Of a stretch of DNA of 64,000 nt, positions 1-64,000 are shown one piece after another. Within the stretch, counting starts at the first letter, position 1; the number at the start of each line of letters is the position of its first letter. The notes beneath the pieces are model-generated. The model saw only the letters and a list, made by a program, of their open reading frames with translations. It did not search any database and was not told the origin of the DNA. This DNA comes from Acidobacteriota bacterium (GTDB lineage: Bacteria; Acidobacteriota; UBA6911; RPQK01; JAJDTT01): positions 4,384,001 through 4,448,000 of the forward strand of contig CBDCJH010000002.1 of NCBI GenBank assembly GCA_965217775.1. Direction: 5' to 3'. The position numbers and the translations under genes are program-made.

Positions 1-179
1 AGGGGGGTGTAGCGGGGACTGGAAATCCCCCCTCCTGTTCCGGCCCCTGGCCACCGAATAGAGAATTTAACTGTCCCCTATTTGTTCTGTTCCCCATTTC
101 TTGACACTGGAACGCTTCGTGGCGAAGCTTCAACGCGCGGAGTAAAAAAGGTGACTGTCCTCTTCTCCTCCCTTGCCAA

Positions 180-638
180 TCACAGAATGGTGTTCAAGTC
201 GTCAAGAAGTACAATCCGGTCATCCAGCTCCTGGACTTGTTCGGCAAGACGTTTGGCTCTTGAAATCAGATCTTGTGCTGCCTTCCTGTCTCCTTGCAGC
301 GCCTTCGCGCGTGCGCTCGCCTTGTAGCCATAGCCGACAAAGTAGGGAGGCAGATCGTTGGTCTCACCGACCTCGACACATCGCTGGGCGAAATATTCCG
401 CGCGCTCCGGGAGTCCCGCCACGGCGTAGACGCGAGCCAGTTGCCAGCTCCCAATTGAGATGTTCAACGGTGTGTGATCCTCAACCTGATTCCAAGGCCA
501 GAAGGAAGCATGGGAGACGTGAATCATCTCTTCAGCTTCCTTGGCGGTGAGCTCCGGTTTACGCAGATACTCCCACGTCTGGTTGAAGCAGGAAGCGGCC
601 AATCTGCGGTGAGTCAGATTGTCTGATTGATTGTTCAT
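180..638 (-). CDS. Conserved hypothetical helical protein
   Basis: ATG at 638 with GGAG RBS (MNNQSD...HRRLAASCFNQTWEYL). Bracketed by palindromes at 147 and 663. Confidence 0.7.
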   Translation of the reverse strand: MNNQSDNLTHRRLAASCFNQTWEYLRKPELTAKEAEEMIHVSHASFWPWNQVEDHTPLNISIGSWQLARVYAVAGLPERAEYFAQRCVEVGETNDLPPYFVGYGYKASARAKALQGDRKAAQDLISRAKRLAEQVQELDDRIVLLDDLNTIL

Positions 639-812
639 GTCGTCTCCAATGCATGGGTGCAAGAACGTGTCTGTCCCCCTTCTCCTGCAGTGAAGATCGT
701 GAATCTGACGCCACGACATTTGCTGGGTGAAACAATCATGCATCGTTGGATCTTTCCCACGTTCATTATCTCGGTCCGGTCACGGCAGCCAGGGGTGGCA
801 GGTCGCGCTTGA

Positions 813-861
813 GAATAAGCCGGAATAAACCGGAATAAGCCGGAATAAGCCGGAATAAGCC
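813..861. repeat. Tandem 10-bp repeat (GGAATAAGCC) x5
   Basis: gaataagccggaataaaccggaataagccggaataagccggaataagcc. Confidence 0.9.
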
Positions 862-872
862 AACCCACAGTT

Positions 873-1709
873 TTACAAGCGATTCCAGCGCGCTCCCCGA
901 CCATGGCCCGTAGGTGTGATCAAACCTCGAGCCTTTAGAGTGGCGAGGTCTTCACGCAGTCGCCGCTTGTTGATTTGCGGTCCCAACTCGGCGAGGATCT
1001 CGCGCAGTGCCATGGCGCGATCCGCCTGATCGATTAGCGCAAGGATCTCCCGTTGCCGCTCGGTCAAAAGGGTCACCTTGACACGATCCGTTTGCGAGAG
1101 GGAAGCGGACCGTCACGCACCCTCCAGCGTTCTCGATCTCGGGAAGTGGCAGACCGGCAGAGGTCGTCAGCTCCGCCATCTTGAGAGTCCCGCGTCCCCA
1201 CTCCTCAATGATGCCTCACCGATAGAACGTACGGGCGATCAGTGGGTTCCACGGCAAGGATTCGTGCGGTGCGAACAGCTTTTCCGGGGTCAACCCGAAA
1301 TGCAAGGTGCCGGACGACGTCACCTCCAGGCGGTCATCAAGGCCAAGGTGGTGTTCCCAACCCGACGATACGCTATGCCTCGGTAAACGTACGGCCTTGC
1401 AGACCCGCGGCTTACGCGCACCACGACCACCTCACGGTCCCCCGCTATGGGAACCCGCTCGATCTCTGGAAAGGACGGCGGATCGATCCTTTGGATCTCG
1501 CCGCTCACGCCCTCAATCGTCCGGTCGCTCACTTGCTGTCCAGCCATGTCTCCATTGGGTGTGACACCGAACAGCACATACCCACCGCGTTGGTTGAGCA
1601 TGGCGCATACGGTTCGGGCTGCCTCACGGCGCTCTCCCGTCGTGCTCTTGAACTCCAGAGTCTGTGACTCGTGGGTGGAGACCAGCGCCGCAAGTCGCTC
1701 AGACGTCAT
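873..1709 (-). pseudogene. AlbA_2/Schlafen-like ATP-binding transcriptional regulator (with HATPase_c_4 and wHTH), fragmented
   Basis: N-terminal ESQTLEFKS...AMLNQRGGYVLFGV. Further pieces in other frames (GLPLPEIEN; HTH ending GHGRGARW). Confidence 0.7.
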
Positions 1710-2150
1710 CGGGCTTCCTCGACCACACGCATGGGATTATGGCGTATATCCACAAAATGGCTCTCATCTGCAACCATTCGTTCAGTGCGTCGAAGACCTT
1801 TTTGGAAGTGATCGAGTTCCTGCTCATTCCCTGATACGCACGTGAGTTTCATATACCCAAGTCTGCACCGACGATGTGTCAGCCGGGTAAATCCGTCTCG
1901 GGGCGCTCGAAGGCGCCAACTCCGAGCACAGGAAGCAGCGACAGCATTTCGGCCAGATAGCCGTCCATCACAGCTCGATCCGGGTCCGCCAACATGGGGC
2001 GTTGCGGATTTCTGAATCACCAATGGACGCGGATCGGTCATGTCCCCCGCCAAGGATGCGCGCCGGAAGATCCTCCGCCATCCGGTCAACCGCGACGATT
2101 CCTACCAGGAGCACTGCAGCACTCAAGAGATCCCGACTCGGCTTCCCACC

Positions 2151-2339
2151 CTATGACAAATTATTTTCCTTGCGTCGGCTCGCCAAACGCCGCAGAACCG
2201 GGTCCGTATATCGGTGCGCATGAAGCCAGTGATCAAGCTCGTCATGGGTCTTCCCCACGATCTCCGCGCTGACGCGATCCCGAATCTCCCGCATGGTCTT
2301 TACGCCATCGAATCCCCTCTTTTTCATTTTCTCAATCAT
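2151..2339 (-). CDS. Small putative antitoxin following a PIN-toxin C-terminal remnant
   Basis: FDGVKTMREIRDRVS. The overlapping upstream remnant reads ...VEIRTPREI, a typical PIN toxin C-terminus. Confidence 0.45.
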   Translation of the reverse strand: MIEKMKKRGFDGVKTMREIRDRVSAEIVGKTHDELDHWLHAHRYTDPVLRRLASRRKENNLS

Positions 2340-2451
2340 CGCATATCTCCCTCGGCGTCCGGATCTCGACTCCTGCCACCGTGGCAACGGCGATATGCAG
2401 GCCGTCGGCCAACCCTCGTGAGCTGAGCGTAAGCAAAGCGAGAATTGCGGT

Positions 2452-3688
2452 CTAGCGATTCCAACGACGCTTGAGGTAGAGGGGCACAAGCGCCAACAAC
2501 ACGGCAACGCTCAGATGAATCCATGGTTCGATTTTCCTACTGTTGCCGCTATTCCTCACAATCAGCATGCGAACTTGACGTCTCGCTTGGACTAGCTCCA
2601 GGCCCAGGGTGCTCTTGATGGCATGAGCAATCGAAGAATGATCTTCAGGATCGAACTGTAGCTTGATGCGATAAGAACCATAGAGTCTTGTCTCATCGAG
2701 CACCGGCCGATCCAGCCTTGATGCGACCACGTGCGCAAGACTCTCGACGCTGGAGGCCTCGAGTTCTCCTCTGGACGCACGGGAGTAACTCCCCTGGACC
2801 GCCGGTAGAGGCTCGAGCTTCGTCTCAGGCGATTTCCGCAATACGTAAGCGTCCACCATCCGGTTTTCCCAGACCGCTTCGATTCCCAGGGCGGCCGAGA
2901 CGGCCTGTTGCATCATGGGTGCCAAGAGATCCTGTCTGCCAGCCGTGTTGATCACGACATCGTACTTCTGTTTGGGCAACTCGGCCTCGATCAAGAATTG
3001 GCCTGGTCGAGCATTGAATGCGACTGGGAGAATATGTTCCGGAAGAAAGGAAATGATTTTGATCTCGCTGTGGCTGCGGCTCATTCCGCTACGATCACTC
3101 GTGGACGGGCGGATGAGTACTTGAAAAACCGGTTCCGGCCCGTCATCTCCCACCGCGAGGAGGGTGCCCGTGGACTTCTCCGGGACATCGGGCCGCCGCC
3201 CGGCCAAAAGATCGAGCAGAACCGTCTTGGTCACGTGATGGGGTTGTGTGACCGCTTGGATGACACCCTCCTTGTCGACCAGCACGGTGGCCGGAATGCC
3301 CATCACGGCATAGTCCCGGAATACGGATCGATCAAGATCGAGCCCAACCCAACCGGCGATGGGTTGAGAATCCAAGAAGGGTTCAATGATGCTCTCTTCC
3401 TCGTCCGATATGGAGAGGAACCGAACCGGCTGATCCGAGAATTCCTCCGCTAGTTCGTTGAAGTGGGGAATGGCTCCGATAACACGGCCCGCACCAAGTG
3501 GCCCAGAACTCCAGGACCAGCGCCTGACCCTTGAGGGCTTTCCAGCTCAAATCATTGTCGACCGGACCCTTCAGCATCGTATCGATGGCGAGTTCTGGAG
3601 CTCGGTCGCCGATCTTCGGTGGCGCACCGAGCACCAAGGCCGCAGTCATCATTATGTTGGCGAGCGTCCCGATCGAGATTCTTGGCAT
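2452..3688 (-). pseudogene. Redoxin (TlpA-like) plus TIGR03435-family protein, frameshifted near 3482
   Basis: EFWATWCGPC continues in another frame as IGAIPHFNELAEEF. The C-terminus has LDRPVLDETRLYGSY...LGLEL, as in TIGR03435. Confidence 0.7.
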
Positions 3689-3794
3689 CGTACGGCCTCC
3701 GCTAGTTCGTCGAATTCCATAGTGTCAGGCAAAGCGAGAATGTGACTATCACCTTTTCCTGCTCCGTCCCCTTCTCCTGCCCTCTCGCCTGGCT

Positions 3795-5477
3795 TCAGTC
3801 GGCTTCGTTGCGGGGGGACAACACCAGTGCTTCGTAGGTCGTGGGTTCGGAAACTCGCTCCATGGTCACGCCGAAGTTCTCGCGCAAGTATTTGAGCGCC
3901 ACCTCCCAGCCATCGGAGAAATCGACGGAAATGTCCACCCTGTGGTGGAAGGGATTGGCCGCCGCCGCACCCTCCCATTTCATTTCGACTTCGTCGAGAA
4001 GCTCGTTGTAGCCCTTCGCTAGATCGTTGAGTGCCGCATTTGTGAGCATGGTTCGTATCGCGTTAAAAAGCGGGAGCCCTGTGCCGTGAAGGTTTTTCCC
4101 ATTGGTGCTAGATGATTCTTCCCGCGCAGCGCTGATCGGAAAATCGGTTCCGTCCTGGGTAAATATCCAGCGGGTCCTGGTTCCCTGCCGCTCCTTCAAA
4201 TCGGTGACAAAACCGAAGCGCTGGCCAAGCCGCTTCACCCGCTTCAAGGGGTCCACAGTGATTCGGAGGGCAATTCGCGCCGAGTAGCGCCGTTTAGACA
4301 ACACCGAATCTGAAGTCTCCACCGGCATGTCTCCGAGAGTCTGTGCGATCTCGATCAACGGCGTACGGTGAAATTCGTACCGCACGATCCCGCCGCTCGC
4401 ATTCGACGACATACTTTGAACTCCCTTTGTCGGGTCATTCCAAGGGGGATGAACCACGATTTCCATCCCCTCCAGCGGCATGTAAAAGACACGGTTGTGC
4501 CAACGCCCAAATGGAGCCGACGCTCTGGCGAACGGGTCTGCTCTCAACACATCCTTGGGAGCCGGCTGGACGGCATCATCGGCCACCTCAAAGAACTCGT
4601 CAGCAAGCGGTACATTGTAGTTCCGATATCTCAATTCGTTGACTAGCTCCCATTCCTGCTGGCCCCCGTCCAAATAAACGCGGGAGTGGTTGGGCAATCG
4701 CGTCTGCGCGTCGACTTCGATTTCAAATCGGATGTCCGACGGTGTCTTCCTGCCCAACGAGGAGCTTCGCCAGATTGAAAAAAGAACTGTCTGTCTCCGT
4801 TCCTCCCGATCGATCTGATACGACAACCCCTCAAGTTGCTCGCGCCCGGGCAGGACCAGATTCTTGCTGACCTTATCCACGGACCAAGCGCCTGGCCAGG
4901 GGAGGTTCTTCCGGTACCAGGCACCCTCAATGTTCATGTACACGGACTTGTCATCGGACAGAACCACCTGCCGGGCGGGGCCGGTACCGACCTCGGCGCG
5001 GAAATAGTGAGGGGCCTGGAACCAGTGCTTCACCGGCACCCGCTCTCCCCTTTCCCCGCGGAACCAGCCCTCCGTGCGCACCGAAGAGAGTTTGCGCACT
5101 TCCTCGACCACCTGCGCCCACGCCAGCGTGGATGTTCCGCGCCAAAGTACGCCGAGAAACAGGCCGGCCAGTGCGATAGCAAGCGCCGACATCCAGGCCG
5201 GTCGCGGCAACGCCAGCCAAAATCCCGACTGTCGCGGCTGCTCATGCTCCGAGCGAATTGCCTTCAGGGTGCTGGCACGGGCCGCAGCCAGGAGTTGGGC
5301 GGGTGGCTCCGACGCGCTGATGTCGGCACTCAGTTCCAGGATCGTGCGTGCTGCCTCGACGTCGCCGGCCGTTTCGGGGTGAGCAGCCAGATAGTCATCG
5401 AATTCCCGCGCGACCGCATTCGGCAACTCGCCCCGCACGTAGTCGGTCAATCTTCTCTCAAAATCGATTCTGTCCAT
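3795..5477 (-). CDS. Anti-sigma factor with TM helix and large extracytoplasmic domain
   Basis: N-terminal zf-HC2-like segment (LTDYVRGEL...LAAHPE), one TM helix, LAWAQVVE motif. Directly downstream of an ECF sigma factor. Confidence 0.7.
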   Translation of the reverse strand: MDRIDFERRLTDYVRGELPNAVAREFDDYLAAHPETAGDVEAARTILELSADISASEPPAQLLAAARASTLKAIRSEHEQPRQSGFWLALPRPAWMSALAIALAGLFLGVLWRGTSTLAWAQVVEEVRKLSSVRTEGWFRGERGERVPVKHWFQAPHYFRAEVGTGPARQVVLSDDKSVYMNIEGAWYRKNLPWPGAWSVDKVSKNLVLPGREQLEGLSYQIDREERRQTVLFSIWRSSSLGRKTPSDIRFEIEVDAQTRLPNHSRVYLDGGQQEWELVNELRYRNYNVPLADEFFEVADDAVQPAPKDVLRADPFARASAPFGRWHNRVFYMPLEGMEIVVHPPWNDPTKGVQSMSSNASGGIVRYEFHRTPLIEIAQTLGDMPVETSDSVLSKRRYSARIALRITVDPLKRVKRLGQRFGFVTDLKERQGTRTRWIFTQDGTDFPISAAREESSSTNGKNLHGTGLPLFNAIRTMLTNAALNDLAKGYNELLDEVEMKWEGAAAANPFHHRVDISVDFSDGWEVALKYLRENFGVTMERVSEPTTYEALVLSPRNEAD

Positions 5478-5490
5478 TGCTCTTGTCCTT

Positions 5491-5991
5491 TCAGCCCGTG
5501 CCCATCGAAGCCCGGATTTTCTTCAGTGCCTTGTACTCGCTGGACCTTGCCGAACCCGCGCTGCACCCCAGTTGCGCGGCAATTTCGGCGTAGGTCCATC
5601 CCTCAAAGTTGCGCAGAGCAAAGACGGTGCGCTGGCGCTCGGGCAAATCGGCTGCCAAGTCGCGTACCCGGTCCATGAGCAAGCGACGCTCTACGTCCAT
5701 GTCGACGTTGGCTTCCACCGCGGAATGCTCTTCAATGCCAACCGTCACTCGTTGCCGGCGCCGTGCGTTGAAGGCGACGTTCGTCGCCACTCGACAGAGC
5801 CAAGCCTTGGGATAGGCGATCACCTCGCCGCGTGTGCAAGCGGCATGGAAGCGGAGAAAGGTCTCCTGGAAGATCTCCTGAGCCTGGTCGGCGTTAGGGA
5901 CAATCTTGTAGGCGACCTTGAGGACTAGCCGTCCATAATCGTCTATGGCCTTGGCGCTGATGTCGGCCGATCTCTTTGCGAATACCTTCAT
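5491..5991 (-). CDS. ECF RNA polymerase sigma factor
   Basis: AQEIFQETFLR, KAWLCRVATN, and region 4 LPERQRTVFALRNFEGWTYAEIAAQLG. Confidence 0.9.
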   Translation of the reverse strand: MKVFAKRSADISAKAIDDYGRLVLKVAYKIVPNADQAQEIFQETFLRFHAACTRGEVIAYPKAWLCRVATNVAFNARRRQRVTVGIEEHSAVEANVDMDVERRLLMDRVRDLAADLPERQRTVFALRNFEGWTYAEIAAQLGCSAGSARSSEYKALKKIRASMGTG

Positions 5992-6243
5992 TTCGTTTGG
6001 CCGCCGGGAGTACATCGAACCGGATCGTGCTCGCCAGCGTCTTCTCCCTATATGACCCGCGAACCGCAATTTTGTGAACCCACAAAATCCTTCTGGACCG
6101 CAAAGCATGGTTTGTCGGAGAGAGATGAACGTGACTGCCCCCTATTCCTGGGCGCGGATGGACCTACTTGGAGCACCCGGCGTGGAGGCGCGCGACAAGT
6201 AGTAGGGATTACAGACTGGGCACTGATAGGTTACACTTTACAA

Positions 6244-6522
6244 GTGATTGTCCGCTTCCGGCACAAGGGTCTCCAGCTTCTCTTCGAGAAAGGGGATCGA
6301 CAGCGGGTGGCGCCAGCGTACGTTGCCAAGGTGGAGCGTATCTTGGCACGTCTGGACGAGGCGACGGCTCCCACCGGCATGGATCTGCCGGGATTCCGGC
6401 TGCATCCTCTGAAAGGCGATCTTGCCGGTTATTGGGCGGTTACCGTGTCCGGCAACTGGCGCATCGTCTTTCGCTTCGCGGGCACGGATGCCACTGACGT
6501 GGACTTGATCGATTACCACTGA
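6244..6522 (+). CDS. higB: HigB/RelE-family toxin
   Basis: [11 protein letters not shown]...[26 protein letters not shown]...DYH. Confidence 0.9.
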
Positions 6523-6536
6523 AGGAGAACCATGAC

Positions 6537-6827
6537 ATGCCGATGAAAAAACCACCCCACCCCGGTTTTTCCGTCCGTCACGATTGCCTGGAACCTTTAG
6601 GACTGAGCGTGACGGAAGCTGCAAGGAAGCTCGGGGTCAGCCGCAAGCAGATGTCCGATGTGGTCAATGGCCATTCGGGGATCTCACCGGAGATGGCGAT
6701 CCGCCTTGACAAAGCCTTCGGTGGAGGCGCGAACACGTGGTACCGATTGCAGGCGGCCTACGACTTGGCGCAGGCGATGAAGAAAGCCGATCAGATCAAA
6801 GTGGAGCGGCTGTCGACGGTCGCATAG
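6537..6827 (+). CDS. higA: HigA-family antitoxin
   Basis: PPHPG...[16 protein letters not shown]...ISPEMAIRL. Confidence 0.9.
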
Positions 6828-6925
6828 CCCGCATTCCTCACCGGGGGACGCGATAATCGCACAGGATTTGTCCCCTCAGGAACGAATAGAGAAGGTAATT
6901 GTCCCCTTTTCCCGCGCACAAATAG

Positions 6926-6988
6926 TGGATCACGTTTGAAGAACAGGACGGATACATCGACCTCTTGAACTTGGAGAATTACCACTGA
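6926..6988 (+). pseudogene. 3' remnant of a second HigB toxin
   Basis: WITFEEQDGYIDLLNLENYH* begins just after the palindrome at 6889 and overlaps the next higA start. Confidence 0.6.
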
Positions 6989-7293
6989 TGGCGACCAATG
7001 GGATCAAAGTGAACATGACCCCTTCCCATCCGGGCGACTTCATCCGTACGGGCGTCATCGAGGAGTTGGGTCTGACCGTGATGAAGGTGGCCCAGATCCT
7101 GGGAGTTCGCCGGGCAACGCTTTCGGATCTGCTGAACGGCAAGGCTGCGCTGTCGCCGGAGATGGCCTTACGCATCGAAAAGGCTTTTGGCGTGAGCATG
7201 GATATGCTGCTGCGGATGCAGGCCTGGTACGACGCCTCGCAGATGCGGGCCCGTGCAAGTGAGATCACCGTCCAGCGATACGTGCCCGCCTGA
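6988..7293 (+). CDS. higA: HigA-family antitoxin (orphan)
   Basis: PSHPGDFIR...LSPEMALRIEKAFG. Confidence 0.88.
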   Translation: MATNGIKVNMTPSHPGDFIRTGVIEELGLTVMKVAQILGVRRATLSDLLNGKAALSPEMALRIEKAFGVSMDMLLRMQAWYDASQMRARASEITVQRYVPA

Positions 7294-7357
7294 ACGACAA
7301 CCATTTTCCGGCGCAAACGGTGATCCAGAAGGGGGACTGTCCCCTTCTTTTCCCTTT

Positions 7358-7618
7358 GACGCCTGGGCGGACACTACGACGCCTTCTATCCGCATCTACA
7401 AGGGACACGCACAGGAGGCTGAAGAGCATGATGCCGAACTCCACACCTCCGGCATCCTCAAAATCTACATTCAGGACTTCCTGAGGTAACTCATGACGTC
7501 ACGGACGGAGGGAGCGGATTTGCAGGAGCGCATGGCCGCCCTGAACTGGATTGGCCAGCTCTTCTTTGGCAAGCTCTGGGACATCTACGCCAAGCATTTC
7601 ATCGAGTACGGACCCTGA
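7358..7618 (+). pseudogene. C-terminal remnant of a larger enzyme (patatin/GMC-oxidoreductase-associated domain)
   Basis: DAWADTTT...GILKIYIQDFL*...GQLFFGKLWDIY. Starts right after the palindrome at 7328 and has an internal stop. Confidence 0.45.
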
Positions 7619-7629
7619 GGAGGAGTGGA

Positions 7630-8994
7630 ATGAAAATCATTCTGGTTCCGCACACTCCATACAAGTATCGGGCTTCGGTTTGGGCAGCAGCGGTCGGAAC
7701 CGACAGCCCTCCGCAGGGCCTCATCATCACCCTGCAGCCTGAAGGCAGGTCTATTGCCGTCTCAGACAGGTCCTGGCGAAAGCTATCGTACTCGGAGGCA
7801 AGTGGGCACAACGTCTTCGTGCAGGTTATCACCGTGCGGGATTTGGAGCCGGGAAGGAGATATGAGCTGACATCGCACGGAGGAAGCAGAGCCAGGATTT
7901 CCACTCTGCCTTCCTCACTGCCCGAGGAAGGAGGGAGGCCTTTCACAGTTCTTCTGGGATCCTGCTTTCACCAGGGAACCGACCAAGAGGGACAATACGG
8001 AAGGGCCGTCAAGTTGCTCCCAGAGGAACAGAAGCCGGACCTGAAGATTCTGTCTGGAGACCAGGTCTATCTCGATATCCCGATCTTTACAGTGAAAAGG
8101 GCGAAAGAGAAGCTTCTGGCAAAGGACTTCATGGAGAAGTATTTGAGAAGCTGGACGCAGAGGGGGAGTCTCGGCGAAGGCTTTCTGAGCGTCCTCGAAA
8201 CCGGAGGCACCTTTTTTACTGCCGATGATCACGAATTCTGGAACAACTACCCAAACTGGACAACCCTCATCCCTCTCTCTTGGACCAAGTCAGGACGCAG
8301 AACGTGGCAGAGGGTGTCCAGGACCCTCTATGGGGACTTTCAGTCAGATGACCCGGCGCAGACAGGCCGATGCCGGCGCTTTGATGTTGGCGAGCTTTCG
8401 TTTTTTGTTGCGGACACACGTTATTTTCGGGAAGAAGGCAATCAGCGTTTCATGAAGGATTGTGACATGTATCAGCTTGGAGTCTGGGTGAGAGGGCTGG
8501 AGGGACCGGGTATTCTGGTCGTGGGTCAGCCCATCTTTGACGGGCCCTCAGGCTGGTTCAGCTCAAGGTTTGAAGACCGCTCTCTTGCGGACTACGAACA
8601 GTACAAGGAACTGGTGAAGATCCTCCATGAGAGTACCCACTCGATAGTTCTGCTGACTGGCGACGTGCACTATGGCCGGATGGTATCCGTCTCCCTTAAC
8701 ATCAGGCCGGAGCCGATCAAGATCATCGAAGTCATCTCCTCGCCTACGTCTCTGGTTAATCCCTTTGTCGGCGGAAGCGCAAAGGACCCGCCCGAAAAGT
8801 TCCCACCCGTAGCGATTCCAGGAATTGTTCCCTCGGCTCCCACAAATCACTACATGACAGCAGAGGATAATTTTGCCACCCTTCATTTCAACAAACGGGG
8901 AGGAAAGGTCCGGATGAGGATTCGGTACTGGTTTCCGAAGCAGGCGTCAGCGAGTGTTCTGGCAGGACACTGTCTACCACCCTTGGATCTCTGA
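7630..8994 (+). CDS. Alkaline phosphatase D (PhoD)-like metallophosphoesterase
   Basis: GSC, GDQVYLD, DDHEFWNN, DTR and LTGDVHYG motifs. No signal peptide seen. Confidence 0.85.
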   Translation: MKIILVPHTPYKYRASVWAAAVGTDSPPQGLIITLQPEGRSIAVSDRSWRKLSYSEASGHNVFVQVITVRDLEPGRRYELTSHGGSRARISTLPSSLPEEGGRPFTVLLGSCFHQGTDQEGQYGRAVKLLPEEQKPDLKILSGDQVYLDIPIFTVKRAKEKLLAKDFMEKYLRSWTQRGSLGEGFLSVLETGGTFFTADDHEFWNNYPNWTTLIPLSWTKSGRRTWQRVSRTLYGDFQSDDPAQTGRCRRFDVGELSFFVADTRYFREEGNQRFMKDCDMYQLGVWVRGLEGPGILVVGQPIFDGPSGWFSSRFEDRSLADYEQYKELVKILHESTHSIVLLTGDVHYGRMVSVSLNIRPEPIKIIEVISSPTSLVNPFVGGSAKDPPEKFPPVAIPGIVPSAPTNHYMTAEDNFATLHFNKRGGKVRMRIRYWFPKQASASVLAGHCLPPLDL

Positions 8995-9003
8995 GGAAGA
9001 ACT

Positions 9004-9762
9004 ATGATCTCATCACGACAGTCTGTTGCGGCCGAGCCAAATCCCGGTCTAAAGCCGGAGTCGCGGGAGCAGGCAGAATCGAATGCGGGATGGCTCGAAC
9101 GTGTACTTGGAGACAAGAAACCCGAGGGATGGATTTGTCTTTTCGGCGGCGCCAATCTGACGGATTTCAGGTTGCGGGTGGCTCAGTCGCATGTACGAAA
9201 TGACCTGCTGCCGAGCTTCTGGTCTCATGTCGCCATTGTCGAGAGCGCGAAATCGGATTCTCCGATGGAGTGGAAGCTTGACGAGGTGAGACTGGACCCC
9301 TTGGAGGGATTTGGAAACGTTGCTGCAAACAACGGCGTGCAGCAGAGTAGCTTCAGGCGCTACGCCGATCCCGGCCTTTTCCCCAACATCGGGATCGTTA
9401 ACTTTCACGTTGATGCTGAACTCATCAAGGAATCCAAGGACAAGTTCAGAAGTCAGCGCAACCTTATCGATGTTCCGGGGCTGATGGTTGATTGGCTAGC
9501 TTATGCCTGGGGCGTGGCGGACCGCGGCAATCCTCTCCTCGAGGCAGTCGGAATACCTAGTGCGTCGTTTGTCGAGGGCGTCTTTGCAATTGCCGGGTTG
9601 GATCTCACCCCAGGCCTGTCCGCCAGGTCAAGTTGCCCGGAGGCAATCTGGCAGGCGGCAAAGTGGTGGCACCGGTTTTACTCCTCTGAGGCGGGCCTCA
9701 CAAAGAGGGCGCCGGAAGGCTGTTACGCCATAGGCCAGGAAGCCGCAGCAGTCCTCATGTAA
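9004..9762 (+). CDS. Permuted papain-like (NlpC/P60, YaeF/YiiX-type) protein
   Basis: His motif WSHVAI precedes Cys motif SSCPEAIW. Confidence 0.5.
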   Translation: MISSRQSVAAEPNPGLKPESREQAESNAGWLERVLGDKKPEGWICLFGGANLTDFRLRVAQSHVRNDLLPSFWSHVAIVESAKSDSPMEWKLDEVRLDPLEGFGNVAANNGVQQSSFRRYADPGLFPNIGIVNFHVDAELIKESKDKFRSQRNLIDVPGLMVDWLAYAWGVADRGNPLLEAVGIPSASFVEGVFAIAGLDLTPGLSARSSCPEAIWQAAKWWHRFYSSEAGLTKRAPEGCYAIGQEAAAVLM

Positions 9763-10006
9763 CCAAAGCGAGAGATTCTACAGCCAAGAGCATCGTGAAA
9801 CAGGTCTATTTATCTGATTTGAACGCGCACGCACGAAGTTGACTGTCCCCTTTTCGCACCCACAGTCGCTGTGAATTACGTGGCCGCCCGGAGTCGGGAC
9901 ACCATGCTGGGAGAGCTTCCTCGGATCGAAGAAGAGCGATCGAGAAGGTGACTGTCCCCTACTCTTCCCGCAGGAAGGACAAGTACAAAGACGTGGAGAT
10001 ATAACC

Positions 10007-10618
10007 ATGATAGTCGTTACAAGAGAGACCATCGCCGGAAAACGCATCCGAAAGACGTTGGGGCTCGTGCGCGGCAACACCGTGCGCGCCCGTCACGTGG
10101 GCAAGGACATCCTGGCGTTATTGAGGAATCTGGTGGGCGGTGAGGTTCATGAGTACGGGAAGCTACTGCCCGAAAGCCGAGAGCAGGCCCTCGATCGCAT
10201 GGTCAGCGAGGCTGACGCGCTCGGGGCCAACGCCGTCGTGGCCACGCGCTTCACGACCTCAATGATGATGGGCGGCGCCGCCGAACTACTGGCGGTGGGT
10301 ACCGCTGTGGTGATCGAAAACGAAGATTGGAGGGAAGCAGAGCGACCCGCGCGCCGTTTGCTTCGCTCGATGACGGCGCCCACAATCGCAACTGAAAACG
10401 TAAACGTGACTGTCCCCTTTTCGCGGTCTCCTTGTATTGGCGAACGGTTTGCCTCGACGGAGATGGCGCTCACGGTCGCGCCGATGATGCAGCAGCTTTC
10501 GGTGGAACTGACACCAGGTCAGGGCAAACCGAAGTTGCGGGTTTTGGTGTCGCTGCGCCCAAAAGACGGGCTGCACGTCGTCTGGAAGAGTAGGGCAGCG
10601 TGCTTCGCACCGTCCTAG
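10007..10618 (+). CDS. YbjQ (UPF0145) protein read through in frame into a cytochrome P450 C-terminal fragment
   Basis: aa 1-104 are typical YbjQ. After the palindrome at 10402 the frame reads PF..SPCIGERFASTEM...LRPKDGL, resembling the P450 heme-Cys region. Confidence 0.7.
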   Translation: MIVVTRETIAGKRIRKTLGLVRGNTVRARHVGKDILALLRNLVGGEVHEYGKLLPESREQALDRMVSEADALGANAVVATRFTTSMMMGGAAELLAVGTAVVIENEDWREAERPARRLLRSMTAPTIATENVNVTVPFSRSPCIGERFASTEMALTVAPMMQQLSVELTPGQGKPKLRVLVSLRPKDGLHVVWKSRAACFAPS

Positions 10619-10753
10619 ATTTTCTCGACCGAGGGACAATATGGAAAAAAAGGAATCCCGCCATTGGGACCGCGGAACAACTGGATTACGCGTGTGTTCT
10701 AACCTTCAGAGAGTGGATTACGCGTATTCTGTACTTTCTCCAGGAAAGCAATA

Positions 10754-11212
10754 ATGAAAACCCGCGTGCCATTTGATGAAGACTATGTGAGGTTGGTCGG
10801 AACAGCCGTATATCTCTTTGCGTATTATGAGTGGGCGATCATATACATCGTGGATCGATTGGAACCGGGATTTGTAAACGAGTATTGCCGCAACAAACCT
10901 ATGATGTCGGGGCAAGTTTGTCAGCGGCTGAAGAAGGCAGTGGCAAGTTACAGAGGAAATCAAGGTGTAACAAAGGCGGACATTGAATGCTGCTCCGACG
11001 AGTTCGCTAACCTAATCCAAAAACGCAATGCACTCATTCACGCACATCCGATTACTGATGTCGACGGAGCGCAGATTTTGAACTATCAGAGTATGCCGAC
11101 ACGACCGATCGCTGACATGAAATGGGATGCAGTTGATATTGAGAATTTCGTCGAAGAAGTCGATTCCGCTGCCTGTCGGGCCAATGAACTTCTACATAGT
11201 ATCGTCCCGTAG
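10754..11212 (+). CDS. Hypothetical protein with HEPN-like RNxxxH motif
   Basis: 152-aa ORF, lower GC, KRNALIHAHP. Confidence 0.6.
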   Translation: MKTRVPFDEDYVRLVGTAVYLFAYYEWAIIYIVDRLEPGFVNEYCRNKPMMSGQVCQRLKKAVASYRGNQGVTKADIECCSDEFANLIQKRNALIHAHPITDVDGAQILNYQSMPTRPIADMKWDAVDIENFVEEVDSAACRANELLHSIVP

Positions 11213-11312
11213 ATAGGCCGCCAAGCAGCAAAAAGGAGATCTACATAATCAGGGCGGCGATTAGCCAAGGCAGGGAGTAAAGAAGGTAACTGTCCCCTTC
11301 TCTTCCGCACGC

Positions 11313-12233
11313 CAGGCAATCAGCTCGTGCACGACGTTGCCGTAAATGTCGGTCAGGCGGAAGTCGCGGCTATTGTGGCGGAAGGTGAGCCGCGTGTGAT
11401 CCAGGCCCAGGAGGTGGAGGATGGTGACGTGGAGATCGTGACGCGAGACGCGGTCCTTGATGGCGTGCATGCCGAGTTCGTCGGTCGCGCCGCGCGTGAT
11501 CCCCGGCTTGACGCCGCCGCCCGCCATCCACATTGAGAAACCGTAGTGGTGATGGCCGCGACCGAGGGATTCCTCCTTGCGCGCCTCCTCAAACGGCGTG
11601 CGACCGAACTCAGTGGCCCAGACGACGAGGGTCTCGTCCAGCAGACCGCGTGACTTCAGGTCCATGATGAGGGCCGTGATGCCCTGATCGGTGCGCGCCG
11701 CATTCGTGCGGTGGTTCTTGATGAGCCCGCTGCGGTTGCCGTGGGCGTCCCATTGCCGCCCGTGGGCGCCGTCGAGAATCTCCACGAAACGGACGCCGCT
11801 CTCCACCAGCCGTCTCGCCAGCAGGCACTTTCTCCCGAAGTCGGTGTCGCCGTAAAGCGCCTTCACCGAGTCCGGCTCGTTGCGGATATCGAAGAACTCC
11901 GGCGCTTCCATCTGCATTCAAAACGCCGTCTCGAATGCAGCGAAGCGCGCGTCGAACTCGGGCTGTGTACGATGCATGTCGCGATGGAGGCGATTCAACT
12001 TTCGCACCAGATCCAACTGCCGGCGACGCTGCTCTGGGCTCAGAAACGCCGGTGCCTTGATATGCGGCACCGGTGGATTCCCGGGCTTGACGTCCGCCAG
12101 CGTGGCCTGATGGTAACCAGGGAGGAATCCGGCATCATGAAGCGCGTGCCCGCCGTCCGGCCGTCCGACCGTCCATCATCACCACGAATCCCGGCATGTT
12201 CCGGTTCTCCGTCCCCAGCCCGTAGTCACCCAC
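11313..12233 (-). pseudogene. DUF1501 protein, 5'-truncated and disrupted
   Basis: Closely similar to the C-terminal part of 19810-21282 and 23295-24776. Homology ends at the inverted palindrome at 12234. Confidence 0.85.
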
Positions 12234-12271
12234 GAGAAGGGGACAGTCACGTTCTCGCACAGGAATTGTCT

Positions 12272-12991
12272 CTACCGGGCTGAATGGATCCCACTTCCGG
12301 TTCCTTGACGATAGGTCCGCGCAAAATTGTGGTCCGAGAGCCATTTCCGAAATGAAGAATTGTCGCTGTACTGCTTGAAGAGCTCGGTGTGGTCGGAAAG
12401 CAGGTCGATCACGGCTCGTTCGAGAGCCTTGTCGTGCTCGATCCGGGCATTCTGCCTGTCAGAGTTCTTCATCGCGTTCTGATAAGCCTTGTCGTCGGCG
12501 ACCTTTTTCGGCAACTCCTCGGCGATGACCTTGCCGATCTTGTCCTCGTCCTTCCACTCGATGTCACCGAACAGATCGTTGAAGATCTTAAGGATGGAGC
12601 TTAGGTAGTCGACCTCCGGCTCCGGTTTTCCTCCGCCGCCGTTTGTGGGCACGGGTCCGATCTCACCGTCCTCGTCGGGCACGACGATCGACCGTTTTGC
12701 CCGCACTTCGGCTCGATAACTGTCCATGTCGATGTTCTCGAGAATCCCCTTGGACAGATCTTGTTCCTCCGGCGCCGGCAGCTTGGGGGTCAAGAAGGTC
12801 AGAAAGATGGACAGCCGCTCCCACTCCGCATTCGTGTACGGCAGGATCAGGGAGAGGAACCCATAAGCCCGTGTGAACGCCTTCGCCTTGCCCTTGAAAT
12901 CTACTTGGCCGTCCTCGTCGAGGTCGGATCTGTAATTCACGACACATCTATCCAGGATCGGATCGAGCTTGTTTCGGTCTGCTCCCGTCAC
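12272..12991 (-). pseudogene. hsdR: Type I restriction enzyme R subunit, C-terminal fragment
   Basis: FKGKAKAFTRAYGFL...NIDMDSYR...NARIEHDKAL...SFRKWL. The 5' part is removed at the IS1380 end. Confidence 0.8.
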
Positions 12992-12997
12992 GTAAAG

Positions 12998-14981
12998 CCC
13001 AGATTATTCATGGGACATGTTGATAAGGGCTTCCGACCCGGCGTTTTCGTGCGGTCGGAGCCCGGTTTCTCTTGAAGCTCTGTCGATTCGACTGAATCGG
13101 CTCGAAAACAGGACGATTGAACCAGTCATAAACCGTTTACCGGCCAGAGGGACCGTCACCCGCCGACAGGTTGACTTTCCGGTGAGAAATTCCCACCGTT
13201 TCGGTCCCTTCCACGGGCCCGATTCCTCCTCCGTCCCCTATCCCGGCGCCCAGGACACCCGCGCCAGTCTCTGCCACAACCGCTTCCAGTCCGTCGCCCC
13301 TTGACTGATGACGAAAATCAATCGCCTCCACTGACGCAGCGCCCGAGATGCCACTCGCAACACCCGCTCGCGAAAACGACGCAGACTCCAGCCCCGACGC
13401 GTCGCCTGCTCCATCAGCACCCGACCCAGGTGCAGGATCTCGTACCCCAGCAGATTCAGCAGGAACAAGACTTCGTTGTGGGGGCGAACCCCGGCCTCCG
13501 TCGTCGCTTCCGGCTTGGCTCCCGGCTTCAGCGGTTTGTCCCGATAGTGCGTCTTGGGCCGGCTCGCGGAGGACAAGGCCGGATCGAGCACGTCCATCAA
13601 CTCCCCCATGTGGCCTTCCGCCTTCCCCCGTTTGCGGTACTGCGCCAGCAACTCCCGAGCCTCGTATCGTTTCCGGCTCAGGCTCGTCAGCAACCAGAAA
13701 TGATCCGGATACAACTCCCCCGGTCGCTCCCGCACCACCAGCACCACCCGGCGCGCCCGATCCCAGCTCTCCGCCTGGTAGGTCAACTCATGGAACCAGA
13801 GCCTCGGCGGTGCATCCGGGGATCGCCCCGCCGGTTGAGTCAAGTCGGGCTTCGCCATCCGGTTCAGGACCTCATTCTTGCGGATTCGAGCGATATAGGG
13901 CACGCCTCTCGACTCCAGCCCCTGCAGCAGCCCCGGCTCCGGGAACCCCGCATCCATCCGCACGATCATCGAGCCGCACAGACGCCCCCGACAGTGGTCC
14001 ACCACCCGGAGCGTCAACTTCAGCGCCTTTTTCCCCAGGTAGCTGGCTCCCGGAAAAATCTCCCCGTCGATCAGGTCCCCCGTTTCGGCACAACTTGCCA
14101 CCAACCCGTGGTACATCCGCTGGCGATAGTATCCGTTCCATTCGCTTCCCGGGGGGTGTCCATGGACCTCCACCGGGAGACCGTCCACGTCCAGGACCAT
14201 CGTCTTTTTCCGTGAGGTCTTTTTCCCCCGTTTTCGCCGCCGGCCTTCGATCATCTCGATCCGACGGCACGCCAGCTCCGTCACCGCCTGGTGCAGGACC
14301 GGCAGGTTCTCCTCCCGGCTGAGCGTGTCCAGCAGTCGGGAAAAGGTCGGCTGTGACGCCAGCCCGTGGCCCTCCTCCAAGGCCGCCGTGCCCCGACGGG
14401 TCTGGCTCGCCACCCGCAAGCTCGGATCCTGACGCAGGCGGTCGGCGTCGGACTGGTCGCGCCAGCCCTGCCCCAACAGCAGGAGTCGAGTCCGCAGCAG
14501 ATCCGCCAGCGGATAGCGGATCGAACTCGGGTGTCGCGGATCGTGCAACCGCTCGGTCAACCAATCGATGAGGCCGCTGCGATCCATCATCTCCCGCTGC
14601 ACCAGGGCTCCCGTATCCGCACTGAGCAACTCGGGGCGGGTCTCGAGGCGGAGGGATCGGTTGAATGAGGGCCGGATCTGCGGTATCGTTTCAGGCATGG
14701 CGTGCTCCGTTTATTGTGGTTGTTTATTAGCACCATAATCATACCACAAATGACGGGCACGCCACCTCTTTCTGCCGCCCTTGGAAGGGACGCAAGCCGT
14801 GGAAATGCTTGGGTTTCGGCCCCACTTGAATCCTGGGGTTAAACCGACGTTGAAAACAAATATAGCGTTTCACCCAGGTCGGGTCCCAGCCGCTTTCTGT
14901 GGGTATCCGGTAACCCTCTGATCCGACTCGACCTGACGGGCACGCTTGCTCATTTTATGTTTGCGTGGTGAATAATCTGGG
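12998..14981 (-). mobile_element. IS1380-family insertion sequence
   Basis: Terminal IRs CCCAGATTATTCA (12998-13010) and TGAATAATCTGGG (14969-14981) around a transposase. No target duplication seen. Confidence 0.85.
13238..14698 (-). CDS. IS1380-family DDE transposase
   Basis: LASQPTFSR, LDVDG, RMDAGF and YRKRGKAE motifs. Confidence 0.9.
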   Translation of the reverse strand: MPETIPQIRPSFNRSLRLETRPELLSADTGALVQREMMDRSGLIDWLTERLHDPRHPSSIRYPLADLLRTRLLLLGQGWRDQSDADRLRQDPSLRVASQTRRGTAALEEGHGLASQPTFSRLLDTLSREENLPVLHQAVTELACRRIEMIEGRRRKRGKKTSRKKTMVLDVDGLPVEVHGHPPGSEWNGYYRQRMYHGLVASCAETGDLIDGEIFPGASYLGKKALKLTLRVVDHCRGRLCGSMIVRMDAGFPEPGLLQGLESRGVPYIARIRKNEVLNRMAKPDLTQPAGRSPDAPPRLWFHELTYQAESWDRARRVVLVVRERPGELYPDHFWLLTSLSRKRYEARELLAQYRKRGKAEGHMGELMDVLDPALSSASRPKTHYRDKPLKPGAKPEATTEAGVRPHNEVLFLLNLLGYEILHLGRVLMEQATRRGWSLRRFRERVLRVASRALRQWRRLIFVISQGATDWKRLWQRLARVSWAPG

Positions 14982-14989
14982 CTCAGGAA

Positions 14990-15056
14990 ATCAGCCGTGT
15001 ATGACATTTCCGTGGACATCGGACAGGCGGAATTCGCGGCTTTGGTGGCGGAAGGG
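14990..15056 (-). pseudogene. Extreme 3' remnant of another DUF1501 gene
   Basis: Minus strand reads FRHQSREFRLSDVHGNVIHG and ends at the palindrome at 15062. Confidence 0.65.
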
Positions 15057-15195
15057 AGCAAAAAAGCGTGACTGTCCTCTTCTCCCGCTCAGACAGTTCC
15101 GCTGGCGATGATGGGAGCCCACGTCTTGTGCACAGATTGGGTGGCAACCAAAACGGATCATTTCCACGGGTATCGATCAACGGATGCAACCACGG

Positions 15196-15645
15196 CTATT
15201 GACGACGCAAGATCCAGTGCCAGGTTCGAGTGAGATAGCGGCGCATCGACGTCACAATTGGGAGCCATTTCGCCGCAAAGTTTCCCGTCTCGGCGTCGGT
15301 ATTGGTGCTGAAGTACTGTTCGCGTTCCCACTCGCGTGCTCTTCTGGTCTTCAGGATCTCGTGCCTGGACAACTTTCTGGCCCATTGGATTTTGTTGTTG
15401 ATGATCCAGTAGTGAGATTGGCAGTTCTCACTCCAATTCCCAATGGACGGTGACAAGCTGACCGAAACGCCGTCGCATGTAAGCGTCCAACCTGTGGGAT
15501 GTAACGGGGTGTTGATCCCATTTCCGCAGCCACACGCACACAGGTGCTTGACGGCACGGTATCGACAACAGACATAAAGCTTGCCGGAGTCTAACGCTCG
15601 CGGGATCTCGTCTACAAATTCCGGTGTGACTTGTCGTATCTTCAC
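15196..15645 (-). CDS. DUF6527-family putative Zn-binding protein
   Basis: HLCACGCG...SLSPSIGNWSENCQSHYWI. Overlaps the ThiF gene stop. Confidence 0.75.
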   Translation of the reverse strand: MKIRQVTPEFVDEIPRALDSGKLYVCCRYRAVKHLCACGCGNGINTPLHPTGWTLTCDGVSVSLSPSIGNWSENCQSHYWIINNKIQWARKLSRHEILKTRRAREWEREQYFSTNTDAETGNFAAKWLPIVTSMRRYLTRTWHWILRRQ

Positions 15646-16835
15646 GAGGGTTGGCCCAAGCAGTAGGAGTTGATGAGCCTGTTGCCATCAATGACGTACT
15701 CGCTGTTGAACTCCCGTGTCAGGTCGTTGTAGAAGCCCCTCGCTTTCTTCCACTTGATAACAGCGAGCGCGGCGTTCAGAGCATTCAGCTCGGCAAGCTG
15801 GGCGTTCCGCTCGTACTCGCCAGGCACGTCGTCCCCAGCAAAGTCGATGCAGGTATCGGCGTGCTTGTAGTTTTCCGAGCAGCACGTAGTCGTCCGGATG
15901 ACGCCTGCGATCGAATCGTTTATGCGATAAAGCCCCATACCTACGTCGATGAGCAAGGTGTTGTGGGCCATGCAGATTTCAAGGATCTGAGCCTTGATGG
16001 GATGTCCATCCATACAAAGAAACACCGTGTCAAATACGCCTAATTGCTGGACGTTGGTCTCGTCGATGCATGTGTTGTGCGCGATGAGCGCCTTGCGCAT
16101 GCGCGAGTATCTTTCGGCATGAAATGCCGACTTGATCGGTCCTCCGTCGAGTTCGTCGCGGGAGAAGGGGCCGGGCGACCGAAATGCGTTATGTTGGAGA
16201 AATCGGTCATCGTCGAAAAGATGGATTTCCCGTGCCCATGTCTTTGCGACGAGGTCGAGAACATAGGAGCCGGTACCGCCGACACCGACGATGGCAATTT
16301 GCTCGTTCTGGAGCTTTCGGGCGAGATCGGTGGTGTTCTGTCGAGCGGATGCAGTGTCCGCAAAATGAAAAACGCTGTCGTCGTCTTGGTCGGCCAAGAC
16401 TCTCCACTGTTGGGCTGTCGAATCCAGGGCGATGCAACGAGCCTCACGGCTAAGTATCTCCACATAAGTGATCACCTTGTGGTGATAGTCCCTGTACCCG
16501 CCGTGAGGTTTAGCCGAGAGCTGGTAAGTGGGCGAAATCAATTCAGAGAGGGAACTCTTTTTTGCATTTTCGTGGATCAATGCCAAGAGCTTGTTTCCGG
16601 TGGCTTCGTAAGGAAACTCGCCGGTCCAGTGGGCGACGTGGGTGTTTGGTTGGACCGTGCGGTCTCCACTCAAGGTCAGTTCCATAACTAACGTGGCCTG
16701 TCGGACTTCGCCTTGAGCCGTTACATACGGAACGTTCTCGATAACGAGATACCCGGCGTCAACGATGCGAAGCGTGTACCCCTCTTCCTCGAGCCTTCGA
16801 AGATCCGCATTACGAGCGATCAGTGCGTGTGACAT
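15642..16835 (-). CDS. ThiF/E1-like adenylyltransferase with N-terminal DUF6791-like domain
   Basis: IAIVGVGGTGSYVLD, LFDDDRFLQHNAFR, ELNALNAALAV. Confidence 0.85.
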   Translation of the reverse strand: MSHALIARNADLRRLEEEGYTLRIVDAGYLVIENVPYVTAQGEVRQATLVMELTLSGDRTVQPNTHVAHWTGEFPYEATGNKLLALIHENAKKSSLSELISPTYQLSAKPHGGYRDYHHKVITYVEILSREARCIALDSTAQQWRVLADQDDDSVFHFADTASARQNTTDLARKLQNEQIAIVGVGGTGSYVLDLVAKTWAREIHLFDDDRFLQHNAFRSPGPFSRDELDGGPIKSAFHAERYSRMRKALIAHNTCIDETNVQQLGVFDTVFLCMDGHPIKAQILEICMAHNTLLIDVGMGLYRINDSIAGVIRTTTCCSENYKHADTCIDFAGDDVPGEYERNAQLAELNALNAALAVIKWKKARGFYNDLTREFNSEYVIDGNRLINSYCLGQPS

Positions 16836-17067
16836 TGAACACGGTCCCGTCTTTGACTTTTGCTTCTTGGCCTTCGGTCAGCTTGCCTTCCGGAGGCCGA
16901 CCGGCACTGTCGTAAAAGTCCACCGTATAAGTAATAAGTGGACCTCGACCGCCATCGGGATAAGCGATATCGACGACTTGATCGAAAGAGACCTCGTCGT
17001 TGGGGACGGAATAGTATGTGCCGTTGACGATGATGTTGAAGTCTTTGTCGGTGCCAGGTCTGGTCAT
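16810..17067 (-). CDS. Multi-ubiquitin-domain (beta-grasp) protein
   Basis: IIVNG...VSFDQVV...GQEAKVKDGTVFNVTRTDRS. GGAG RBS, overlaps the E1 gene. Confidence 0.8.
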   Translation of the reverse strand: MTRPGTDKDFNIIVNGTYYSVPNDEVSFDQVVDIAYPDGGRGPLITYTVDFYDSAGRPPEGKLTEGQEAKVKDGTVFNVTRTDRS

Positions 17068-17294
17068 TGGAAATCCTCCTTAGAATCGTCTTCTCAAAAC
17101 CCCCGATCCATTGTTCGGATGATGTTTCCTCGGATCAATTTTGATGCGTAAACCCCCAAGGTTCCCGCTCATGTATCCATTATACAGCTAAAAAATAGCT
17201 AGTCAAGAGCTATAGAAAATATTTTTTCTGTTTGACAGGAAGCCACAAATACCTTATAATCTGTACAATGTCGAGGCGATCTATGGGGGAGGGA

Positions 17295-17516
17295 ATGATG
17301 GGTGCTAGGAGTAGGAAGACGATGACACTCAACCTCACAGTAGCAGAGATGGAGACGCTGGAGGCGTTGAGCGAGAAGAAGGACTTGAGCAAGACGGCCC
17401 TTCTACGTCAGGCGTTGCGTATCTATCAAGTGATCGAGGCAAGGCTTGAGAGTGGCGACAAACTGTTTTTCGAGGATGAGAAGAACAAGCAAAAGGTCGA
17501 GGTCATGATGCTATGA
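17295..17516 (+). CDS. Ribbon-helix-helix (CopG-like) regulator or antitoxin
   Basis: TMTLNL...LEALSEKKDLSKTALLRQALRIY. Confidence 0.7.
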   Translation: MMGARSRKTMTLNLTVAEMETLEALSEKKDLSKTALLRQALRIYQVIEARLESGDKLFFEDEKNKQKVEVMML

Positions 17517-18145
17517 CAGCAGGGGTTTCGGAAGTCCACCTCTTCAACGTGGCGCGCAGCGAACAGGAAACAGCCGAGCTGTGGGACGCCATCACGGAAG
17601 AGCAGCTCGCTGATTGGGAGGCCGAGTGGAGGCCTGCGTTGTTCGACTCGATACGGCGCCTCAAGATCGCGGGGATTGAGCGTCGACAGTGGCCGCAGAG
17701 CCGCCACTGGGATTGGAGCAGAAAGGTTGAGGCGCAAGGGGGGATGTTGGCCAATCCTGGCTTCAGCATTGTCTGCGACGGCCTGACACAAGGCATGATG
17801 ATCGTTGACACGGCGAAGCACCGATGCCGGATCGATGGACAGAAAGGCAAGCATCTGGTGTACGTAGAGTTCGTCGAGAACGCCCCTTGGAACCGCGCGG
17901 AGTTGTTCACTCCTCCGCGATACCGAGGCGTCGGTAGCATTCTGATCAGGGCTGCCGTCGCGCTGAGCGAAGAGTTGGAGTTTCACGGACGAATCGGTCT
18001 CCACTCGCTGCCCCAGGCGAATAGATTCTATGCTGATACCTGCGGCATGACGGATCTTGGGACTGATCGCGACCGTCAGGGTCTGCGCTACTTCGAGATG
18101 ACGCCCGAACAGGCGCAGGCCTTCGTCAAGAAAGGGAGGAGGTAG
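17513..18145 (+). CDS. GNAT-family N-acetyltransferase
   Basis: YVEFVENAPWN, RYRGVGSIL, GLHSLPQANRFY. Confidence 0.75.
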   Translation: MTAGVSEVHLFNVARSEQETAELWDAITEEQLADWEAEWRPALFDSIRRLKIAGIERRQWPQSRHWDWSRKVEAQGGMLANPGFSIVCDGLTQGMMIVDTAKHRCRIDGQKGKHLVYVEFVENAPWNRAELFTPPRYRGVGSILIRAAVALSEELEFHGRIGLHSLPQANRFYADTCGMTDLGTDRDRQGLRYFEMTPEQAQAFVKKGRR

Positions 18146-18147
18146 CT

Positions 18148-18633
18148 ATGAAGTTGAGAATCAGCAAGGAGTGGTGCATGCGCATGGCCCAGCTTGAGGG
18201 TGACGCCGAAATTGGCGCCGGTCGCCTGGCGATCAATCCGGTGTTGGACGGTGATGCTACCCCAGTTGTCGACAGAGACGACGAAGAACCGAACATCGTC
18301 TTCGGCCGTTTAATCAATCTTATGCGCCGACACCGGCGGGTCAGCCTTGAGCAGCTTGCCAAGGACGCGGACGTGACCGTGACGGAACTAGTCGAGATTG
18401 AAAGCGACATGCGCTATAAGGCTTCGTTGCGCACAACCTACCAACTTGCCAACTACTTCAATATGCCTCGGTCCGGTTTCATGCAAGTGGCCGGATTGAC
18501 CGCACGGAAGAATGCACGGCTGTCCGACGAGGCAGTTCGCTTTGCCGCACGTGCGGAGCCAACAGCAGAACTGACGCTGGAAGAGAACGCGGCTTTGGAA
18601 GCGTTCGTTGCCGTTCTCAGCAAGCAGAAATAA
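18148..18633 (+). CDS. XRE-family HTH regulator
   Basis: FGRLINLMRRHRRVSLEQLAKDADVTVTELVEIE. Confidence 0.8.
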   Translation: MKLRISKEWCMRMAQLEGDAEIGAGRLAINPVLDGDATPVVDRDDEEPNIVFGRLINLMRRHRRVSLEQLAKDADVTVTELVEIESDMRYKASLRTTYQLANYFNMPRSGFMQVAGLTARKNARLSDEAVRFAARAEPTAELTLEENAALEAFVAVLSKQK

Positions 18634-18650
18634 CGAAATGGAAATCTGTT

Positions 18651-19586
18651 TTGACCAGAAATTTCATAATTGCCGCCAAGACAACCAACGACATTGACAG
18701 GCGCATCGAGCGTGTTCTGCGGGGGCTCGACTATCCCGACCCACCGCTCTGTCTGGAGGATGTGCGCGAGTTATTGCAGCTTGATCGTAAATTCTACACT
18801 GCGGAAAACCCAAGCGTCGTAAAGGAGGTCATCAGTCGAATGCGTGTTGCCGGAATCCAAGTGTACAAAAGGCCGACGTTGCTCATTGATGCGATCAAGA
18901 AGTCTTCGCTCAGAGCTCTATATCTTCCGGACCGCAAGCGAATTCTGCTGGACAAGACGTTGCCTAAACTTAAGCACCGCTGGAACGAGGCACACGAAAT
19001 CGGGCACAGCATAATCCCATGGCATCATGACATCATGCTCGGGGACAACCGTCTCACGCTCTCCCAAGATTGCCAAGAGCAGGTAGAGGCCGAAGCCAAT
19101 CTCGCGGCCGGCAGGCTGCTTTTTCTCGGTGACCGCTTCAGCGAGGAAGCCGAATCTCTAGAACCCACAATCGCGACCATACGAGAATTAAAAAAGACGT
19201 TTGGAAACACCCTTTCTACAACGCTTTACAGGTTCGTCGAGTCTGTCGGCGACAATCTTCCCGTCGCAGGTATGATCACGCGCCATCCGCACCCGTCGCG
19301 AAGAGCGGACAACTTCGATCCCTTGGATCCATGTCGACATTTCATTCGATCAGCAGCTTTCGAGCGAAATTTTAGGACAATATCTGAAGCAGTACTGTTT
19401 GCTGAGGTAGCTGGATATTGCGGCGCTCAACGTGGTGGGCCTTTGGGTGAAGACGAGGTTGTGCTTACAGACGATAACGGAAACCGCCACTGCTTCTACT
19501 TCGAGACGTTCTTTAATCGATACGACGCTCTGACGCTGGGTCGATATCTTCACCCTGTGTACCTTAGCACGCCAATATCGACGTAG
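18651..19586 (+). CDS. ImmA/IrrE-family metallo-endopeptidase
   Basis: RWNEAHEIGH (HExxH) and EAEANLAA. Confidence 0.85.
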   Translation: MTRNFIIAAKTTNDIDRRIERVLRGLDYPDPPLCLEDVRELLQLDRKFYTAENPSVVKEVISRMRVAGIQVYKRPTLLIDAIKKSSLRALYLPDRKRILLDKTLPKLKHRWNEAHEIGHSIIPWHHDIMLGDNRLTLSQDCQEQVEAEANLAAGRLLFLGDRFSEEAESLEPTIATIRELKKTFGNTLSTTLYRFVESVGDNLPVAGMITRHPHPSRRADNFDPLDPCRHFIRSAAFERNFRTISEAVLFAEVAGYCGAQRGGPLGEDEVVLTDDNGNRHCFYFETFFNRYDALTLGRYLHPVYLSTPIST

Positions 19587-19809
19587 ATTCGGCGCGCTTA
19601 CGTATTGTCGCAGCGAGAGACGCCAAAGGGAGGCACTCCAAATCGTGGCTGCGAAAGAGGGTTTCAGCTGCTCCAATCATCAGGGCGGAGAATGGTCCGT
19701 ATTCACACTTGTACTCCTGCGTTCAGGAGTTGCCCGAAAGACGCAAGGCACTGGCGGCGAAAAAGGGCGATGGAGTAAAGGAGGTAACGGGGCCCCTTCT
19801 CCCTGGCTA

Positions 19810-21282
19810 TCAGGCAATCAGCTCGTGCACGACGTTTCCGTAGACGTCTGTCAAACGAAAATCCCGGCTGTTGTGGCGGAAGGTGAGCCGTTCATGATCC
19901 AGGCCCAGCAGGTGAAGAATCGTGGCGTGGAGATCGTGATGCGAGACGCGGTCCTTGATGGCGTGCATGCCAAGATCGTCGGTGGCGCCGTGGGTGATCC
20001 CCGGCTTGACGCCGCCGCCCGCCATCCACATGGAGAAGCCGTAGTGGTGATGGCCGCGGCCGAGGGATTCCTCCGTACGAGCCTCCTCCATCGGAGTGCG
20101 GCCGAACTCGGTGGCCCAAACGACGAGCGTCTCGTCCAGCAGCCCGCGTGACTTCAGGTCCATGATGAGGGCCGTGACGCCTTGATCGGTGCGCGCCGCG
20201 TTTGTGCGGTGGTTGTCGATGAGCCCGCCGCGATTTCCGTGCGCGTCCCATCGCCGCCCGTGGGCGCCGTCGAGAATCTCCACGAAACGGACCCCGCTCT
20301 CCACCAGCCGTCTCGCCGTCAGGCACTTCCTCCCGAATTCGGTGTCGCCGTAGAGCGCCTTCACCGACTTCGGTTCGTTTCGGATATCGAAGAGTTGCGG
20401 CGCTTCCATCTGCATGCGAAACGCCGTCTCGAATGCGGCGATACGCGCGTCGAGCTCGGGCTGAGTGGCGTGCATGCCGCGGTGGAGGCGATTCAACTTC
20501 CGCACCAGATCCAACTGCTTGCTCTGCTGGCCTCGGGTGAGAAATTTCGGCGCCGTGATGTGCGGCACGGGCGGTGTCCCGGCCTTGACGTCCGCCAACG
20601 TGGCCTGGTGGATTCCCGGGAGGAATCCGGCATCGTAAAGCGCACGCCCGCCGGACGGAAGGCCGTCCTTCATCACCACGAATCCCGGCATGTTCCGATT
20701 CTCTGTCCCCAGCCCGTAGGTTACCCAGGAGCCAAGACTAGGGTGGCCCTGTATGGAATAACCCGTGTGCATGAGGATCTGGCCGGTGGAGTGAATCGCC
20801 GAATCGGTGTGCATCGAGTTGATGAACGCGATTTCGTCGACCACTTTCGTCAGGTTCGGGAAGATCTCGCTGACCCAGGCGCCGCTCTGGCCGTAGCGCT
20901 TGAAGGAGAACACCGGCGGAACGATACGCGTGTTGGTGTAGTCCTTCTCCGGGTTCAGGCCTTCCAGGTCTTCCTTGGAGAAGATCTCTCGCGCCAATTT
21001 TCCGGCGTATTTGTTCAGAAGCGGCTTGTGGTCGAAGGTCTCAAGCTGGCTTGCGCCGCCGACCATGAACAGCAAGATGACGTTCTTCGCCTTGGGAGCG
21101 AAGTGTGGCTGTCTGGGTGCGAGTGGCTCGCTGAGGTCGGCCGCGGGTACGGCCGGCGCACCGATTGCCGTCTCGTCCGTGAGCAGGCTGGCCAGAGCGA
21201 TGCCGCCCAGGCCGAGTTCCTTGAGGAACCCACGGCGATCCCAACCGACCGGTGGAGTTCCGTAGTTTGCGTCAGTCAACAT
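19810..21282 (-). CDS. DUF1501 domain protein (Tat signal)
   Basis: RRGFLKE Tat motif, AKNVILLFMVGGASQLETFD, WATEFGRTP, GRGHHH. Confidence 0.9.
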   Translation of the reverse strand: MLTDANYGTPPVGWDRRGFLKELGLGGIALASLLTDETAIGAPAVPAADLSEPLAPRQPHFAPKAKNVILLFMVGGASQLETFDHKPLLNKYAGKLAREIFSKEDLEGLNPEKDYTNTRIVPPVFSFKRYGQSGAWVSEIFPNLTKVVDEIAFINSMHTDSAIHSTGQILMHTGYSIQGHPSLGSWVTYGLGTENRNMPGFVVMKDGLPSGGRALYDAGFLPGIHQATLADVKAGTPPVPHITAPKFLTRGQQSKQLDLVRKLNRLHRGMHATQPELDARIAAFETAFRMQMEAPQLFDIRNEPKSVKALYGDTEFGRKCLTARRLVESGVRFVEILDGAHGRRWDAHGNRGGLIDNHRTNAARTDQGVTALIMDLKSRGLLDETLVVWATEFGRTPMEEARTEESLGRGHHHYGFSMWMAGGGVKPGITHGATDDLGMHAIKDRVSHHDLHATILHLLGLDHERLTFRHNSRDFRLTDVYGNVVHELIA

Positions 21283-21376
21283 GGGTGAACCCGCTCAGGC
21301 TCGTGAGGGTGTAACGGTATTGTACAGGAGAGGGGAGGTGGCTGTCCCACTCTCAGTCCCCTTCTCACACGGAAGA

Positions 21377-21416
21377 CGGCGACAAGAAAGTCGCCGGTCC
21401 CAGTCGGCGGCAAGAA
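21377..21416. repeat. REP-like hairpins GGCGACAAGAAAGTCGCC, the second interrupted by the intron
   Basis: Same family seen at ~22583, 51194, 58479-58530, 43353 and 55645. Confidence 0.75.
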
Positions 21417-22059
21417 GTCGCGGTAGGGACGCCGGTTGCCCAGCGCCCCCCGCGCAGATCCGTGCGTTCCCGTTAAGGCACACGGCTCCTACCTCAGGTA
21501 GTGACGGCCGGCCGCGACGCCCACCGTATCCGACCCCCGCCTGTGTCACGCCAACCCGGCTCTGAGTCCGGTCCGTACTTTGGTGAGCCGAAATTCCCTT
21601 TGGTTCCACCCCTTCGCTCCACGGACTCCGCAGAGAGTTCCCCCTCCTTGTTCGCCCGCTTCATCACTACTATGGATGAATCCGATTGCTTCCTCTCTCC
21701 CCTCGTGGGGTACGGGTTCCTCCTTTCCCACAAGGCCCCGGCTCTCGCCGGGGTGAGAGCAAGCCCTCCCAGGTCCCGACACCAGATGTACGTACGTGCA
21801 TGGGTTCTTTGACACCGCAGAGCCCGGCTGCCCCTCACCCTGGCGGTCCAGCCGGTGTTGCCTTCGACCGCGACTACAGCCTCGGCACTTCCGATCAGGG
21901 AGCTTTCGATGCTCAATAGCCTGCCCATACGCACCGCTACCGACGCTTCGCCGACACCCTCACGGGTGCCCACGCTCGGCTCGCGGAGAAACGTGGATGG
22001 TTAGTCCTTCGTTTCAGCGGACTTTCACCGCCTATCTTGTGCCAGTTAGCCTGGCGCAC
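21417..22059 (-). mobile_element. ORF-less group II intron, copy 1 (643 nt)
   Basis: Minus strand starts GTGCGCC and ends with domain V GAGCCGTGTGCCTTAACGGGAACGCACGGATC and domain VI ...CCCTACCGCGAC. No RT ORF. Confidence 0.85.
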
Positions 22060-22191
22060 AGTCGCCCCTCCTGGCAAGAAAGTCGGCGCTCCCGTGCGAT
22101 GCCGCGCAGGGTCGTGAGGTTGTGGCAATGGTGTACAAGGCGCGGAGAGAGGGGGCGAGTGTCCCCTTCTCCAGATAAGTCTCAATGTGAA

Positions 22192-22479
22192 TCAGATCAG
22201 GTCGTCGACGTCGACGCTGAGCGCCTCGGCGAGCGCGGCCAAGGTTCGAGCCGAGCCGGTGCGGACGCCCCTCTCGATTTGCGACAGATAGAGTGGATTG
22301 ATCCCAGCGGCACCGGCGAGCTGCTTCTGGGTCATGCCGCGATGGTCCCGGTATACCCTGACGGCGTTCTCTCCCGCCAGAAGGCGATCCGCTAACTTGA
22401 TTGGAAAAGACTTTCCCCCCACGGACTTGGCGTGATCGTAAAGCTCTTCGTCGGTTAGGCCTGCGGTGGCATCCAACAT
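22192..22479 (-). CDS. XRE-family antitoxin-like regulator, probably 5'-truncated
   Basis: VRVYRDHRGMTQKQLAGAAGI...LSQIERG. Bracketed by palindromes at 22148 and 22502. Confidence 0.75.
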   Translation of the reverse strand: MLDATAGLTDEELYDHAKSVGGKSFPIKLADRLLAGENAVRVYRDHRGMTQKQLAGAAGINPLYLSQIERGVRTGSARTLAALAEALSVDVDDLI

Positions 22480-22622
22480 CGTTAAGCGAGTGTACCCCTG
22501 AAAGATAGTGACTGTCCCCTTCTCGCCCTTCTCGCGCGCGCGTGTCCCCTACTCGCACGCTTCTCACTTCTCACGCGGAAGACGGCGACAAGAAAGTCGC
22601 CGGTCCCAGTCGGCGGCAAGAA

Positions 22623-23265
22623 GTCGCGGTAGGGACGCCGGTTGCCCAGCGCCCCCCGCGCAGATCCGTGCGTTCCCGTTAAGGCACACGGCTCCTACCT
22701 CAGGTAGTGACGGCCGGCCGCGACGCCCGCCGTATCCGACCCCCGCCTGTGTCACGCCAACCCGGCTCTGAGTCCGGTCCGTACTTTGGTGAGCCGAAAT
22801 TCCCTTTGGTTCCACCCCTTCGCTCCACGGACTCCGCAGAGAGTTCCCCCTCCTTGTTCGCCCGCTTCATCACTACTATGGATGAATCCGATTGCTTCCT
22901 CTCTCCCCTCGTGGGGTACGGGTTCCTCCTTTCCCACAAGGCCCCGGCTCTCGCCGGGGTGAGAGCAAGCCCTCCCAGGTCCCGACACCAGATGTACGTA
23001 CGTGCATGGGTTCTTTGACACCGCAGAGCCCGGCTGCCCCTCACCCTGGCGGTCCAGCCGGTGTTGCCTTCGACCGCGACTACAGCCTCGGCACTTCCGA
23101 TCAGGGAGCTTTCGATGCTCAATAGCCTGCCCATACGCACCGCTGCCGACGCTTCGCCGACACCCTCACGGGTGCCCACGCACGGCTCGCGGAGAAACGT
23201 GGATGGTTAGTCCTTCGTTTCAGCGGACTTTCACCGCCTATCTTGTGCCAGTTAGCCTGGCGCAC
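22623..23265 (-). mobile_element. ORF-less group II intron, copy 2 (643 nt)
   Basis: Near-identical to 21417-22059, with about 3 substitutions seen by eye. Confidence 0.85.
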
Positions 23266-23294
23266 AGTCGCCGCTCCCAGCGGGCGGCACCTGA

Positions 23295-24776
23295 TCAGGC
23301 GATGATGTCGTGGACGACGTTGCCGTAGACGTCGGTCAGGCGGAAGTCGCGGCTGTTGTGGCGGTAGGTGAGCCGTTCGTGATCCAGGCCCAGGAGGTGG
23401 AGGATGGTGGCGTGGAGATCGTGATGCGAGACGCGGTTCTTGATGGCGTGCATGCCGAGTTCGTCGGTGGCGCCATAGGTGATCCCCCGCTTGACGCCGC
23501 CGCCCGCCATCCACATGGTGAAGCCGTAATGGTGATGGCTGCGGCCAAGGGTTGTTTTGGTCAGTGACCTGTCCGCCTCCTCAAACGGCGTGCGGCCGAA
23601 CTCGGTGGCCCAGACGACGAGAGTCTCGTCCAGCAGGCCGCGTGACTTCAGGTCGATGATGAGCGCGGTGATGCCCTGATCGGTGCGCGCCGCGTTGGTG
23701 CGGTGGTTCTTGATGAGCCCGCCGCGGTTGCCGTGGGCGTCCCATTGCCGCCCGTGGGCGCCGTCGAGAATCTCCACGAAACGGACTCCGCTCTCCACCA
23801 TCCGTCTCGCCATCAGGCACTTCCTTCCGAAGTCGGTGTCGCCGTAGAGCGCCTTCACCGAGTCCGACTCGTTCCGGAAATCGAAGAGCCCCGGCGCTTC
23901 CATCTGCATGCGAAACGCCGTTTCGAAGGCAGCGATGCGGGCGTCGAGCTCGGGCTGCGTTGGATGTATCCCGCGGTGGAGGCGATTCAACTTCCGCAAC
24001 AGATTCAACTGCTGGCGATGCTGCCCCGGGTTCAGAAACGACGGCGCCTTGATGTGCGGCACCGGCGGATTTCCGGGCGTGACGTCCGCCAGCGTGGCCT
24101 GGTGGTAACCGGGGAGGAATCCGGAATCGTAAAGCGCGCGCCCACCGTCCGACCGTCCGTCCGTCATCACCACGAATCCCGGCATGTTCCGGTTTTCCGT
24201 CCCCAGCCCGTAGGTCACCCAGGAACCAAGACTGGGGTGGCCCTGCCTGGAATAGCCCGTGTGCATGAGGATCTGACCGGGGCCGTGAATCGGCACATCG
24301 GCATACATCGATTTGATGAATGTGATGTCGTCGACCACCTTCGTCAGGTGCGGGAAGATCTCGCTGACCCAAGCGCCGCTCTGGCCATAGCGCTCGAAAG
24401 AGAACACCGGCGGCACGATTTTCGAGCTGTAGAACGTCTTTGACGGATTCAGGCCGTCCAGATCCTCTTTAGGGAAGATGTCCTTGGCCTCTTTTCCGCC
24501 GTACTTTTTCAGAAGCGGCTTGTGATCGAACGTCTCAATCTGGCTTGCGCCACCGACCATGAACAGGAAGATGACGTTCCTCGCCTTGGGAGTGAAGTGA
24601 GGCTGCCGGGGCGCAAGTGGATCGCTGAGATCAACCGCCGGCACGGCCCCTGCGCCGCTCGCCTTCGGGTCCGCGACCAGGCTGGCCAGCGCGATGCTGC
24701 CCAGGCCGAGTTCCTTGAGAAACCCACGGCGGTCCGGTCCAACCGGTCCCGCTCCGTAGGCTGCGTCAGTGGACAT
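23295..24776 (-). CDS. DUF1501 domain protein
   Basis: Paralogue of 19810-21282, overlapping the DUF1553 gene. Confidence 0.9.
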   Translation of the reverse strand: MSTDAAYGAGPVGPDRRGFLKELGLGSIALASLVADPKASGAGAVPAVDLSDPLAPRQPHFTPKARNVIFLFMVGGASQIETFDHKPLLKKYGGKEAKDIFPKEDLDGLNPSKTFYSSKIVPPVFSFERYGQSGAWVSEIFPHLTKVVDDITFIKSMYADVPIHGPGQILMHTGYSRQGHPSLGSWVTYGLGTENRNMPGFVVMTDGRSDGGRALYDSGFLPGYHQATLADVTPGNPPVPHIKAPSFLNPGQHRQQLNLLRKLNRLHRGIHPTQPELDARIAAFETAFRMQMEAPGLFDFRNESDSVKALYGDTDFGRKCLMARRMVESGVRFVEILDGAHGRQWDAHGNRGGLIKNHRTNAARTDQGITALIIDLKSRGLLDETLVVWATEFGRTPFEEADRSLTKTTLGRSHHHYGFTMWMAGGGVKRGITYGATDELGMHAIKNRVSHHDLHATILHLLGLDHERLTYRHNSRDFRLTDVYGNVVHDIIA

Positions 24777-26967
24777 AGATGAACTCGTTCAGGTTCATGA
24801 GCGAATGGCAGTATTGCACCAATGGGCCTGGAGCATCCGAGGACCCGGTCTCCCCGCTTTCCTCCAACGCACCGGCGCGCCGTTGACCGAGAAACGACAG
24901 GCCGATCTCGCGTTCTTCCGCAGTCGGCGGCCGGGAAAGAGCGATCCCGTAGGCCGTCTCGACCTGCCGGCCGGGATCGTCTCCGACCCTTTCCCGCACC
25001 CGTTGTGCGAAGCGCTCAGCCTGCTCCCACACGAATGGCGCATTCAGCATGAAGGCCGTGCCGCTCGGGGTCGTGCTGACGTCACGAAGGCCGATGCTCT
25101 GGGTGTTGTCGGGCGGGTCGAAGATCTTCAGCACCGGATGGAGGTTCAACCGCGGAGCCATGAGGTAGACGGACCGGCGCCAGGTGTCCGGCGTGTCCTG
25201 GAACGGGTTCTTGCGGTTGCCGATGGGAATGCTGGGCCCGTACAGGCCGGGGCGCAGAGCTCCGGAGACGCTCAACATGTGATCGCGGATGATTTCAGAC
25301 TCCATGCGCACGGGCCGGCGGTGCCACAGGTACTCGTTGTAGGCATCCTGCCGGGCCTGAGCCAATTTGGTGCCAGCCGCCTGTTTGTAAGCTGCGCTGT
25401 TCATGATCAGCCGGTGGATCGGTTTCAGTCGCCAGCTTTCCCGGATGAGCTGGGACGCGAGCCAATCCAGCAGATCGGGATGCGTGGGCTCGGTGCCGAG
25501 TTTGCCGAAATCATTCGGGGTGCTGACGATGCCGCGCCCGAAATGATGCTGCCAGAGACGATTGACGATCACCCGGGCCAGCAACCCGCCGGCGCCATGC
25601 TCCACGTCGGTGAGCCAGTTGGCAAGCATCCGAAGCTTCGGCGCTTCAAGCTGCGCCTCGGGGCCAGCGGCGGCCTCGGGACGGGGCCGCCAATCCTCCG
25701 CGCTGCGCCCGTCCCCCATCAAGACGCGCAGGAACCCCGGCTCGACCGGCTTGACGGGGCTCTCCCAACTGCCAGCGGCCAGTAGATGGGGGGTGGTCAC
25801 CGCGAGGGCGACGAACTTGCCCCCTGCATCCGGTTCTTCCTCAGCTTCGTCGAAGAATACGGCCGTCAACTGGTAGTACTCTTCGGCCGTGATCGGGTCG
25901 ATCTTGTGGTCGTGGCACCGCGCACACCCGACCGTCATGGCAAGGAACGCTTGACCGGTCGCCGACACCATGTCGTCGAGGCGGTGAAACTTGCGTTCGT
26001 TGGGATTTTCGGTCGTGCCCAGGTTGGTTCCCATCTGAACGAACATGCCCAGGTCGCGAAGTGCGGCGGGGAAACCCTTCGGAGCCCCGGCAATCTGGCA
26101 GCGGACGAACTCATCGTAAGGAAGGTCGTCATTGAAAGCGCGAATCACGGCGTCGCGGTATCGATACGCGTCCTCTCGAATTGCGTTGTCCCCCTCATGG
26201 GCTCCTTTGCTCTCGCCAAAGCGAGCCACATCCAACCAGTGCCGTCCCCACCGTTCCCCGTAGTGCGGGTTGGCGAGCAGCCGGTCGACGAGTTCGTGAA
26301 AGGGATCCGCAGAGGAATCTCGAACGAACGCCTGGACTTCTTCGGGGGCGGGCGCGAGACCGATCAGGTCGAAGTAGGCGCGGCGAATCAGGGTGGGCCG
26401 ATCGGCCTCCTGCGCCGGGCGAAACTGCATCTCGTGCAGCTTGGCGAGGAGGAAACGATCGATGGGCGAGTCTGTCCACGCGGCCTCGTCCGAACTTGCC
26501 GCCGAGATCTGAGGCGGGTCGACAGCACGCAGGGGGTGGAAGGCCCAGTGCCGGCGTCCTGACTCGAGATCCGTTTTCCCGGGTTCAGCGGCCTGCGCAT
26601 CCCTCGGATACGGCGCGCCGAGGGTCACCCATTGGACGAAATCAGCGATGACCGAGTCAGACAGTTTGCCGCCGGGCGGCATTGCCAAGCTGCGATCGGT
26701 GTGCTTGAGGGCCTCGATCAGAATGGACTGGTCGGGTCGGCCCGGCACGACGGCGGGGCCCCGCGACCCGCCTTGCTCGACACCCTCCCGCGTGTCGAGC
26801 TGCAGTTTCCCAAACAGCATTCCCGCGCGGTCGGCCTCCGCCGAATGACACTGATAGCAGCGCTCCGACAGAACCGGACGGATCTTCTTTTCGAAGAAGT
26901 TGATACGGTTCTGCCTGGGTTCCTCGGGGGCTCCGAGCAGGCTGAGGGCAATTACGATAAGGATCAC
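24766..26967 (-). CDS. Planctomycete cytochrome c / DUF1549 / DUF1553 (PSD1) protein
   Basis: CYQCH, PHYGERWGRHWLDVAR, CARCHDHK, PTHPDLLDWLA. Confidence 0.9.
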   Translation of the reverse strand: MILIVIALSLLGAPEEPRQNRINFFEKKIRPVLSERCYQCHSAEADRAGMLFGKLQLDTREGVEQGGSRGPAVVPGRPDQSILIEALKHTDRSLAMPPGGKLSDSVIADFVQWVTLGAPYPRDAQAAEPGKTDLESGRRHWAFHPLRAVDPPQISAASSDEAAWTDSPIDRFLLAKLHEMQFRPAQEADRPTLIRRAYFDLIGLAPAPEEVQAFVRDSSADPFHELVDRLLANPHYGERWGRHWLDVARFGESKGAHEGDNAIREDAYRYRDAVIRAFNDDLPYDEFVRCQIAGAPKGFPAALRDLGMFVQMGTNLGTTENPNERKFHRLDDMVSATGQAFLAMTVGCARCHDHKIDPITAEEYYQLTAVFFDEAEEEPDAGGKFVALAVTTPHLLAAGSWESPVKPVEPGFLRVLMGDGRSAEDWRPRPEAAAGPEAQLEAPKLRMLANWLTDVEHGAGGLLARVIVNRLWQHHFGRGIVSTPNDFGKLGTEPTHPDLLDWLASQLIRESWRLKPIHRLIMNSAAYKQAAGTKLAQARQDAYNEYLWHRRPVRMESEIIRDHMLSVSGALRPGLYGPSIPIGNRKNPFQDTPDTWRRSVYLMAPRLNLHPVLKIFDPPDNTQSIGLRDVSTTPSGTAFMLNAPFVWEQAERFAQRVRERVGDDPGRQVETAYGIALSRPPTAEEREIGLSFLGQRRAGALEESGETGSSDAPGPLVQYCHSLMNLNEFIYVH

Positions 26968-27052
26968 GCGACTACCTTACACTTGTAATCGGGATTTTAT
27001 GTTGGATTGCAGAAGGAATTCCACCAGGCGAACGGACGCGTGCCCTGGAACC

Positions 27053-27925
27053 TCAGTACGTCCCGATCCCCAGCACATCCTTCTCCCAGGGCGTCAGTCG
27101 TTTGATCTGTTCGGGAGAAAGGGCGCGAACCTCCGTGTACTCGGGGATGGTCTCCTCGAGGCCGAGCAGCTTCCGCATTTCCGGGAGGAGGCGATCCTGC
27201 ACACCCTGTGGAATGACGCGGGCGTTGTCGATCATCCCCTTGACCCACCATCGCTGGAAAAAGGCCAGTATGGAATGCTGGACGTCGTCGCTGCGGTTGA
27301 TGCCGCTGGCGTGCCAAAGCGCCGCATCCCAAACGATGGCCGTACCCGCGGGAACGACCGCTTGGTGGGATCCCGGGGAGTCGGCATCCGGGTCGGGGAT
27401 CTCACAGGACTTGTGAGTGCCGGGCCAAACCAGGGTAGCTCCGTTCTCGGCGGTGAAATCCACAACCGCCCAGGCGACGTTGATCGCCATCGGGTAGTGC
27501 TTGCCGCCCTCGAAGGGCACGATGCTGAATGGAGACCGGTCGGCGTGAATCTGGAATCCGCGCCCGGGTTCTCTGCCCTCGCTGGGTCGAATCGAACGCG
27601 CCGTTGCGTCGTACAGGACCATGTCCCCACCCAGGTATTCACGGCACACGGAGAGGACCGGCGGGTTCAGGTAGAAGGTCTCGAAGCAAGGATGCTTGCC
27701 CACGATGCAGTGGGCGGACCAGCAGTGCTCGGACGAAGTTCCCAGGCGCAGAGCGATCTCGCTCTCCCGTTGGTAGATGTCTTCCGCCGCTTGGATGGCT
27801 GGAGCCAGAAACTCGGCGTCGAGAGCGTCCGGGATGATCGTGTAACCCTGCTCCCCAAGTTCTCCAACGTGGAACTCCAGTTCTGACGGCGTTAGCTCTC
27901 TACCGCTCGAGAAGCTGCTCTTCAT
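27053..27925 (-). CDS. Phytanoyl-CoA dioxygenase (PhyH) family protein
   Basis: HAD facial motif, DFTAENGATLVWPGTH, LWHASG. Confidence 0.9.
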   Translation of the reverse strand: MKSSFSSGRELTPSELEFHVGELGEQGYTIIPDALDAEFLAPAIQAAEDIYQRESEIALRLGTSSEHCWSAHCIVGKHPCFETFYLNPPVLSVCREYLGGDMVLYDATARSIRPSEGREPGRGFQIHADRSPFSIVPFEGGKHYPMAINVAWAVVDFTAENGATLVWPGTHKSCEIPDPDADSPGSHQAVVPAGTAIVWDAALWHASGINRSDDVQHSILAFFQRWWVKGMIDNARVIPQGVQDRLLPEMRKLLGLEETIPEYTEVRALSPEQIKRLTPWEKDVLGIGTY

Positions 27926-28121
27926 GAATCATGCCCTACAAATGCCGTTTTGGAAACGCCAATGCCAAGCGGTGCCTGCGTTAGTCAAACAGCCTACTAC
28001 ACGATTTGCTTCGCGAAAACACTTGGAGAAGGTGACTGTACCCTTCGCCTGCGGCAGAATTTGGTGCAGATGTGCAATCAGCCAAATGGATTATCCTCCA
28101 CGAAACAGTAACGATACCCCA

Positions 28122-29135
28122 TCATGGAAGCGAACATGACAACAATCGATCCACGTATGAAGAAATCCCAGTGGTAAACCAAGAGTCTGAGGAGAAGCGC
28201 TCCGATTCCAATCGCGGTGCTGGCCCCCTCGCATCACCTCGGATCAGCACTACCCCACCTTTTTCTACGACCTTACCGATTTGTACAACGTCGGCACCTA
28301 AATCAGCTGCGATATTAAGCATCGCCCGCGAGTCATTATGAGCGACTGCGACCAAGACGTTCCAGTCACCCCATCCTAGCCAGAATCTAGCAGGGTCAGC
28401 GATTCCAGTCTGTTCCCAGTTAGATACCGTCAGTCGCTCCAAATCGATCTCAATGCCCACTTTATTCGCATCTGCTAGCTGTCCTAACGAAGCAAGCAGA
28501 CCATCGCTGTTGTCAATAGAAGCCTTTATATGCCCTGCCCGGCCAAATTCTGGCAGTACCCGCAGTTGCGAAACGGGACGATAAAGTCTTGACACCCGTG
28601 AATCCACCTGGAAGCCAGCCTTTATCAGCAGCGCGTCTCTCCAAAAACTACCCCCTTTACCGATGCTGAATATCAGATCACCGACATCGGCACCTGACCT
28701 CGAAAGCCCTCCAGCCGACGGAACTGTCCCGACCGCTGTGCCCGTAGCCGAAAATTCCTTACCCTCTTTTAGATTGCCACCTAAATACTCAAGTTTCTCA
28801 GTGACACAAGCATCTGCGATGCCCTGCAGCAGCCGGTCCAGTTCCTTCACAGACGCGGCCGGTGGGGCCTCAATGGAAGCCACAAAACCACCCGGAGTCG
28901 CACCAGCCGCGGCTAGGTCGGACGCGTTGATCGTAACAAGGAGCCAGCCTTTCCAGTAAGGATCGGAGTCACCCGCAAGGACAAATGCTGCCGGCTCGGG
29001 TACCGGATCTGTCGTGATTGCTAATCGGCTTCCTGCCAGATCAAAAAGAGCACAGTCATCCCCTGCAACAGAGCAGTGCCTGCGGATGACTTCGTTAATG
29101 AGTCGCCGTTCACCAATGTCGTAAAGCTTCAACAT
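28122..29135 (-). CDS. ThiL-like (thiamine-monophosphate kinase / PurM superfamily) protein
   Basis: GERRLI, GDDCA, NASDLAAAGA, GGN, RSGADVGD, IDNSDGL. Confidence 0.8.
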   Translation of the reverse strand: MLKLYDIGERRLINEVIRRHCSVAGDDCALFDLAGSRLAITTDPVPEPAAFVLAGDSDPYWKGWLLVTINASDLAAAGATPGGFVASIEAPPAASVKELDRLLQGIADACVTEKLEYLGGNLKEGKEFSATGTAVGTVPSAGGLSRSGADVGDLIFSIGKGGSFWRDALLIKAGFQVDSRVSRLYRPVSQLRVLPEFGRAGHIKASIDNSDGLLASLGQLADANKVGIEIDLERLTVSNWEQTGIADPARFWLGWGDWNVLVAVAHNDSRAMLNIAADLGADVVQIGKVVEKGGVVLIRGDARGPAPRLESERFSSDSWFTTGISSYVDRLLSCSLP

Positions 29136-29144
29136 TAAGCCTAC

Positions 29145-30269
29145 CTATTTGGTGAGTATCAATACGTGCTCACCGGTGATGCTCGGGGTCTGCCGGCGCT
29201 GAGAGGATACGCGGCGATTTATATCGACTACCAAGTCAAATCCAGCAACCTTTAGAGATTCCTTCAGATCTGATATAACCGAATCTCGCGTTTTCGACTC
29301 GCCGATCACGATGACGCAAGCGCCATTCGGTCGCAAGCAACGATAAGTTTCCTCGAATACGGATCGTAGATCAGTCAAGTATTCTTTTCTCGCTGCCTTT
29401 CGATGCCTTTTACTCCGTGCTCCGATTTCGATCCGCCGTAGTGGCTCGATCTCAAAGCCAAACCACTCCATTGAGAGACGCTGAGACTTTACGTAGTCGC
29501 TCACTCCGAAGTAGGGTGGTGAGGTCACGACTAAATCGACACTATTTTCTCTAAATTTCTTCAGTGCGTGCCTCGCGTCACCGCAGATCACGTCTACCGG
29601 CGCTATGCTGTCGATCCCAGCCTCCACAATGTATTGGTCGCGGTCCCTATAGGCCTTGGCGAGTCGCTCAAGGAAAGCATTGTACAGTTTTAAGACATCA
29701 GCCGACTTATTGGCTTTAGGCGTAGAGTTGTCACAGATGTAACCCCAATGGCGATCTTCTCTGCAAGAGGGCAGAAGGCAAGCAGAAAACGCCGCTTCCG
29801 CAATCGTTTTTTGCGCGCCCTCAAATGCCCCGATCAAACCCCACATACTGGCGAGTCTCTCGAGGACCGATTCTGTGTACCACTTCTCTCCTTGCAGGCC
29901 TGCCGGCAAGGTTGTGGTCCACGACGCATCATTGTCGAGTGGTTGATAATCGGTTCCGATCAGTTCAGAAACGTATTCTTCGATGGTCGATGCTCTAGTT
30001 GGCAAAGTCTTAGCTTTACTGATCATATATGAAACAGGATTCACATCGATGCCGATAGCGTTTCGACCGAGCCGCTGAGCTTCAACAAGAGTTGTACCGG
30101 AGCCCATAAACGGGTCGAGAATTGTTTGCCCCGGCTTACTTAAAAGTCCGATCAAGCTGGTTGGCAACTGCGATACAAAGCGAGCCGGGTGCCAATGAAT
30201 AGTTGAGAACAGAGACTCACTCTGCGACCCAGCGAAATCCCAGTCAATCCTTTTAAGGCGCGAAATCAA
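29145..30269 (-). CDS. N4/N6 DNA methyltransferase
   Basis: HWHPARF, LDPFMGSGTT (motif I), TSPPY (motif IV). Confidence 0.85.
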   Translation of the reverse strand: MISRLKRIDWDFAGSQSESLFSTIHWHPARFVSQLPTSLIGLLSKPGQTILDPFMGSGTTLVEAQRLGRNAIGIDVNPVSYMISKAKTLPTRASTIEEYVSELIGTDYQPLDNDASWTTTLPAGLQGEKWYTESVLERLASMWGLIGAFEGAQKTIAEAAFSACLLPSCREDRHWGYICDNSTPKANKSADVLKLYNAFLERLAKAYRDRDQYIVEAGIDSIAPVDVICGDARHALKKFRENSVDLVVTSPPYFGVSDYVKSQRLSMEWFGFEIEPLRRIEIGARSKRHRKAARKEYLTDLRSVFEETYRCLRPNGACVIVIGESKTRDSVISDLKESLKVAGFDLVVDINRRVSSQRRQTPSITGEHVLILTK

Positions 30270-31524
30270 ACGAGTAGTTAAAATTGTCGATTCTCCCTTT
30301 GGGCCCTATCCGTAGTTGCAATATGCGATCTTCTCCGAGCTTGCCTTCTTTAACAATCGATATGGCGGCACGCCGACAGTTCTTTAAACTAATGTTTGTG
30401 CCATGCTTCACGAACCCATAGACGATGGTGCTAGAACTCCATTTGCCATACTTCCAGCATTCCCCACTAGTCGGGTCTGTGAAGTTCACCTCCTTGGAAA
30501 ACGAGCCCCGATCCTCAAAAACGTACGCATAACAACATGTTGCCCGAAACGTACCGCTCACAATTCGATTGGTGACATTTTGTACTGCCTTTCTATCATC
30601 ATAGCCCAAATCGCTAATCGAGCCTGCCAGTTGCATAGCAAACACCATTGACGGCAGACGCCCCAAATACTCCTGGAGAAGTAACTTAGTCGTCGGTTTT
30701 TGCCGAAGGATTTCGATTAACTCCTCATCGTACAGGTCCCACCAGTCCTGATCTAAGACATCTTCCTGGAGTGCTACACTCAGTGCCTGAGAAAGGACTG
30801 CCTGCGCTGCCACCGTATAAGGGTCGAAGACTAGGGTCTCATAGACAGATTGGCGTACTTGCGCCCACTCTGCGACTAACGGGGACATTTCTTCGTGTAG
30901 CAAGAGTTTGCCATCCGTGGCGACATCCAACGAACGTGCGAGCTTAACAGCTAACCGGGGATTTGCCTCCATCCCGAGTGCCCAAGCCATTCTCATTACG
31001 TTGTCGAGATTGTCCAAGTCCATACTCCCGAATAAAAGCGGGGACATAGCATGTTTGGACTTTAGGATCTCCCGCACAAGATCTATATCGATGCCATGCT
31101 TCGCCATGATGTCACGGAACTCAAGGCTACGACCTCCAAACGGCTGGTGAGCCCGGTTCTCTGGAGCATGGCAACCAACCAAAACGAGATCTGGTACAGC
31201 CTCATGGTGCCAATACGAACGTTCCCGCAGATGGTATTCAAAAAGATGGCCGAATGGTGGAGTCCCAACGTCATGGAGCAGAACTGCCGCCATGAATGCA
31301 AGCCGCTCGTGATCTGAGAATTGAATCCGAACCATGTTCCCACAGAGATGCAGGACACCAAGAGTGTGAGAGTACCGACGGATTTCACCTAGCGTCGCAA
31401 GGCTCGGTGAGAATGTGTTTAGCAAACGAATTTGCGAGAGCCTTCGAACCTCCGGGCTAAACAGTAGCTTGTCAATTAACGCCGGGGTCTCGAACTGTCC
31501 ATAGAGGGGATCGAATACTCTCAT
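30253..31524 (-). CDS. HD-domain phosphohydrolase (SAMHD1/dNTPase-like)
   Basis: RRLSQIR, RYSHTLGV, LLHDVGTPPFGH, HHE, DLDNLD. Confidence 0.85.
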   Translation of the reverse strand: MRVFDPLYGQFETPALIDKLLFSPEVRRLSQIRLLNTFSPSLATLGEIRRYSHTLGVLHLCGNMVRIQFSDHERLAFMAAVLLHDVGTPPFGHLFEYHLRERSYWHHEAVPDLVLVGCHAPENRAHQPFGGRSLEFRDIMAKHGIDIDLVREILKSKHAMSPLLFGSMDLDNLDNVMRMAWALGMEANPRLAVKLARSLDVATDGKLLLHEEMSPLVAEWAQVRQSVYETLVFDPYTVAAQAVLSQALSVALQEDVLDQDWWDLYDEELIEILRQKPTTKLLLQEYLGRLPSMVFAMQLAGSISDLGYDDRKAVQNVTNRIVSGTFRATCCYAYVFEDRGSFSKEVNFTDPTSGECWKYGKWSSSTIVYGFVKHGTNISLKNCRRAAISIVKEGKLGEDRILQLRIGPKGRIDNFNYSFDFAP

Positions 31525-32756
31525 GGACGCCTCCGAAAGAGTTCGAAAATCGGCGGCCCGCAGATCCAGCCCACGATTAACACGCCAAGCTGCCCGCATA
31601 TGCGGGCGATTGTAGAGTTAATGTCTTCGAGAAAGCCGGCGAGGACAGTAACAAATGTCATCGCTACAATTGGGATAACGCGATCCCACCAAATTCCCGG
31701 ACCTCGTTCGCGGAGTAAGCTGTAGGTGAGCCTTCTCTGGACGCCAAGGGTGTGCCGACTTTGCTTGGCAAGCTTTAGGAGCAAAGCAAGCCATGCATTG
31801 TCTTTGCTGGCAGGTGCACGTTCCGGCTCAGGCCTATAGAGAAAATTATTCTTTTCCAGTTCGTGAACCAATGCGCCAAGAATTCGCTCAGCTCGAAGTC
31901 GGAGAAACGTGGGAGCGTTTGGCAGAAAGCCAGCGATCGCCAATAGGATCGCCTTCGGAACAATGAAATAGTCACGACCCCACCGCGGAGAGCCATTGGA
32001 GGAATACCTGAAACTACAGAAATAGACTCCCAGGTCGCCGAGTTCTGGATCCAGCTGGCGGCCGATCCTGTTGGCTGCATTTCGAACGCCCTTGCTCACT
32101 TGCTTACCAGAGATGGCGACAAGCGCCGCGATCGCCGCAATTCTGGGCAAAGGAGCCAAATCGATACCAGAAACGACTTTGGATTCGAGCCACTCAGCCG
32201 CTTTTTCGAGACGTTCACGAGCTTCCCTATTAGCTATTGAAAAATCGAGAAGTGAAAGGATCACGACCGCCGTCGTTAGCACTTGCGGTGTCTGATCATG
32301 TTCTGCGCTTGATTCCCAGTAGTGGCCCCATTGCCCGCCAGGGAGTTGAGTGTTCCATAGCCTCTGGGCGACCTCTCGTCGTAGCGACTTCGCCGACTCG
32401 TCCTTGATCCCGCCCAATGCTATGTGTAGATACGCGACCCGGAGTGTCTGCAGAAACCACTGTGCCGGCTGCCGCGCAGAGTCTTGCCTTTGATTCCACC
32501 AGAACTGAAGTGTCTCCTGAGCTTGTCTCACTGCTGCGGAGTTTTTGCGGTTAGCCGACTGCAGAACAATGAGGCCCGAAGCTGTTCCATACAAACCAAT
32601 CTGGTGGTGACTTCGCTCCATTTCGAGGAACTGTCCCCACGCTTTACACTCGGAGCAGTTTGGGCCATCTTCGATCTGGGCCTCAAACCGACCGGCTAGC
32701 CGATCAAGAACGACATCAATTTTTTTGGATTGCAGCATCAACGATGAGATTCCCAA
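31521..32756 (-). CDS. Prenyltransferase/terpene-cyclase-fold protein with two C-terminal TM helices
   Basis: QW-like motif LWNTQLPGGQWG, TTAVVILSL, AAEWL, hydrophobic C-terminus. Confidence 0.5.
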   Translation of the reverse strand: MGISSLMLQSKKIDVVLDRLAGRFEAQIEDGPNCSECKAWGQFLEMERSHHQIGLYGTASGLIVLQSANRKNSAAVRQAQETLQFWWNQRQDSARQPAQWFLQTLRVAYLHIALGGIKDESAKSLRREVAQRLWNTQLPGGQWGHYWESSAEHDQTPQVLTTAVVILSLLDFSIANREARERLEKAAEWLESKVVSGIDLAPLPRIAAIAALVAISGKQVSKGVRNAANRIGRQLDPELGDLGVYFCSFRYSSNGSPRWGRDYFIVPKAILLAIAGFLPNAPTFLRLRAERILGALVHELEKNNFLYRPEPERAPASKDNAWLALLLKLAKQSRHTLGVQRRLTYSLLRERGPGIWWDRVIPIVAMTFVTVLAGFLEDINSTIARICGQLGVLIVGWICGPPIFELFRRRP

Positions 32757-33385
32757 TAGCTCTCACGGAGCAATGCGGCGGCCCGTTTCGCGTTCGAGTA
32801 GCTAGCATGCAACCGCCAGTCTGCAAGCTCAGGAAACCCAAGGTTCGACGCGACCATGTACCGCGCGAACTGTCGTGGTAGTCGCCCCAGACTGCGAAAC
32901 AAACGATAGTCATGTGGATCGGGTGATATCAAAAAGTAGTCCGGAAGGTCGTCAGCTAAGACTACCGCATCAGAAAGGCTGTTCGCTGTGGAGAACAGTT
33001 GACACTGTTTCGCAACATCATCCATCACTTCAGGTCCGCGCGGAAAAAACAGGAAGTGGGCGTGAAAGCAGTGCGATTCATGTGCTCCTGGTAAGCCCGC
33101 ACAAAGTGGTACTCGCCCGTGCTCGGTCAACAAACACGAGCCGTGCCGAGCGATCAAGAATGTCCGAATCTCCTCGGCGAAGCTAAGAAACTCGTCGATG
33201 CCGGACTTGAGCGCATCTGCTGCCGACCGAACATGAAGTGGGGCGCCGACAACTGAGTAATCCTTCACGATTGGCCCAAGACCGCAGAGAGCGATTCCAG
33301 CCTCGGTCCGAGAATAGACTAGAGCTTGGTCTGGCGAACAGAGGAAGCAATCACTTACTCGCCGTGGTTGGGTGAGATTATTCAT
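32738..33385 (-). CDS. HIT-like nucleotide hydrolase/transferase
   Basis: CFLC, GPIVKDYSVV, TEHG, HCFHAHF. Confidence 0.65.
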   Translation of the reverse strand: MNNLTQPRRVSDCFLCSPDQALVYSRTEAGIALCGLGPIVKDYSVVGAPLHVRSAADALKSGIDEFLSFAEEIRTFLIARHGSCLLTEHGRVPLCAGLPGAHESHCFHAHFLFFPRGPEVMDDVAKQCQLFSTANSLSDAVVLADDLPDYFLISPDPHDYRLFRSLGRLPRQFARYMVASNLGFPELADWRLHASYSNAKRAAALLRESYWESHR

Positions 33386-33736
33386 AGAGTGACTACCAAC
33401 GCCAGGAGAACGCGGCTTTGTGGAAACTACCGAATCTTCGATCGGGTCAGACGTTCGGATCCTGATTGATAACCGCCTTTTGAGGGATCTGATAATGAGG
33501 GTCGAAGACCGGACCATCATCAGGTGTTTGATCGAAGCCGGCATGCTGCTCGGAATATCGGTGCTCGACCACATAATCCTTGGTGACCGGTAAGCCCAAC
33601 TCAGCTTCCAGTAGAAGGGATGAAACTAGTCCGTTGATTCCACGGCTCCTATCATCTTCAAAAGACCAAGCGTCACAGAGGATCGGCAACACACACCTGG
33701 CGGGGACAGAAATGGTGACTGTCCCCTTCTTGCTTC

Positions 33737-34520
33737 CGTTGTCCCCCTCATGAGCTCCTTTGCTTTCACCAAAACGAGCCACATCCAACCAGTGCCGTCC
33801 CCACCGTTCCCCGTAGTGCGGGTTGGCGAGCAGCCGGTCAACGAGTTCGCGACAGGGATCCGCAGAGGAATCTCGAACGAACGCCTGGACTTCTTCGGGG
33901 GCGGGCGCGAGACCGATCAGGTCGAAGTAGGCGCGGCGAATCAGGGTGGGCCGATCGGCCTCCTGCGCCGGGCGAAACTGCATCTCGTGCAGCTTGGCGA
34001 GGAGGAAACGATCGATGGGCGAGTCTGTCCACGCGGCCTCGTCCGAACTTGCCGCCGAGATCTGAGGCGGGTCGACAGCACGCAGGGGGTGGAAGGCCCA
34101 GTGCCGGCGTCCTGACTCGAGATCCGTTTTCCCGGGTTCAGCGGCCTGCGCATCCCTCGGATACGGCGCGCCGAGGGTCACCCATTGGACGAAATCAGCG
34201 ATGACCGAGTCAGACAGTTTGCCGCCGGGCGGCATTGCCAAGCTGCGATCGGTGTGCTTGAGGGCCTCGATCAGAATGGACTGGTCGGGTCGGCCCGGCA
34301 CGACGGCGGGGCCCCGCGACCCGCCTTGCTCGACACCCTCCCGCGTGTCGAGCTGCAGTTTCCCAAACAGCATTCCCGCGCGGTCGGCCTCCGCCGAATG
34401 ACACTGATAGCAGCGCTCCGACAGAACCGGACGGATCTTCTTTTCGAAGAAGTTGATACGGTTCTGCCTGGGTTCCTCGGGGGCTCCGAGCAGGCTGAGG
34501 GAAATTACGAAAAGGATCAC
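33737..34520 (-). pseudogene. Truncated duplicate of the DUF1549/DUF1553 gene
   Basis: Near-identical to 26184-26967 and cut at the palindrome at 33709. Confidence 0.9.
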
Positions 34521-34605
34521 GCGACTACCTTACGCTTGTAATCGGAATTCTACGTTGGGTTGTAGAAGCAAATCCACCAGGCGAACGGACGCGCGCCCTG
34601 GAACC

Positions 34606-35478
34606 TCAGTACGTCCCGATCCCCAGCACATCCTTCTCCCAGGGCGTCAGTCGTTTGATCTGTTCGGGAGAAAGGGCGCGAACCTCCGTGTACTCGGGGA
34701 TGGTCTCCTCGAGGCCGAGCAGCTTCCGCATTTCCGGGAGGAGGCGATCCTGCACACCCTGTGGAATGACGCGGGCGTTGTCGATCATCCCCTTGACCCA
34801 CCATCGCTGGAAAAAGGCCAGTAAGGAATGCCGGACGTGGTCGCTGCGGTTGATGCCGCTGGCGTGCCAAAGCGCCGCATCCCAAACGATGGCCGTACCC
34901 GCGGGAACGACCGCTTGGTGGGATCCCGGGGAGTCGGCATCCGGGTCGGGGATCTCACAGGACTTGTGAGTGCCGGGCCAAACCAGGGTAGCTCCGTTCT
35001 CGGCGGTGAAATCCACAACCGCCCAGGCGACGTTGATCGCCATCGGGTAGTGCTTGCCGCCCTCGAAAGGCACGATGCTGAATGGAGACCGGTCGGCGTG
35101 AATCTGAAACCCGCGCCCGGGTTCCCTGCCCTCGCTGGGTCGAATCGAACGCGCCGTTGCGTCGTATAGAACCATGTCTTCGCCCAGGTACTCACGGCAC
35201 ACGGAGAGAACCGGCGGGTTCAGGTAGAAGGTTTCGAAGCAAGGATGCTTGCCCACGATGCAGTGGGCGGACCAGCAGTGCTCGGACGAAGTTCCCAGGC
35301 GCAGAGCGATCTCGCTCTCCCGCTGGTAGACGTCTTCGGCCGCCTCAATGGCTGGAGCCAGATACTCGGCGTCGAGAGCGTCCGGGATGATGGTGTAACC
35401 CTGATCCCCAAGCTCTCCAACGTGGAAATCCAGTTCCGAAGGCGTCAGCTCTCTTCCGCTCGCGAAGCCGGTCTTCAT
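34606..35478 (-). CDS. PhyH-family dioxygenase, second copy
   Basis: Same length (290 aa) and nearly the same sequence as 27053-27925. Confidence 0.9.
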   Translation of the reverse strand: MKTGFASGRELTPSELDFHVGELGDQGYTIIPDALDAEYLAPAIEAAEDVYQRESEIALRLGTSSEHCWSAHCIVGKHPCFETFYLNPPVLSVCREYLGEDMVLYDATARSIRPSEGREPGRGFQIHADRSPFSIVPFEGGKHYPMAINVAWAVVDFTAENGATLVWPGTHKSCEIPDPDADSPGSHQAVVPAGTAIVWDAALWHASGINRSDHVRHSLLAFFQRWWVKGMIDNARVIPQGVQDRLLPEMRKLLGLEETIPEYTEVRALSPEQIKRLTPWEKDVLGIGTY

Positions 35479-35728
35479 GAGTCATGCCCCAAATATCGTT
35501 GCCGAAATTGCCATTGCTTGGCAGCCTTTACAATTGTCAACCAGCGTACTACACGATTTCTTTCGCGAAAACACTCAAAGGAGGTGACTGCCCCCTTCCC
35601 GGTTCGCGCCCCTGTGGAGATGGTGCCTGCTCCCTCGCGCGCGCGCGCCCGCACACAAAAAATCAGGGACAGTCAACTTCTCGCTTGACCACTTGACAAC
35701 TTCCGCGTCGTGGATTCACATTATACAC

Positions 35729-35974
35729 ATGAAGCGCACAAATCTTGTGCTTGATGAGCGAATTCTGGAAGAAACCTTACGTCTCAGCGGCGAGCGTACT
35801 TACTCGAAAGCAGTGACACGAGCGATGACAGAATTCGTTCGTAGGGTAAAGGCAGGTCGCATTTTGCAACTGGCCGGTTCGGGCCTTTGGGAGGGGGACT
35901 TGGCCGAGATGCGCAACGACCGACTGTGCAGCCAACCCGAGCCTGAGCACGGGACCGGCCGTGTACCTCGTTGA
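35729..35974 (+). CDS. vapB: VapB-family antitoxin
   Basis: MKRTNLVLDERILEE...WEGDLAEMR. Confidence 0.85.
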   Translation: MKRTNLVLDERILEETLRLSGERTYSKAVTRAMTEFVRRVKAGRILQLAGSGLWEGDLAEMRNDRLCSQPEPEHGTGRVPR

Positions 35975-36359
35975 CACCTCGGTCTGGATCGAGGTGTTTG
36001 CACGGCCCGCCCGAGTCCACCTCGAATCGGTAGCCCACCTGGACGAAGTCGTCACCTGTCTTCCGGTCATGCAGGAGGTGCTCCAAGGCTTCCGCGACGA
36101 GAGCGCGTTCCGGATTGCACGAGAGGCAATGCACGCGTTTCCGCTCGTCGAGGCACCGTTGGAGACGGCAGTGTTCGACGAGGCGGTCGACCTGTACCGC
36201 TTGGCGCGTCGTATCGGTATCACAGTGCGTTCAAGTGTCGACTGCCTGATCGCGGTCTGCGCGATCAGGAACGACTTGACTCTGTTACACCACGACCGCG
36301 ACTTCGACCGGATCGCCCGAATTTCACCGTTACGTTCACGGAGTCTGGGAAGACGTTGA
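35961..36359 (+). CDS. vapC: VapC PIN-domain toxin
   Basis: LVDTSVWI, DCLIA, HHDRDF. Confidence 0.9.
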   Translation: MYLVDTSVWIEVFARPARVHLESVAHLDEVVTCLPVMQEVLQGFRDESAFRIAREAMHAFPLVEAPLETAVFDEAVDLYRLARRIGITVRSSVDCLIAVCAIRNDLTLLHHDRDFDRIARISPLRSRSLGRR

Positions 36360-36589
36360 TGTCGACGTGCTACGACTGATGCTGAGCAGCAGCGTGACTC
36401 CGAGTCCCGGTGTCGATTCCATGAGGCCGGCCAGCGTTGGGAACGCGCTCGGACGATCGTGAGATTGCCATTGCTTGGCAGCGTTTACAGTTGCCGACTA
36501 GCCTACTACACGACTTCCTTCGCGAAAACACTCAGAAAAGCTCCTCCACCGGCCCGATCCGGCATACGCCTAGTAGAAACACGCAGGAG

Positions 36590-36720
36590 TGACAGGAGGG
36601 GGGACATTCCTGTCCCCCATTGGAGGGGCGTCTTTCAGGCGCCCTCTTTCGGACCAACCATGACTCATGGCCAGGGACTGCAGGTTGCGAAAGCGGGGGT
36701 AGGAAAACCCCCGCTCCTGG
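36590..36720. repeat. REP-like palindrome cluster
   Basis: GGGGGACATTCCTGTCCCCC, GAGGGGCGTCTTTCAGGCGCCCTC and GCGGGGGTAGGAAAACCCCCGCTCCT. A similar element lies at 1-40. Confidence 0.6.
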
Positions 36721-36877
36721 ACCACCCCTGTTTCTCCCAGGATCTCGCCGGCGGGTGGCCGGTGGGGGAGCTTTCCTCTTTCTTCGTTTTCTTAGAAGGT
36801 GACTGTCCCCTCTCGAGCGGGTGACCCACCAGATCCGCGCTCATGTCCGGTGACGTCCGCCAGCACGGTCGGCCTTT

Positions 36878-37753
36878 TCACGGACCGGTCCGCCGCGATC
36901 GCGGGAGCGCCAGCGCCACGCCGCCAAGAATCAGCACGGAGGAGAGCACGAGCCGAAAGGTGACGGACTCTCCCATGACGAGCACGCCGCCCGCCGCGGC
37001 GATCACGGGTACGGACAGCTGCACTGTGGCCGCGAAGGTCGCGGTGAGGCCGCCCAGCGCCGTGTACCAGATCACATAGCCGGCCCCCGACGCCAGCGCG
37101 CCGGAGGTGACGGCGAGTAGCGCGCCGGCAGGCGTCATCTCGAAGTTTCCCACGCTCAGCAGGCTGACCACCGCGACCATCGGCACGCTACGAACGAAGT
37201 TATCGCGGGTTTCTCCCAGCGGGTCCACGGCACCTCGGCCGTGAAGCGAGTACAGCCCCCAGGCGATTCCGGCCACCGCCATGAGCACGCTGCCTGTGGG
37301 AGACGGCGCCGTCACGCCCGGCAGCACCAGATACGTCATGCCGCCGAGCGCGGCGGCCAGGCCGATCCACTGCAGCAGGCGAGGTCGCTCACCGGCGGCC
37401 AGGCCCGCGACGAGCATCGTCGCCTGCACCGCGGCGAAGAGGATCAGCGCGCCTGTTCCGGTCGTGAGCGTGTTGTAAGCGAAGGAGAACGGGACCGCGT
37501 AAAGGAAAAGGAGCGCCGCGGAGGACCAGCCCGCCCTGCGCGGCGTGCGCGCTCCCCGACGCACGGCGTGGATGGACGAGAGGGCCAGCGCTCCCGACAA
37601 CAGACGAATCGCGGAGAAGCTGGCCGCGTCGATCTCCCCGCCCCCGAGCGCCGCGCGGCACAGGACCGAGTTGGCGGCGAAGGCGACCATCGCCGCCGCC
37701 GTCAGGAGGCCGACGCACCTCAACCGCGCCATGGCGTCAGACGTGGCCACCAT
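36878..37753 (-). CDS. DMT/EamA-family transporter
   Basis: AFAANSVLCRAAL, about 10 TM helices. Confidence 0.85.
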   Translation of the reverse strand: MVATSDAMARLRCVGLLTAAAMVAFAANSVLCRAALGGGEIDAASFSAIRLLSGALALSSIHAVRRGARTPRRAGWSSAALLFLYAVPFSFAYNTLTTGTGALILFAAVQATMLVAGLAAGERPRLLQWIGLAAALGGMTYLVLPGVTAPSPTGSVLMAVAGIAWGLYSLHGRGAVDPLGETRDNFVRSVPMVAVVSLLSVGNFEMTPAGALLAVTSGALASGAGYVIWYTALGGLTATFAATVQLSVPVIAAAGGVLVMGESVTFRLVLSSVLILGGVALALPRSRRTGP

Positions 37754-38238
37754 CGACCCACGTGCAGCAAATAGGTCTCGTATGACCGCCCGAATCTTCG
37801 GCGGAGTGTCGGCTCCTCATAGAACAGCACGTTCAGGTGGAACGCGACCAGCACCACCCCTGCGTACGCGAACAGCAGGGCGTGGCCAAAGAGTAGCGCC
37901 TGCCCTGCGATGATGATCAGAACGGAGACGTACATCGAGTTTCGCACGAACCGATAGAGGCCGGACGCCACCAGTACTTCGGTCTGCGCCACCGGTGCCG
38001 GTGTGCCACGCCCTTCAAGGGCGAAGCGGGCGAAGCAGTCCAGCAGGCAGGCCAAGCCCGCCGCGACTGCCGCGACACCCAATACCCGCTCGCGCTCGCC
38101 CGGAAGCCCGAGCAGCGGTGGCTGCATCGTCCAACCGAACAGCGCGAATGGGCCGACGCCGGCAACGACCGCGGGAGCGACCCAGAAGAAGACAAACGAC
38201 CCCAAGATCGCACACGTGCGTGTGCCCTTCATAAACAC
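37720..38238 (-). CDS. Isoprenylcysteine carboxyl/phospholipid methyltransferase family protein
   Basis: GRGTPAP...GLYRFVRNSMY...EEPTLRRRFG. Confidence 0.85.
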   Translation of the reverse strand: MFMKGTRTCAILGSFVFFWVAPAVVAGVGPFALFGWTMQPPLLGLPGERERVLGVAAVAAGLACLLDCFARFALEGRGTPAPVAQTEVLVASGLYRFVRNSMYVSVLIIIAGQALLFGHALLFAYAGVVLVAFHLNVLFYEEPTLRRRFGRSYETYLLHVGRWWPRLTPWRG

Positions 38239-38240
38239 GT

Positions 38241-38426
38241 CATGAGACCGTGGGAGCCTGGCAGGTGAGGTCCAAGCGGCTCCGCGACTGTTGTCGTGCG
38301 CCGTCTGCGTGACTTTGCATGTGGTCTCATCCCCCGTTCAGCATACTGGAACTCCGCGCCGATTCTTATAATTTATGGCTTGGTCGTAGTGTTCTCAACG
38401 GGAGAGACGGTGGCTGTCCCCTTCTC
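38241..38426. repeat. ~185-bp diverged direct repeat (second copy ~39440-39628)
   Basis: Shared ctgttgtcgtgcgccgtctgcgtgactttgcatgtggtctc...gttctcaacg, each copy ending in the palindrome. Confidence 0.85.
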
Positions 38427-38519
38427 GCTTGGATGATTGTGACGGCAAGAGTCGCATGACCGAACGACGCTCCACTCGCAATACACAGAATGCTGGTCAA
38501 CTGGCTAGTCCCCTTACCC

Positions 38520-39227
38520 TTAGGCAGCCTCCCTGGTTCCCACGATCAACAGAGTCCGTATAGGCAACAGGAAGTCTTCCCCCTTCCTCCTGATGTTCAA
38601 GGCCTCCAGGAATGATCCCGGGGCCTTCTGCAGACGAGCTCGGATCTCCGCTTCCGCCTCAGATCCAGAGGATCCGATCTCGCACCACCGGCGTACAGTC
38701 GTCCCCTGAGGTCGCTCCGATAGTCCATCCTTCAACGCTTCCACCTTCAGCCCGCTGCTCTCGAATATGGATCTCCACCTCGCGGCCGTGTAGCTCCGAA
38801 CGTGGGTTGGATCGTGAAGCAGCTCCAGCTTGTGGTTGAACTCGTCTATGTCAGCGTTTTCGTGTCCTTCGAGATCGATAATCGCTACCCGCCCGCCGAT
38901 CTTCGTGAGCCGAGCCATTTCCGCCACCGCGCGGTCCACATCATCGAAATGGTGGGGGGCCAGCCGCGATACGACCAAATCGAACTGGTGTCCCCGCAGG
39001 GGAATCGATTCCGCGTACGCCTCGACCGTCTCCACCTCTCTCCCCTGCTCCGCTGCCAATCGCCGAAACGCGTCCAACATGCTGGGTGCAGGGTCGACTC
39101 CTACGAGTCTCCCGGCACCAGGGGCAAAGGACAGCGCCAAGTGGCCGGCGCCACACGCGACATCACATACGGATGCCCCAGCCGCTAGATTCAAGAGCTG
39201 ATGAAGAAGCCTGATCGTTGGGCTCAT
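38520..39227 (-). CDS. Class I SAM-dependent methyltransferase
   Basis: DVACGAG, FDLVVSRLAPHHF, HDPTHVR. The native start may be frameshifted near 39300. Confidence 0.85.
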   Translation of the reverse strand: MSPTIRLLHQLLNLAAGASVCDVACGAGHLALSFAPGAGRLVGVDPAPSMLDAFRRLAAEQGREVETVEAYAESIPLRGHQFDLVVSRLAPHHFDDVDRAVAEMARLTKIGGRVAIIDLEGHENADIDEFNHKLELLHDPTHVRSYTAARWRSIFESSGLKVEALKDGLSERPQGTTVRRWCEIGSSGSEAEAEIRARLQKAPGSFLEALNIRRKGEDFLLPIRTLLIVGTREAA

Positions 39228-39690
39228 GGAGTGAACTTCGCTCGTGGCATAGTTCTCAGCAATTCTCTCGAAGCGGTCACGCGATTCGTCAGTCGATTCT
39301 CACCCTCCTTCTGGAACCTCCGATCTCGACCTGGCGGTCCATCAGGGCTGAGGCCACTCGTCTTGAGAAGACTCCTATGTTCTCTCAAGTGACGGTGACT
39401 GTCCCCTTCTAGATTTCCGTCCCCTTCTAGATTTCCCGTCATGAGATCCTGGGAGTCCGGCAAGTGATGTCCAAGCGGCATCGCGCCTGTTGTCGTGCGC
39501 CGTCTGCGTGACTTTGCATGTGGTCTCGTCTCCCGTTCAGCATACTGGAACTCGCGCTGATTCTTGTAATCTATGGCTTAGTGATCGTGTGTTCTCAACG
39601 CGAGAGAGACGGTGACTGTCCCGTTCCCGATTCCGATTCCAAATTGACTCGCAATCTCGAAGGGTGTAGGGCTATTCATTAACTTCAGAT

Positions 39691-40674
39691 ATGAAAAACA
39701 TCATTTTTCTGCTGATTTCTGCATTGACTATATTTTTGGCTCGGACGGCCTGGAGTGAGGGGGCCGGGTTCGGGAAGCCTGACCGGGAAGGTATCGGGCG
39801 CTTCCTCCTGGTCGCGTCGGAAGGGCTCTACATCGTCGAATCCGATGGCCACTGTTCCTGGTCGTACACCGTCCCTCCGCTCGACGGACAATCCCCCGGA
39901 GAGTTCGACGACCTGATTTATGACGGCTGGGCACTCGCTAACGGAAACGTTCTCTTTGGGACGCATCGCTATGTACGAGAGATAGACCGCCAAAAGCAGC
40001 CGGTGTGGGAGTACCGTGTCCAAGGAAAGAACAAGGTCAAAACCTGCCTGCCCCTACCGAACGGTCGTGTGGCGGTACTCAATAGCCAGGAGCAGGCCAT
40101 TCTCGAATTGGAATCGGGGACCGGACAGGTCCTGCACAGGATCCCCGTTCCCGCTGGCGGAACACTCCATACCCGCTACAACCTCCTTCGCCGAACGCCG
40201 GAGGGAAACTACCTGGTTGCGCTACGTGCCGAGGAGAGATTCGTGGAAGTGGATTCCACCGGTCAGATCCTCCGCTCCCTGCGTGTCCCGAGTCTGCCCG
40301 CCCTGGCCCAGACGCTGAGCGACGGCACGACGCTATGCAGCGGCCGCTTCGGCCTGATCCGGTTTGATGCGAATGGAAAGAAAGTGTGGAGCTTCAGCCC
40401 TGAGAATGCTGCTCCCCACTTCCCACTGTTGATCGCAGTCGGGACGGTGGAGCTTTCCGACGGACGATTGCTGGTCGTGAACTCCGACTGGCACTACCGG
40501 GAACCGGGCGAAAATCGCGTGCAGCTCTTCATCACGGATTCCTCGAAGAACATTTCGTGGACGCTTCCGGTGACCGCCTTCGAAGGCTGGAAGCGGGGAG
40601 AGATCGAGCCCGAGACGGGTCTGCTGGAACATCGAGGCGGAGTGGTTCAACTGCTGGGCCCTGAGATTCCGTAA
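39691..40674 (+). CDS. Secreted beta-propeller repeat protein
   Basis: Signal peptide and repeated LxNGN/DG...G..VW motifs. Confidence 0.7.
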   Translation: MKNIIFLLISALTIFLARTAWSEGAGFGKPDREGIGRFLLVASEGLYIVESDGHCSWSYTVPPLDGQSPGEFDDLIYDGWALANGNVLFGTHRYVREIDRQKQPVWEYRVQGKNKVKTCLPLPNGRVAVLNSQEQAILELESGTGQVLHRIPVPAGGTLHTRYNLLRRTPEGNYLVALRAEERFVEVDSTGQILRSLRVPSLPALAQTLSDGTTLCSGRFGLIRFDANGKKVWSFSPENAAPHFPLLIAVGTVELSDGRLLVVNSDWHYREPGENRVQLFITDSSKNISWTLPVTAFEGWKRGEIEPETGLLEHRGGVVQLLGPEIP

Positions 40675-40786
40675 TCGTAATTGCGGGTCTTCGTACTGTG
40701 GAACGGACCGCGGGAGAAGATGACTGTTCCCTTTTCGACTTTCTGCGAATTGTTCCAGTTGTTCCCTGATAAACTGACTAAGTTTT

Positions 40787-41176
40787 ATGTCGGTAGAGAT
40801 ACAGATTCCTGAAGATAGCCTAACTGGCTTTAGCGTACAGGCCCGGAAGCTCTTGAAGGAAGCGACGGCCGAGTACGCCACTGATCTAATCGACGAGACC
40901 AATAGAATCGAAGCAGGTCGCAACTCAACGAGTGGACCGCCAGAGGTCACGCGCGGAATGGTTGATGATGCAAGAGTCCTGTTGCGCCGGGGACTAGGTG
41001 CACCAAGGAGAGGCTGGAGATCTAAGGTGCTGCGCGTAGTAGCAGCAGTGCTATCACTGAGCGTCGGGGTCTTGTATCCCAAGGATGAATTGCAGGATAG
41101 TGCGTATCTTCTGGTTTTCATCCTTCTAGTAGCAGCTGCGATATTGGCTGTAACTATATCGACACTCAGGGAGTAG
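40787..41176 (+). CDS. Membrane protein with putative histone-fold N-terminus and 2 TM helices
   Basis: FSVQARKLLKEATAEYATDLIDE...EVTRGMVDDA, then two hydrophobic segments. Confidence 0.55.
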   Translation: MSVEIQIPEDSLTGFSVQARKLLKEATAEYATDLIDETNRIEAGRNSTSGPPEVTRGMVDDARVLLRRGLGAPRRGWRSKVLRVVAAVLSLSVGVLYPKDELQDSAYLLVFILLVAAAILAVTISTLRE

Positions 41177-41181
41177 AAGGA

Positions 41182-41754
41182 ATGGACCGTCGAGAATATT
41201 CGGATACGCTCTACGAGCTAGGGAAACGACGACGCTCTCGCCGTAGAATCAACCTTATCTTAAGGACATATACATCGTTCGGACTATTATTGTCTATTGT
41301 CGCTGGTGGCTTTTTCTTGTTGACACTGTTGCCTTTCGACCTTTCCAATCAACAGCAGTGGTCTCTGATGGCAGCAGGAGTTGGGGTGCTACTTTCGTTG
41401 ATGTCAAGATTCCTCATTACCTTCTACAAGGAACGAGAGGCAGAAACGCTAGAGCGTATAACAGAATATGAGAGACTTGGCCACTTTCTGTCCGCATGGG
41501 CGGAATTCGAACGTGTTAGCAGGAAGATGCTGGCTGACCAAGGCGTCGATCGCAAGGTGCACTCTCTTCGTTCTATTATCTCGTTTCTATATAGGATGGA
41601 GAAGATTGATCGAGAAGATGTTTTTGTTCTTGAAGAAGGGTTAAAGATCCGCAATTCGATTGTCCACGGTGAGCGTCTGACATCGGCAAGAGTCACGGAA
41701 CGGCTGACGAACTTTCTGGGCGAGGTCATAAGGAAAATCGAGGTAGTAGCATAG
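41182..41754 (+). CDS. 2TM protein with C-terminal HEPN-like domain
   Basis: Two TM helices, FLSAWAEFE and IRNSIVHG (RxxxxH). Confidence 0.6.
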   Translation: MDRREYSDTLYELGKRRRSRRRINLILRTYTSFGLLLSIVAGGFFLLTLLPFDLSNQQQWSLMAAGVGVLLSLMSRFLITFYKEREAETLERITEYERLGHFLSAWAEFERVSRKMLADQGVDRKVHSLRSIISFLYRMEKIDREDVFVLEEGLKIRNSIVHGERLTSARVTERLTNFLGEVIRKIEVVA

Positions 41755-41810
41755 TAGCGAATCTCCTTCCAATGGAACGGACCTCGCGAAAACGTGACTG
41801 TCCCCTTTTC

Positions 41811-42057
41811 GATCGTTCGTGCGGGAATCGTGGAGCTGTCCGGCGGCCGATTGCTGGTCGTGAACTCCGACTGGCACTACCAAGAACCGGGCGAGAATCG
41901 TGTGCAGCTCTTCATCACGGATGCCTCGAAGAACATTTCGTGGACTCTTCCGGTGACCGCCTTCGACGGCTGGAAGCGGGGAGAGATCGAGCCCAAGACG
42001 GGGCTGCTGGAACATCGAGCCGGAGTGGTCCAGTTGCTGGACCCAGACATTCCCTGA
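41811..42057 (+). pseudogene. 3' duplicate fragment of 39691-40674
   Basis: VELSGGRLLVVNSDWHY...LLEHR, bracketed by palindromes at 41787 and 42097. Confidence 0.85.
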
Positions 42058-42180
42058 CCGTATTCACGGGGCTTAGTACACTGGAACGGACCTCGCGAGA
42101 ACGTGACTGCCCCCTTTTCGACTGCCCGGACGAAAGGGCCTGTGGCTTGTGATTTCTGGTTGAAGTTTCAGATCACAGCT

Positions 42181-43302
42181 TTACCGCGGCTGCAGTTCCA
42201 CGCGCCAGAGTTCGAGACACTCACCCGACTGGTAGAGAATCACGTTGGGCTCGACTTCGAATATCGTGGGATACGCCATTCTCGGAGCATAGTCGGCAAC
42301 CGTGGTGGCGAGCCAGCCCTTTCCGGTTCCATCGGCATTGATTGCCAGTTGGCATTTCCTTCTCTGATCTTCGTGTCTCCAGTCCGACTTTTTCTCCCTG
42401 CTGCGCTGAACCAACTGGCCATAGGCTAACGCCAATCGCCCGTCCCTCAGTCTCAGCAGATAGGGGTCCACCCCGGGGCCCAGGACCATGTCGGCGGGTG
42501 GGCTCCAGGTTCTTCCGCCGTCGCCGCTCCAGCTCGCCACCATGGGCGAGTAGTGTCCGGTCCGCATTACGGCCAACATCCGGCCATCGTCCAGCGGAAG
42601 CAACGCCCACTCGTTGAATCCTTCCGAATCAACCATCACCCCGGCCTGCGGGGCGGCTACGGTGGAATAGTATCGCCAGGTGTCTCCCTGATCGTCGGAG
42701 CTCACCAGGAAAGACCTCATCTTGAAGGGGGTCTCCATCTTGCTGCGAGGGTCGGTTGTCGGCAGATTGTCTTCCTCGAAGCTGCCAATCATGCAAGCCA
42801 GCAGGGTCCCATCGAGCATCTCTCGAATGCCCCGATGGAAAAAGATGGTCGAGCTGTTCTGGTCCCGGACTTCGGAGAAGTTATCGATGGGAACGGATCC
42901 CGCCTCCGGAATGATGAGGACGGTTTCTTTCTTCTCAACGGTCTTGAACCCGTCGCGGGAACGCCACATTCTCCCCACGCAGCGGCCCGCCTCGCGGCAG
43001 GTCACGTTCCAATAGAAGCCGACGAACAGTCCCTTTCTCCAGTAGAGGGAGGTCAGCTTCTCGGCGAACAGGTAAGAACCAAACGGCGGATCGGACTCAT
43101 CCACCGGCCAAAAATACCTGCCCCCATCGTTACTCTTGAGCGCCCCATAGACATAGATGGTTCCATCCGGAGCCTCGACCGCCCTGGGATGACGGCATCT
43201 TGCTGCCGTCACCTGAACGTCCAACTCTGCCGCCGCCTGAGTCATGGCCGAGGCCATGGTGACGAATGCCAACAAATGGAATCCTCTATGAACATGCATC
43301 AC
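42181..43302 (-). CDS. Secreted sialidase-family (BNR/Asp-box) protein
   Basis: Asp boxes SNDGGRYF, SRDGFKT, SDDQGDTW and SGDGGRTW. Confidence 0.8.
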   Translation of the reverse strand: MMHVHRGFHLLAFVTMASAMTQAAAELDVQVTAARCRHPRAVEAPDGTIYVYGALKSNDGGRYFWPVDESDPPFGSYLFAEKLTSLYWRKGLFVGFYWNVTCREAGRCVGRMWRSRDGFKTVEKKETVLIIPEAGSVPIDNFSEVRDQNSSTIFFHRGIREMLDGTLLACMIGSFEEDNLPTTDPRSKMETPFKMRSFLVSSDDQGDTWRYYSTVAAPQAGVMVDSEGFNEWALLPLDDGRMLAVMRTGHYSPMVASWSGDGGRTWSPPADMVLGPGVDPYLLRLRDGRLALAYGQLVQRSREKKSDWRHEDQRRKCQLAINADGTGKGWLATTVADYAPRMAYPTIFEVEPNVILYQSGECLELWRVELQPR

Positions 43303-43413
43303 TTCAATTACCTCCTAACCGGGAAAAACTGGAAAAACACTCCTTCGCCGGAGCGGCGGTTTTTCAGTCGCCGACTTTCCTTCTGGCTCCGTCGTGCTCC
43401 GGTTTGGACCGAA

Positions 43414-43440
43414 GAGGGCACCCACAAGGGGTGCCCCTAC
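43414..43440 (-). repeat. GTAG-type REP palindrome
   Basis: Reverse complement is GTAGGGGCACCCCTTGTGGGTGCCCTC. Sister copy at 55542-55568, related copy near 61192-61227. Confidence 0.75.
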
Positions 43441-43638
43441 CGACTGTTCTCTATCAATGTGCACAAGAATTCGAGATTAACCCGGATTATCCATAAGCGC
43501 CCGGGGGGCGAGAGAAGGTGGCTGTCCTCTTCTCATCAGAACGATTGCCAGTCACCTGCCGGTCATGCTCGAAAAGCCCGTTGGAGTTCAGTATTTTGGC
43601 ATTCGTCAGCGGCTCAGTCATTTTTGCGGGAGGTTAGG

Positions 43639-43839
43639 ATGAAGAAGTGGGAGTACAAAGTTCTTGACTCGAAGGATGTCCCTCGTGCGGGAATCCTCAA
43701 GGGCAGGGACCGATCAGGCGTCGAAAAGTATCTCAACAGCCTTGGCAGAAAAGGCTGGGACCTGGTCAATATTGACTTCCGGGAATTGGAGGGCCGCTTC
43801 GAGTTCACGGCCGTGGCCAAGCGAGAGAAAACCTGGTAA
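43639..43839 (+). CDS. DUF4177 protein
   Basis: MKKWEYKV...LNSLGRKGWDLV...AKRE, bracketed by palindromes at 43512 and 43889. Confidence 0.8.
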   Translation: MKKWEYKVLDSKDVPRAGILKGRDRSGVEKYLNSLGRKGWDLVNIDFRELEGRFEFTAVAKREKTW

Positions 43840-44047
43840 CCATGGACTAAGCCTGAATGAGCTTGCGCGGGTGAGAACGAGGGCGGGTGAAAACGTGAGT
43901 GTCCCCTTCCAGGCCGTCTTCCCGTCGCTCACTGCATCGCTTGGCGTACTTGCGTTCCCGTCGTGATGCGGCACATCGGCTGTGGAACGACCTGCCTCTC
44001 CAGCAGTGCAGGCGGCCATAATCTCCGGAACTGCCACTGCGGCGCGA

Positions 44048-46427
44048 TGTGGCACAGGAGGATCATCCTGTTACGACCGAAGTTCCTGGTGGTGGGATCG
44101 GTTTTCCTGTTGTCGAGTTTTGTGCGGCAGGCGCCTGCCGGCCAGACGGACGTCACCGGTGTGGTCGATCCGGCTCTCATCGATGGTCCGGCTGCTCCCG
44201 TTCCGCCGGCGGTGATGACCCGCAACGGGCAGGGTCAGGCGACGGTTCGGGCGGTGAGGCTGGATGAGAGTATCGACTTCGACGGAGTGCTGGACGAGGC
44301 CATCTACGGGACTGTTCCCGCCATCAGCGGTTTCATTCAACTGACGCCGGATGTGGGAGCGGCGGCGACCGAGCGGACTGAGGCGTGGATCCTGTTCGAC
44401 GAGACGAACGTCTACGTCTCGGCGCGGCTCTGGGACTCGGCGCCCGAGAGCCAGTGGGTGGCCAACGAGATGCGCCGCGACACCACCCAGCTCCGTCAGA
44501 ACGACACGTTCGCCGTGCTGTTCGATACGTTTTACGACCGCCGCAACGGAGTCCTCTTCTACACGAATCCACTCGGAGCCCGCGCAGACGCGCAGTTCAC
44601 GAACGAGGGCAATCCGAACTCGGACTGGAACCCGGTCTGGGACGTGCGTACCGGCCGTTTCGACGGCGGCTGGACGGTGGAGATGGAGATCCCGTTCAAG
44701 ACCCTGCGCTACCGCTCGGAGCCGCCTCATATCTGGGGCATTCAGCTCCGCCGCGCCATCCGGCGCAAGAACGAATGGGCCTATCTGACGCGGTTGCCCG
44801 TCGCGTCCGGATCGGCGGCGGTGCTCGCGGGATCTTCCGCGTCTCGCAAGCCGGCTCGCTGGTTGGCATTGAGCCTCCATCGGCGGGCCGCAACCTCGAG
44901 CTCAAGCCATATGCCATCGGCGGCTTGACCACGGACATGGCGGCGACCCCGGTGAAGATCAACGAGGGTAGCGCCGACGGCGGCATCGACATCAAGTACG
45001 GCATCACGCAGAACCTGACCGCGGACTTCACCTGGAACACCGACTTCGCCCAGGTCGAGGTGGACGAGCGGCAGGTGAACCTGACCCGCTTCCCGCTGTT
45101 CTTTCCGGAGAAGCGGGAGTTCTTTCTCGAAGGGCGGGGCATCTTCGGCTTCGCCACCGGCGGCTTCACGCGCGCCGCCAGTGTGGCCCGTAATCCGGTC
45201 GCCGGGTTCTTCGGCGACGTGAACGTGCCGCAGCTCTTCTACAGCCGGAAGATCGGGCTGGAGGAGGGCCGCGTGGTGCCGATCGTCGGCGGAGCGCGGG
45301 TCACCGGCAAGGTTGGAAGGTTCGATGTCGGGCTGCTGAACATCCATGCCGGCGAGGAGACGGTCTCGGACTCCAAGCCGACCAATTTCTCGGTCGTCCG
45401 CCTCCGGCGCGACATCCTGAGGCGCAGCTCCGTCGGCGCCATGTTCACCAACCGCTCGGTCTCCCGCGTGGCCCCGGGCTCGAGCCAGGCCTACGGCATC
45501 GACGGCACCTTCGCCTTCTTCGAAAACCTCAACCTGACGACCTACATTGCCCGGACCCAGCTTCCCGGTCCCGAGCACCAGGGCAAGGACCTGAGCTACC
45601 AGGGCAAATTCGAGTACGCGGCGGACCGCTACGGATTCCAGGCGGATCACCTCGTGGTGGAAGACAACTTCCTGCCGGAGGTGGGCTTCCTGCGGCGCGA
45701 CAACTTCAGGCGCACCTTCACGTCGGCACGATTCAGCCCCCGGCCGCAGTCGATCAAGAGCGTCCGGCAGTTCACCCTGGAGGGCAGCATCGATTACATC
45801 CAGACGGCCGACGAGAATCACCTGGAGACGCGCCAGAACATCGTGGCGTTCGAGACCGAGTTCGAGTCCAGCGACCGGCTGACTCTGACGGCGACCGACA
45901 GCTACGAGTTGCTGATCCAGCCGTTCGTTCCTCCCGGTTCCGAATTCTCGATCCCGGCGGGAGGCTACAGCTTCGCCGACGTTCACGTCGCGTACTCCAT
46001 GGCACAGCAACGCCGCATCAACGGGACGATGGCGGTGAGACGGGGCGCCTACTTCGGCGGGGACCTGACGACGTTGGAACTCACGCAGGGCCGCATCGCG
46101 GTGCTGCCGCAGATGTCGGTGGAGCCGACGGTCTCGTTCAACTGGATCGACACGCCATACGGGGCGTTCCAGACGAACCTGGCGGTGGCGCGGGTCAACT
46201 ACGCGTTCAACCCCCGCATGTTCTTCAGTGGGCTCATCCAGTACAACTCAGCCAGCAGCTCTTTCAGCAGCAACCTGCGCCTGCGGTGGGAGTACAGCCC
46301 GGGCAGCGAGCTTTTCGTGGTCTACACCGACGACCGCGACGTCACCGGCGGCTTGCGGCCCGACCGGGGCTGGGATCTGCGGAACCGCGGCTTTGTCGTC
46401 AAGTTCAACAAGTTGTTACGGTTCTGA
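44048..46427 (+). pseudogene. CBM9-like plus DUF5916 outer-membrane protein, frameshifted near 44800
   Basis: N-terminal half in ORF 43963-44928 (WTVEMEIPFKTLRY), C-terminal half in ORF 44385-46427 (NTDFAQVEVD, FFPEKREFFLEG). Confidence 0.75.
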
Positions 46428-46603
46428 CGTCGACAGCGCCCTGGCTTGACCAGAGTCTCCCCGGAGGAAGGAAAAAAAGAGTGCTGAATCTTCAACGCGC
46501 CAAGAATATAAACTGAGGTTGTCATCATGAAGATCACTCGAATTCGCGCAACTGATTTCATCCAGCAAAGAATGGCCGGCTCGTTCCATCAACCGAGTCC
46601 GTC

Positions 46604-48271
46604 ATGAACGCCAAACCATCGTCGCGCAAACAGCACGAAACGAATGACCCGGTCGATCTGTACGCGCGCGATGCGCATACGTTTCGTGAACCACCGCAAG
46701 GCATCCGGATGACGCTACGGCACTTGGGACCCGGACTGATCCTGGTCGGCTCAATCGTCGGTTCCGGCGAGTTGATCATGACGACCAAGCTCGGCGCACA
46801 AGGTGGTTTTGCACTCTTGTGGTTTGTGTTGCTCTCATGCGTCATCAAGACCGTTGTCCAAGCCGAACTGGGACGCCATGTGATTTCCAGCGGCGAGACG
46901 ATTTTGGTGATGTTCAACAAGCTGCCCGGACCACGCGGACGGCGGCCGAGTTGGCTTTGTCTGGAGTGGTTACTGATTGTCGTGGTCAGCACATACCTCG
47001 GCCTGGGCCTCTGGTCGTGGAATCTGGCTGCGGGTATCGGTGCGGGCGGATTGGCCGCGAGCGTGCTGTCCATTTGGATTGTGGCTGCGTTGTTGCTCGC
47101 GATGCGAAGTCGGCAACGCGAGATGGTGCAAGCGTCAGATGCTCAAAGCCGACCGATGTTGGGGTGGTTCCTGTGGCTGTACCTTGCTTGCCAATTGGTC
47201 ATGTTTATCAGCGTCGGCGCGGTGATGGGCGGGGCAGGCCAGGCACTGGCACTGGGCTTTGAAAACGTCCTGGGAACAACCGACGCCAAGCTGTGGACTG
47301 CCGGCATCGCCGTTGTTTGCGGGGCACTGTTGCTCGTGGGTCGTTACAAGATGCTTGAACGAGTATCGCTGGTAATGGTTCTTGTTTTCACATTGATCAC
47401 GATTCTCTGCACGGCGCTGCTTTACTGGACGGACAACGCCATTACGTTCGAGCAAATTCGCCACGGATTACAGTTTTCGTTTCCCGAGTTTCTGGCAATA
47501 GACGTGACGCTGACGATGATCGTGTTAACCGCACTGGGCATGTACGCGGCGACGGGGATCGGCACTTGGGAGATGATGCACTACACGTACTGGTGCGTCG
47601 AGAAAGGCTACGCGCGACACACCGGCGCGAATCAACCTGGCGATCAGTGGACGCAGCGGGCTCGCGGGTGGATACGCGTCATGTATACCGACGTGCTGCT
47701 GACCATGGCCGTGTTCACGATCAGCACCGTTTGTTTTTACTTACTCGGTGCAGCGATTTTGTATCCTGAGCGCGACCCGGCGGGTAAAGAAACACTCGGT
47801 GTACTGCAAAACATTTTCACGGAGTCGCTGGGCCCGTGGGCGGCCACGCTCTTCGTGGTCGGTGGGTTCGTGGTGCTGTTCTCGACGACCTATTCCGGCA
47901 CGGCTGGGAGTTCACGATTGGTGGCCGATGCCCTGTGCGTGATGGGAGTGATTGACGCGCGCGATTACGGAGCACGTCTGCGCTTCACGCGCTTCTACAT
48001 CGTTTTCGGCCTCACGATGGGAACGGTGACGTATTGCTTGCTGCAAAACCCTCCGCTGATGTTGATCATTTCGGGATTTGTGGCAGTCGTGCTATATCCC
48101 GTGTTTGGTCTGGGAACGGTTTATTTGAGGTACCGTGGCGTGGACGAGCGAATCCGTCCCGGATCATTCACCACCTCGTGGCTGTGGATTTGCGGATTGG
48201 CCTTGGCCGTCATCTCACCGGCAGCAGGGTTACTTGTGCTGGCGTTGAATCAAGGCTGGTTTGAGTTTTGA
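46604..48271 (+). CDS. Nramp-family transporter
   Basis: LGPGLILVGSIVGSGELIMTT, multiple TM helices. Confidence 0.8.
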   Translation: MNAKPSSRKQHETNDPVDLYARDAHTFREPPQGIRMTLRHLGPGLILVGSIVGSGELIMTTKLGAQGGFALLWFVLLSCVIKTVVQAELGRHVISSGETILVMFNKLPGPRGRRPSWLCLEWLLIVVVSTYLGLGLWSWNLAAGIGAGGLAASVLSIWIVAALLLAMRSRQREMVQASDAQSRPMLGWFLWLYLACQLVMFISVGAVMGGAGQALALGFENVLGTTDAKLWTAGIAVVCGALLLVGRYKMLERVSLVMVLVFTLITILCTALLYWTDNAITFEQIRHGLQFSFPEFLAIDVTLTMIVLTALGMYAATGIGTWEMMHYTYWCVEKGYARHTGANQPGDQWTQRARGWIRVMYTDVLLTMAVFTISTVCFYLLGAAILYPERDPAGKETLGVLQNIFTESLGPWAATLFVVGGFVVLFSTTYSGTAGSSRLVADALCVMGVIDARDYGARLRFTRFYIVFGLTMGTVTYCLLQNPPLMLIISGFVAVVLYPVFGLGTVYLRYRGVDERIRPGSFTTSWLWICGLALAVISPAAGLLVLALNQGWFEF

Positions 48272-48475
48272 TCGGCAGCATGCCGGAGCTCGGAATCGGC
48301 ACCGTAGCGCAAATACACCTGGGGGTCGCCATGCCGAATCTCGATTTCGACAGCGACACGTGCGGGCTCGCTCTACCACCAGAGTGAGGTGATCGCCGCT
48401 CTGCTGCACATTGAGAAGAAAAACCGACTGTCCCCTACTCCGGCAGTCCAGCCGCCCGCACCGCGTTGGCGAGCT

Positions 48476-48583
48476 ATCCCTGACCGCGGAATCTTCAGGG
48501 GCAAGGACCGATCAGACGTCGAAGAGTATCTCAACAGCCTTGGCCAAAATGGCTGGGAAATTGTCAACGTTGACTTCCGGTGA
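48476..48583 (+). pseudogene. DUF4177 fragment
   Basis: GIFRGKDRSDVEEYLNSLGQNGWEIVNVDFR, a paralogue of 43639-43839. Confidence 0.7.
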
Positions 48584-48613
48584 TCGATCACAGACGGATG
48601 GATCGCGGCTGAC

Positions 48614-48877
48614 CTAGGCTTCGACCTTCTCGGACAACCAGACTTTCATCAGCGACTGGTAGGGAACATCTCGTTTATGGGCCGCGATCTTGATCTGTTC
48701 AAGTAGAGCGACCGGCAACCTGAGGGAAATTGTCTGCGTAGACGGTTTGAGATTAGCCAAACGAATACGTTCAGCCTGGCTCCAATCGACATAGCCGCTG
48801 GAGTCGTGACTCTCCCAGAAGGCCCGCTCCTGCGCTTCGTTTTTGAACGCGGGAATGGGCCTACGTTTCTTTTTCAT
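48614..48877 (-). CDS. brnA: BrnA/CopG-family antitoxin
   Basis: IPAFKNEAQERAFWESHD...ISLRLP...VPYQSL. Confidence 0.85.
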   Translation of the reverse strand: MKKKRRPIPAFKNEAQERAFWESHDSSGYVDWSQAERIRLANLKPSTQTISLRLPVALLEQIKIAAHKRDVPYQSLMKVWLSEKVEA

Positions 48878-49163
48878 AACGGGATCGCTCCTTGCTATGC
48901 ATGCCCCGTGCGGAGATCACGCGGATCTTGGTGCTTTCCCCGCGGAGTGTGAACGTTACATGTAGTTGGCGCCCCGAGTTGGTGACGCCGAGCGCATGAA
49001 ACCGAGGCTCGAGTCGGCTGTGCTTGACATCCTCGACAACTAGAAGCGGTTCGTTGAAAAATACTTGCTCCGCTTCGGCTTGGCTGACACTGTGCTTGTC
49101 GAAGCTTTTCCGTGCGTTGCCCTCGTCCCACTGAAAGCCAACAACCCGTGTGAAGTCAGCCAC
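48861..49163 (-). CDS. brnT: BrnT-family toxin
   Basis: FQWDEGNARKS..KH...IRVISAR. Confidence 0.85.
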   Translation of the reverse strand: MADFTRVVGFQWDEGNARKSFDKHSVSQAEAEQVFFNEPLLVVEDVKHSRLEPRFHALGVTNSGRQLHVTFTLRGESTKIRVISARGMHSKERSRYEKET

Positions 49164-49189
49164 GCTTTGTATATTACCAAAATATACAC

Positions 49190-49745
49190 ACACGCGGCGC
49201 ACGGTGAGCGCCTTGTAGTAGCCGCGGAACTGGCAGTGGTGGGTTCTGGCGGCGGCGTGGGCGCATTCGATGAGGACTTCACGCAGGGTGAGGTTGCCCC
49301 GGCGGGTGCGGCCGTGACGGCGTTTGCCGGCGCTCTGGTTGTTACCCGGACACAGGCCGGCCCAGGCGGCACAATGGCGACGGGAAGCGAACACGCCGAT
49401 GTCGGGGTCGAGTTCGACGAGGATAGCGCTGGCACGGTCGATTCCGGGGATGGTCATCCGCAGATGGATCCGGTCGCGGAACTCAGCAAGTCCGTCCGCG
49501 AGACGCCGGTCGTAGTGGGCGAGGCGCGCGTTGGCGTCGTGGAACGCCCGTAATTGGTCGCGCAGGAGGAAGCGACCGTTCGCATCCAAGTCCGTGGACA
49601 GGGCGTCGCACAGGGATTCCAGATGGCCGCGGACATGGTGCGAGAGGGACGCGAGCAGGTCCACCTTGGATTTGCCTGCGAGCAGACCGTCGAGTAGGCG
49701 CAGGCCGTTGACACCGAACAGGTCCGAAGTGAAGCGGAAGCGGCG
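49190..49745 (-). mobile_element. IS110-family transposase remnant
   Basis: TIPGID...AAWAGLCPGNNQSAGK...LIECAHAAAR. Truncated. Confidence 0.75.
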
Positions 49746-50022
49746 ACCTTCGGACAGCTGCTACCCATCCCGGGGGGATGCCGTACGTTTTGCTGTGCGT
49801 CCACGGTCGAAACGGGAACAAGGCGGGGCGCAGGGACGGTCGAATGCCGTGATGACTTTTGCCACGGGCTGTTAAAGCGTCCACTTGGCCGCTTCCGATA
49901 TTCCCCCAACCGGCAACCAGGAGCAACCGTGGCGCCCGGACGCGCTCCTCGTCATTTACATGTTGGACGGGGAGTGCGTGCCGCGCCGATCATGCGCGTT
50001 TTAGACATCTTTGGAGGAAGAA

Positions 50023-50378
50023 TGGTGGAGGCGGTGGGAATCGAACCCACGTCCGGAAGCCTTCGGCCGCAAACTCTACATGCTTATCCAGTTTCCCGAT
50101 TCAACCCAACTGGCATGGAAACTGGAAAAGCCGCCAGCCGGATCGTCCCTCATCAGTGTCTCGGTTCCCCGCCGAGGGAGGGGCGAGGCCCCGACAAGCC
50201 CGCTGAAATGACGCCCCGAACCTCCCTGCGGGCCTGAAGGCCGGAACGACCGCGTTAATTACGCGGCGAGTGCGAACTCATCGTTGGCACTTGTTGTTTT
50301 TGCCACGGATTTACGAGGTGGTGGCACCTCGACATGCATCTACGACCTCAACTACTCCCGTCGAATCCAGTCGCCCCC
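50023..50378 (-). ncRNA. ssrA: tmRNA
   Basis: 5' GGGGGCGACTGGATTCGAC, 3' GGTTCGATTCCCACCGCCTCCACCA, tag ORF ANDEFALAA*. Confidence 0.95.
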
Positions 50379-50568
50379 TTTCCTTGTTCTTATCCTATCA
50401 AGACGGCGGTTTACCGTGTCCGGTTGCAAAAAAGAATGACTGTCCCGGCGCATTGCGTATTTCACTCGGGTCTTCGTACGCCGGAATCCGCGGGTGAATG
50501 CTCGCTATGGATCGGGTCGGGATTTCGTAGCGGACCGGCGGCGGCCTCCAGGCTGCTATCATCGTCCC

Positions 50569-51180
50569 GTGCTCAAGATCGGACTCACCGGAGGGATCGC
50601 CTGCGGCAAGAGCTTTGTCCTGAACGAGTTCCGCCAGTTCGGAGTCCACTGCATCGACGCCGACGAGGTGGCCCATCAGGTCATCCTTCCCGGCAAATCC
50701 GCCTACCGGGACATTGTCGAACAGTTCGGCATCCGGATCCTGGGAGATGACGACACCATCGACCGCCGGAAGCTAGGCGCCGCCGTTTTCGGGGACGAGC
50801 GGCAGCGGCAGCGGCTGAACGGCATCGTGCACCCGCGAATCCATCAGGAACTGGACCGGAGGTTGGCCCGGTTGCAGGAGGAGGCAGGGTCGGAGCCGGT
50901 TCTGGCGGTGGTGGACGCGGCTCTCATGGTGGAGACGGGGTCATACCGGAAATATGACTACGTGGTGGTGGTCTCGTGCCGGCCGCGACAGCAGTTGGAG
51001 CGACTTCTGGGGCGCGGGGGTCTGACGAGACAGGAAGCTCAGGTGAGAATCGACTCTCAGATGCCGATTGGGGAGAAGGTCCGGTTCGCCGATTTCGTTA
51101 TTGACAACAGTGGGGATCGGGACCGGACGCGGGATCGGACCCGGGAGGTGTATCGGCAACTGCTGAAACTTGCCCGGTGA
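50569..51180 (+). CDS. coaE: Dephospho-CoA kinase
   Basis: IGLTGGIACGKS, IDAD, IVHP, RIDSQMP. Confidence 0.95.
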   Translation: MLKIGLTGGIACGKSFVLNEFRQFGVHCIDADEVAHQVILPGKSAYRDIVEQFGIRILGDDDTIDRRKLGAAVFGDERQRQRLNGIVHPRIHQELDRRLARLQEEAGSEPVLAVVDAALMVETGSYRKYDYVVVVSCRPRQQLERLLGRGGLTRQEAQVRIDSQMPIGEKVRFADFVIDNSGDRDRTRDRTREVYRQLLKLAR

Positions 51181-51290
51181 GGAGCTTCTCGGAGCGGCGA
51201 CTTTCTTGTCGCCGACCAGGGGGGTCTAGGGGGGACGGAGTCCCCACTCCGCGTAGGGTCTTCCAACCGGGCGAATTGAAGAGTGGGCGA

Positions 51291-52736
51291 CTAGAAATCG
51301 CCCCTCCGGCGGGACTGTAGCCAGGTGAATCCCAGGGTGCCCCAGATCAGACCGTGTTCGGCCAGCCGGGTCCAGGTCCACCAGGCTTCCGGAAGGCTCT
51401 GGTACTCATAGTAGAAGCTGAGGTAATAGAGGCCGGCCGCGCCCGAGAGGAGGACGACGGCGGGCGTTGTCAACGCGAACCGCGGCGTCATCGGTAACAG
51501 TGCCGTCAGCACCACCGCGTACCAGGGAAAGGGCGCGGGCAGGAGGAGGAACCAGAGCAGCAGGATCCACTGGCAGACCTGGATCAGCTCGATCGTTGAC
51601 CCGCGGGACCGAAGGCGGACCCAGGGTACGGCCACGGCGACGACCAGGATCAGGATGCCGCAGGCGATCCGGGGCTGGGGGAGCAGATGTTCCAATAGGT
51701 CGAAGGCGCCTTGATTCATCCTCCAGCTTTCCGCGTAGGTTCTGAGGCCTTTGGTCAGCCGGTCCAGGCCCAGCGGGGAGAAGGGCAGGTACCCCAGCAC
51801 GATCCCTGCGAGCGACGCAGTCGCGAAGGTGAGAGCCTTCTTCCCGCCCGAGACACGCGAGACGAACCTGAAGGCGGCCGGCAACAGGAGGATGGGATAC
51901 AGTTTGGAGAGCACTCCCCCGGCCATGGCCCCGGCGGCCAACAGCCAGCGCCACCCTCCACGAAACTGAACCCGTTCCAGGCTCACTATCAGTAGCACCA
52001 CAAAAAACGCCGGCAAGATGTCTACGTGGACCGAATTGGTGACCTCTTTCAGGACCAGTGGGTTCCAGGCGTACAGGAGCACCCGGGATGGGGATGAGCC
52101 CAGCCGGGTGAGCAGCAGAATTATCAATCCGATGAGGGCCAGATCGGTCAGGGTGAAAAGGACCCGGAGACCGATCCAGTTCCATCCGCTGATCAAGCCT
52201 CCGACGGCGAACGCCGCCTGAGCCGCCGGAGGGTAGAGGGTTGGGACCTCCGCGTATCCGACGCGGGAAATCGTCTCCTGCGCCGTCGGGTCCGACACGG
52301 CCCGTTCCAGAGACTCGGGTGGCAGGAGCGGCAGCTCCAGAGCCGATTGCCGGTATGGATTCTCTCCCGCCAGCAGGACCTGCCCGTCCAACACGTACCG
52401 ATAGACGTCGTTTTCCTGAATCAATCCGGAGGGGAGCAGGAGGAAGCGGGCTACCAGGGCAGTCGCCAGAATCAGGAGAAGCGGCGCATTCCGTTCTCCT
52501 CGGCGAAGCTGAAGGTAACCCAGGAAGAATCCGGCCCAAGCGCAAGCATAGAGCAGGACGAAGGTCAGGATGGGCCGGTCGGCGTGGCCCTCGCCGTAGC
52601 GGAATTGGAAGCTGATCCAGGTCCAGGCGGCGCAAGAGAGAACAACCAGAAGGGAGGCCGCAAGCCAACCCCTCCGGCTCCAGATCGCCCTGATGACCGC
52701 TCCGGTCTCGGACGGAACGGGCCGTGGCCCCGTCAT
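51291..52736 (-). CDS. GT-C fold membrane glycosyltransferase (GT87-like)
   Basis: [23 protein letters not shown], many TM helices. Confidence 0.75.
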
Positions 52737-55534
52737 CCAGCCAGAACCTGGCGCAGGGCCTCACCGGTATAGGATCCGGTAAACCCGGCCACGGTTTCCG
52801 GCGGACCGGTGCAGACCACGGTGCCGCCGGCTCTCCCTCCGCCGGGTCCCAGGTCGATGATCCAATCGGCGCTCTTGACCACTTCCAGGTTGTGCTCGAT
52901 GACGATCACCGTGTTCCCCACCTCCACCAGGCGGTGGAGAATTTCCAGAAGCCGCCTCACGTCCTCGAAGTGAAGGCCCGTCGTGGGCTCGTCCAGGATG
53001 TAGACGGTGTTCCCGGTTGCCCTCCGATTGAGCTCGCTGGCCAGTTTCACCCGTTGGGCCTCTCCTCCCGAAAGGGTCGTGGCCGGCTGGCCCAGCCGGA
53101 TGTATCCGAGCCCCACCTCCAACAGGGTGGTCAGACGGGACTTGATGGTGGGGATGTTCTCCAGGAGTTCGCAGGCTTCCTCCACCGTCATGCCCAGCAC
53201 GTCCGAGATGGAGAAGCCGCGGTAGCGAATCGCCCGGGTCTCCCGGTTGTACCGGGTGCCGTTGCAGCTCTCGCACACCACGTGGACGTCGGGCAGGAAG
53301 TTCATCTCGATCTTGCTCAATCCGTTGCCCCGACAGGCTTCACACCGTCCGCCCGCCACGTTGAAGCTGAAACGGCCGGGTTTGTAACCTCGGGAACGGG
53401 ACTCGGGCAGGAGGGAAAAGAGTTGCCGAATGGGAGTGAAGACGCCGGTGTAGGTGGCCGGGTTCGACCGCGGGGTGCGGCCGATGGGCGACTGGTCGAT
53501 CTCGATGACCTTGTCCACGTGCTCCAGGCCCCGGATCTCCCGATGGGGACCCGGCTCCGCAAACGAACCGTAGAGCTTCCGGCTCAGGGCCCGGTGCAGC
53601 ACTTCGCTCACCAGGGACGACTTGCCCGAGCCCGAGACGCCCGTCACCAGGACCAACCGTCCCAGCGGGAAGCTGACATCAATGTCCCGGAGGTTGTTGT
53701 GGGTCGCGCCCAGGACTTCGATGGACCGGGGCTCTCCGGTGTGGCTCCTCTGGGGAGGTTCGATCCGGCGGGTTCCCCGAAGGTACGACGCGGTCAGGGA
53801 GTCGGGGTGGCGGAGAATCTCCTGGAGGCTGCCGGCGGCCACCACCTGACCGCCGTGGCCGGCGGCGCCCGGTCCCAGGTCGACCACGAAGTCGCCGTTG
53901 CGGATGGTCTCCTCGTCGTGCTCCACGATGAGGATCGTGTTTCCCAGGTCCCGGAGTTGGCGCAGGCTGGACAACAGACTCGCCACGTCCCGCGGGTGGA
54001 GGCCCACGGAGGGTTCGTCCAGGACGTAGAGGACGCCGCGGAGCCGGGAGCCCACCTGGGTGGCCAGTCTCACCCGTTGCGCTTCCCCGCCCGAGAGCGA
54101 AGCCGCCTTCCGGTCCAGAGTCAGGTAGGAGAGGCCCACTTGCAGCAGAAACCGGACCCGGTGTTGGATCTCTTCCAGGACCGGTCCGGCGATGGACTCC
54201 TGGCGGGGGTTGAGCCGAATGGCCTCCAGAGCCGGCAGGCACTCGTCCAGCGGCAGCCGGCAGTATTCCGATATGGAGCGCCCCTGAATGCGCACCGCCC
54301 GGCTCTCGGGACGCAGCCGGCTTCCGTCGCAGGCCGGACAATCCCCCTCGACCATGAAGCTCAGGTACCGCTGTTTCCTCTTATCGCTTCCCGTGGCCCG
54401 GAGCTTTTTCTGAAACCAACGCTCCAACCCCGGGAAGCGCGCCGGATAGGTCAGTTCCCCGTAGCGGAAGAGAATCGGTTTGTCGAGACCCGAGCGCAGG
54501 GCCTTCCAGACTCGGTCGGGAACCTGCCGGAGAGGGACTTCAGGATCCAGGGAGAAGTGCTCCAGGAGGGCTCGGAGAGATTGCCGCAAGAACCGTTTGA
54601 GGTCGCGGTCGGGCAGTTCCACCGAGAGGGTATCCACGGTGGCGTCGCGGTCCGGGATCAAGCGCCTCAAATTGACTCGGAGCTGAATTCCCAACCCCTC
54701 GCATTCGGAGCAGGCGCCGAAACGGCTGTTGAAGGAGAAGCTGCGAGGCTCCAACTCCGGCATGCTGATTCCACAACGGACACACGCGGCCCGCTCCGAG
54801 AATAGGAGATCGGGTCCGCCCCAGGGAGAGAAGGCCACCAACCCGTCGGCCATCTCGACCGCGTGTTGAACCGAATTCCGGATTCGGACCCGGGATTGCT
54901 CCAGAACCTGAAGCCGGTCCACGACGACCTCGACCGTGTGGTTCTTCCTCTTGTCCAACTCGGGAGGTTCCTCCAGGTACTCCATGAACCCGTCCACCCG
55001 CGCCCGCAGGTATCCCTCCCTCCGGTACCGTTCGAACAACTTCTTGAATTCGCCCTTCCGGTCCCGGACCAACGGAGCCAGGATCATGCCCCGTTTCCTG
55101 GGCGCGTCCGCCAGGATCTGCGAGACGATCTGATCCACCGACTGCCGGGTGATGGGGCGGTCGCACCGAGGGCAACTGGGCGTGCCGATGCTGGAGAAGA
55201 GGAGCCGCAGGTAGTCGTAGACTTCGGTGATGGTTCCCACGGTGGAGCGGGGGCTCCGGGTGGTGGTCTTCTGCTCGATGGAGATGGCAGGCGACAGCCC
55301 TTCGATGGAGTCAACGTCCGGCTTCTCCATCTTCTCCAGGAACTGGCGGGCGTAGGTGGAGAGAGATTCGATGTAGCGCCGCTGTCCCTCGGCATAGAGG
55401 GTGTCGAAGGCCAAGCTCGACTTTCCCGAGCCGCTGAGGCCGGTGATGACGGTGATCCGGTTTCTGGGCAGATCCAGATCGACGTTCTTCAGGTTATGCT
55501 GCCGGGCGCCGCGAACGGAGACGTAGTCGGTCAC
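52733..55534 (-). CDS. uvrA: Excinuclease ABC subunit A
   Basis: GARQHNLKN, two Walker A motifs, LSGGEAQR twice. Confidence 0.97.
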
Positions 55535-55672
55535 GGTTTATGTAGGGGCGCCCCTTGTGGGCGCCCTCCTTCGTCCATTGAAGAGCGGTGGCTATCCGGT
55601 CGTCCCTTCGCCCATGTTCGCCTGTTCGATTGGCGCCTGGGGAGGTCGGCGGCTGGAAACCGCCGCTCCTGG

Positions 55673-57109
55673 TCACGGCAGCCGCAGGCGATAGGTCCGG
55701 AGCTGGCCTCCCCGAAGATAATGCAGAATCAGAAATCCATCCACCCCCGTCTGGGAGGTCCTGTGCAGATCGACCGCAGATGCTACGGGCTGGCCATTGA
55801 CCCGGATCAGGATATCTCCGCTACGGAGACCTGCCCGGTACCCGATGCCTTCGATCCCCACCGATTTTACCCGGAGTCCTCTCTCGATCGGTCCCGAGGC
55901 CCCAACCATTCCCTCCGGCACCCAGGGATCGACGGCCAGTCCCAGACCGCGTGGAATCGGCACCAGCACCCGCTGTAGAAACAACTCCTCGATCAGACGG
56001 CCGCCGGCGACGGCGGGCAACTCCAATCGCCAAGCGAGATGCGAATGCAGAGGGGGTCTCGGAGCCAAGGTGGCCTCGACTTGCCGGGTGACGCCTCCCC
56101 GCCGGACCACCAGATCCAGCCGCGATCCGGGCTCCCTTCGGCGGATGGCCTCCAGAAGACCCTCCAGCGACGGAGCTTGCCGCTCCGCTACTTTCAACAC
56201 CACGTCCCCCGACTGGAGTCCGGCCTGCGCCGCCGGGCTCCCGGGCTCGATGCCGTCGATCTGCGGCCCGCCTCCGCCCGCTCTCACGTAGACTCCCAAC
56301 CAACCCGAACGGACGTGACCGTTTCGGGACACCACCTGCCGCGTGGACTGTTGCACCATCGACCAGGGGAGAACCCGGCAGCTCAGGCTCCGCCCCAGCG
56401 GATGCCGGCTCACGCGAGTCACCAGCCCCAGGACCCGTTGGTCGAGATCCAGCAGGAATCCACCCTCCCAGAGGTCCGCCTCGTGGGGCACTTCCCGAGG
56501 CCTCAACAGGACCGTCCTCTCGGGGACCGCCTGCCCCGTTTCCCAGCGGAGAATCTTGCAGGAGAGGACGTTCCAACCAGACTCTCCAACGTAGGCCATG
56601 CGCACCTGGTTCGGGTTGGCTGCTGTCGGCGCGGGCTGAACCGGCCGAAATGGACCGGCGTGTTCCAGAACCGCCAGACTCATCCGTTCGTTCACTCCCA
56701 CCAGCCGAAGTGGAGTTGGGTCCGCCTCTCCCGGTCTCAGAACGATCTCCACGGCAGGATGGTCGAGATCGATGCCGTGGCTGCCCAGATAGGAAACGAT
56801 GTGTCCGGAGTCGAGATAGGCACCTTCCAGGAGGACCGTCTCGTGCACCTGCACCTGGGGCAGCATTCCGTCCTGGAAGACGACGCCGTGGAATCGACGT
56901 CCCATGGAGAGCCGGACCATGGAATCCTGGACCGATTCGGATGGTGCGGCCTCGGCAGCGGCAGAACTGGCCAACGCCAGCACTACCAGCACCGTTGCCA
57001 TCACGGCAGCCGGAGAAAGGGTCAGGCGTTTCAAGAGATTCAGGAGTCTGGTGTCGCCGAATAAGTTGGAGGCCATGAGATCGAAGCGAACCACAAGCAT
57101 CCACGAACA
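55673..57109 (-). CDS. PDZ-domain protein with degenerate trypsin-like domain
   Basis: GWLGV...GSPAAQAGLQSGDVV and a second PDZ. Start codon uncertain. Confidence 0.65.
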   Translation of the reverse strand, partial: CSWMLVVRFDLMASNLFGDTRLLNLLKRLTLSPAAVMATVLVVLALASSAAAEAAPSESVQDSMVRLSMGRRFHGVVFQDGMLPQVQVHETVLLEGAYLDSGHIVSYLGSHGIDLDHPAVEIVLRPGEADPTPLRLVGVNERMSLAVLEHAGPFRPVQPAPTAANPNQVRMAYVGESGWNVLSCKILRWETGQAVPERTVLLRPREVPHEADLWEGGFLLDLDQRVLGLVTRVSRHPLGRSLSCRVLPWSMVQQSTRQVVSRNGHVRSGWLGVYVRAGGGGPQIDGIEPGSPAAQAGLQSGDVVLKVAERQAPSLEGLLEAIRRREPGSRLDLVVRRGGVTRQVEATLAPRPPLHSHLAWRLELPAVAGGRLIEELFLQRVLVPIPRGLGLAVDPWVPEGMVGASGPIERGLRVKSVGIEGIGYRAGLRSGDILIRVNGQPVASAVDLHRTSQTGVDGFLILHYLRGGQLRTYRLRLP

Positions 57110-57153
57110 CCAATTCCTCACCGGGGGAACGATGAGGAACTCGGGTCGGACTC

Positions 57154-57708
57154 CTAGTGGCTGACCCGTTGCCAGTAGAGCCCGTGATGCAGATCGCTGG
57201 TGCGTACCTCGACGGTGCGGGGCACCCGCACCAGAACCGGTGTTCCGGAAGAGTCTTCCACGCGGAGCTCGATATAGGAGGAGGACACCGGCTGGTCTTC
57301 CTTGACCCAACGATGAAGGTCTTCTCGCTGGAAACGGTTCCGGACCCGATCCCGGGATCTCTCCGACCGCCGCGACTCCACGACCTCGCCTTCACCGGCG
57401 CTGGAAAGCTCCGCCGTTTCGGTCGGAACCAAGGCTCCGCTGGTCATGAACAGCATCACCGAAGCCAGCCCCCCCAGCAGGAGGCGTGCCAAATCACCGC
57501 TGGACATGGAGCTTCCCGCGATCTTGCGGTAGAAGTCCGGCGGCGCTTTCACCCCCTGTCTGAGTGAGCGATTCATTTTCTCCAGGACCGCAAGATCCTC
57601 ATACAGTCCGCGGCAACCGGAGCACTCATGAAGGTGAGCCAAGACCCTGGCTTCCTGGACGTTCGTCCCCTCGTCCAGCAGCTTTTCCTCGATCTCCCGG
57701 CAGTTCAT
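57154..57708 (-). CDS. Zinc-finger anti-sigma factor
   Basis: HLHECSGC (HxxxCxxC) and a TM helix. Confidence 0.8.
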   Translation of the reverse strand: MNCREIEEKLLDEGTNVQEARVLAHLHECSGCRGLYEDLAVLEKMNRSLRQGVKAPPDFYRKIAGSSMSSGDLARLLLGGLASVMLFMTSGALVPTETAELSSAGEGEVVESRRSERSRDRVRNRFQREDLHRWVKEDQPVSSSYIELRVEDSSGTPVLVRVPRTVEVRTSDLHHGLYWQRVSH

Positions 57709-58289
57709 AGAAACCTGGAAAGCTTGTCTCGAAGCAGCCGCTTGGCCCGGTGGAGCCTCGACTTGACGGTCCCCACCGAAAGGTTCAACACGGTCCCCGT
57801 TTCCTGCAGCGACAGCTCCTGGACCTCCTTGAGAACGAAGACCAGGCGATAGCGCGGGGGCAACGAGTCGATGGCGGTACGCAGCAACCGAGCCTTCTCC
57901 TTGCTGCCCAGATTGGCTTCGGGTGAAGGCCGGCCGTCGCTGACCTGGAGTTCCATTTCTCCCTGTTCGGAGTTACCGAAGAGCCGCTGGGTCAGAAAGA
58001 AACCCCGGCGCTTTCTCCGCCGCATCTCGTCCAGGGTGAGGTTGGTGGCAATCTTGTAGATCCAGGTCGAGAACCGGTATTTGCCCTTGTACCGGTGAGC
58101 ATGGCGGAAGACCCGGATGAAAGTTTCCTGCGAGATGTCCACCGCCTGATCGTAGTCGCGGATGAGATTGTAGATGTAATTGACTAGCCGGTCCTGGTAG
58201 CGGTCTACCAGGATCTGAAAAGCGTATTCATCGCCCTTCAGATAGGCGACGATGAGGGCGTTATCGGCAAATGTCAGAGTGGTGGTCAA
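57705..58289 (-). CDS. ECF sigma factor (RpoE/SigW-like)
   Basis: QETFIRV, FSTWIYKIATN, GTVKSRLHRA. Confidence 0.92.
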   Translation of the reverse strand: MTTTLTFADNALIVAYLKGDEYAFQILVDRYQDRLVNYIYNLIRDYDQAVDISQETFIRVFRHAHRYKGKYRFSTWIYKIATNLTLDEMRRRKRRGFFLTQRLFGNSEQGEMELQVSDGRPSPEANLGSKEKARLLRTAIDSLPPRYRLVFVLKEVQELSLQETGTVLNLSVGTVKSRLHRAKRLLRDKLSRFL

Positions 58290-58531
58290 TTTTTCAACCT
58301 CCCTTTCTAACTAAGACGGCAAAATAGGCCGATTTGTTCCAACTAAATTCGTTTCGAGTTGAATTCTTGCTTTTTAGGGGTTCCCCCAATAGGAGGGGCG
58401 ACTTGGAAGGGCGACTTGCCAACCGCGCCTGTGGCGATGCGTCCGCTCGCTGGTCGGTGGATTGGTACACTGGAGTTCGGCGGCAAGAAAGCCGCCGGTC
58501 CCAGTGGGCGACAAGAATGTCGCCCCTCCTG

Positions 58532-61126
58532 TCACTTGGCCTCGTACCAGGATCGCCCCGTGGCCATGTCCACCTTCAGCGGGACCTGCAGGGAAGCCAC
58601 CCCTTCCATGTTTTCCCGGACCAGTTCCCGAACTTCGTCCATCTCCGCTTCCAGCACCTCCACCACCAGTTCGTCGTGCACCTGCAGGATGAGCCGGCTG
58701 GAGAGCCCTCTTCGGGAAAAGGACCGGTGGGTGGAGACCATGGCCATCTTGATCAGATCCGCGGCCGTGCCCTGGATGGGGGCGTTGATGGCGGTCCGCT
58801 CGCCGAAGCTCCTGAGGTTCCAGTTCTTGCTCTTCAGTTCCGGAATCTGGCGGATACGACCGAAAAGGGTTCGTACGTAGCCCGTCTCGTAGGCCTCGGC
58901 GAGCGTCGCTTCCGACCAGAGCTTGACGCCCTGGTAACGCTGGAAGTACTCGTCGATGAGACGCTTGGCCTCCCACCGTCCGATCTCCAGATTCCGGGCC
59001 AGGCCGAAGGGGCTGACCCCGTAGAGGATCCCGAAATTGATGATCTTGGCGTAGCGGCGACGTTCCCGGGGACTCAGATCGGTGCGCTCCCCCAGGACTT
59101 CGGCGGCCGTCCGATCGTGGATGTCCTCTCCCTGGCGGAAAGCCTCAACCAGGACGGGATCCTCGGACAGGTGGGCCATGACTCGAAGCTCGATCTGGGA
59201 GTAGTCGGCCGCCAGCAGCCGATACCCCTCTTCGGCCACGAAGGCTCGCCGGATCTGCCGGCCCAGGTCGGTCTTGATGGGGATGTTCTGGAGGTTGGGG
59301 TCGCTGGAAGAGAGGCGCCCCGTCGCCGCCACCATCTGGTTGTAGGAGGTATGGATCCTGCTCGAATCGGAATCGACCAGCCCGGGCAGCGCGTCCAGGT
59401 AGGTATTCTTCAGCTTCGTCTGTTCCCGGTACTCGAGGATGCGTCCGGCGATCTCGTGCTCGCTGGCCAGCCGCTGCAGCACCTCGACTCCAGTGGAGTA
59501 GTGCTTCGCCTTGGGCGTCTTCTTGGGTGGAGGGAGTCCCAGCTTCTCGAACAGAATCGTCCCCAACTGCTTGGGCGAGTTGAGGTTGAACTTCTCGCCG
59601 GCCAGTTCGGTGATGCGGTCCGCCAGGACCTGGATCTCCCGGCCCATCTGGCGGGACATGTCCTGGAGCATTTCGCGGTTCACTTTCACGCCGGCCGCCT
59701 CCATGTCGGCCAGCACCCGCACCAGGGGAATCTCCACGTCGACGAGCAGATCCTCCAACCCGTGGGTCCTCACCTCCGCCTCCAGCACGCGGAAGAGCCG
59801 AAGGGTCAGGTCGGCCGACCGGGCCAGCAGCTCCTCCTCGTCCGGGAAGAGGCCCGCTTCGGACTCGCTCAGCCGGGTCTGGAGACGCTGGGTCGCCAGA
59901 CGCTTCAAAGAGAAGTCGTTCTGGTTGGGAGTCAACAGATAGGCCATGAGCCGGGTATCGGCGAACTCGGACGTCAACTGCCATCCCCGGGTCCGAGCCA
60001 GCATGAGCAAGGGCTTCAAATCGTGAATGATCCACCGTTTGGGCCGATTCAGGAGGGAGAGGAGGCGGTTGGAGCCTCCCTCCAGCAGATCCCCAACCAG
60101 GTGGATCCCATGACCCTGGCCCGTCGAGACACCGACGCCCCGGACCGGCGCCGTCCCTTTGTTGCCGGGAAGCAGCGCCAGGGCGGCCTCGGCGCCCTCC
60201 AGCCGCGTCAGAAGGTTGTCGAACTGCGAGACGCTCTCGAACCGCTCGTATTCGCCGCCGGCCGTCTCCGGTTCCGGCAGGAACTCCTCCAGCAAGCGGG
60301 TAAAGTTCAGCTCCAGAAAGAGCTTCCGGGCCTCGACCGGATCCGGGTCCGCGATCCTGAGGGTCTCCAGGTCCAGATCCAGGGGAATCCGGTCGTACAT
60401 GGTCACGAGCTCGCGGCTCTGCCGGACCACGGCTTCGTTCTGCTGGAGACTCTCCCGATAGGTCTTGCGCCGGACCTCGTCCCTGTGGACCAGCAGATTG
60501 TCCAGATCCCCGTAGTTCCGGAGCAGGAGCACGGCGCCTTTCTGGCCGATTCCCTTGGCCCCCGGGATGTTGTCGGAGGTGTCGCCGACCAGGCTCAGGA
60601 AGTCGCCCAACTGGTGGGGTCCGACTCCGAACTTCTTCTCCACCTTGGCCGCGTCGAATCGGGTCATGGTCCGGGTATCGAGAATGGTCACGCCCGAATC
60701 CACGATCTGGAACAGGTCCTTGTCGACGGTGACGATGACCACCTCCAGCCCGGTTTCGCCCGCCTGCCGGGTGACGGTAGCGATGATGTCGTCCGCCTCG
60801 TATCCCGGGTGGGAGAGCATGGGCACTCGAAAGACCCGGCACACCCGATGGAGATAGGGGATCTGCCGTGACAGGTCTTCCGGCATGGGGGGCCGGGTCG
60901 CCTTGTAGTCGGGAAACTGCTCGTGCCGAACCGTGGGACCGGGAAGATCCATGGCCACGGCCAGATAGTCCGGCCTCTCTTCCTCGACCAGCTTGCGCAG
61001 CATGCTGGTGAACCCGAAGACGGCGCCGGTGGGAAGCCCCTCCCGGTTGGTCAACCTCCGAATGGCGTAGTAGGCCCGGTAGAACTGGGACATGCCGTCG
61101 ATGAGGTAAAGGCGAGGAGCCGGCAC
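58532..61126 (-). CDS. polA: DNA polymerase I
   Basis: 5'-3' exonuclease (EADD, GDTSDNIPG), DYSQIELR, QVHDEL. Confidence 0.97.
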   Translation of the reverse strand: MPAPRLYLIDGMSQFYRAYYAIRRLTNREGLPTGAVFGFTSMLRKLVEEERPDYLAVAMDLPGPTVRHEQFPDYKATRPPMPEDLSRQIPYLHRVCRVFRVPMLSHPGYEADDIIATVTRQAGETGLEVVIVTVDKDLFQIVDSGVTILDTRTMTRFDAAKVEKKFGVGPHQLGDFLSLVGDTSDNIPGAKGIGQKGAVLLLRNYGDLDNLLVHRDEVRRKTYRESLQQNEAVVRQSRELVTMYDRIPLDLDLETLRIADPDPVEARKLFLELNFTRLLEEFLPEPETAGGEYERFESVSQFDNLLTRLEGAEAALALLPGNKGTAPVRGVGVSTGQGHGIHLVGDLLEGGSNRLLSLLNRPKRWIIHDLKPLLMLARTRGWQLTSEFADTRLMAYLLTPNQNDFSLKRLATQRLQTRLSESEAGLFPDEEELLARSADLTLRLFRVLEAEVRTHGLEDLLVDVEIPLVRVLADMEAAGVKVNREMLQDMSRQMGREIQVLADRITELAGEKFNLNSPKQLGTILFEKLGLPPPKKTPKAKHYSTGVEVLQRLASEHEIAGRILEYREQTKLKNTYLDALPGLVDSDSSRIHTSYNQMVAATGRLSSSDPNLQNIPIKTDLGRQIRRAFVAEEGYRLLAADYSQIELRVMAHLSEDPVLVEAFRQGEDIHDRTAAEVLGERTDLSPRERRRYAKIINFGILYGVSPFGLARNLEIGRWEAKRLIDEYFQRYQGVKLWSEATLAEAYETGYVRTLFGRIRQIPELKSKNWNLRSFGERTAINAPIQGTAADLIKMAMVSTHRSFSRRGLSSRLILQVHDELVVEVLEAEMDEVRELVRENMEGVASLQVPLKVDMATGRSWYEAK

Positions 61127-61266
61127 AATCTCTTGATCTTATCAGTCCAGGGTAAGGGTGGTCGCGTCACCCCGCGCGGCATCCCGGTAGTCCGTAGCGA
61201 AGGCCGGCCACGAGGGCCGCCCCTACGATGCAACGATTGTTGCTAGGCAACGGTTCGTCGCATACG

Positions 61267-61998
61267 ATGGATTCCATGTCCGCGCTGGCTTGCGTCAATG
61301 CGATCTGGCGGGTCCCACTCATTTTGTCTCTCACCGCCATCATGGCGTCGCTGAGCCTGATTCTGTCAGTGGCCGACGAAGGGGGGAAACGGCAGAGTTG
61401 GTGTGCGCGATCCTGGAGTCGGATGATCCTGGGAATCGCACGGGTTCAGGTGCAGGTTCGAGGGTTGGAAAACCTGGACCCCGGGGACGCTTACGTCTTC
61501 GCCGCCAACCATCTGAGCATGTTCGACATCTTTGCTTTTCTGGGCCGCATCCCCTTCGACTTCAGGTTCGTGGCCAAGGCTTCCCTGTTCCATTGGCCGT
61601 TTGTGGGCTGGCATCTGAAGCGGGCCGGTTACATCCGTGTGGATCTGCGGCGCCCCCGGGCGACGTTGCGGGCTTTCCGGGCCGCGGGCAGCCAGATCCG
61701 TTCCGGCGTCTCCATGGTCATCTTTCCCGAGGGGACGCGGACCTGGGGCAAAAGGGTCGCTCCCTTCAAACGGGGAAGCTTCCTGCTGGCGCGCCAGACG
61801 GGTGCCTCCATCGTCCCCGTGACCATCGTGGGATCCCACCGCCGTCTGCCCCGGGGATCGGTGTTGATCCAACCGGGGAAGATGGAGATCATCATCCACG
61901 AGCCGATCCCAAGAGACAGTTACCGCAAACTGAAGCTCGACGTCCTGGCCGGACAGGTCCGGCGGACCATCGTCGAGAGCTACCGGCAGGTCGGGTGA
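61267..61998 (+). CDS. plsC: 1-acyl-sn-glycerol-3-phosphate acyltransferase
   Basis: NHLSMFD, FPEGTR. Confidence 0.88.
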   Translation: MDSMSALACVNAIWRVPLILSLTAIMASLSLILSVADEGGKRQSWCARSWSRMILGIARVQVQVRGLENLDPGDAYVFAANHLSMFDIFAFLGRIPFDFRFVAKASLFHWPFVGWHLKRAGYIRVDLRRPRATLRAFRAAGSQIRSGVSMVIFPEGTRTWGKRVAPFKRGSFLLARQTGASIVPVTIVGSHRRLPRGSVLIQPGKMEIIIHEPIPRDSYRKLKLDVLAGQVRRTIVESYRQVG

Positions 61999-62003
61999 GA
62001 AGA

Positions 62004-63194
62004 GTGAAAAACGATCCTCTGGTCGGGCGAATTCAGGAGTCCCTCAACCGGCTCGGTGTCCCGGCCTGGCTCTTCTACGACTTCCGCTTCACGGACCCGC
62101 TCGCCAACCGGATCCTGGGAATCCACGAGTCGCAACATCCCACCAGGCGCTGGTTCTACCTGGTCCCCGCGCAAGGGACCCCGACCAAGCTGGTGCACCG
62201 GATCGAGTCTTCCATGTTGGATCACCTTCCTGGCGAGAAGCTCGTCTATCTGCGCTGGCAGGATTTGAGGTCGGGACTCGAGGAGATGCTGAGGGAGTTC
62301 TCCAGCCTGGCCATGCAGTACTCTCCCGAGGGGGCGATACCCTACGTCTCCAAGGTGGACGCCGGCACCGTCGAACTGGTCCGTAGCCTGGGCAAGACGG
62401 TGACCTCGTCGGCCGACCTGGTCCAATCCTTCGAGGCCGTCCTGACGCCGAAGCAACTTCGGGAACACCAGCGGGCATCCCGGGCCATCTCCGCCATCGT
62501 GCTGGACGCCTTCCGCTTCGCCTCGTCCGCGATCCGGCGGCACGAGGCCTCCAGCGAAGCGGAGGTCCGCGACTACATCCTGGGACGATTCCAAGACCGG
62601 AACCTGGTGACCGATTCGGGCCCCATCGTGGCGGTCAACCAACACAGCGGCGACCCCCACTACGAGACCGCGTCCGGGAAGATCACACGGATCGGACCGG
62701 GCGACCTGCTTCTCATCGATCTCTGGGCCAAGACGAACCAACCCCGGTCCGTCTTCGCCGACATCACCTGGACCGCCTTTTTCGGCGGGACGCCGGACGA
62801 GCGGATGAGACGGGTGTTCGAGGTGGTCCGCCGGGGACGGGACGCGGGAGTCGAGTTCCTGCGCCGGCGCCGGGCAACCGGCGATCTGCCGGAGGGCTGG
62901 GAGGTCGACGACGTAGTGAGACGGACCATCGCCGATCTGGGATTCGGAGAGGCCTTCGTCCACCGCACCGGTCACAGTTTGGGAGAGGAGATCCACGGCA
63001 ACGGAGTCAACTTCGACAACTTGGAGACCCACGACACACGGCGGCTGATCCCCGGGGTCCTCTGCACCATCGAGCCGGGAGTCTACCTGGACGACTTCGG
63101 CATCCGGAGCGAGATCAACGTCTACATGGGGGAAGAAGGACCCGAGGTCACCACGCCGTTGCAGGATGGGATCGTCTGTCCGGACGAGGAGTGA
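62004..63194 (+). CDS. M24-family (Xaa-Pro) peptidase
   Basis: DPHY, ADITW, HRTGHSLG, TIEPGVY, GIRSE. Confidence 0.9.
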   Translation: MKNDPLVGRIQESLNRLGVPAWLFYDFRFTDPLANRILGIHESQHPTRRWFYLVPAQGTPTKLVHRIESSMLDHLPGEKLVYLRWQDLRSGLEEMLREFSSLAMQYSPEGAIPYVSKVDAGTVELVRSLGKTVTSSADLVQSFEAVLTPKQLREHQRASRAISAIVLDAFRFASSAIRRHEASSEAEVRDYILGRFQDRNLVTDSGPIVAVNQHSGDPHYETASGKITRIGPGDLLLIDLWAKTNQPRSVFADITWTAFFGGTPDERMRRVFEVVRRGRDAGVEFLRRRRATGDLPEGWEVDDVVRRTIADLGFGEAFVHRTGHSLGEEIHGNGVNFDNLETHDTRRLIPGVLCTIEPGVYLDDFGIRSEINVYMGEEGPEVTTPLQDGIVCPDEE

Positions 63195-63237
63195 GGAACT
63201 CCCGCACTGGACGGGATCCGGCGCCGTCAGAGAGAAC

Positions 63238-63645
63238 TCACCACGCCGGGACCGACCAGTCTTCGCAACGCAGGCCTTCGACTCGGTAGAACTCGCGGGT
63301 ATTGGCCGTCACCAGGGTCAGATTGCGAGCCAGAGCCTGACCGGCGATCAGAGTGTCGATGGGTCCGATGGGGCAGCCGACCGCTTCCAGTCCAGCCCGT
63401 ACCGACCCCGCCATGCGGGCATCGCTGGCATCGAACGGCACGATTTCCAAGAGGAGGCGATCCAGCAGATCGATATTCCGGTCCCTCTGCAGGCTCTTGA
63501 ACGCCCCAAAGTAAAGCTCATAGACCACCATGGCCGGCAAGGCGATCTCCGATGGACGGTGGCGCCGCACGCGGGCCGCCAGCGGCGATGATGTGCCGTT
63601 GAGCAGGGCAATGCAGGCATTTGTATCGAACAGATAGCGGATCAA
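63238..63645 (-). CDS. vapC: VapC PIN toxin
   Basis: LFDTNACI, IGPIDTLIAGQAL, TANTREF. Confidence 0.92.
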   Translation of the reverse strand: MIRYLFDTNACIALLNGTSSPLAARVRRHRPSEIALPAMVVYELYFGAFKSLQRDRNIDLLDRLLLEIVPFDASDARMAGSVRAGLEAVGCPIGPIDTLIAGQALARNLTLVTANTREFYRVEGLRCEDWSVPAW

Positions 63646-63890
63646 TCGAACGCCCTGTCGAGTTCGGATCTGGATTGATGCTCCGGCTGCTCGCGGCCGT
63701 CGGCGAAGAAATCATCGGAAAACTGCCCTTCGATGGCGTCGAGCCATACCCAATCGGACGCGATGGGTTCCAACACCACTGCGGCACCCTGCTTCCGGAT
63801 TCGCACCATCTCACCATCCATGCGAAATTCCTTCGGCAAGCGCACTGCTTGAGACCGTCCGGACCAGAAGAGTCTCGCTGTTTTCGACAT
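63642..63890 (-). CDS. vapB: VapB (AbrB-type) antitoxin
   Basis: TARLFWSGRSQAVRLPKEFR. Confidence 0.92.
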   Translation of the reverse strand: MSKTARLFWSGRSQAVRLPKEFRMDGEMVRIRKQGAAVVLEPIASDWVWLDAIEGQFSDDFFADGREQPEHQSRSELDRAFD

Positions 63891-64000
63891 TCGGCTCCTC
63901 CGCTCAGATTGATATATATCATTAGTATATACCATTATCGAAAAGCCGTTTCGTCTTCCAACAGGAAAAGCGTGGAACTCGGGAGATGGCGCCGGTTCGA

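Follow-up and report, generated by a model that had tools for sequence, protein, structure and literature searches.

The window analysed here, a stretch of 64,000 nt, harbors an array of a 25-nt motif, gAGAGAAGGTGACTGTCCCCTTCTC, that leads up to a tmRNA gene (Table 1). As the tmRNA gene is located on the minus strand, its 3' end faces the array. Using a position weight matrix (PWM) derived from 106 genome copies, with a cut-off of ≥12 for the window and ≥14 for the genome count, we identified 30 motif copies between positions 59 and 48440, 28 on the plus strand and two on the minus strand (12234 and 35660), at distances of 84 to 6270 bp. The island had been predicted to be punctuated by about 30 co-oriented sites with two exceptions, and the same two reversed copies were recovered. 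No copy was obtained in the PWM scan of 48441-64000, in agreement with the predicted lack of the site in the housekeeping part. A search with a 21-mer (≤3 mismatches) yielded 21 matches in the window and none in 100 dinucleotide-preserving shuffles. The site had been described as a 21-bp palindrome; a repeat is indeed present, but it is a roughly 11-1-11 imperfect inverted repeat with a poorly conserved left arm. Conservation ends with the 25 nt and does not extend beyond them. The BrnT ORF also holds a fragment of an IS110-family Transposase_20, and the insertion sequence at 12985-14991, which was rejected as a part of the motif system, occurs in about 15 genome copies with 91-97% identity.

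Table 1. Motif copies, motif-bounded units and neighboring features in the window.
Feature	Position	Strand	PWM score	Remarks
Motif copy	59-83	+	19.9	weak
Motif copy	143-167	+	37.4	also 21-mer search
Motif copy	659-683	+	13.5	weak
Motif copy	3734-3758	+	20.2	also 21-mer search
Motif copy	6123-6147	+	19.5	also 21-mer search
Motif copy	6887-6911	+	34.2	follows HigB/HTH pair 6244-6827; also 21-mer search
Motif copy	7325-7349	+	16.1	
Motif copy	9831-9855	+	30.1	also 21-mer search
Motif copy	9940-9964	+	34.5	also 21-mer search
Motif copy	10398-10422	+	30.5	
Motif copy	11278-11302	+	40.3	below stop of DUF1501 fragment
DUF1501 3' fragment	11303-12233	-		between two motifs, both 3' edges inward
Motif copy	12234-12258	-	40.7	reversed
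Insertion sequence	12985-14991	-		DDE_Tnp_1_4 transposase 13238-14698
Motif copy	15060-15084	+	29.2	
Motif copy	21330-21354	+	17.1	weak
Motif copy	22147-22171	+	20.6	
Motif copy	22500-22524	+	38.1	also 21-mer search
Source of duplicated segment	26181-28048	+		terminated by motif 28024-28048
Motif copy	33707-33731	+	32.9	truncated duplicate begins 3-9 nt beyond
Motif-bounded unit	33734-35600	+		terminated by motif 35576-35600
Motif copy	35660-35684	-	15.5	reversed; weak
Motif copy	36791-36815	+	12.3	weak; also 21-mer search
Motif copy	38402-38426	+	35.3	also 21-mer search
Methyltransferase unit	38427-39411	+		gene 38520-39227 on -; terminated by motif 39387-39411
Motif copy	39604-39628	+	28.9	
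Motif copy	40712-40736	+	32.0	closes unit of gene 39691-40674
Motif copy	41786-41810	+	37.5	
309-bp unit	41811-42119	+		terminated by motif 42095-42119
Motif copy	43510-43534	+	35.8	G007 homology begins at site
Motif copy	43887-43911	+	21.1	
Motif copy	48416-48440	+	20.5	last ahead of tmRNA gene
BrnA (CopG) + BrnT toxin-antitoxin pair	48614-49664	-		
tmRNA gene	50023-50378	-		

The site had been proposed to delimit modules and cut genes, which was borne out. A C-terminal piece of a DUF1501 gene is located at 11261-11917 (Pfam positions 198-390 of 390). The fragment between the two motifs (11303-12233) shares 86-88% identity with the complete genes at 19810-21282 and 23295-24776, and the homology to these copies ends at the 3' edge of the minus-strand motif at 12234. 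Directly after the motif at 10398-10422 begins a C-terminal piece of a P450 gene (positions 410-455 of 462), located inside an ORF (10007-10618) whose start represents a YbjQ domain. A PSCyt1/DUF1549 copy is cut at 33734, just past a motif, and comprises 357 aa compared to 733 aa of the full copy; the corresponding unit is a 95.4% copy of 26181-28046, and its source combines a PhyH gene with the 5' part of gene 24766-26967 (PSCyt/DUF1549/DUF1553). The 309-bp unit begins directly where motif 41786-41810 ends on the 3' side; it copies 40447-40740 at 88%, a stretch with the end of gene 39691-40674 and its motif. A 91% copy of the methyltransferase unit lies between two motifs at 411328-412399 of contig C2, adjoining a RAYT-like gene. 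Thus, the predicted cuts in DUF1501 (12233), P450 (10422), DUF1549 (33737) and the fragment at 41811 were confirmed, while those in higB (6926), patatin (7358), DUF1501 (15056) and XRE (22502) were not: the ORF claimed as a patatin remnant (7253-7489) had no Pfam match, and the HTH domain of XRE is complete. Truncated gene copies begin 0-9 nt past the 3' edge of the motif. Junction offsets range from 0 to 29 nt, indicating that there is no single cleavage position.

Comparison between genomes displayed a similar pattern. The tmRNA flank carried an array in 7/7 other genus members fetched, with 77/77 copies co-oriented. Common inter-motif units keep their order and are present or absent as a whole, as judged from a unit map; the methyltransferase unit, for example, occurs in G002, G003 and G007 and is absent from G006. 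Endpoints of between-genome homology were located ≤30 nt from the motif in 140 of 340 cases, compared to 13.7 ± 3.5 expected, placing indel breakpoints at the site ten times more often than by chance, as had been anticipated. Where junctions were orthologous, identity amounted to 83% over the 60 nt on the 5' side of the motif and to 68% over the first 60 nt on its 3' side (Wilcoxon p = 0.005, 15 non-independent pairs). These sequence comparisons show that the tmRNA-side array is conserved across the genus, that species differ by whole inter-motif units, and that the 5' flank moves along with the site, whereas the 3' flank is hypervariable.

The site is not confined to one array next to the tmRNA gene. 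Genome-wide, 217 copies (PWM ≥14) occurred in 52 loci, strongly co-oriented within clusters, compared to none at this cut-off in a third-order Markov simulated genome. The 144-kb contig C1 is part of this count. The co-oriented arrays of the site punctuate DNA of the accessory genome. The orientation of the motif relative to flanking genes was random (63/53/35/32), and there was no clean link to replication direction (125 vs 74 copies; 11 vs 6 clusters, tallied by hand). Folding of the motif was weak (-1.7 to -4.2 kcal/mol, z-scores between +0.21 and -1.29), its copies showed no covariation (p = 0.29), and a T-run was absent. The weak folds and the lack of covariation, together with a different left arm in G023, a genome from another family, give no support to the predicted recognition of a hairpin by the enzyme.

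A candidate enzyme is a 313-aa RAYT-like HUH/Y1 transposase present in 12 genome copies at 11 loci. All 12 family members reside inside motif clusters, which hold 11% of the predicted proteins. The protein matched Pfam Y1_Tnp with 30.4 bits (cut-off 23) and NCBIfam REP_Tyr_transpos with 47.6 bits, under the cut-off of 80. Across 22 homologs, no variation occurs in the HUH and Tyr residues, and a C-terminal domain of about 120 aa is conserved. When an AlphaFold model (pLDDT 80.8) was compared to the PDB by Foldseek, the predicted fold best matched 4er8_A (E. coli TnpA-REP, E 1.4e-5), followed by the IS200, IS608 and ISDra2 transposases; six of 120 listed homologs carry the source name 'REP element-mobilizing transposase RayT'. 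An opposite-orientation variant of the motif is located 127-302 nt upstream of the transposase at 11/11 loci. Downstream (PWM ≥12), a same-orientation motif occurs at a distance of 173-294 nt in 5/11 loci, an opposite-orientation motif in 2/11 and none in 4/11; the element end carries the core GACTGTCCCT in three of the latter (2626206, 5113907 and 5250580) and a weaker form of it in the fourth (1808106). The gene and its flanks of about 250 nt and 200 nt behave as a multi-copy element, and the motif at its ends is part of this conserved element in variants of its own (GAAAAAYAGACTGTCCCC... and AATCGAGACTGTCCCT...), whose left arm is unlike that of the array type. None of the 11 loci lies inside the window; the enzyme would therefore act in trans.

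The motif and transposase orthologs of at least 73% identity were found in 8/8 same-genus genomes and in G023. An 18-mer was multi-copy in these same genomes, while the other 31 relatives contained one copy or none. Among 401 phylum genomes sampled, an exact 16-mer was multi-copy in 6/6 genus members (G000 included) and in G023, and one further genome, G313, had a single copy. In the sister genus, transposase homologs are 44-54% identical and have their own site variant: inverted copies of another variant lie on both sides of the homolog in G011, and this variant occurred 31-48 times in 3/3 sister genomes tested. The enzyme gene appears to have been transferred to another family. As the genus members are related, few independent events underlie the co-occurrence. 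Occurrence of the site at 11/11 transposase loci and its co-variation with the enzyme across genomes fit the original prediction of an enzyme acting in trans and, of the two candidates proposed for it, the HUH/Y1 RAYT-like protein.

Based on these results, we consider it probable that this trans-acting RAYT-like HUH/Y1 single-strand DNA transposase has the motif as its cognate REP-like site, and that both represent a REP/RAYT system of unusual form. The system had been regarded as undescribed; repeats tied to RAYT transposases, however, are an established kind, as sections of the literature on REP/RAYT and REPtrons indicate (PMC2817692, PMC3116915, PMC6006769, PMC8266576). Integron-like cassette shuffling by the motif arrays is plausible but unproven, and so is gene capture or shuffling by the putative enzyme, to which comparative footprints point. 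In the mechanism we propose, the enzyme would bind one strand at the conserved right half of the motif, GACTGTCCCCTTCTC, and nick it just 3' of this half, HUH chemistry leaving the 3'-OH free and the 5' end in a phosphotyrosine link. DNA following one site could then be joined to, lost from or copied beside another site. A segment that ends on the right in a site would serve as the working unit: cleavage of two neighboring sites would lead to loss or relocation of an entire unit, while cleavage of one true site and a look-alike within a gene would result in left-truncated copies. Co-orientation would arise because only head-to-tail sites yield viable excision and insertion products. Such a unit is not the whole story, since the left-flank homolog lacked the motif in 30/52 cases (it carried one in 22/52) and one internal gene fragment between two motifs has arbitrary ends on both sides. 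Ordinary recombination between direct repeats of 25 bp, which requires no dedicated enzyme, can also account for unit loss.

A possible but rather doubtful alternative is that the RAYT-like enzyme spreads the short repeat only, which settles harmlessly in accessory islands, where many genes are decaying; the loss of units would then be direct-repeat recombination, and the cut genes would be island decay beside repeats. [quoted passage not shown] Only 8/136 inter-motif units had a full-length second copy, RAYT elements and C1/C2 duplicates aside, species largely agree in unit order, which fits vertical descent with deletions, and the arrays in G023 are dense and non-coding with a spacing of 26-230 bp. 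However, simple insertion should keep the halves of a gene adjacent, whereas the DNA after the motif at cut genes is unrelated to that before it. The right-flank homolog was without motif in 41/48 cases (with motif in 7/48), which likewise argues against repeat spreading only, as do the internal gene fragment, the hypervariable 3' flank at orthologous junctions, and the co-orientation of 28/30 copies in the window and 77/77 in relatives despite the random orientation of flanking genes.

It is very improbable that the motif is the core site of a tyrosine-recombinase cassette system (integron, Xer/dif-type modules or a tmRNA-island integrase) and that the RAYT-like genes are insertion sequences merely targeting the same site. 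Co-oriented arrays at a fixed locus with unit-wise presence or absence, the roughly 11-1-11 inverted repeat and several tyrosine recombinases in the genome would be in accordance with it, and REP-targeting insertion sequences are known from portions of earlier reports (PMC8450116, PMC12288879). However, the best genome match to an integron integrase scored 80.6 bits at a cut-off of 265, with none beside the array, in line with the prediction that the site is no attC, dif or CRISPR repeat; no integrase was found beside the tmRNA gene. The 25-nt site without extended conservation, the replacement of its left arm in G023, the end motif as part of a conserved RAYT element with its own variants, and the co-variation of enzyme and site variants between genera also argue against this explanation. 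Less probable still is a locally selected protein-binding or RNA signal (operator, terminator, insulator or nucleoid-protein site) that is no recombination site: 183/217 copies are outside predicted genes by our own crude gene caller, and two sources propose a role of REPs in mRNA stability and termination (PMC3733652; bioRxiv 10.64898/2026.03.23.713779), but the random orientation to flanking genes, the weak fold without T-run or covariation, the strict asymmetry and co-orientation unexpected for a dimer operator, and the positions at homology breakpoints and within ORFs at gene-fragment junctions oppose it.

Among known systems, REP/RAYT (REPtrons; TnpA-REP with REP/REPIN) shares the HUH/Y1 enzyme, with a predicted fold closest to TnpA-REP, the enzyme gene flanked by inverted short repeats that are multi-copy and mostly extragenic, and a repeat variant for each enzyme clade. 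In contrast to REP/RAYT, there are 12 enzyme gene copies instead of one, and the enzyme appears transferred to another family, has the conserved C-terminal domain and scores under the REP_Tyr_transpos cut-off. The repeat has no convincing hairpin and no GTAG/GTGG tag, a feature of REP repeats in the relevant sections of PMC3733652 and PMC8266576. Its copies are co-oriented, island-clustered singlets rather than dispersed inverted doublets and are located at gene-fragment junctions and unit indel boundaries. IS200/IS605 (IS608, ISDra2), IS91/ISCR and Helitrons have in common with this system the predicted Y1 HUH fold, strand-specific sites with cleavage expected beside the recognized element, and a multi-copy element formed by the RAYT-like gene and its flanks. 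IS91/ISCR and Helitrons are rolling-circle HUH elements with one-ended capture of flanking DNA, which the copied segments with a variable left and a fixed right end resemble. Unlike in these groups, we identified no distinct left-end and right-end hairpins, no clean replication-related orientation bias and no Y2 or Rep-helicase protein, and the arrays are without transposase. Integron arrays and CALINs (IntI + attC) differ by an integron integrase, not found here, and by attC sites, which are longer than the 25-nt site, folded, and equipped with R and L boxes; in the present system, genes are oriented at random within the units, gene fragments make up many of these units, many arrays occur per genome, and the candidate enzyme is a HUH nuclease instead of a tyrosine recombinase. 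Both have co-oriented short sites that each close a gene module, an array anchored at one locus, relatives that differ by whole modules, and a content rich in toxin-antitoxin pairs and orphan genes. The motif arrays would thus functionally resemble integron cassette arrays, with a different class of enzyme driving them.

With up to 3 mismatches allowed, the 21-mer of the original prediction matched the window 21 times, compared to 0 matches in 100 dinucleotide-preserving shuffles. A weight matrix was built from 106 aligned non-redundant copies of the motif in the genome. The conserved element in this alignment spans 25 nt, gAGAGAAGGTGACTGTCCCCTTCTC, and no conservation was detected outside these 25 nt. 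Scanning with the matrix (score at least 12) yielded 30 copies in the window; 28 share the + strand, and the two at 12234 and 35660 are on the - strand. The spacing in the array is 84–6270 bp. The final copy ends at 48440 and the housekeeping part contains 0 copies, as had been predicted. In the complete genome (6.43 Mb, two contigs), 217 copies were found at a score of at least 14; the large contig, simulated with a third-order Markov model, gave 0. The 217 copies are distributed over 52 loci, and the small contig C1 (144 kb) bears motif clusters too; the motif is not limited to the island in the window. Orientation is strongly shared inside clusters, and a genome-wide matrix scan thus revealed the clustering and strand bias for which it had been suggested. 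The largest cluster is that of the window with 29 copies across 50.7 kb. According to a crude codon-usage gene caller written for this analysis, 183 of the 217 copies lie outside predicted genes, an approximate count because the caller misses atypical island genes. By GC skew, replication starts near 5.0 Mb and ends near 1.68 Mb. Relative to replication, the copies divide into 125 versus 74 by direction and the clusters, counted by hand from the cluster list, into 11 versus 6; the match to the replichores expected from a replication-strand rule of the IS608 type is not clean. C1 shares long segments of 90–97% identity with C2:5.16–5.29 Mb on the large contig, including the neighbourhoods of tRNA-Phe, tRNA-Asp and tRNA-Leu as well as motif clusters, and the contamination score of the genome is 7.47%. 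C1 could represent a plasmid with a shared island, or it could be a contig of a second strain.

Predicted proteins from all motif clusters were grouped into families. One family, that of a RAYT-like protein of 313 aa, had 12 of its 12 members inside motif clusters, which hold only 11% of the predicted proteins. The protein contains the HUH motif GNHFHFVVH (H65-F-H67) and the tyrosine helix LYVELNAVRAGLV. Across 22 aligned homologs, residues N64, H65, H67, Y164, E166, L167 and N168 never vary, and about 120 residues at the C-terminus form a conserved domain as well. The protein matched Pfam Y1_Tnp with 30.4 bits (cut-off 23) and NCBIfam NF047646, 'REP-associated tyrosine transposase', with 47.6 bits, short of the cut-off of 80. 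The database search returned 349 homologs, and 6 of the 120 listed carry the source name 'REP element-mobilizing transposase RayT'. Sequence-only comparison with solved structures gave nothing significant (4er8 at E 0.38). The top Foldseek match of an AlphaFold model (pLDDT 80.8) was 4er8_A (E 1.4e-5), the TnpA-REP of E. coli in complex with a REP hairpin, followed by the IS200, IS608 and ISDra2 transposases. The gene is present in 12 copies in this genome (one of them at C2:1207819–1208760) and in 3–11 copies in relatives; none lies inside the window.

At all 11 RAYT-like loci of the genome, the motif variant GAAAAAYAGACTGTCCCCTTYT is located 127–302 nt upstream of the gene in opposite orientation, and the proposed search for RAYT genes flanked by the site was therefore successful. 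Downstream, a motif with a score of at least 12 occurs in the same orientation at 5 loci (173–294 nt away) and in opposite orientation at 2, and is absent at 4. Three of these four show the core GACTGTCCCT in the locus alignment and the fourth a weaker form. In 10 aligned loci, the gene is conserved together with about 250 nt upstream and about 200 nt downstream, and the conserved segment terminates in motif variants. As the flanks are conserved between copies, the gene and its flanks behave as a multi-copy element. The same inverted-repeat layout was observed around the enzyme gene in G023, a 3.4-Mb genome from another family, and in G011, a member of the sister genus.

The distribution of enzyme and site was determined in 41 relatives and in 401 sampled genomes of the phylum. 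All 8 of the 8 same-genus genomes, and G023, contain multiple copies of an 18-mer of the motif; the other 31 have 0–1. Orthologs of the enzyme with 73–95% identity occur in the same nine genomes; G023 has two copies, 80% identical, each beside motif arrays. In the six genomes of the sister genus, the homologs are only 44–54% identical. In G011, inverted copies of another variant, ACAGTCTGTCCCYTTCT, flank the homolog; this variant occurs 31–48 times in all 3 of the sister genomes examined for it and 0 times in genome G017. Among the 401 phylum genomes, the exact 16-mer is multi-copy only in six genus members (the window's own genome included) and in G023, and single-copy in one further genome. 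Since the distributions of orthologs and motif variants coincide across genomes, enzyme clade and site variant change together, which is the signature of REP/RAYT systems (PMC6006769, PMC2817692). The generic Y1_Tnp profile was rejected as a marker because it matches 36 of the 41 genomes and is not discriminating; the specific 313-aa protein does discriminate. It is well supported, and very probable, that a RAYT-like HUH transposase family has this motif as its cognate site. Two regions of G023 (loci L024 and L025; G023:C1:1459000–1460800 and 1487600–1489900) contain dense non-coding motif arrays with a spacing of 26–230 bp, which are arranged in tandem units (about 335 bp or about 200 bp long) and are unlike the gene-bearing arrays of the window's genus.

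Recognition of a hairpin had also been proposed. Single-strand DNA folds of the motif were weak (-1.7 to -4.2 kcal/mol; z-scores +0.21 to -1.29), no covariation was found between the symmetric positions 0 and 18 (p = 0.29), and the left arm is poorly conserved, with CTAAATGA in its place in G023. On these grounds the hairpin or palindrome is not supported as an essential feature. The weak hairpin and the poorly kept left arm make it more likely that the enzyme reads the right half of the motif as sequence.

The tmRNA gene beside the array (50023–50378) is encoded on the - strand, and therefore its 3' end faces the array. It is neighboured by a BrnT/BrnA toxin-antitoxin pair and an IS110-family transposase fragment; no adjoining integrase was found among the neighbouring genes. 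Synteny at this locus extends to all eight other members of the genus. In the tmRNA flanks of 7 genus members, arrays were present in 7 of 7, and all 77 motif copies were oriented as in the window relative to the tmRNA gene. The flanks were cut at the motifs and the pieces clustered, giving unit maps that run outward from the tmRNA gene. Units common to several genomes hold their order, and whole units are present or absent. Distinct endpoints of homology between genomes were located at most 30 nt from a motif in 140 of 340 cases, compared to 13.7 ± 3.5 under random placement, and hence breakpoints coincide with the motif at the level of species within the genus, as the original prediction had it. 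Full-unit duplicates account for 19 of 136 units in the window's own genome, 7 of them RAYT elements and 4 of them C1/C2 copies. Beyond these, only four pairs of full units are duplicated, among them the methyltransferase unit of the window, whose second copy lies at C2:411328–412399 beside a RAYT-like gene.

Copied segments at motif junctions and unit maps of the tmRNA flank (window positions unless a contig is given)
Feature	Position	Description
Copied segment	33734-35598	95.4% copy of 26181-28046, PSCyt gene cut
Copied segment	41830-42123	copy of 40447-40740
DUF1501 piece		ends at reversed motif 12234
Copied segment	C2:1822150-1822725	97.5% copy of gene-internal part 10 kb away
Unit map, window		. 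15 3 6 14. 2. 5 1 13
Unit map, G007 (same genus)		15 3.. 2 5 1 13
Unit map, G002 (same genus)		. 8 7 3 6. 2 5 1 4 16. 9
Unit map, G006 (same genus)		.. 6 2 1 4 12 9. 11

Pfam families found in the window include Planctomycete cytochrome C, DUF1549, DUF1553 and DUF1501, a set that points to a planctomycete. At 15642–17067, a DUF6791-ThiF protein is encoded beside a Multiubiquitin-domain protein, a ubiquitin-like conjugation pair of a type known from defence islands. A low-GC block (28122–32756; 51–52% compared to 62% for the genome) encodes an AIR-synthase-related protein, a DNA methylase, an HD-domain protein and two proteins without a Pfam match, and looks like a defence or restriction-type module. 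Other repeats occur as well. A 2-kb insertion sequence with a DDE_Tnp_1_4 transposase (12985–14991) has about 15 copies of 91–97% identity, several of them, full or partial, in or near motif clusters; the copy at C2:1873460–1873642 begins about 13 nt after a motif. A 711-bp segment is doubled at 21361–22071 and 22567–23277 (99.3% identity, 1206 bp apart) and has kin copies of 85–93% identity at more than 10 further loci; the ORF 21494–21973 inside it had no Pfam match. A stretch of about 130–170 bp (43312–43480), just upstream of a BNR-repeat gene (42181–43302) and 30 nt before the motif at 43510, has more than 50 genome copies at 71–88% identity and may be a conserved 5' region of the gene or another small repeat. 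Between two housekeeping genes, a dispersed repeat of about 117 bp (51191–51307), unrelated to the motif, is possibly a MITE and has dozens of copies of 79–96% identity in every genome of the genus.

Homology within the genome continues through the motif at only 9 of 217 flanks, all 9 belonging to the large C1/C2 duplicates. The copied segments start 0–9 nt past the 3' edge of the motif, and the source runs on leftwards without a motif. Homologs of the right flank carried a motif in 7 of 48 cases, and homologs of the left flank in 22 of 52. At junctions shared by two species, identity was 83% in the 60 nt before the motif and 68% in the first 60 nt after it (15 non-independent pairs with both neighbouring units common to the two species; Wilcoxon p = 0.005). 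Based on the copy starts, the flank-homolog counts and the flank identities, we concluded that the motif tends to move with the DNA on its 5' side and that new joints tend to arise 3' of it. At the source positions of truncated copies (window 26150–26180 and 40400–40446), the upstream bases are loosely like the right half of the motif (GCGTCCTCTCG; CTCCCCACTTCCC); these may be look-alike sites or an alignment artefact.

Judging from these footprints, it is conceivable, if still doubtful, that the enzyme itself makes the junctions, with units being excised, inserted and copied at the site in an integron-like manner by HUH chemistry. The enzyme would cut 3' of the 25-nt site on one strand, with the cut predicted within about 10 nt 3' of ...CCCCTTCTC. 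Units consisting of a segment plus a site would be moved, deleted or copied between co-oriented arrays, including the genus-wide one fixed beside the tmRNA gene, and look-alike sites would allow the enzyme to capture pieces of resident genes. That a RAYT-like HUH transposase runs an entire gene-cassette system analogous to integrons appears rather unlikely. According to the main rival explanation, the enzyme merely spreads the repeat, and the dynamics of the arrays reflect ordinary recombination and decay. Less easily fitted in are the variable junction offsets and the left flanks whose homologs lack the motif too. Among other roles of the motif, a main function as promoter or terminator was rejected, since neighbouring genes are oriented at random with respect to it (63, 53, 35 and 32 cases of the four arrangements), and attachment repeats derived from the tmRNA gene were dismissed because most of the 52 loci are away from tRNA and tmRNA genes.

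RAYT transposases and REP repeats are widespread, and there is still debate over how they serve or affect their genomes. In the present case, a RAYT-type system is linked to a distinct outcome in genome architecture: accessory genes, toxin-antitoxin pairs and gene fragments form co-oriented units that are gained or lost whole at a genus-conserved locus. A cassette system run by the transposase would represent a second, mechanistically independent invention of cassette-array storage for accessory genes and a host-level role for the long-puzzling RAYT family. If the enzyme were shown to form the junctions, cassette arrays would not be exclusive to integron integrases, HUH nucleases would count among gene-capture engines, and single-strand DNA engineering would gain a short strand-specific site with a small enzyme. 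Should the enzyme do no more than spread the repeat, REP-like repeats would still be seen to structure islands and mark their breakpoints, an aid to the annotation of planctomycete genomes.

An integron reading was ruled out, as the integron-integrase model TIGR02249 reached at best 80.6 bits in the genome (cut-off 265) with no match near the array. attC sites comprise 57–141 nt with R''/L''-L'/R' boxes and a folded bottom strand, whereas conservation of the motif, compared by sequence rather than structure, is confined to 25 nt. Xer/dif sites are 28 bp long with two 11-bp arms about a 6-bp centre; the motif, in contrast, has an 11-1-11 layout in which the right half alone is conserved. CRISPR repeats are constantly spaced, unlike the motif with its range of 84–6270 bp. 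The initial view that the site resembles none of these three was thereby sustained. REP/RAYT systems as such are already established. The surveyed literature contained no multi-copy, co-oriented singlet sites that cluster in islands and lie at gene-fragment junctions, and no genus-wide tmRNA-anchored array; REP-bounded cassette arrays were not described in the texts covered, and the motif strings gave no match there concerning bacteria with this motif. The terms 'cassette', 'genomic island' and 'same orientation' are absent from the text of PMC6006769; its supplementary files might place the 313-aa clade in one of the subclasses of that paper. In common with REP/RAYT systems, the enzyme has an HUH motif and a catalytic tyrosine on a Y1 fold, its gene is flanked by inverted repeat copies, and the motif is multi-copy, mostly extragenic (183/217) and present in a variant specific to the enzyme clade. 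The system differs in that the motif has neither a stable hairpin nor a 5' GTAG-type tetranucleotide, that the enzyme remains under the NF047646 cut-off (47.6 compared to 80 bits), and that it is multi-copy (12; 3–11 in relatives) with an 80% identical copy in another family; in REPIN-associated RAYT groups, the enzyme gene is typically single-copy and vertically inherited (PMC5581495). IS200/IS605 elements are multi-copy, encode a Y1 transposase and have distinct subterminal left and right hairpins; the RAYT-like gene with its conserved flanks ends in motif variants.

Follow-up and report, generated by a model that had tools for sequence, protein, structure and literature searches.

Putative non-autonomous group II introns within REP-like hairpins of an Acidobacteriota genome

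In a 64,000-nt stretch of an Acidobacteriota genome (GenBank assembly GCA_965217775.1, contig CBDCJH010000002.1, positions 4,384,001 to 4,448,000; "the window" below), two REP-like palindromes are each split by an insert of 643 nt. The question is what these inserts are, and how an element that carries no reverse transcriptase (RT) gene could have come to lie at such a precise position in a hairpin. The inserts, termed copies A and B, have the following anatomy.

21417-22059, minus strand: ORF-less group II intron copy A, 643 nt; 5' GUGCG at 22059, 3' ...GAC at 21417
22623-23265, minus strand: ORF-less group II intron copy B, 643 nt; three differences from A
21457-21488, minus strand: domain V of copy A, 32 nt (copy B: 22663-22694)
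21424, minus strand: presumed branch point, the A bulging from domain VI at 7 nt from the 3' splice site (copy B: 22630)
21512-21513, minus strand: domain IV deletion junction of copy A, where about 1270 nt of RT ORF are gone in comparison with the 1917-nt copies described below (copy B: 22718-22719)

The boundaries are read directly from the sequence. Both copies begin with GTGCGCC (at 22059 and 23265) and end with ...CCTACCGCGAC (at 21417 and 22623), and the combination of a 5' GUGCG and a 3' ...GAC is shared by A, B and all 10 full-length copies of the family, in agreement with GUGYG/AY. A and B differ at 3 of 643 positions (84, 121 and 537). The Rfam model RF02005 (group-II-D1D4-6) matches the minus strand at 21803-22025 in copy A (160.7 bits) and at 23009-23231 in copy B (168.6 bits); its gathering score is 49, both copies cover the full model (1-225), and the relatives of A and B score between 160.7 and 174.6 bits. 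An Rfam search, to which a sequence-only reading of the window had looked for support, is thus clear for this model but not for RF00029 (domains V/VI), which matches 21417-21490 and 22623-22696 at 28.8 bits (E 0.0042), i.e. below its gathering score of 40. The other copies in this genome also stay below that score (37.5 bits for the full-length and 35.2-36.9 for the other ORF-less copies); relatives in genomes G004 and G005 reach 41.0 and 40.9 bits. A Pfam search of the sole long sense-strand ORF in A and B (159 aa) gave no match, and together with the RF02005 scores this confirms the earlier description of two 643-nt introns lacking an RT ORF.

A single-sequence minimum free energy fold of the 643 nt (z -5.7) did not recover the domain I architecture, therefore the Rfam covariance-model alignment was used. 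Pair covariation in RF02005 adds little since the nine close sequences are too similar: of 62 pairs, 40 are invariant, 9 vary on one side, 6 on both sides and 7 show non-standard changes only. Domain V has a G opposite A where the catalytic triad usually has G.U, and its upper helix carries in both A and B a C-to-A change that is absent from the 43 other copies examined, two copies not having been recovered. Copy A has one extra mismatch in domain I. In view of these flaws in domains V and I, A and B themselves may be inactive. The flanking genes, i.e. two DUF1501 genes and one HTH gene, share the orientation of the introns.

The sites of insertion and the related repeats of the window are as follows.

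22060-22073, minus strand: 5' exon of A, IBS2-n-IBS1 (aGGAGgGGCGACT); 5' flank plus 5' arm of the split REP
21406-21416, minus strand: 3' exon of A, remainder of the split REP; TTCTT loop plus GCCGCC 3' arm
23266-23279, minus strand: 5' exon of B, GGGAGCGGCGACT, directly after the stop codon of a DUF1501 gene (23295-24776)
22612-22622, minus strand: 3' exon of B, remainder of the split REP
21378-21395, minus strand: intact REP1 hairpin, a tandem unit 28 nt downstream of the split REP
22584-22601, minus strand: intact REP1 hairpin adjoining copy B
51196-51213, plus strand: unoccupied REP1 hairpin between convergent ORFs
58479-58524, minus strand: two unoccupied REP1 hairpins 28 nt apart (58479-58496 and 58507-58524)
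43416-43436, minus strand: REP2, a second REP family (GGGCACCCCTTGTGGGTGCCC); a further copy at 55546-55566, plus strand

In both copies the 5' exon ends with ...GGCGACT and the 3' exon starts with TTCTTGCCGCC, and joining the exons restores the palindrome; the location inside a REP palindrome was thus correctly recognised from the sequence, as were the intact REPs placed near 51194 and 58479. The degenerate REP pattern has five matches in the window and none in 100 shuffles. When these five copies are compared with the ORFs, three are clearly intergenic and the two at 58479-58524 are overlapped by mechanically called ORFs. In the genome as a whole REP1 is a 28-nt REP-like hairpin unit, GGAGnGGCGRCT/TTCTTGYCGCC, with 182 copies, and 34 adjacent pairs at 28-nt spacing form arrays. 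Its stems covary (GAC/GTC in 60 copies, GGC/GCC in 47, mixed in 2), and REP1 occurs in each of the eight other genomes of the genus that were searched. As regards an association with RAYTs, there are three Y1_Tnp matches in the genome, none with REP1 or REP2 within about 1.5 kb.

A and B have relatives, as the sequence-only reading had envisaged. The genome contains 16 family members: 14 are located in REP1, one in REP2 and one is ectopic. Ten are full-length (1917 nt each), and nine of these occupy the same REP position; they differ from each other at 0-29 of 1918 columns, three being identical. The remainder comprises four ORF-less copies, one internally deleted copy and a fragment of 67 nt. 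In sister species, empty orthologous sites are present. The cognate RT-encoding intron that was to be looked for is therefore present, in 10 copies, and its reading frame is intact in nine of them, in the same genome (G000) as A and B. The proposal of a non-autonomous REP specialist is supported by this census, except that the specialisation is not limited to the ORF-less form, i.e. the autonomous copies share it.

The RT of the 1917-nt copies matches TIGR04416 at 355 bits (cut-off 300), and its sole Pfam match is RVT_1; PF08388 (GIIM) was not detected in it. Judged by its domain content, the RT is endonuclease-less. Among the solved RTs, taken as matches to these alone, the nearest are those of group IIC (7uim, E 1e-47; 6ar1, E 1.6e-46), and other group II intron RTs, namely LtrA (5g2x) and the maturase RT of 6me0, which we take to be the TeI4h RT, follow behind (E 1.2e-30). 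The portion of Toro & Martinez-Abarca 2013 (PMC3552965) available to us offers no usable marker for the RT class.

How the target is read can be deduced from three candidate pairings between intron and exons.

21898-21903, minus strand: EBS2 of copy A (GCUCCC), within a domain I internal loop of 13 nt (copy B: 23104-23109)
21870-21875, minus strand: EBS1 of copy A (AGUCGC), a terminal loop in the covariance-model alignment (copy B: 23076-23081)
21810, minus strand: EBS3 of copy A, an unpaired A at intron position 250 that pairs with T at +1 (copy B: 23016)

The partner of EBS2 is GGAG(C), immediately 5' of the hairpin, and that of EBS1 is the 5' arm plus one base (GCGACU). The AGTCGC at 21870-21875 had already been singled out as a candidate EBS1, and it holds up well: in 45 copies from five species 267 of 270 EBS1 positions are paired, as against 224/270 for EBS2 and 44/45 for EBS3. 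All three pairings are observed to covary. The 45 copies show 11 EBS combinations with seven EBS1 variants, each of which fits its own hairpin arm, and EBS2 and IBS2 covary in three target classes (GCUCCN/NGGAGC, CCUACG/CGUAGG and CAUGCA/UGCAUG). One ORF-less sub-lineage elsewhere in the genome has even been retargeted to the unrelated REP2, which it enters at the equivalent stem-loop junction. In a column scan, position 250 was the sole domain I column that is strictly complementary to +1 in 9 of 9 aligned variants. An earlier EBS3 candidate, the A in GGGC-A-GGCUAU, was discarded: the S3223516 and G004 copies share a change there, yet they differ at +1.

The next question is whether the ORF-less form is mobile at all. 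All four ORF-less copies of this genome share one 1270-column gap with the same junction. In the tree the ORF-less form is monophyletic, i.e. a single deletion lineage, and it is present in five species of the genus, this one and four others. In principle the copies could be relics without mobility of their own, dispersed by recombination or carried along as REP arrays moved. They do lack an RT ORF, A and B carry the blemishes mentioned above, and two of the four ORF-less copies here are old, common to G007 and damaged, with a GAGCG 5' end in one and a 116-nt insertion in the other. Nevertheless, we consider this explanation very improbable. Twenty-two ORF-less copies have precise boundaries at the same REP position. 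Identical copies (100%) with unrelated flanks are seen in G006 (L084 = L085 and L086 = L087) and in G005 (L092, L093 and L095); since they occupy different REPs, they point to movement of the ORF-less form in trans. Finally, the EBS1 variants AGTCCC, AATCGC, GGTCGC and GGGTGC fit the arm of the REP that they occupy, which passive scattering does not predict. The copies thus appear to have spread after the loss of the ORF. In G006, which has seven ORF-less copies, a cognate RT was not found; the best RT match there (E 2.8e-34) belongs to an intron of another Rfam family, of D1D4-4 type.

A separate question is whether A and B stand for two insertions or for one. They could descend from a single retrohoming event whose product was later copied as DNA, through recombination of REP arrays or of repeated modules, and we regard this as a real if lesser possibility. 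The two copies are 99.5% identical, they alone have the C-to-A change in domain V, and they lie 1.2 kb apart among paralogous DUF1501 genes and repeated module borders. Their 3' flanks, for which a similarity of about 55 bp had been reported, agree over 56 nt at 98% identity, and this segment includes about 20 nt of non-REP sequence that occurs nowhere else in this genome. The 5' flanks, however, are unrelated beyond the REP half. Moreover, orthologous sites that lack the introns also carry the non-REP 3' flank (CACRCGGAAGAC adjoining the array): the A site does so in G006, the B site in G002 and G004. A 98% match to the same 56 nt is found in G003. The flank similarity of A and B therefore predates the introns, at least in part. 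The matter is immaterial to the general claim because two sister species have identical ORF-less copies in different REPs whose flanks are unrelated.

Four public runs, i.e. metagenome contigs from mixed relatives, contained no contig that bridges an exon-exon junction of A or B with useful flank. The sole joint (21416>23266) has a shorter side of 24 nt and could come from any REP. A loose end in run X4 resembles an intron-free A site. Cover in the RNA runs is evidence of neither transcription nor splicing.

Taken together, A and B are very probably non-autonomous, RT-less members of an endonuclease-less, IIB-like lineage that retrohomes into a REP-like hairpin. In this reading, which is built on sequence comparison, the ribozyme would recognise its DNA target through three of its loops: EBS2 would pair with the conserved GGAG that directly precedes the hairpin on the 5' side, EBS1 with six bases, made up of the final five of the 5' arm and the first base of the loop, and EBS3 with the loop base after that. 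Insertion at the junction of the 5' arm and the loop would follow from these pairings. The REP repeat would offer about 100 near-identical, mostly extragenic landing sites. The 643-nt form probably goes back to a single deletion of the RT ORF in domain IV, after which it would have spread within and between the species of the genus by means of an RT acting in trans; the likely suppliers in this genome are the nine intact 1917-nt copies. The introns are presumed to be competent for splicing, and insertion would take place into the lagging-strand template at replication forks with the nascent lagging strand as primer.

This last step is suggested by the orientation of the copies. The sense strand is on the lagging-strand template in 13 of 14 copies as compared with 103 of 177 empty REP1 sites (Fisher p 0.0098); when the copies are counted conservatively, the figure is 10/11 (p 0.03). 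We note that the bias is computed from 14 non-independent copies, and that selection for co-transcription could produce the same pattern. A lagging-strand-template bias is described for IIC introns in the accessible parts of Miura 2022 (PMC8919778) and Gomes 2025 (PMC12584367).

The bias also bears on the role of the hairpin. It may be that the sequence match is insufficient and that targeting depends on the hairpin as a structure, in the way that IIC introns depend on it at terminators and attC sites; in one version the hairpin on the lagging template stalls the nascent strand, which then primes cDNA synthesis. The strand bias agrees with this, as does the fact that the closest solved RTs are IIC RTs. 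It is also conspicuous that two unrelated REP families are entered at equivalent points, where the 5' arm passes into the loop, and that 35 of 46 insertion sites (five species) have a perfect 6/6 hairpin arm match, compared with 5.5% of 20,000 random positions. Sites with the 5' exon motif GGAGNNGCGRCT are occupied in 12 of 126 cases if a hairpin is present and in 1 of 58 if it is not; by a rough estimate this difference would not be significant, and it is confounded as the non-hairpin sites, judged from sequence, appear mostly genic, where insertions would be selected against. On the other hand, the hairpin must open for recognition because EBS1 pairs with its 5' arm. A recent ectopic copy, identical to two others, lies at a site without a hairpin and with a non-matching 3' exon, and three G004 copies are located outside REPs at the start of a repeated gene. 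REPs may simply be the commonest multi-copy neutral sequences on offer. On balance we consider a requirement for the structure somewhat unlikely.

A still more doubtful view joins these elements: the lineage, although not IIC, would be a structure-guided REP-hairpin specialist with a SINE-like, RT-less form that is cross-mobilised between intron families. In this scheme the site would be marked by the hairpin on the lagging template, which would also hold up the nascent strand that serves as primer for cDNA synthesis. EBS1 would track the evolving REP stem, and seven specificities, with two unrelated REP families as targets, would be the outcome. The RT-less form would be a bacterial counterpart of SINEs that can outlive its autonomous partner; cross-mobilisation would be implied by the recent multiplication in G006, where only a heterologous group II RT is present.

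The preferred reading, sequence-guided retrohoming of RT-less introns into REPs, is of interest in several respects. Bacterial group II introns are thought to persist by means of harmless landing sites, and the known refuges are terminators, attC sites, IS elements and other introns. A lineage tuned to REPs would add the most abundant class of bacterial intergenic repeats to this list. It also provides a natural set of 45 insertions, with seven EBS1 specificities, from which all three RNA-DNA pairings can be deduced, and a case of a non-autonomous intron that seems to persist across a genus, in one species without the partner RT. An autonomous/non-autonomous dynamic of this kind has been invoked for the origin of spliceosomal introns. 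With this lineage one could further examine directly whether endonuclease-less introns other than those of class IIC benefit from hairpins, and in annotation it accounts for 643-nt "gaps" within REP arrays.

Among the known systems, group IIC (class C) introns are similar in that their RT lacks an endonuclease domain and their targets are intergenic DNA hairpins, in addition to the RT similarity described above. Nevertheless, the present lineage is not group IIC. IIC introns insert downstream of the hairpin, whereas here insertion is inside the loop, 0-1 base beyond the 5' arm; they use short EBS-IBS pairings without EBS2, whereas here a 6-bp EBS1 pairing on the 5' arm is combined with a covarying 6-nt EBS2. 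The size of the ribozyme without the ORF, about 640 nt, is a further difference. RmInt1 of Sinorhizobium meliloti (class D) is IIB-like, lacks the En domain and uses EBS1, EBS2 and EBS3. It homes into a multi-copy IS target and prefers the orientation in which the nascent lagging strand can serve as primer. The target of RmInt1 is an insertion sequence, that of the present lineage a palindromic repeat.

In Thermosynechococcus elongatus, target specificity is split into several intron families that prefer non-essential repeated DNA, according to the available text of Mohr, Ghanem & Lambowitz 2010 (PMC2882425). As described there, the targets are other introns, IS elements and genes instead of a REP hairpin family, the RTs are of another class and the introns are thermophilic; the present non-autonomous lineage differs also in spanning a genus, with one species devoid of a cognate RT.

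REPs are themselves known as landing sites for insertion sequences (Tobes & Pareja 2006, PMC1525189). In the part of that work available to us, the REP-targeting elements are DNA transposons, and a group II intron of P. putida KT2440 is listed as REP-associated in 2 of 9 copies (22%), without a pairing rule. Here, by comparison, a single REP family accounts for 14 of 16 copies, all at the same nucleotide position. This 2/9 entry was the only precedent for REP-homing introns found in a search that was thin on subscription journals.

In Halorhodospira halochloris, fragments of a class E IIB intron are situated beside attC-like hairpins (Sonbol & Siam 2021, PMC7923331). The likeness is that of a non-IIC, endonuclease-less intron next to a DNA secondary structure, for which a targeting role is suggested in the sections of that paper at hand. 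There, however, the fragments are 5'-truncated and lie downstream of the hairpin in a cassette array, and those sections report neither a series of copies nor EBS covariation, whereas both are present in the lineage of A and B.

Both introns lie on the minus strand of the window.

21417-22059, minus strand: ORF-less group II intron copy A, 643 nt (boundaries and RF02005)
22623-23265, minus strand: ORF-less group II intron copy B, 643 nt (boundaries and RF02005)

The boundaries were taken from the sequence; both copies begin with GUGCGCC and end with CCUACCGCGAC. Each gives a full-length match to the Rfam domain I-IV model RF02005 (160.7 and 168.6 bits, gathering score 49 bits), and the domain V/VI model RF00029 reaches 28.8 bits on their 3' ends, under its gathering score of 40. 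Just one long sense-strand frame (159 aa) lies within them, and Pfam gives no match for it, which bears out the sequence-only reading of two 643-nt introns without an RT ORF. Joining the exons restores a palindrome, GGCGACT followed by TTCTTGCCGCC, so the proposed insertion of both introns within a REP hairpin (REP1) also stands. Each intron has an intact unit 28 nt downstream, and further ones, which had been placed near 51194 and 58479, lie at 51196, 58479 and 58507; the palindrome pattern has 5 matches in the window and 0 in 100 shuffles. The introns share their strand with the surrounding genes, which are a small HTH_3 gene and two DUF1501 paralogues, one upstream and one downstream of the introns. 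In their 3' parts (window 19809-20380 and 23294-23874) the paralogues are 89-91% identical, and the similarity stops at the stop codons.

A and B differ at 3 of 643 positions. An origin of the pair by one insertion and a later duplication at the DNA level is conceivable but somewhat unlikely: the copies have 56 nt of 3' flank in common (98% identity) and a domain V change that all other copies lack, but their 5' flanks are unrelated, and sister species have the non-REP part of the common flank at orthologous sites without an intron, i.e. at the A site in G006 and at the B site in G002 and G004. Domain V (window 21457-21488) has the same build in all family members, i.e. a length of 32 nt, an upper helix of 4 bp and the loop UAAC, and a G faces an A where the G.U pair of the catalytic triad is expected. 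Its lower helix carries a double compensatory change, UG/CA versus GA/UC, between the ORF-less and full-length forms. In addition, a domain I helix of copy A contains a mismatch. A or B may be inactive at present.

Two side observations concern this locus. A third repeat of some 25 nt, built around the palindrome GGGGACTGTCCCC (GAGAGGAGGGGACTGTCCCCTTCTC), occurs at window 21330-21365, 22140-22175 and 22505-22560 and in the sequence extracts L073-L076. It lies at the borders of intergenic modules that separate DUF1501 paralogues; the content between the borders varies among the sister species, G002, G004 and G005 having small genes there that the present genome lacks. In a public RNA run (X12), one metatranscriptome contig at 23265/23266 shows a related intron variant whose 3' end, its last C missing, runs directly into the 5' GUGCG. 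A circular intron RNA or a tandem copy could account for this junction, and DNA carry-over is possible for this one contig.

A whole-assembly DNA search gave 27 matches that correspond to 16 intron elements (C2, the contig in our searches).

Intron elements of the genome
Full-length copies, 10: 1917 nt, 0-29 differences over 1918 columns, three identical
ORF-less copies, 4: A; B; C2:3223516-3224157; C2:1903834-1904588
Internally deleted copy, 1
5' fragment, 1: 67 nt

The earlier reading had called for a cognate RT-encoding intron, and the ten 1917-nt copies are such introns: their RT matches TIGR04416 at 355 bits (cut-off 300), and the frame is open in nine copies and split in one. Pfam reports RVT_1 only for this RT, with no endonuclease domain and no GIIM match. 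A second group II RT family was not found in the genome at E <= 1e-30. All four ORF-less copies carry one domain IV deletion of about 1270 nt with an identical junction, and their identity to the full-length ribozyme is about 85%. In the full-length copy C2:4693319-4695235 (extract L012), the RT frame (136-1695) runs through domains V and VI to a TGA stop 4 nt short of the 3' splice site (CGTGAC), where the ORF-less copies read CGCGAC. A Shine-Dalgarno-like AAGGAG stands directly past the deletion junction, so the true RT start is probably well 3' of the first ATG. The ORF-less copy C2:1903834-1904588 has a 116-nt AT-rich insert in a domain I stem-loop (C2:1903927-1904042), MITE-like with terminal inverted repeats of about 22 nt; it has 5 genome copies of 82-100% identity and is also present in the orthologous G007 copy.

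REP1 (consensus tgGGAGcGGCGaCTTTCTTGtCGCCgAct) occurs 182 times in the genome at up to 2 mismatches. Its stem covaries (GAC/GTC in 60 units, GGC/GCC in 47, mixed in 2), and 34 adjacent pairs are spaced by 28 nt. Fourteen of the 16 intron elements are in REP1, all at the same nucleotide. One full-length copy, recent and identical to two others, is ectopic: the 5' exon matches at its site, but the 3' exon is unrelated and a hairpin is absent. The ORF-less copy C2:3223516 is inserted between GTAGGGGCACCC and CTTGTGGGTGCCC, i.e. in REP2, a palindromic repeat unrelated to REP1 with 175 copies in the genome (43416-43436 and 55546-55566 in the window). In many REP2 copies conservation extends past the hairpin, to cgtag at the 5' flank and tcttcggtccaaa..ggagcaagacg at the 3' flank, which suggests that REP2 is part of a longer unit that is repeated and has sub-families. 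We note that "REP" is a descriptive label here, since no Y1-transposase (RAYT) gene adjoins REP1 or REP2 in this genome. An unoccupied REP1 hairpin lies about 800 nt from a tmRNA gene (window 50023-50378, minus strand; RF00023, 190 bits).

The targets are read by base pairing. AGUCGC, which had been put forward as EBS1, falls in the terminal loop of a domain I stem-loop in the Rfam alignment and is complementary to GCGACU, i.e. five bases of the 5' arm and the first loop base. Slightly upstream, a 13-nt internal loop holds GCUCCC (EBS2), complementary to the conserved 5' flank GGGAGC of the hairpin. In the REP2-inserted copy the same places are taken by GGGUGC and CCUACG, which complement GCACCC and CGUAGG in the 5' exon of that copy. 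Intron position 250, which is unpaired, is EBS3 (A opposite T, G opposite C, U opposite A); it is the sole domain I alignment column complementary to exon +1 in 9 of 9 variants. A tally of 45 copies from five species gives pairing at 267 of 270 positions for EBS1 (246 Watson-Crick), in 44 of 45 copies for EBS3, and at 224 of 270 positions for EBS2, which is weak at its two outer ones. The seven EBS1 variants (AGUCGC, AGUCCC, AAUCGC, GGGUGC, GGUCGC, AACCCC, GGAUGC) each match an arm of their own hairpin, or in G004 a gene start instead; the mean is 5.9 of 6 pairs on the own site class versus 4.6 on other classes. Judged by these complementarities, recognition is of the IIB type, via EBS2, EBS1 and EBS3. 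Although the nearest solved RTs are IIC enzymes, the short pairing of IIC introns downstream of a hairpin does not fit, and the element is therefore not filed as IIC.

The RT family is present in the sister species G002 (10 copies, 95-97% amino-acid identity), G005 (one) and G004 (three). Nine two-ended G002 copies and the G005 copy are all within hairpin loops, with GGCGGC, GGCGAC, GGGGAC, GGTGAC or GGGGGT stems. The three G004 copies are at the start of a repeated gene, and EBS1, EBS2 and EBS3 are all altered to match. The ORF-less form is found at whole length in G006 (7), G005 (9, and one truncated) and G007 (2). In a tree rooted with a full-length sequence from which the ORF was deleted, the ORF-less copies make up one lineage, inside which a REP2-targeting clade occurs in four species. 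The two G007 copies have flanks and defects in common with C2:3223516 (GAGCG 5' end) and C2:1903834 (the 116-nt insertion), so these are old, inherited insertions. Identical ORF-less copies at sites with different flanks (two sets in G006, three copies in G005) bear the signature of recent ORF-less movement. In G006 no cognate RT was found, the best match (E 2.8e-34) coming from an intron of a different Rfam family, RF02003; the partner may have been recently lost, the copies may be cross-mobilised, or the partner may have been missed. The RF02003 intron (91.8 bits, intact 463-aa ORF; about 1160-3000 of extract L050, G006:C1:5840343-5844842) represents the sole type of RT-bearing intron detected in G006 and lies about 300 nt upstream of a 23S rRNA gene (LSU match from position 3294).

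At 46 insertion sites, which include orthologues and identical flanks and are thus not independent, the arms match at 6/6 positions in 35, 5/6 in 10 and 4/6 in one (G.U allowed); 5.5% of 20,000 random genome positions score 6/6. The 5'-exon motif GGAGNNGCGRCT has 184 genome sites. Introns occupy 13 of them (hairpin present at 12, absent at one); the unoccupied ones comprise 114 with and 57 without a hairpin. Occupancy leans to hairpins, a trend that by rough estimate is not significant and is confounded, since the non-hairpin sites appear by sequence to be mostly coding DNA. Moreover, EBS1 can pair with the 5' arm only if it displaces the 3' arm, and the recent ectopic copy and the G004 copies have no REP. 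On these grounds we take sequence pairing as the mechanism of target recognition that the comparisons demonstrate; a role of the hairpin structure in targeting is a possibility.

Cumulative GC skew places the origin at about 5.0 Mb and the terminus at about 1.65 Mb on contig C2. The sense strand is on the template of lagging-strand synthesis in 13 of 14 intron copies; unoccupied REP1 units, put through the same test of orientation, give 103 of 177 (Fisher p 0.0098); a conservative count, with A and B as one and non-REP1 copies dropped, gives 10 of 11 (p 0.03). Priming by the nascent lagging strand would fit this bias, to which co-orientation with transcription could contribute. A lagging-strand-template bias is also reported for class C introns and for several further classes that lack the endonuclease (Miura 2022, PMC8919778).

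Several features have precedents in the literature: ORF-less introns mobilised by the RT of a relative and divergence of EBS specificity (Mohr 2010, PMC2882425), IIC introns at hairpins (Gomes 2025, PMC12584367), and REPs as targets of insertion sequences, with REP association tabulated as 2/9 for a Pseudomonas putida intron (Tobes & Pareja 2006, PMC1525189). In the literature searched, which covered few subscription journals, we found no intron lineage described as homing into REP units at a fixed position, as tracking REP stem variants through EBS1 or as having jumped to a second REP family. IIC introns use a short pairing downstream of the hairpin, whereas EBS2, EBS1 and EBS3 all pair here. 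The REP-homing lineage is a clear and data-rich case, not a new element type.

Follow-up and report, generated by a model that had tools for sequence, protein, structure and literature searches.

A horizontally acquired five-gene cassette with a putative exchangeable effector, a candidate anti-phage defence system in Acidobacteriota and other phyla

CBASS and Pycsar are nucleotide-signal abortive-infection systems and, to our knowledge, none of the signalling-type systems known so far contains a methyltransferase. Methylation-gated systems normally possess a nuclease or a large ATPase. Here, we analyzed a cassette of five genes (g1 to g5) within a 64,000-nt stretch of an acidobacterial genome, referred to below as the window. 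Neither a nuclease nor a large ATPase was found in the cassette by Pfam or PADLOC. In PADLOC, the five proteins matched nothing beyond MTase_II models of a generic kind and, weakly, a dGTPase model, plus a weak mad2 match of g4, and g1, g2, and g5 had no PADLOC match. NCBIfam release 20 holds no system-specific family for the cassette, and its homologues carry only generic names in public records. Literature searches turned up no such system, and a term search of defence-prediction papers was likewise empty. A preliminary description, made from the sequence of this locus, had expected no full match to a described system, and the PADLOC and NCBIfam results bear this out. We consider it slightly better than an even chance (roughly 55%) that the cassette is an undescribed defence system of the abortive-infection type, directed against phages or other mobile elements.

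All five minus-strand ORFs of the preliminary description were found at 28122-33385, overlapping or abutting as it had stated, and their boundaries were refined with homologue alignments. The first gene, g1 (32738-33385; 215 aa, HIT superfamily), starts at M64 of a 278-aa ORF, in agreement with the end coordinate given earlier, and its stop codon has one base in common with the ATG of g2 (TGATG). The g2 gene (31521-32738; 405 aa), which encodes an (alpha/alpha)6 toroid with a membrane hairpin and is the candidate effector, ends in an ATGA overlap with the start of g3 (30253-31524; 423 aa, a SAMHD1/EF1143-like HD phosphohydrolase). There is a 17-nt overlap between g3 and g4 (29145-30269; 374 aa, a circularly permuted DNA N4-C/N6-A amino-methyltransferase) and a 9-nt gap between g4 and g5 (28122-29135; 337 aa, a ThiL-like ATP-dependent kinase of the PurM superfamily). 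The residues predicted to bind metal or ATP or to act in catalysis are invariant in g1, g3, g4, and g5. None of the five proteins matched a restriction endonuclease in Pfam or PADLOC, in line with the absence noted earlier.

The GC content of 28047-33713 is 0.523, well under that of the remaining window sequence (0.602) and of the whole genome (0.623), and GC3 is 0.50-0.55 in the cassette genes vs. 0.77-0.82 in adjoining host genes; the GC deficit read from the locus is therefore genuine (52 vs. 62%). The boundary sites proposed at 28026 and 33709 are also real. They consist of palindromic motif copies, GGTGACTGTACCCTTC on the left (28031-28046, plus strand) and GGTGACTGTCCCCTTC on the right (33714-33729, plus strand), each with a GAGAA-type left arm, so that the full sites start at ~28026 and ~33709. 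Homology to same-genus genomes stops at 28046, and the right site abuts the breakpoint of a truncated PSD1 copy. Next to it lies a 1.86-kb direct duplicate (33739-35598, no strand assigned) with 95% identity to 26186-28046, which carries a PhyH-like gene and the 5′ part of a DUF1549-type gene. Module and duplicate together make up a 7552-bp insertion specific to this genome; the site is uninterrupted in six same-genus genomes, and the g2 profile was found in none of 60 relatives, 8 of them of the same genus. A 5963-nt contig from a public run spans both junctions with zero differences. The five genes form a single operon gained by horizontal transfer.

The likeness to CBASS and Pycsar involves g2. 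Using an AF2 model (pLDDT 89.8), Foldseek, and hydropathy, we assigned residues 1-345 to the toroid domain and residues ~349-402 to a C-terminal two-helix membrane hairpin, by which the cytoplasm-facing toroid is tethered to the membrane. The prenyltransferase fold suggested earlier was right as to the (alpha/alpha)6 toroid, but the likeness is only generic, with VIA-align giving a tie (Z 20-22) among sugar epimerases, GH76, terpene cyclases, and complement TED. The g2 family comprises 367 representatives at E ≤ 1e-3. Eighteen loci, the window among them, extend 600 nt or more beyond g5. Three of these (L010, L043, and L039) carry a gene for a patatin, a lipid hydrolase, 3′ of g5 on the same strand. 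These patatins share 67-69% identity, and two of them match the PADLOC model "Effector Phospholipase" at 3e-68 and 2.4e-66. The g2 proteins of these loci lack a hydrophobic segment at the C terminus (19-aa hydropathy peaks at 0.70-0.95), whereas the remaining 18 of the 21 evaluated g2 proteins reach at least 1.49. Loss of the hairpin coincides exactly with the appended CBASS-type patatin phospholipase gene. The g4 proteins of L010 and L043 are 69% identical; the three loci are close kin and are counted as one evolutionary event. In addition, P0103, a singleton from one 4.9-kb metagenome contig, is a TIR domain (PF10137, 1.7e-29; CBASS TIR effector, 4.5e-47; PycTIR, 3.8e-34) fused to a g2-like toroid (g2 HMM, 8e-52) that lacks the hairpin. 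In these exchanges, g2 resembles a defence effector whose killing part can be replaced, which lends independent support to the membrane effector envisaged in the preliminary description.

Variants of the cassette have kinds of killing module in common with CBASS and Pycsar, namely a CBASS-type patatin, a CAP12/PycTIR-type TIR, and a transmembrane segment, and in every case the module is fused to, or partnered with, a constant domain without catalytic function. Unlike these systems, the cassette has no CD-NTase, pyrimidine cyclase, SAVED, STING, or cNMP-binding domain in Pfam or PADLOC; its constant domain is the toroid, and its enzymes are a ThiL-like kinase, a HIT protein, an HD hydrolase, and a DNA methylase. 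The surroundings of the cassette were surveyed with 100 flank ORFs from 18 loci. Pfam matches were to Resolvase (3), phage integrase (3), ArdC (2), IS66, TrwB/TrwC, McrBC, and a type I S subunit, and PADLOC matches were to type IIG enzymes (2), type I R-M, mad2/mad5/mad8, PDC-S33, and HmaC; these are raw counts without a background control and at most suggest an enrichment in defence genes. In Bradyrhizobium (L010), the cassette has McrB-McrC on one side and the patatin on the other.

The g3 protein matches Pfam HD (7.9e-6) and, in PDB profile searches, 2q14 (1.5e-19), EF1143 (2.6e-12), and SAMHD1 (~1e-10). Residues H78, H109-D110, H118, H132-E133, and D194xD196NxD199N (long-ORF numbering) are invariant in a 26-sequence alignment. 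The reading of g3 as an HD dNTPase-like protein therefore stands as regards the SAMHD1/EF1143-like HD fold, but dNTPase activity is not assured because Thr replaces the HDxGH His present in 2q14 and another HD protein. It is possible, though unlikely, that the HD enzyme is the real effector of a methylation-gated dNTP-depletion or restriction-like system without a diffusible signal. In such a system, g3 would starve phage replication of dNTPs or act as an HD nuclease, the methylase would mark self DNA, and the HIT protein, kinase, and toroid protein would serve as regulators or anchors. The profile matches of g3 to the EF1143 and SAMHD1 dNTP triphosphohydrolases agree with this, as do its invariant metal ligands (the H...HD...D set of the dGTPase/SAMHD1 branch of the superfamily), a weak PADLOC dGTPase match (18.5 bits, E 2.6e-4), the constant presence of the methylase in the five-gene form (22 of 24 testable loci), and the existence of a g2-g3 fusion. 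However, the swap of the membrane hairpin for patatin or TIR is left unexplained, and known dGTPase defence genes act alone, whereas this HD gene is one of five. The Thr substitution and a score of 21.8 bits vs. the 439-bit NCBIfam dGTPase cut-off also argue against it, as does a variant locus, L038, that keeps the toroid, kinase, and HIT protein without the HD enzyme or the methylase.

The g4 protein matches PF01555 (8.6e-27), PADLOC MTase_II (9.6e-34), and, in PDB profile searches, TTHA0409 (2.7e-21), N4C methyltransferases (2e-15), and M.PvuII (1e-13). It is permuted, with motif I (DPFxGSGT) N-terminal and TSPPY at residues 249-253 (23-sequence alignment). Judged by its intact SPPY and AdoMet motifs, g4 is a bona fide DNA amino-methyltransferase, and the original assignment is upheld. 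In many R-M methylases the specificity domains are variable, unlike the middle domain of g4, which is included in a cross-phylum identity of 46-56%; such conservation might mean that g4 acts on a single fixed substrate, perhaps one other than DNA. The cassette resembles type II R-M, BREX, and MADS in holding a DNA amino-methyltransferase within a multi-gene mobile operon. It differs in lacking a restriction endonuclease, PglZ, BrxC, and BrxL, and in the permutation and unusual conservation of g4, and the sole MADS-related match among the five proteins is the weak one of g4 to mad2 (6.1e-15). A somewhat less probable alternative again is a DNA or nucleotide modification pathway without a killing arm, which would produce a non-canonical mark on the base or backbone. 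In this pathway, the methylase-like protein would act on DNA, the kinase and HIT protein would activate the donor, and the HD enzyme would trim nucleotides; the mark would shield the carrier element's DNA from restriction or alter the host epigenome. The intact g4, the three nucleotide- or phosphate-handling enzymes beside it, the lack of a nuclease match, and the anti-restriction ArdC and conjugation genes in some flanks are consistent with such a pathway. Nevertheless, patatin and TIR serve defence systems as killing modules and are not enzymes of modification, it is not obvious what a toroid protein anchored in the membrane would do in DNA chemistry, L038 has no methylase, and no relative of known hypermodification enzymes was found in Pfam or PHROGs.

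Both g5 and g1 have relatives in metabolism. The former contains AIRS and AIRS_C domains and retrieves ThiL (1e-30), HypE (9e-12), and PurM (6e-8) in PDB profile searches. It shares the ThiL fold and the Asp-rich ATP/Mg motifs GDDC, TTDP, NASD, and DNSDGL, but scores below the curated TIGR01379 cut-off (163.6 vs. 184.15 bits), has its own conserved C-terminal motif, PRLESERFxxDSWF (18-sequence alignment), and is always located in the cassette. A canonical thiL scoring 239 bits lies ~720 kb away, and g5 is predicted to be a ThiL-like kinase distinct from it and not housekeeping. The HIT-like assignment of g1 was correct and can be refined, by profile and Foldseek, to the CwfJ/Apa2/GalT branch. 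Its two-lobed fold (AF2 pLDDT 90.7) best matches CWF19L1 (3e-8; 3.6e-4 in the PDB profile search) and the Ap4A phosphorylase Apa2 (7e-4), then Fhit and GalT-like proteins, with CDP-diacylglycerol pyrophosphatase also among the fold matches. CxxC, EHG, C95, and C106-x-H108-x-H110 are invariant (39-sequence alignment). In an HMM alignment to NitFhit, the first and second His of the triad correspond to H108 and H110, but the third position is an invariant Leu, and g1 has no match in Pfam (HIT, CwfJ, and GalT included), PADLOC, NCBIfam, or PHROG. We give little credence to an accessory metabolic operon carried on mobile elements, handling thiamine phosphates, dinucleoside polyphosphates, or nucleotide-activated lipid or isoprenoid intermediates at the membrane, with the toroid binding substrate as in terpene cyclases and sugar epimerases. 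Although the nearness of g5 to true ThiL, the fold matches of g1 and g2, and the lipid hydrolase activity of patatins would suit it, such a pathway has no place for a DNA methyltransferase. Moreover, the patatin and the TIR fusion match CBASS or CBASS/Pycsar effectors, the cassette is missing from all 60 relatives, integrases, R-M, McrBC, and MADS genes lie in the flanks, and the flanks of the first nine genome loci hold no conserved transporter or biosynthetic neighbour.

The association of the five genes is not peculiar to this genome. Among loci testable for each companion of g2, 39 of 43 have g1, 33 of 35 have g3, 22 of 24 have g4, and 18 of 20 have g5. The cassette is preserved whole in at least three phyla, the loci belonging to Acidobacteriota, Gamma- and Alphaproteobacteria (Pseudomonadota), and Planctomycetota. 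The pairwise-identity matrices of g1, g3, g4, and g5 correlate (r 0.81-0.90; 91 pairs, 14 loci), one protein (P0140) joins g2 and g3, and a comparison of flanking ORFs (100 aa or longer) revealed none shared between the first nine genome loci (E ≤ 1e-5). Inheritance is thus of the five genes together. Chance cannot account for an arrangement that recurs, in the same order, in unrelated genomes, and a fortuitous meeting of five unrelated genes has a negligible probability given the order and strand conserved in 15 of the 17 loci long enough on both sides, the unrelated flanks, the overlapping start and stop codons, and the correlated divergences.

Returning to an abortive-infection system, the toroid domain would serve the effector as its regulator or receptor, and the hairpin, patatin, or TIR would kill by damaging the membrane or depleting NAD+. 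The ThiL-like kinase may convert an X-phosphate to an X-diphosphate and, with the GalT/Apa2-like HIT nucleotidyl-transferase, synthesize or remodel a phosphoanhydride-linked ligand of nucleotide type, an idea drawn from the enzyme classes since the cassette has no cyclase, CD-NTase, or other known signal synthase. The SAMHD1-like HD enzyme might degrade this ligand or drain dNTPs. The SPPY methyltransferase would mark host DNA, such that only unmethylated invading DNA triggers the system. The cassette is very rare, with 11 loci in a pattern scan of 185,579 species genomes and none in the phage or plasmid collections searched. The operon is a copy of this rare, self-contained cassette, which is carried from phylum to phylum by mobile elements and defence islands.

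The cassette at 28122-33385 consists of five minus-strand genes, whose likely start codons were chosen by alignment with homologues. In order of transcription these are g1, encoding a HIT protein (32738-33385, 215 aa, its start fixed by the homologue alignment); g2, a toroid protein (31521-32738, 405 aa), whose ATG has one base in common with the g1 stop; g3, an HD protein (30253-31524, 423 aa), whose start overlaps the g2 stop (ATGA); g4, a methylase (29145-30269, 374 aa), overlapping g3 by 17 nt; and g5, a ThiL-like kinase (28122-29135, 337 aa), separated from the g4 end by 9 nt. We conclude with high confidence that the five genes form a real, conserved and mobile system. The preliminary description had proposed an undescribed anti-phage or nucleotide/DNA-modification system with a membrane effector, and we put the probability that this is an undescribed defence system, with the toroid protein as its effector, at roughly 55%.

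The cassette appears to be foreign to its host. GC content is 0.523 in the segment 28047-33713 vs. 0.623 for the genome, and third-position GC is 0.50-0.55 in the cassette vs. 0.77-0.82 in adjoining host genes. Two palindromic boundary sites on the same strand, at 28031-28046 and 33714-33729, flank this module exactly. It is adjoined by a direct 1.86-kb duplicate (33739-35598) of the host segment on its left side (26186-28046), at 95% identity; the middle of the duplicate is perfect, its PhyH-like 5′ end is more diverged, and its DUF1549-type gene is a truncated second copy with an ORF (33447-34520) that runs into the module. In six closed genomes of the same genus the host segment is single-copy and runs directly into the sequence that here follows 35598, indicating a 7552-bp insertion that comprises the module, the partial duplicate and one copy of the site. 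The g2 profile found no match in 60 relatives, of which eight belong to the genus, six others to the family and 46 others to the order of the host. In a public run, a contig of 5963 nt spans 27842-33804 with zero differences, so the module junctions are not confined to this assembly; the stretch occurs in four runs of one study, and the source sample may be among them. In all four of these runs a contig also links the right-end site of the module (33728) to its left-end site (28026), with 35 other letters between, a depth near the module's own and short matching sides. This join, which is not in the assembled genome and was not scored as a regular joint, may represent the module in circular or tandem form, or the locus of another strain. 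No Rfam family was matched in 27500-36500, and promoter and terminator scans gave hits at the level of shuffled sequence (5 vs. 3.5 and 6 vs. 6.3, respectively).

The boundary sites belong to a larger array. The palindromic motif (GAGAA)GGTGACTGTCCCCTTC(TC) occurs 28 times between 150 and 43909 of the window vs. 0.83 expected (e.g., at 22507, 28031, 33714, 35583, 36798, and 39394); 26 of the 28 copies lie on the plus strand, and most are intergenic. Genome-wide, 78 copies with at most one mismatch were found vs. none for a reversed control. A looser 14-mer has 225 genome copies and forms 25 clusters of at least three, many with most or all sites co-oriented; the window holds the largest cluster of the genome, with 29 sites. 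A reading of the sites as boundaries of integron gene cassettes was ruled out, since no IntI was found in the genome: the best TIGR02249 score was 80.6 bits against a cut-off of 265, and none lay near the window. The motif is a palindrome of 16-23 nt, unlike attC. The segment 35599-36813, bounded by the sites at 35583 and 36798, encodes a pair of small ORFs that presumably resembles a VapB/VapC toxin-antitoxin. This segment is exactly missing in two genomes of the same genus, where the same flanks meet at one copy of the site. Its clean absence there indicates that the sites delimit strain-variable cassettes, the five-gene module among them. Further cargo of the array includes a DDE transposase (13238-14698), a DUF6791 plus ThiF (E1-like) protein (15642-16835) and an IrrE/M78 peptidase (18651-19586), kinds often found on mobile or defence islands. 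Two DUF1501 paralogues (19810-21282 and 23295-24776) both match PF07394 at ~1e-138; together with short direct repeats at 22000/23206 (72 nt, 99% identity) and 38238/39437 (117 nt, 91% identity), they suggest repeated local duplication in the region.

Homologues of the cassette occur in other genomes. A word search returned 27 g2 homologues, and a g2 profile retrieved 367 representatives at E≤1e-3 among 1.84 billion, 133 of them at E≤1e-30. A pattern scan based on the g2 alignment located 11 loci in species genomes (three Acidobacteriota, Xanthomonas bonasiae, Stenotrophomonas geniculata, five Alphaproteobacteria, including Bradyrhizobium huanghuaihaiense and Acidocella, and one Aureliella) and 38 more in metagenome contigs. 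The same scan found none in viral contigs; g2 had no tblastn match in plasmid and phage collections, and P0118, a second-tier g2 relative, had none among plasmids. When the five proteins of the window were compared by tblastn with all 49 loci, the genes were found in the same order and on the same strand nearly wherever the contig was long enough to be testable (g1 at 39/43, g3 at 33/35, g4 at 22/24 and g5 at 18/20), and all five were in order at 15 of 17 fully testable loci. The misses are a decayed remnant (L008), a second degenerate locus (L044), one with no g1 found upstream (L040), one with the order integrase, g2-g3-g4, g1-like gene (L018), and a variant locus (L038). ORFs flanking the first nine genome loci had nothing in common at E≤1e-5, and no conserved sixth gene was found there. 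Pairwise identities of g1, g3, g4, and g5 co-vary (r 0.81-0.90, 91 pairs), a correlation that is descriptive only because the loci are kin. Shared order, unrelated flanks and co-varying identities together indicate that g1-g5 are inherited and transferred as one unit. In public records the homologues are named only 'HD domain-containing protein', 'thiamine-phosphate kinase', 'hypothetical protein', or 'Ap4A HIT family hydrolase'.

The surroundings of the cassette are those of mobile islands and defence islands. Among 100 flanking ORFs from 18 loci, taken as raw counts without background control, Pfam identified resolvases (3), phage integrases (3), ArdC (2), N6_Mtase/Eco57I/MmeI-type enzymes (2), an IS66 transposase, TrwB/TrwC conjugation proteins, McrBC and a type I specificity subunit, and PADLOC identified type IIG enzymes (2), type I restriction-modification, mad2/mad5/mad8, PDC-S33, and HmaC. 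In Bradyrhizobium, the cassette is directly flanked by McrB-McrC and a patatin gene.

Four of the proteins resemble enzymes of nucleotide or DNA chemistry. The AF2 model of g1 (pLDDT 90.7) has two lobes with the HIT alpha/beta fold, and Foldseek placed it nearest to the spliceosomal CWF19L1/CwfJ (3e-8) and the Ap4A phosphorylase Apa2 (7e-4), followed by Fhit, GalT-like proteins and aprataxin; a profile search also reached CWF19L1 (3.6e-4). Invariant in 39 sequences are a CxxC, an EHG, C95 and C106-x-H108-x-H110. Rather than the HIT triad HxHxHxx, g1 has C106-x-H108-x-H110-x-L112; in an HMM alignment H108 and H110 coincide with the first and second triad histidines of NitFhit, and the third position is the invariant Leu. 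The third His is replaced in the transferase/phosphorylase branch of the HIT superfamily as well. A kinase of the PurM superfamily, g5 has its best PDB match in ThiL (1e-30), far ahead of HypE (9e-12) and PurM (6e-8); its Asp-rich ATP/Mg motifs are preserved, and a private motif lies at its C terminus. It was rejected as the housekeeping thiL, as it scores 163.6 bits against the TIGR01379 cut-off of 184.15 and a canonical thiL elsewhere in the genome scores 239.2. The pairing of a kinase that converts a phosphate monoester to a diphosphate with a GalT/Apa2-type nucleotidyl-transferase suggests that a phosphoanhydride-linked, nucleotide-like ligand is made or remodelled.

By its sequence, g3 is assigned to the SAMHD1/EF1143 branch of HD enzymes, with PDB profile matches to 2q14 (1.5e-19), EF1143 (2.6e-12), and SAMHD1 (~1e-10). 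Its H...HD...D metal ligands (H78, H109-D110 and a D194/D196/D199 cluster) are invariant in 26 sequences, and its motif reads HD(V/I)GTPPFGH vs. HDxGHGPFSH in the matched structures. The homologue at 2134-3390 of L007, a Rhodospirillales MAG, has one internal stop, which could mean a pseudogene or an error in sequencing; it was left out of the alignment. Curated cut-offs for a dGTPase equivalog were not reached (NF002205, 21.8 vs. 439 bits; TIGR01353, 19.1 vs. 152 bits), nor was that of the PADLOC dGTPase defence gene (PDLC02374, 18.5 bits, E 2.6e-4). In g4, PF01555 matches at 95 bits (cut-off 26.7), and the DPFxGSGT (AdoMet motif I) and TSPPY motifs are invariant in 23 sequences. Its nearest solved structures are the DNA N4C/N6A methylases TTHA0409, N4-cytosine methylases, M.PvuII, and CcrM, relative to which it is circularly permuted, and its middle domain is unusually strongly conserved across phyla.

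The case for an effector comes from g2. Its AF2 model (pLDDT 89.8) is an (alpha/alpha)6 toroid that aligns almost equally well with sugar epimerases, AprG, GH76, drimenyl-diphosphate synthase, squalene cyclase and complement TED (VIA-align Z 20-22, a tie). No Pfam family matches it, TIGR01787 scores 12 bits against a cut-off of 322.7, and the ESM Atlas returned only 'hypothetical protein' and prenyltransferase/squalene-cyclase-like clusters. After the toroid come two hydrophobic C-terminal helices, with basic residues before the first and after the second, and no signal peptide was detected; from these features we infer that the toroid faces the cytoplasm. A complex prediction of g2 residues 1-345 with g1 scored 0.01, which is uninformative on binding either way.

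This hydrophobic segment appears to be exchangeable. At three of the 18 loci (window included) that reach at least 600 nt past g5, namely L010, L043, and L039, a patatin-like phospholipase gene lies ~2 to 60 nt 3′ of g5 on the same strand. These patatins share 67-69% mutual identity, two that were scanned individually matched the PADLOC 'Effector Phospholipase' (3e-68 and 2.4e-66), and tblastn found the gene at no further locus. Exactly these three loci, which form one clade, encode a g2 without the hydrophobic C-terminal segment (maximum hydropathy 0.70-0.95; 341-344 aa in L010 and L043), vs. a maximum of at least 1.49 in the remaining 18 of 21 evaluated g2 proteins. In the 500-aa relative P0103, a CAP12/Pycsar-type TIR domain (PF10137, 1.7e-29; CBASS TIR effector, 4.5e-47; PycTIR, 3.8e-34) is fused N-terminally to a toroid (g2 HMM, 8e-52; 24% identity to the g2 of the window) that has no hairpin; this protein is a singleton on a single 4.9-kb contig. 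Another relative, P0140, combines g2 with an HD domain resembling that of g3; no g2 fusion turned up in a search over lengths of 752-2145 aa, a result that the search tool itself rates as weak evidence. A constant domain combined with a membrane hairpin, TIR or patatin is an effector architecture of CBASS, Pycsar and similar abortive-infection systems. At the variant locus L038 (1254-5501), a g2-like toroid of 402 aa keeps its hairpin and is accompanied by a 621-aa kinase of the PPDK_N type, a 167-aa HIT/DcpS_C-like protein and a 201-aa protein that weakly matches class-I adenylate cyclases; the locus lacks both HD enzyme and methylase, and a REase-ARP/PD-(D/E)XK nuclease gene lies ~3 kb away. 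Thus, the pairing of a kinase with a HIT protein is seen again, with a different kinase.

The cassette matches none of the known systems with which it was compared. Type II restriction-modification was rejected, as no nuclease model in Pfam or PADLOC matches g1, g2, g3, or g5. Unlike in CBASS and Pycsar, no CD-NTase or cyclase was found by PADLOC and Pfam among the five proteins, nor any other known signal synthase; variants of the cassette have only partners of the effector type (patatin, TIR). The mad1-mad8 set of MADS is absent: g4 alone matches mad2, weakly (PADLOC, 6.1e-15; NCBIfam, 13 vs. 720 bits), and the mad2, mad5, and mad8 matches in some flanks are genes of neighbouring systems. 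No PADLOC v2 model matches g1, g2, or g5, NCBIfam (June 2026) has no system-specific family for the five proteins, and the gene combination was not found in literature full text, including the DefensePredictor paper and a language-model defence preprint, whose supplementary tables might list the family. We know of no precedent for a methylase paired with CBASS-like effectors. On balance, we lean toward a defence system with a modular killing effector, whose enzyme set and sensor domain have no known precedent.

In such a system, g4 could mark self DNA, and g3 could destroy the ligand or deplete dNTPs. One less likely rival is methylation-gated dNTP depletion with no signal; the SAMHD1-like branch of g3 and the methylase fit it, and the exchange of hairpin for patatin or TIR would lie outside its scheme. 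Another is a pure DNA or nucleotide modification pathway, which would account for the four enzymes and leave the killing-type partners of the toroid unexplained. A third is a mobile metabolic operon, against which those partners also speak. Within the defence reading, a more specific and doubtful proposal is a new class of signalling immunity, in which the ThiL-like kinase and HIT protein would make a new phosphoanhydride-linked messenger, the toroid would act as its receptor and drive interchangeable killing modules (membrane hairpin, patatin, or TIR), the HD enzyme would reset the signal, and methylation would distinguish self from non-self. The messenger might be a dinucleoside polyphosphate or a methylated nucleotide diphosphate, or conceivably a thiamine-adenine nucleotide.

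In this host, arrays of site-bounded cassettes that vary between strains point to an unrecognised route of gene capture. If the cassette is a defence system, its gene set is invisible to current detectors, and it would bring three families newly into immunity, namely a ThiL/PurM-type kinase, a CwfJ/Apa2-like HIT protein and an (alpha/alpha)6-toroid sensor, none of which has, to our knowledge, a known immune role. It would also tie DNA methylation to CBASS-like killing modules, two strategies so far known only separately. Being self-contained and only 5.3 kb long, the cassette could readily be moved to a laboratory strain. The pairing of kinase and HIT protein hints at how a new messenger of nucleotide type could be made; the toroid would in that case be a new receptor for small molecules. 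Both ideas are directly testable.
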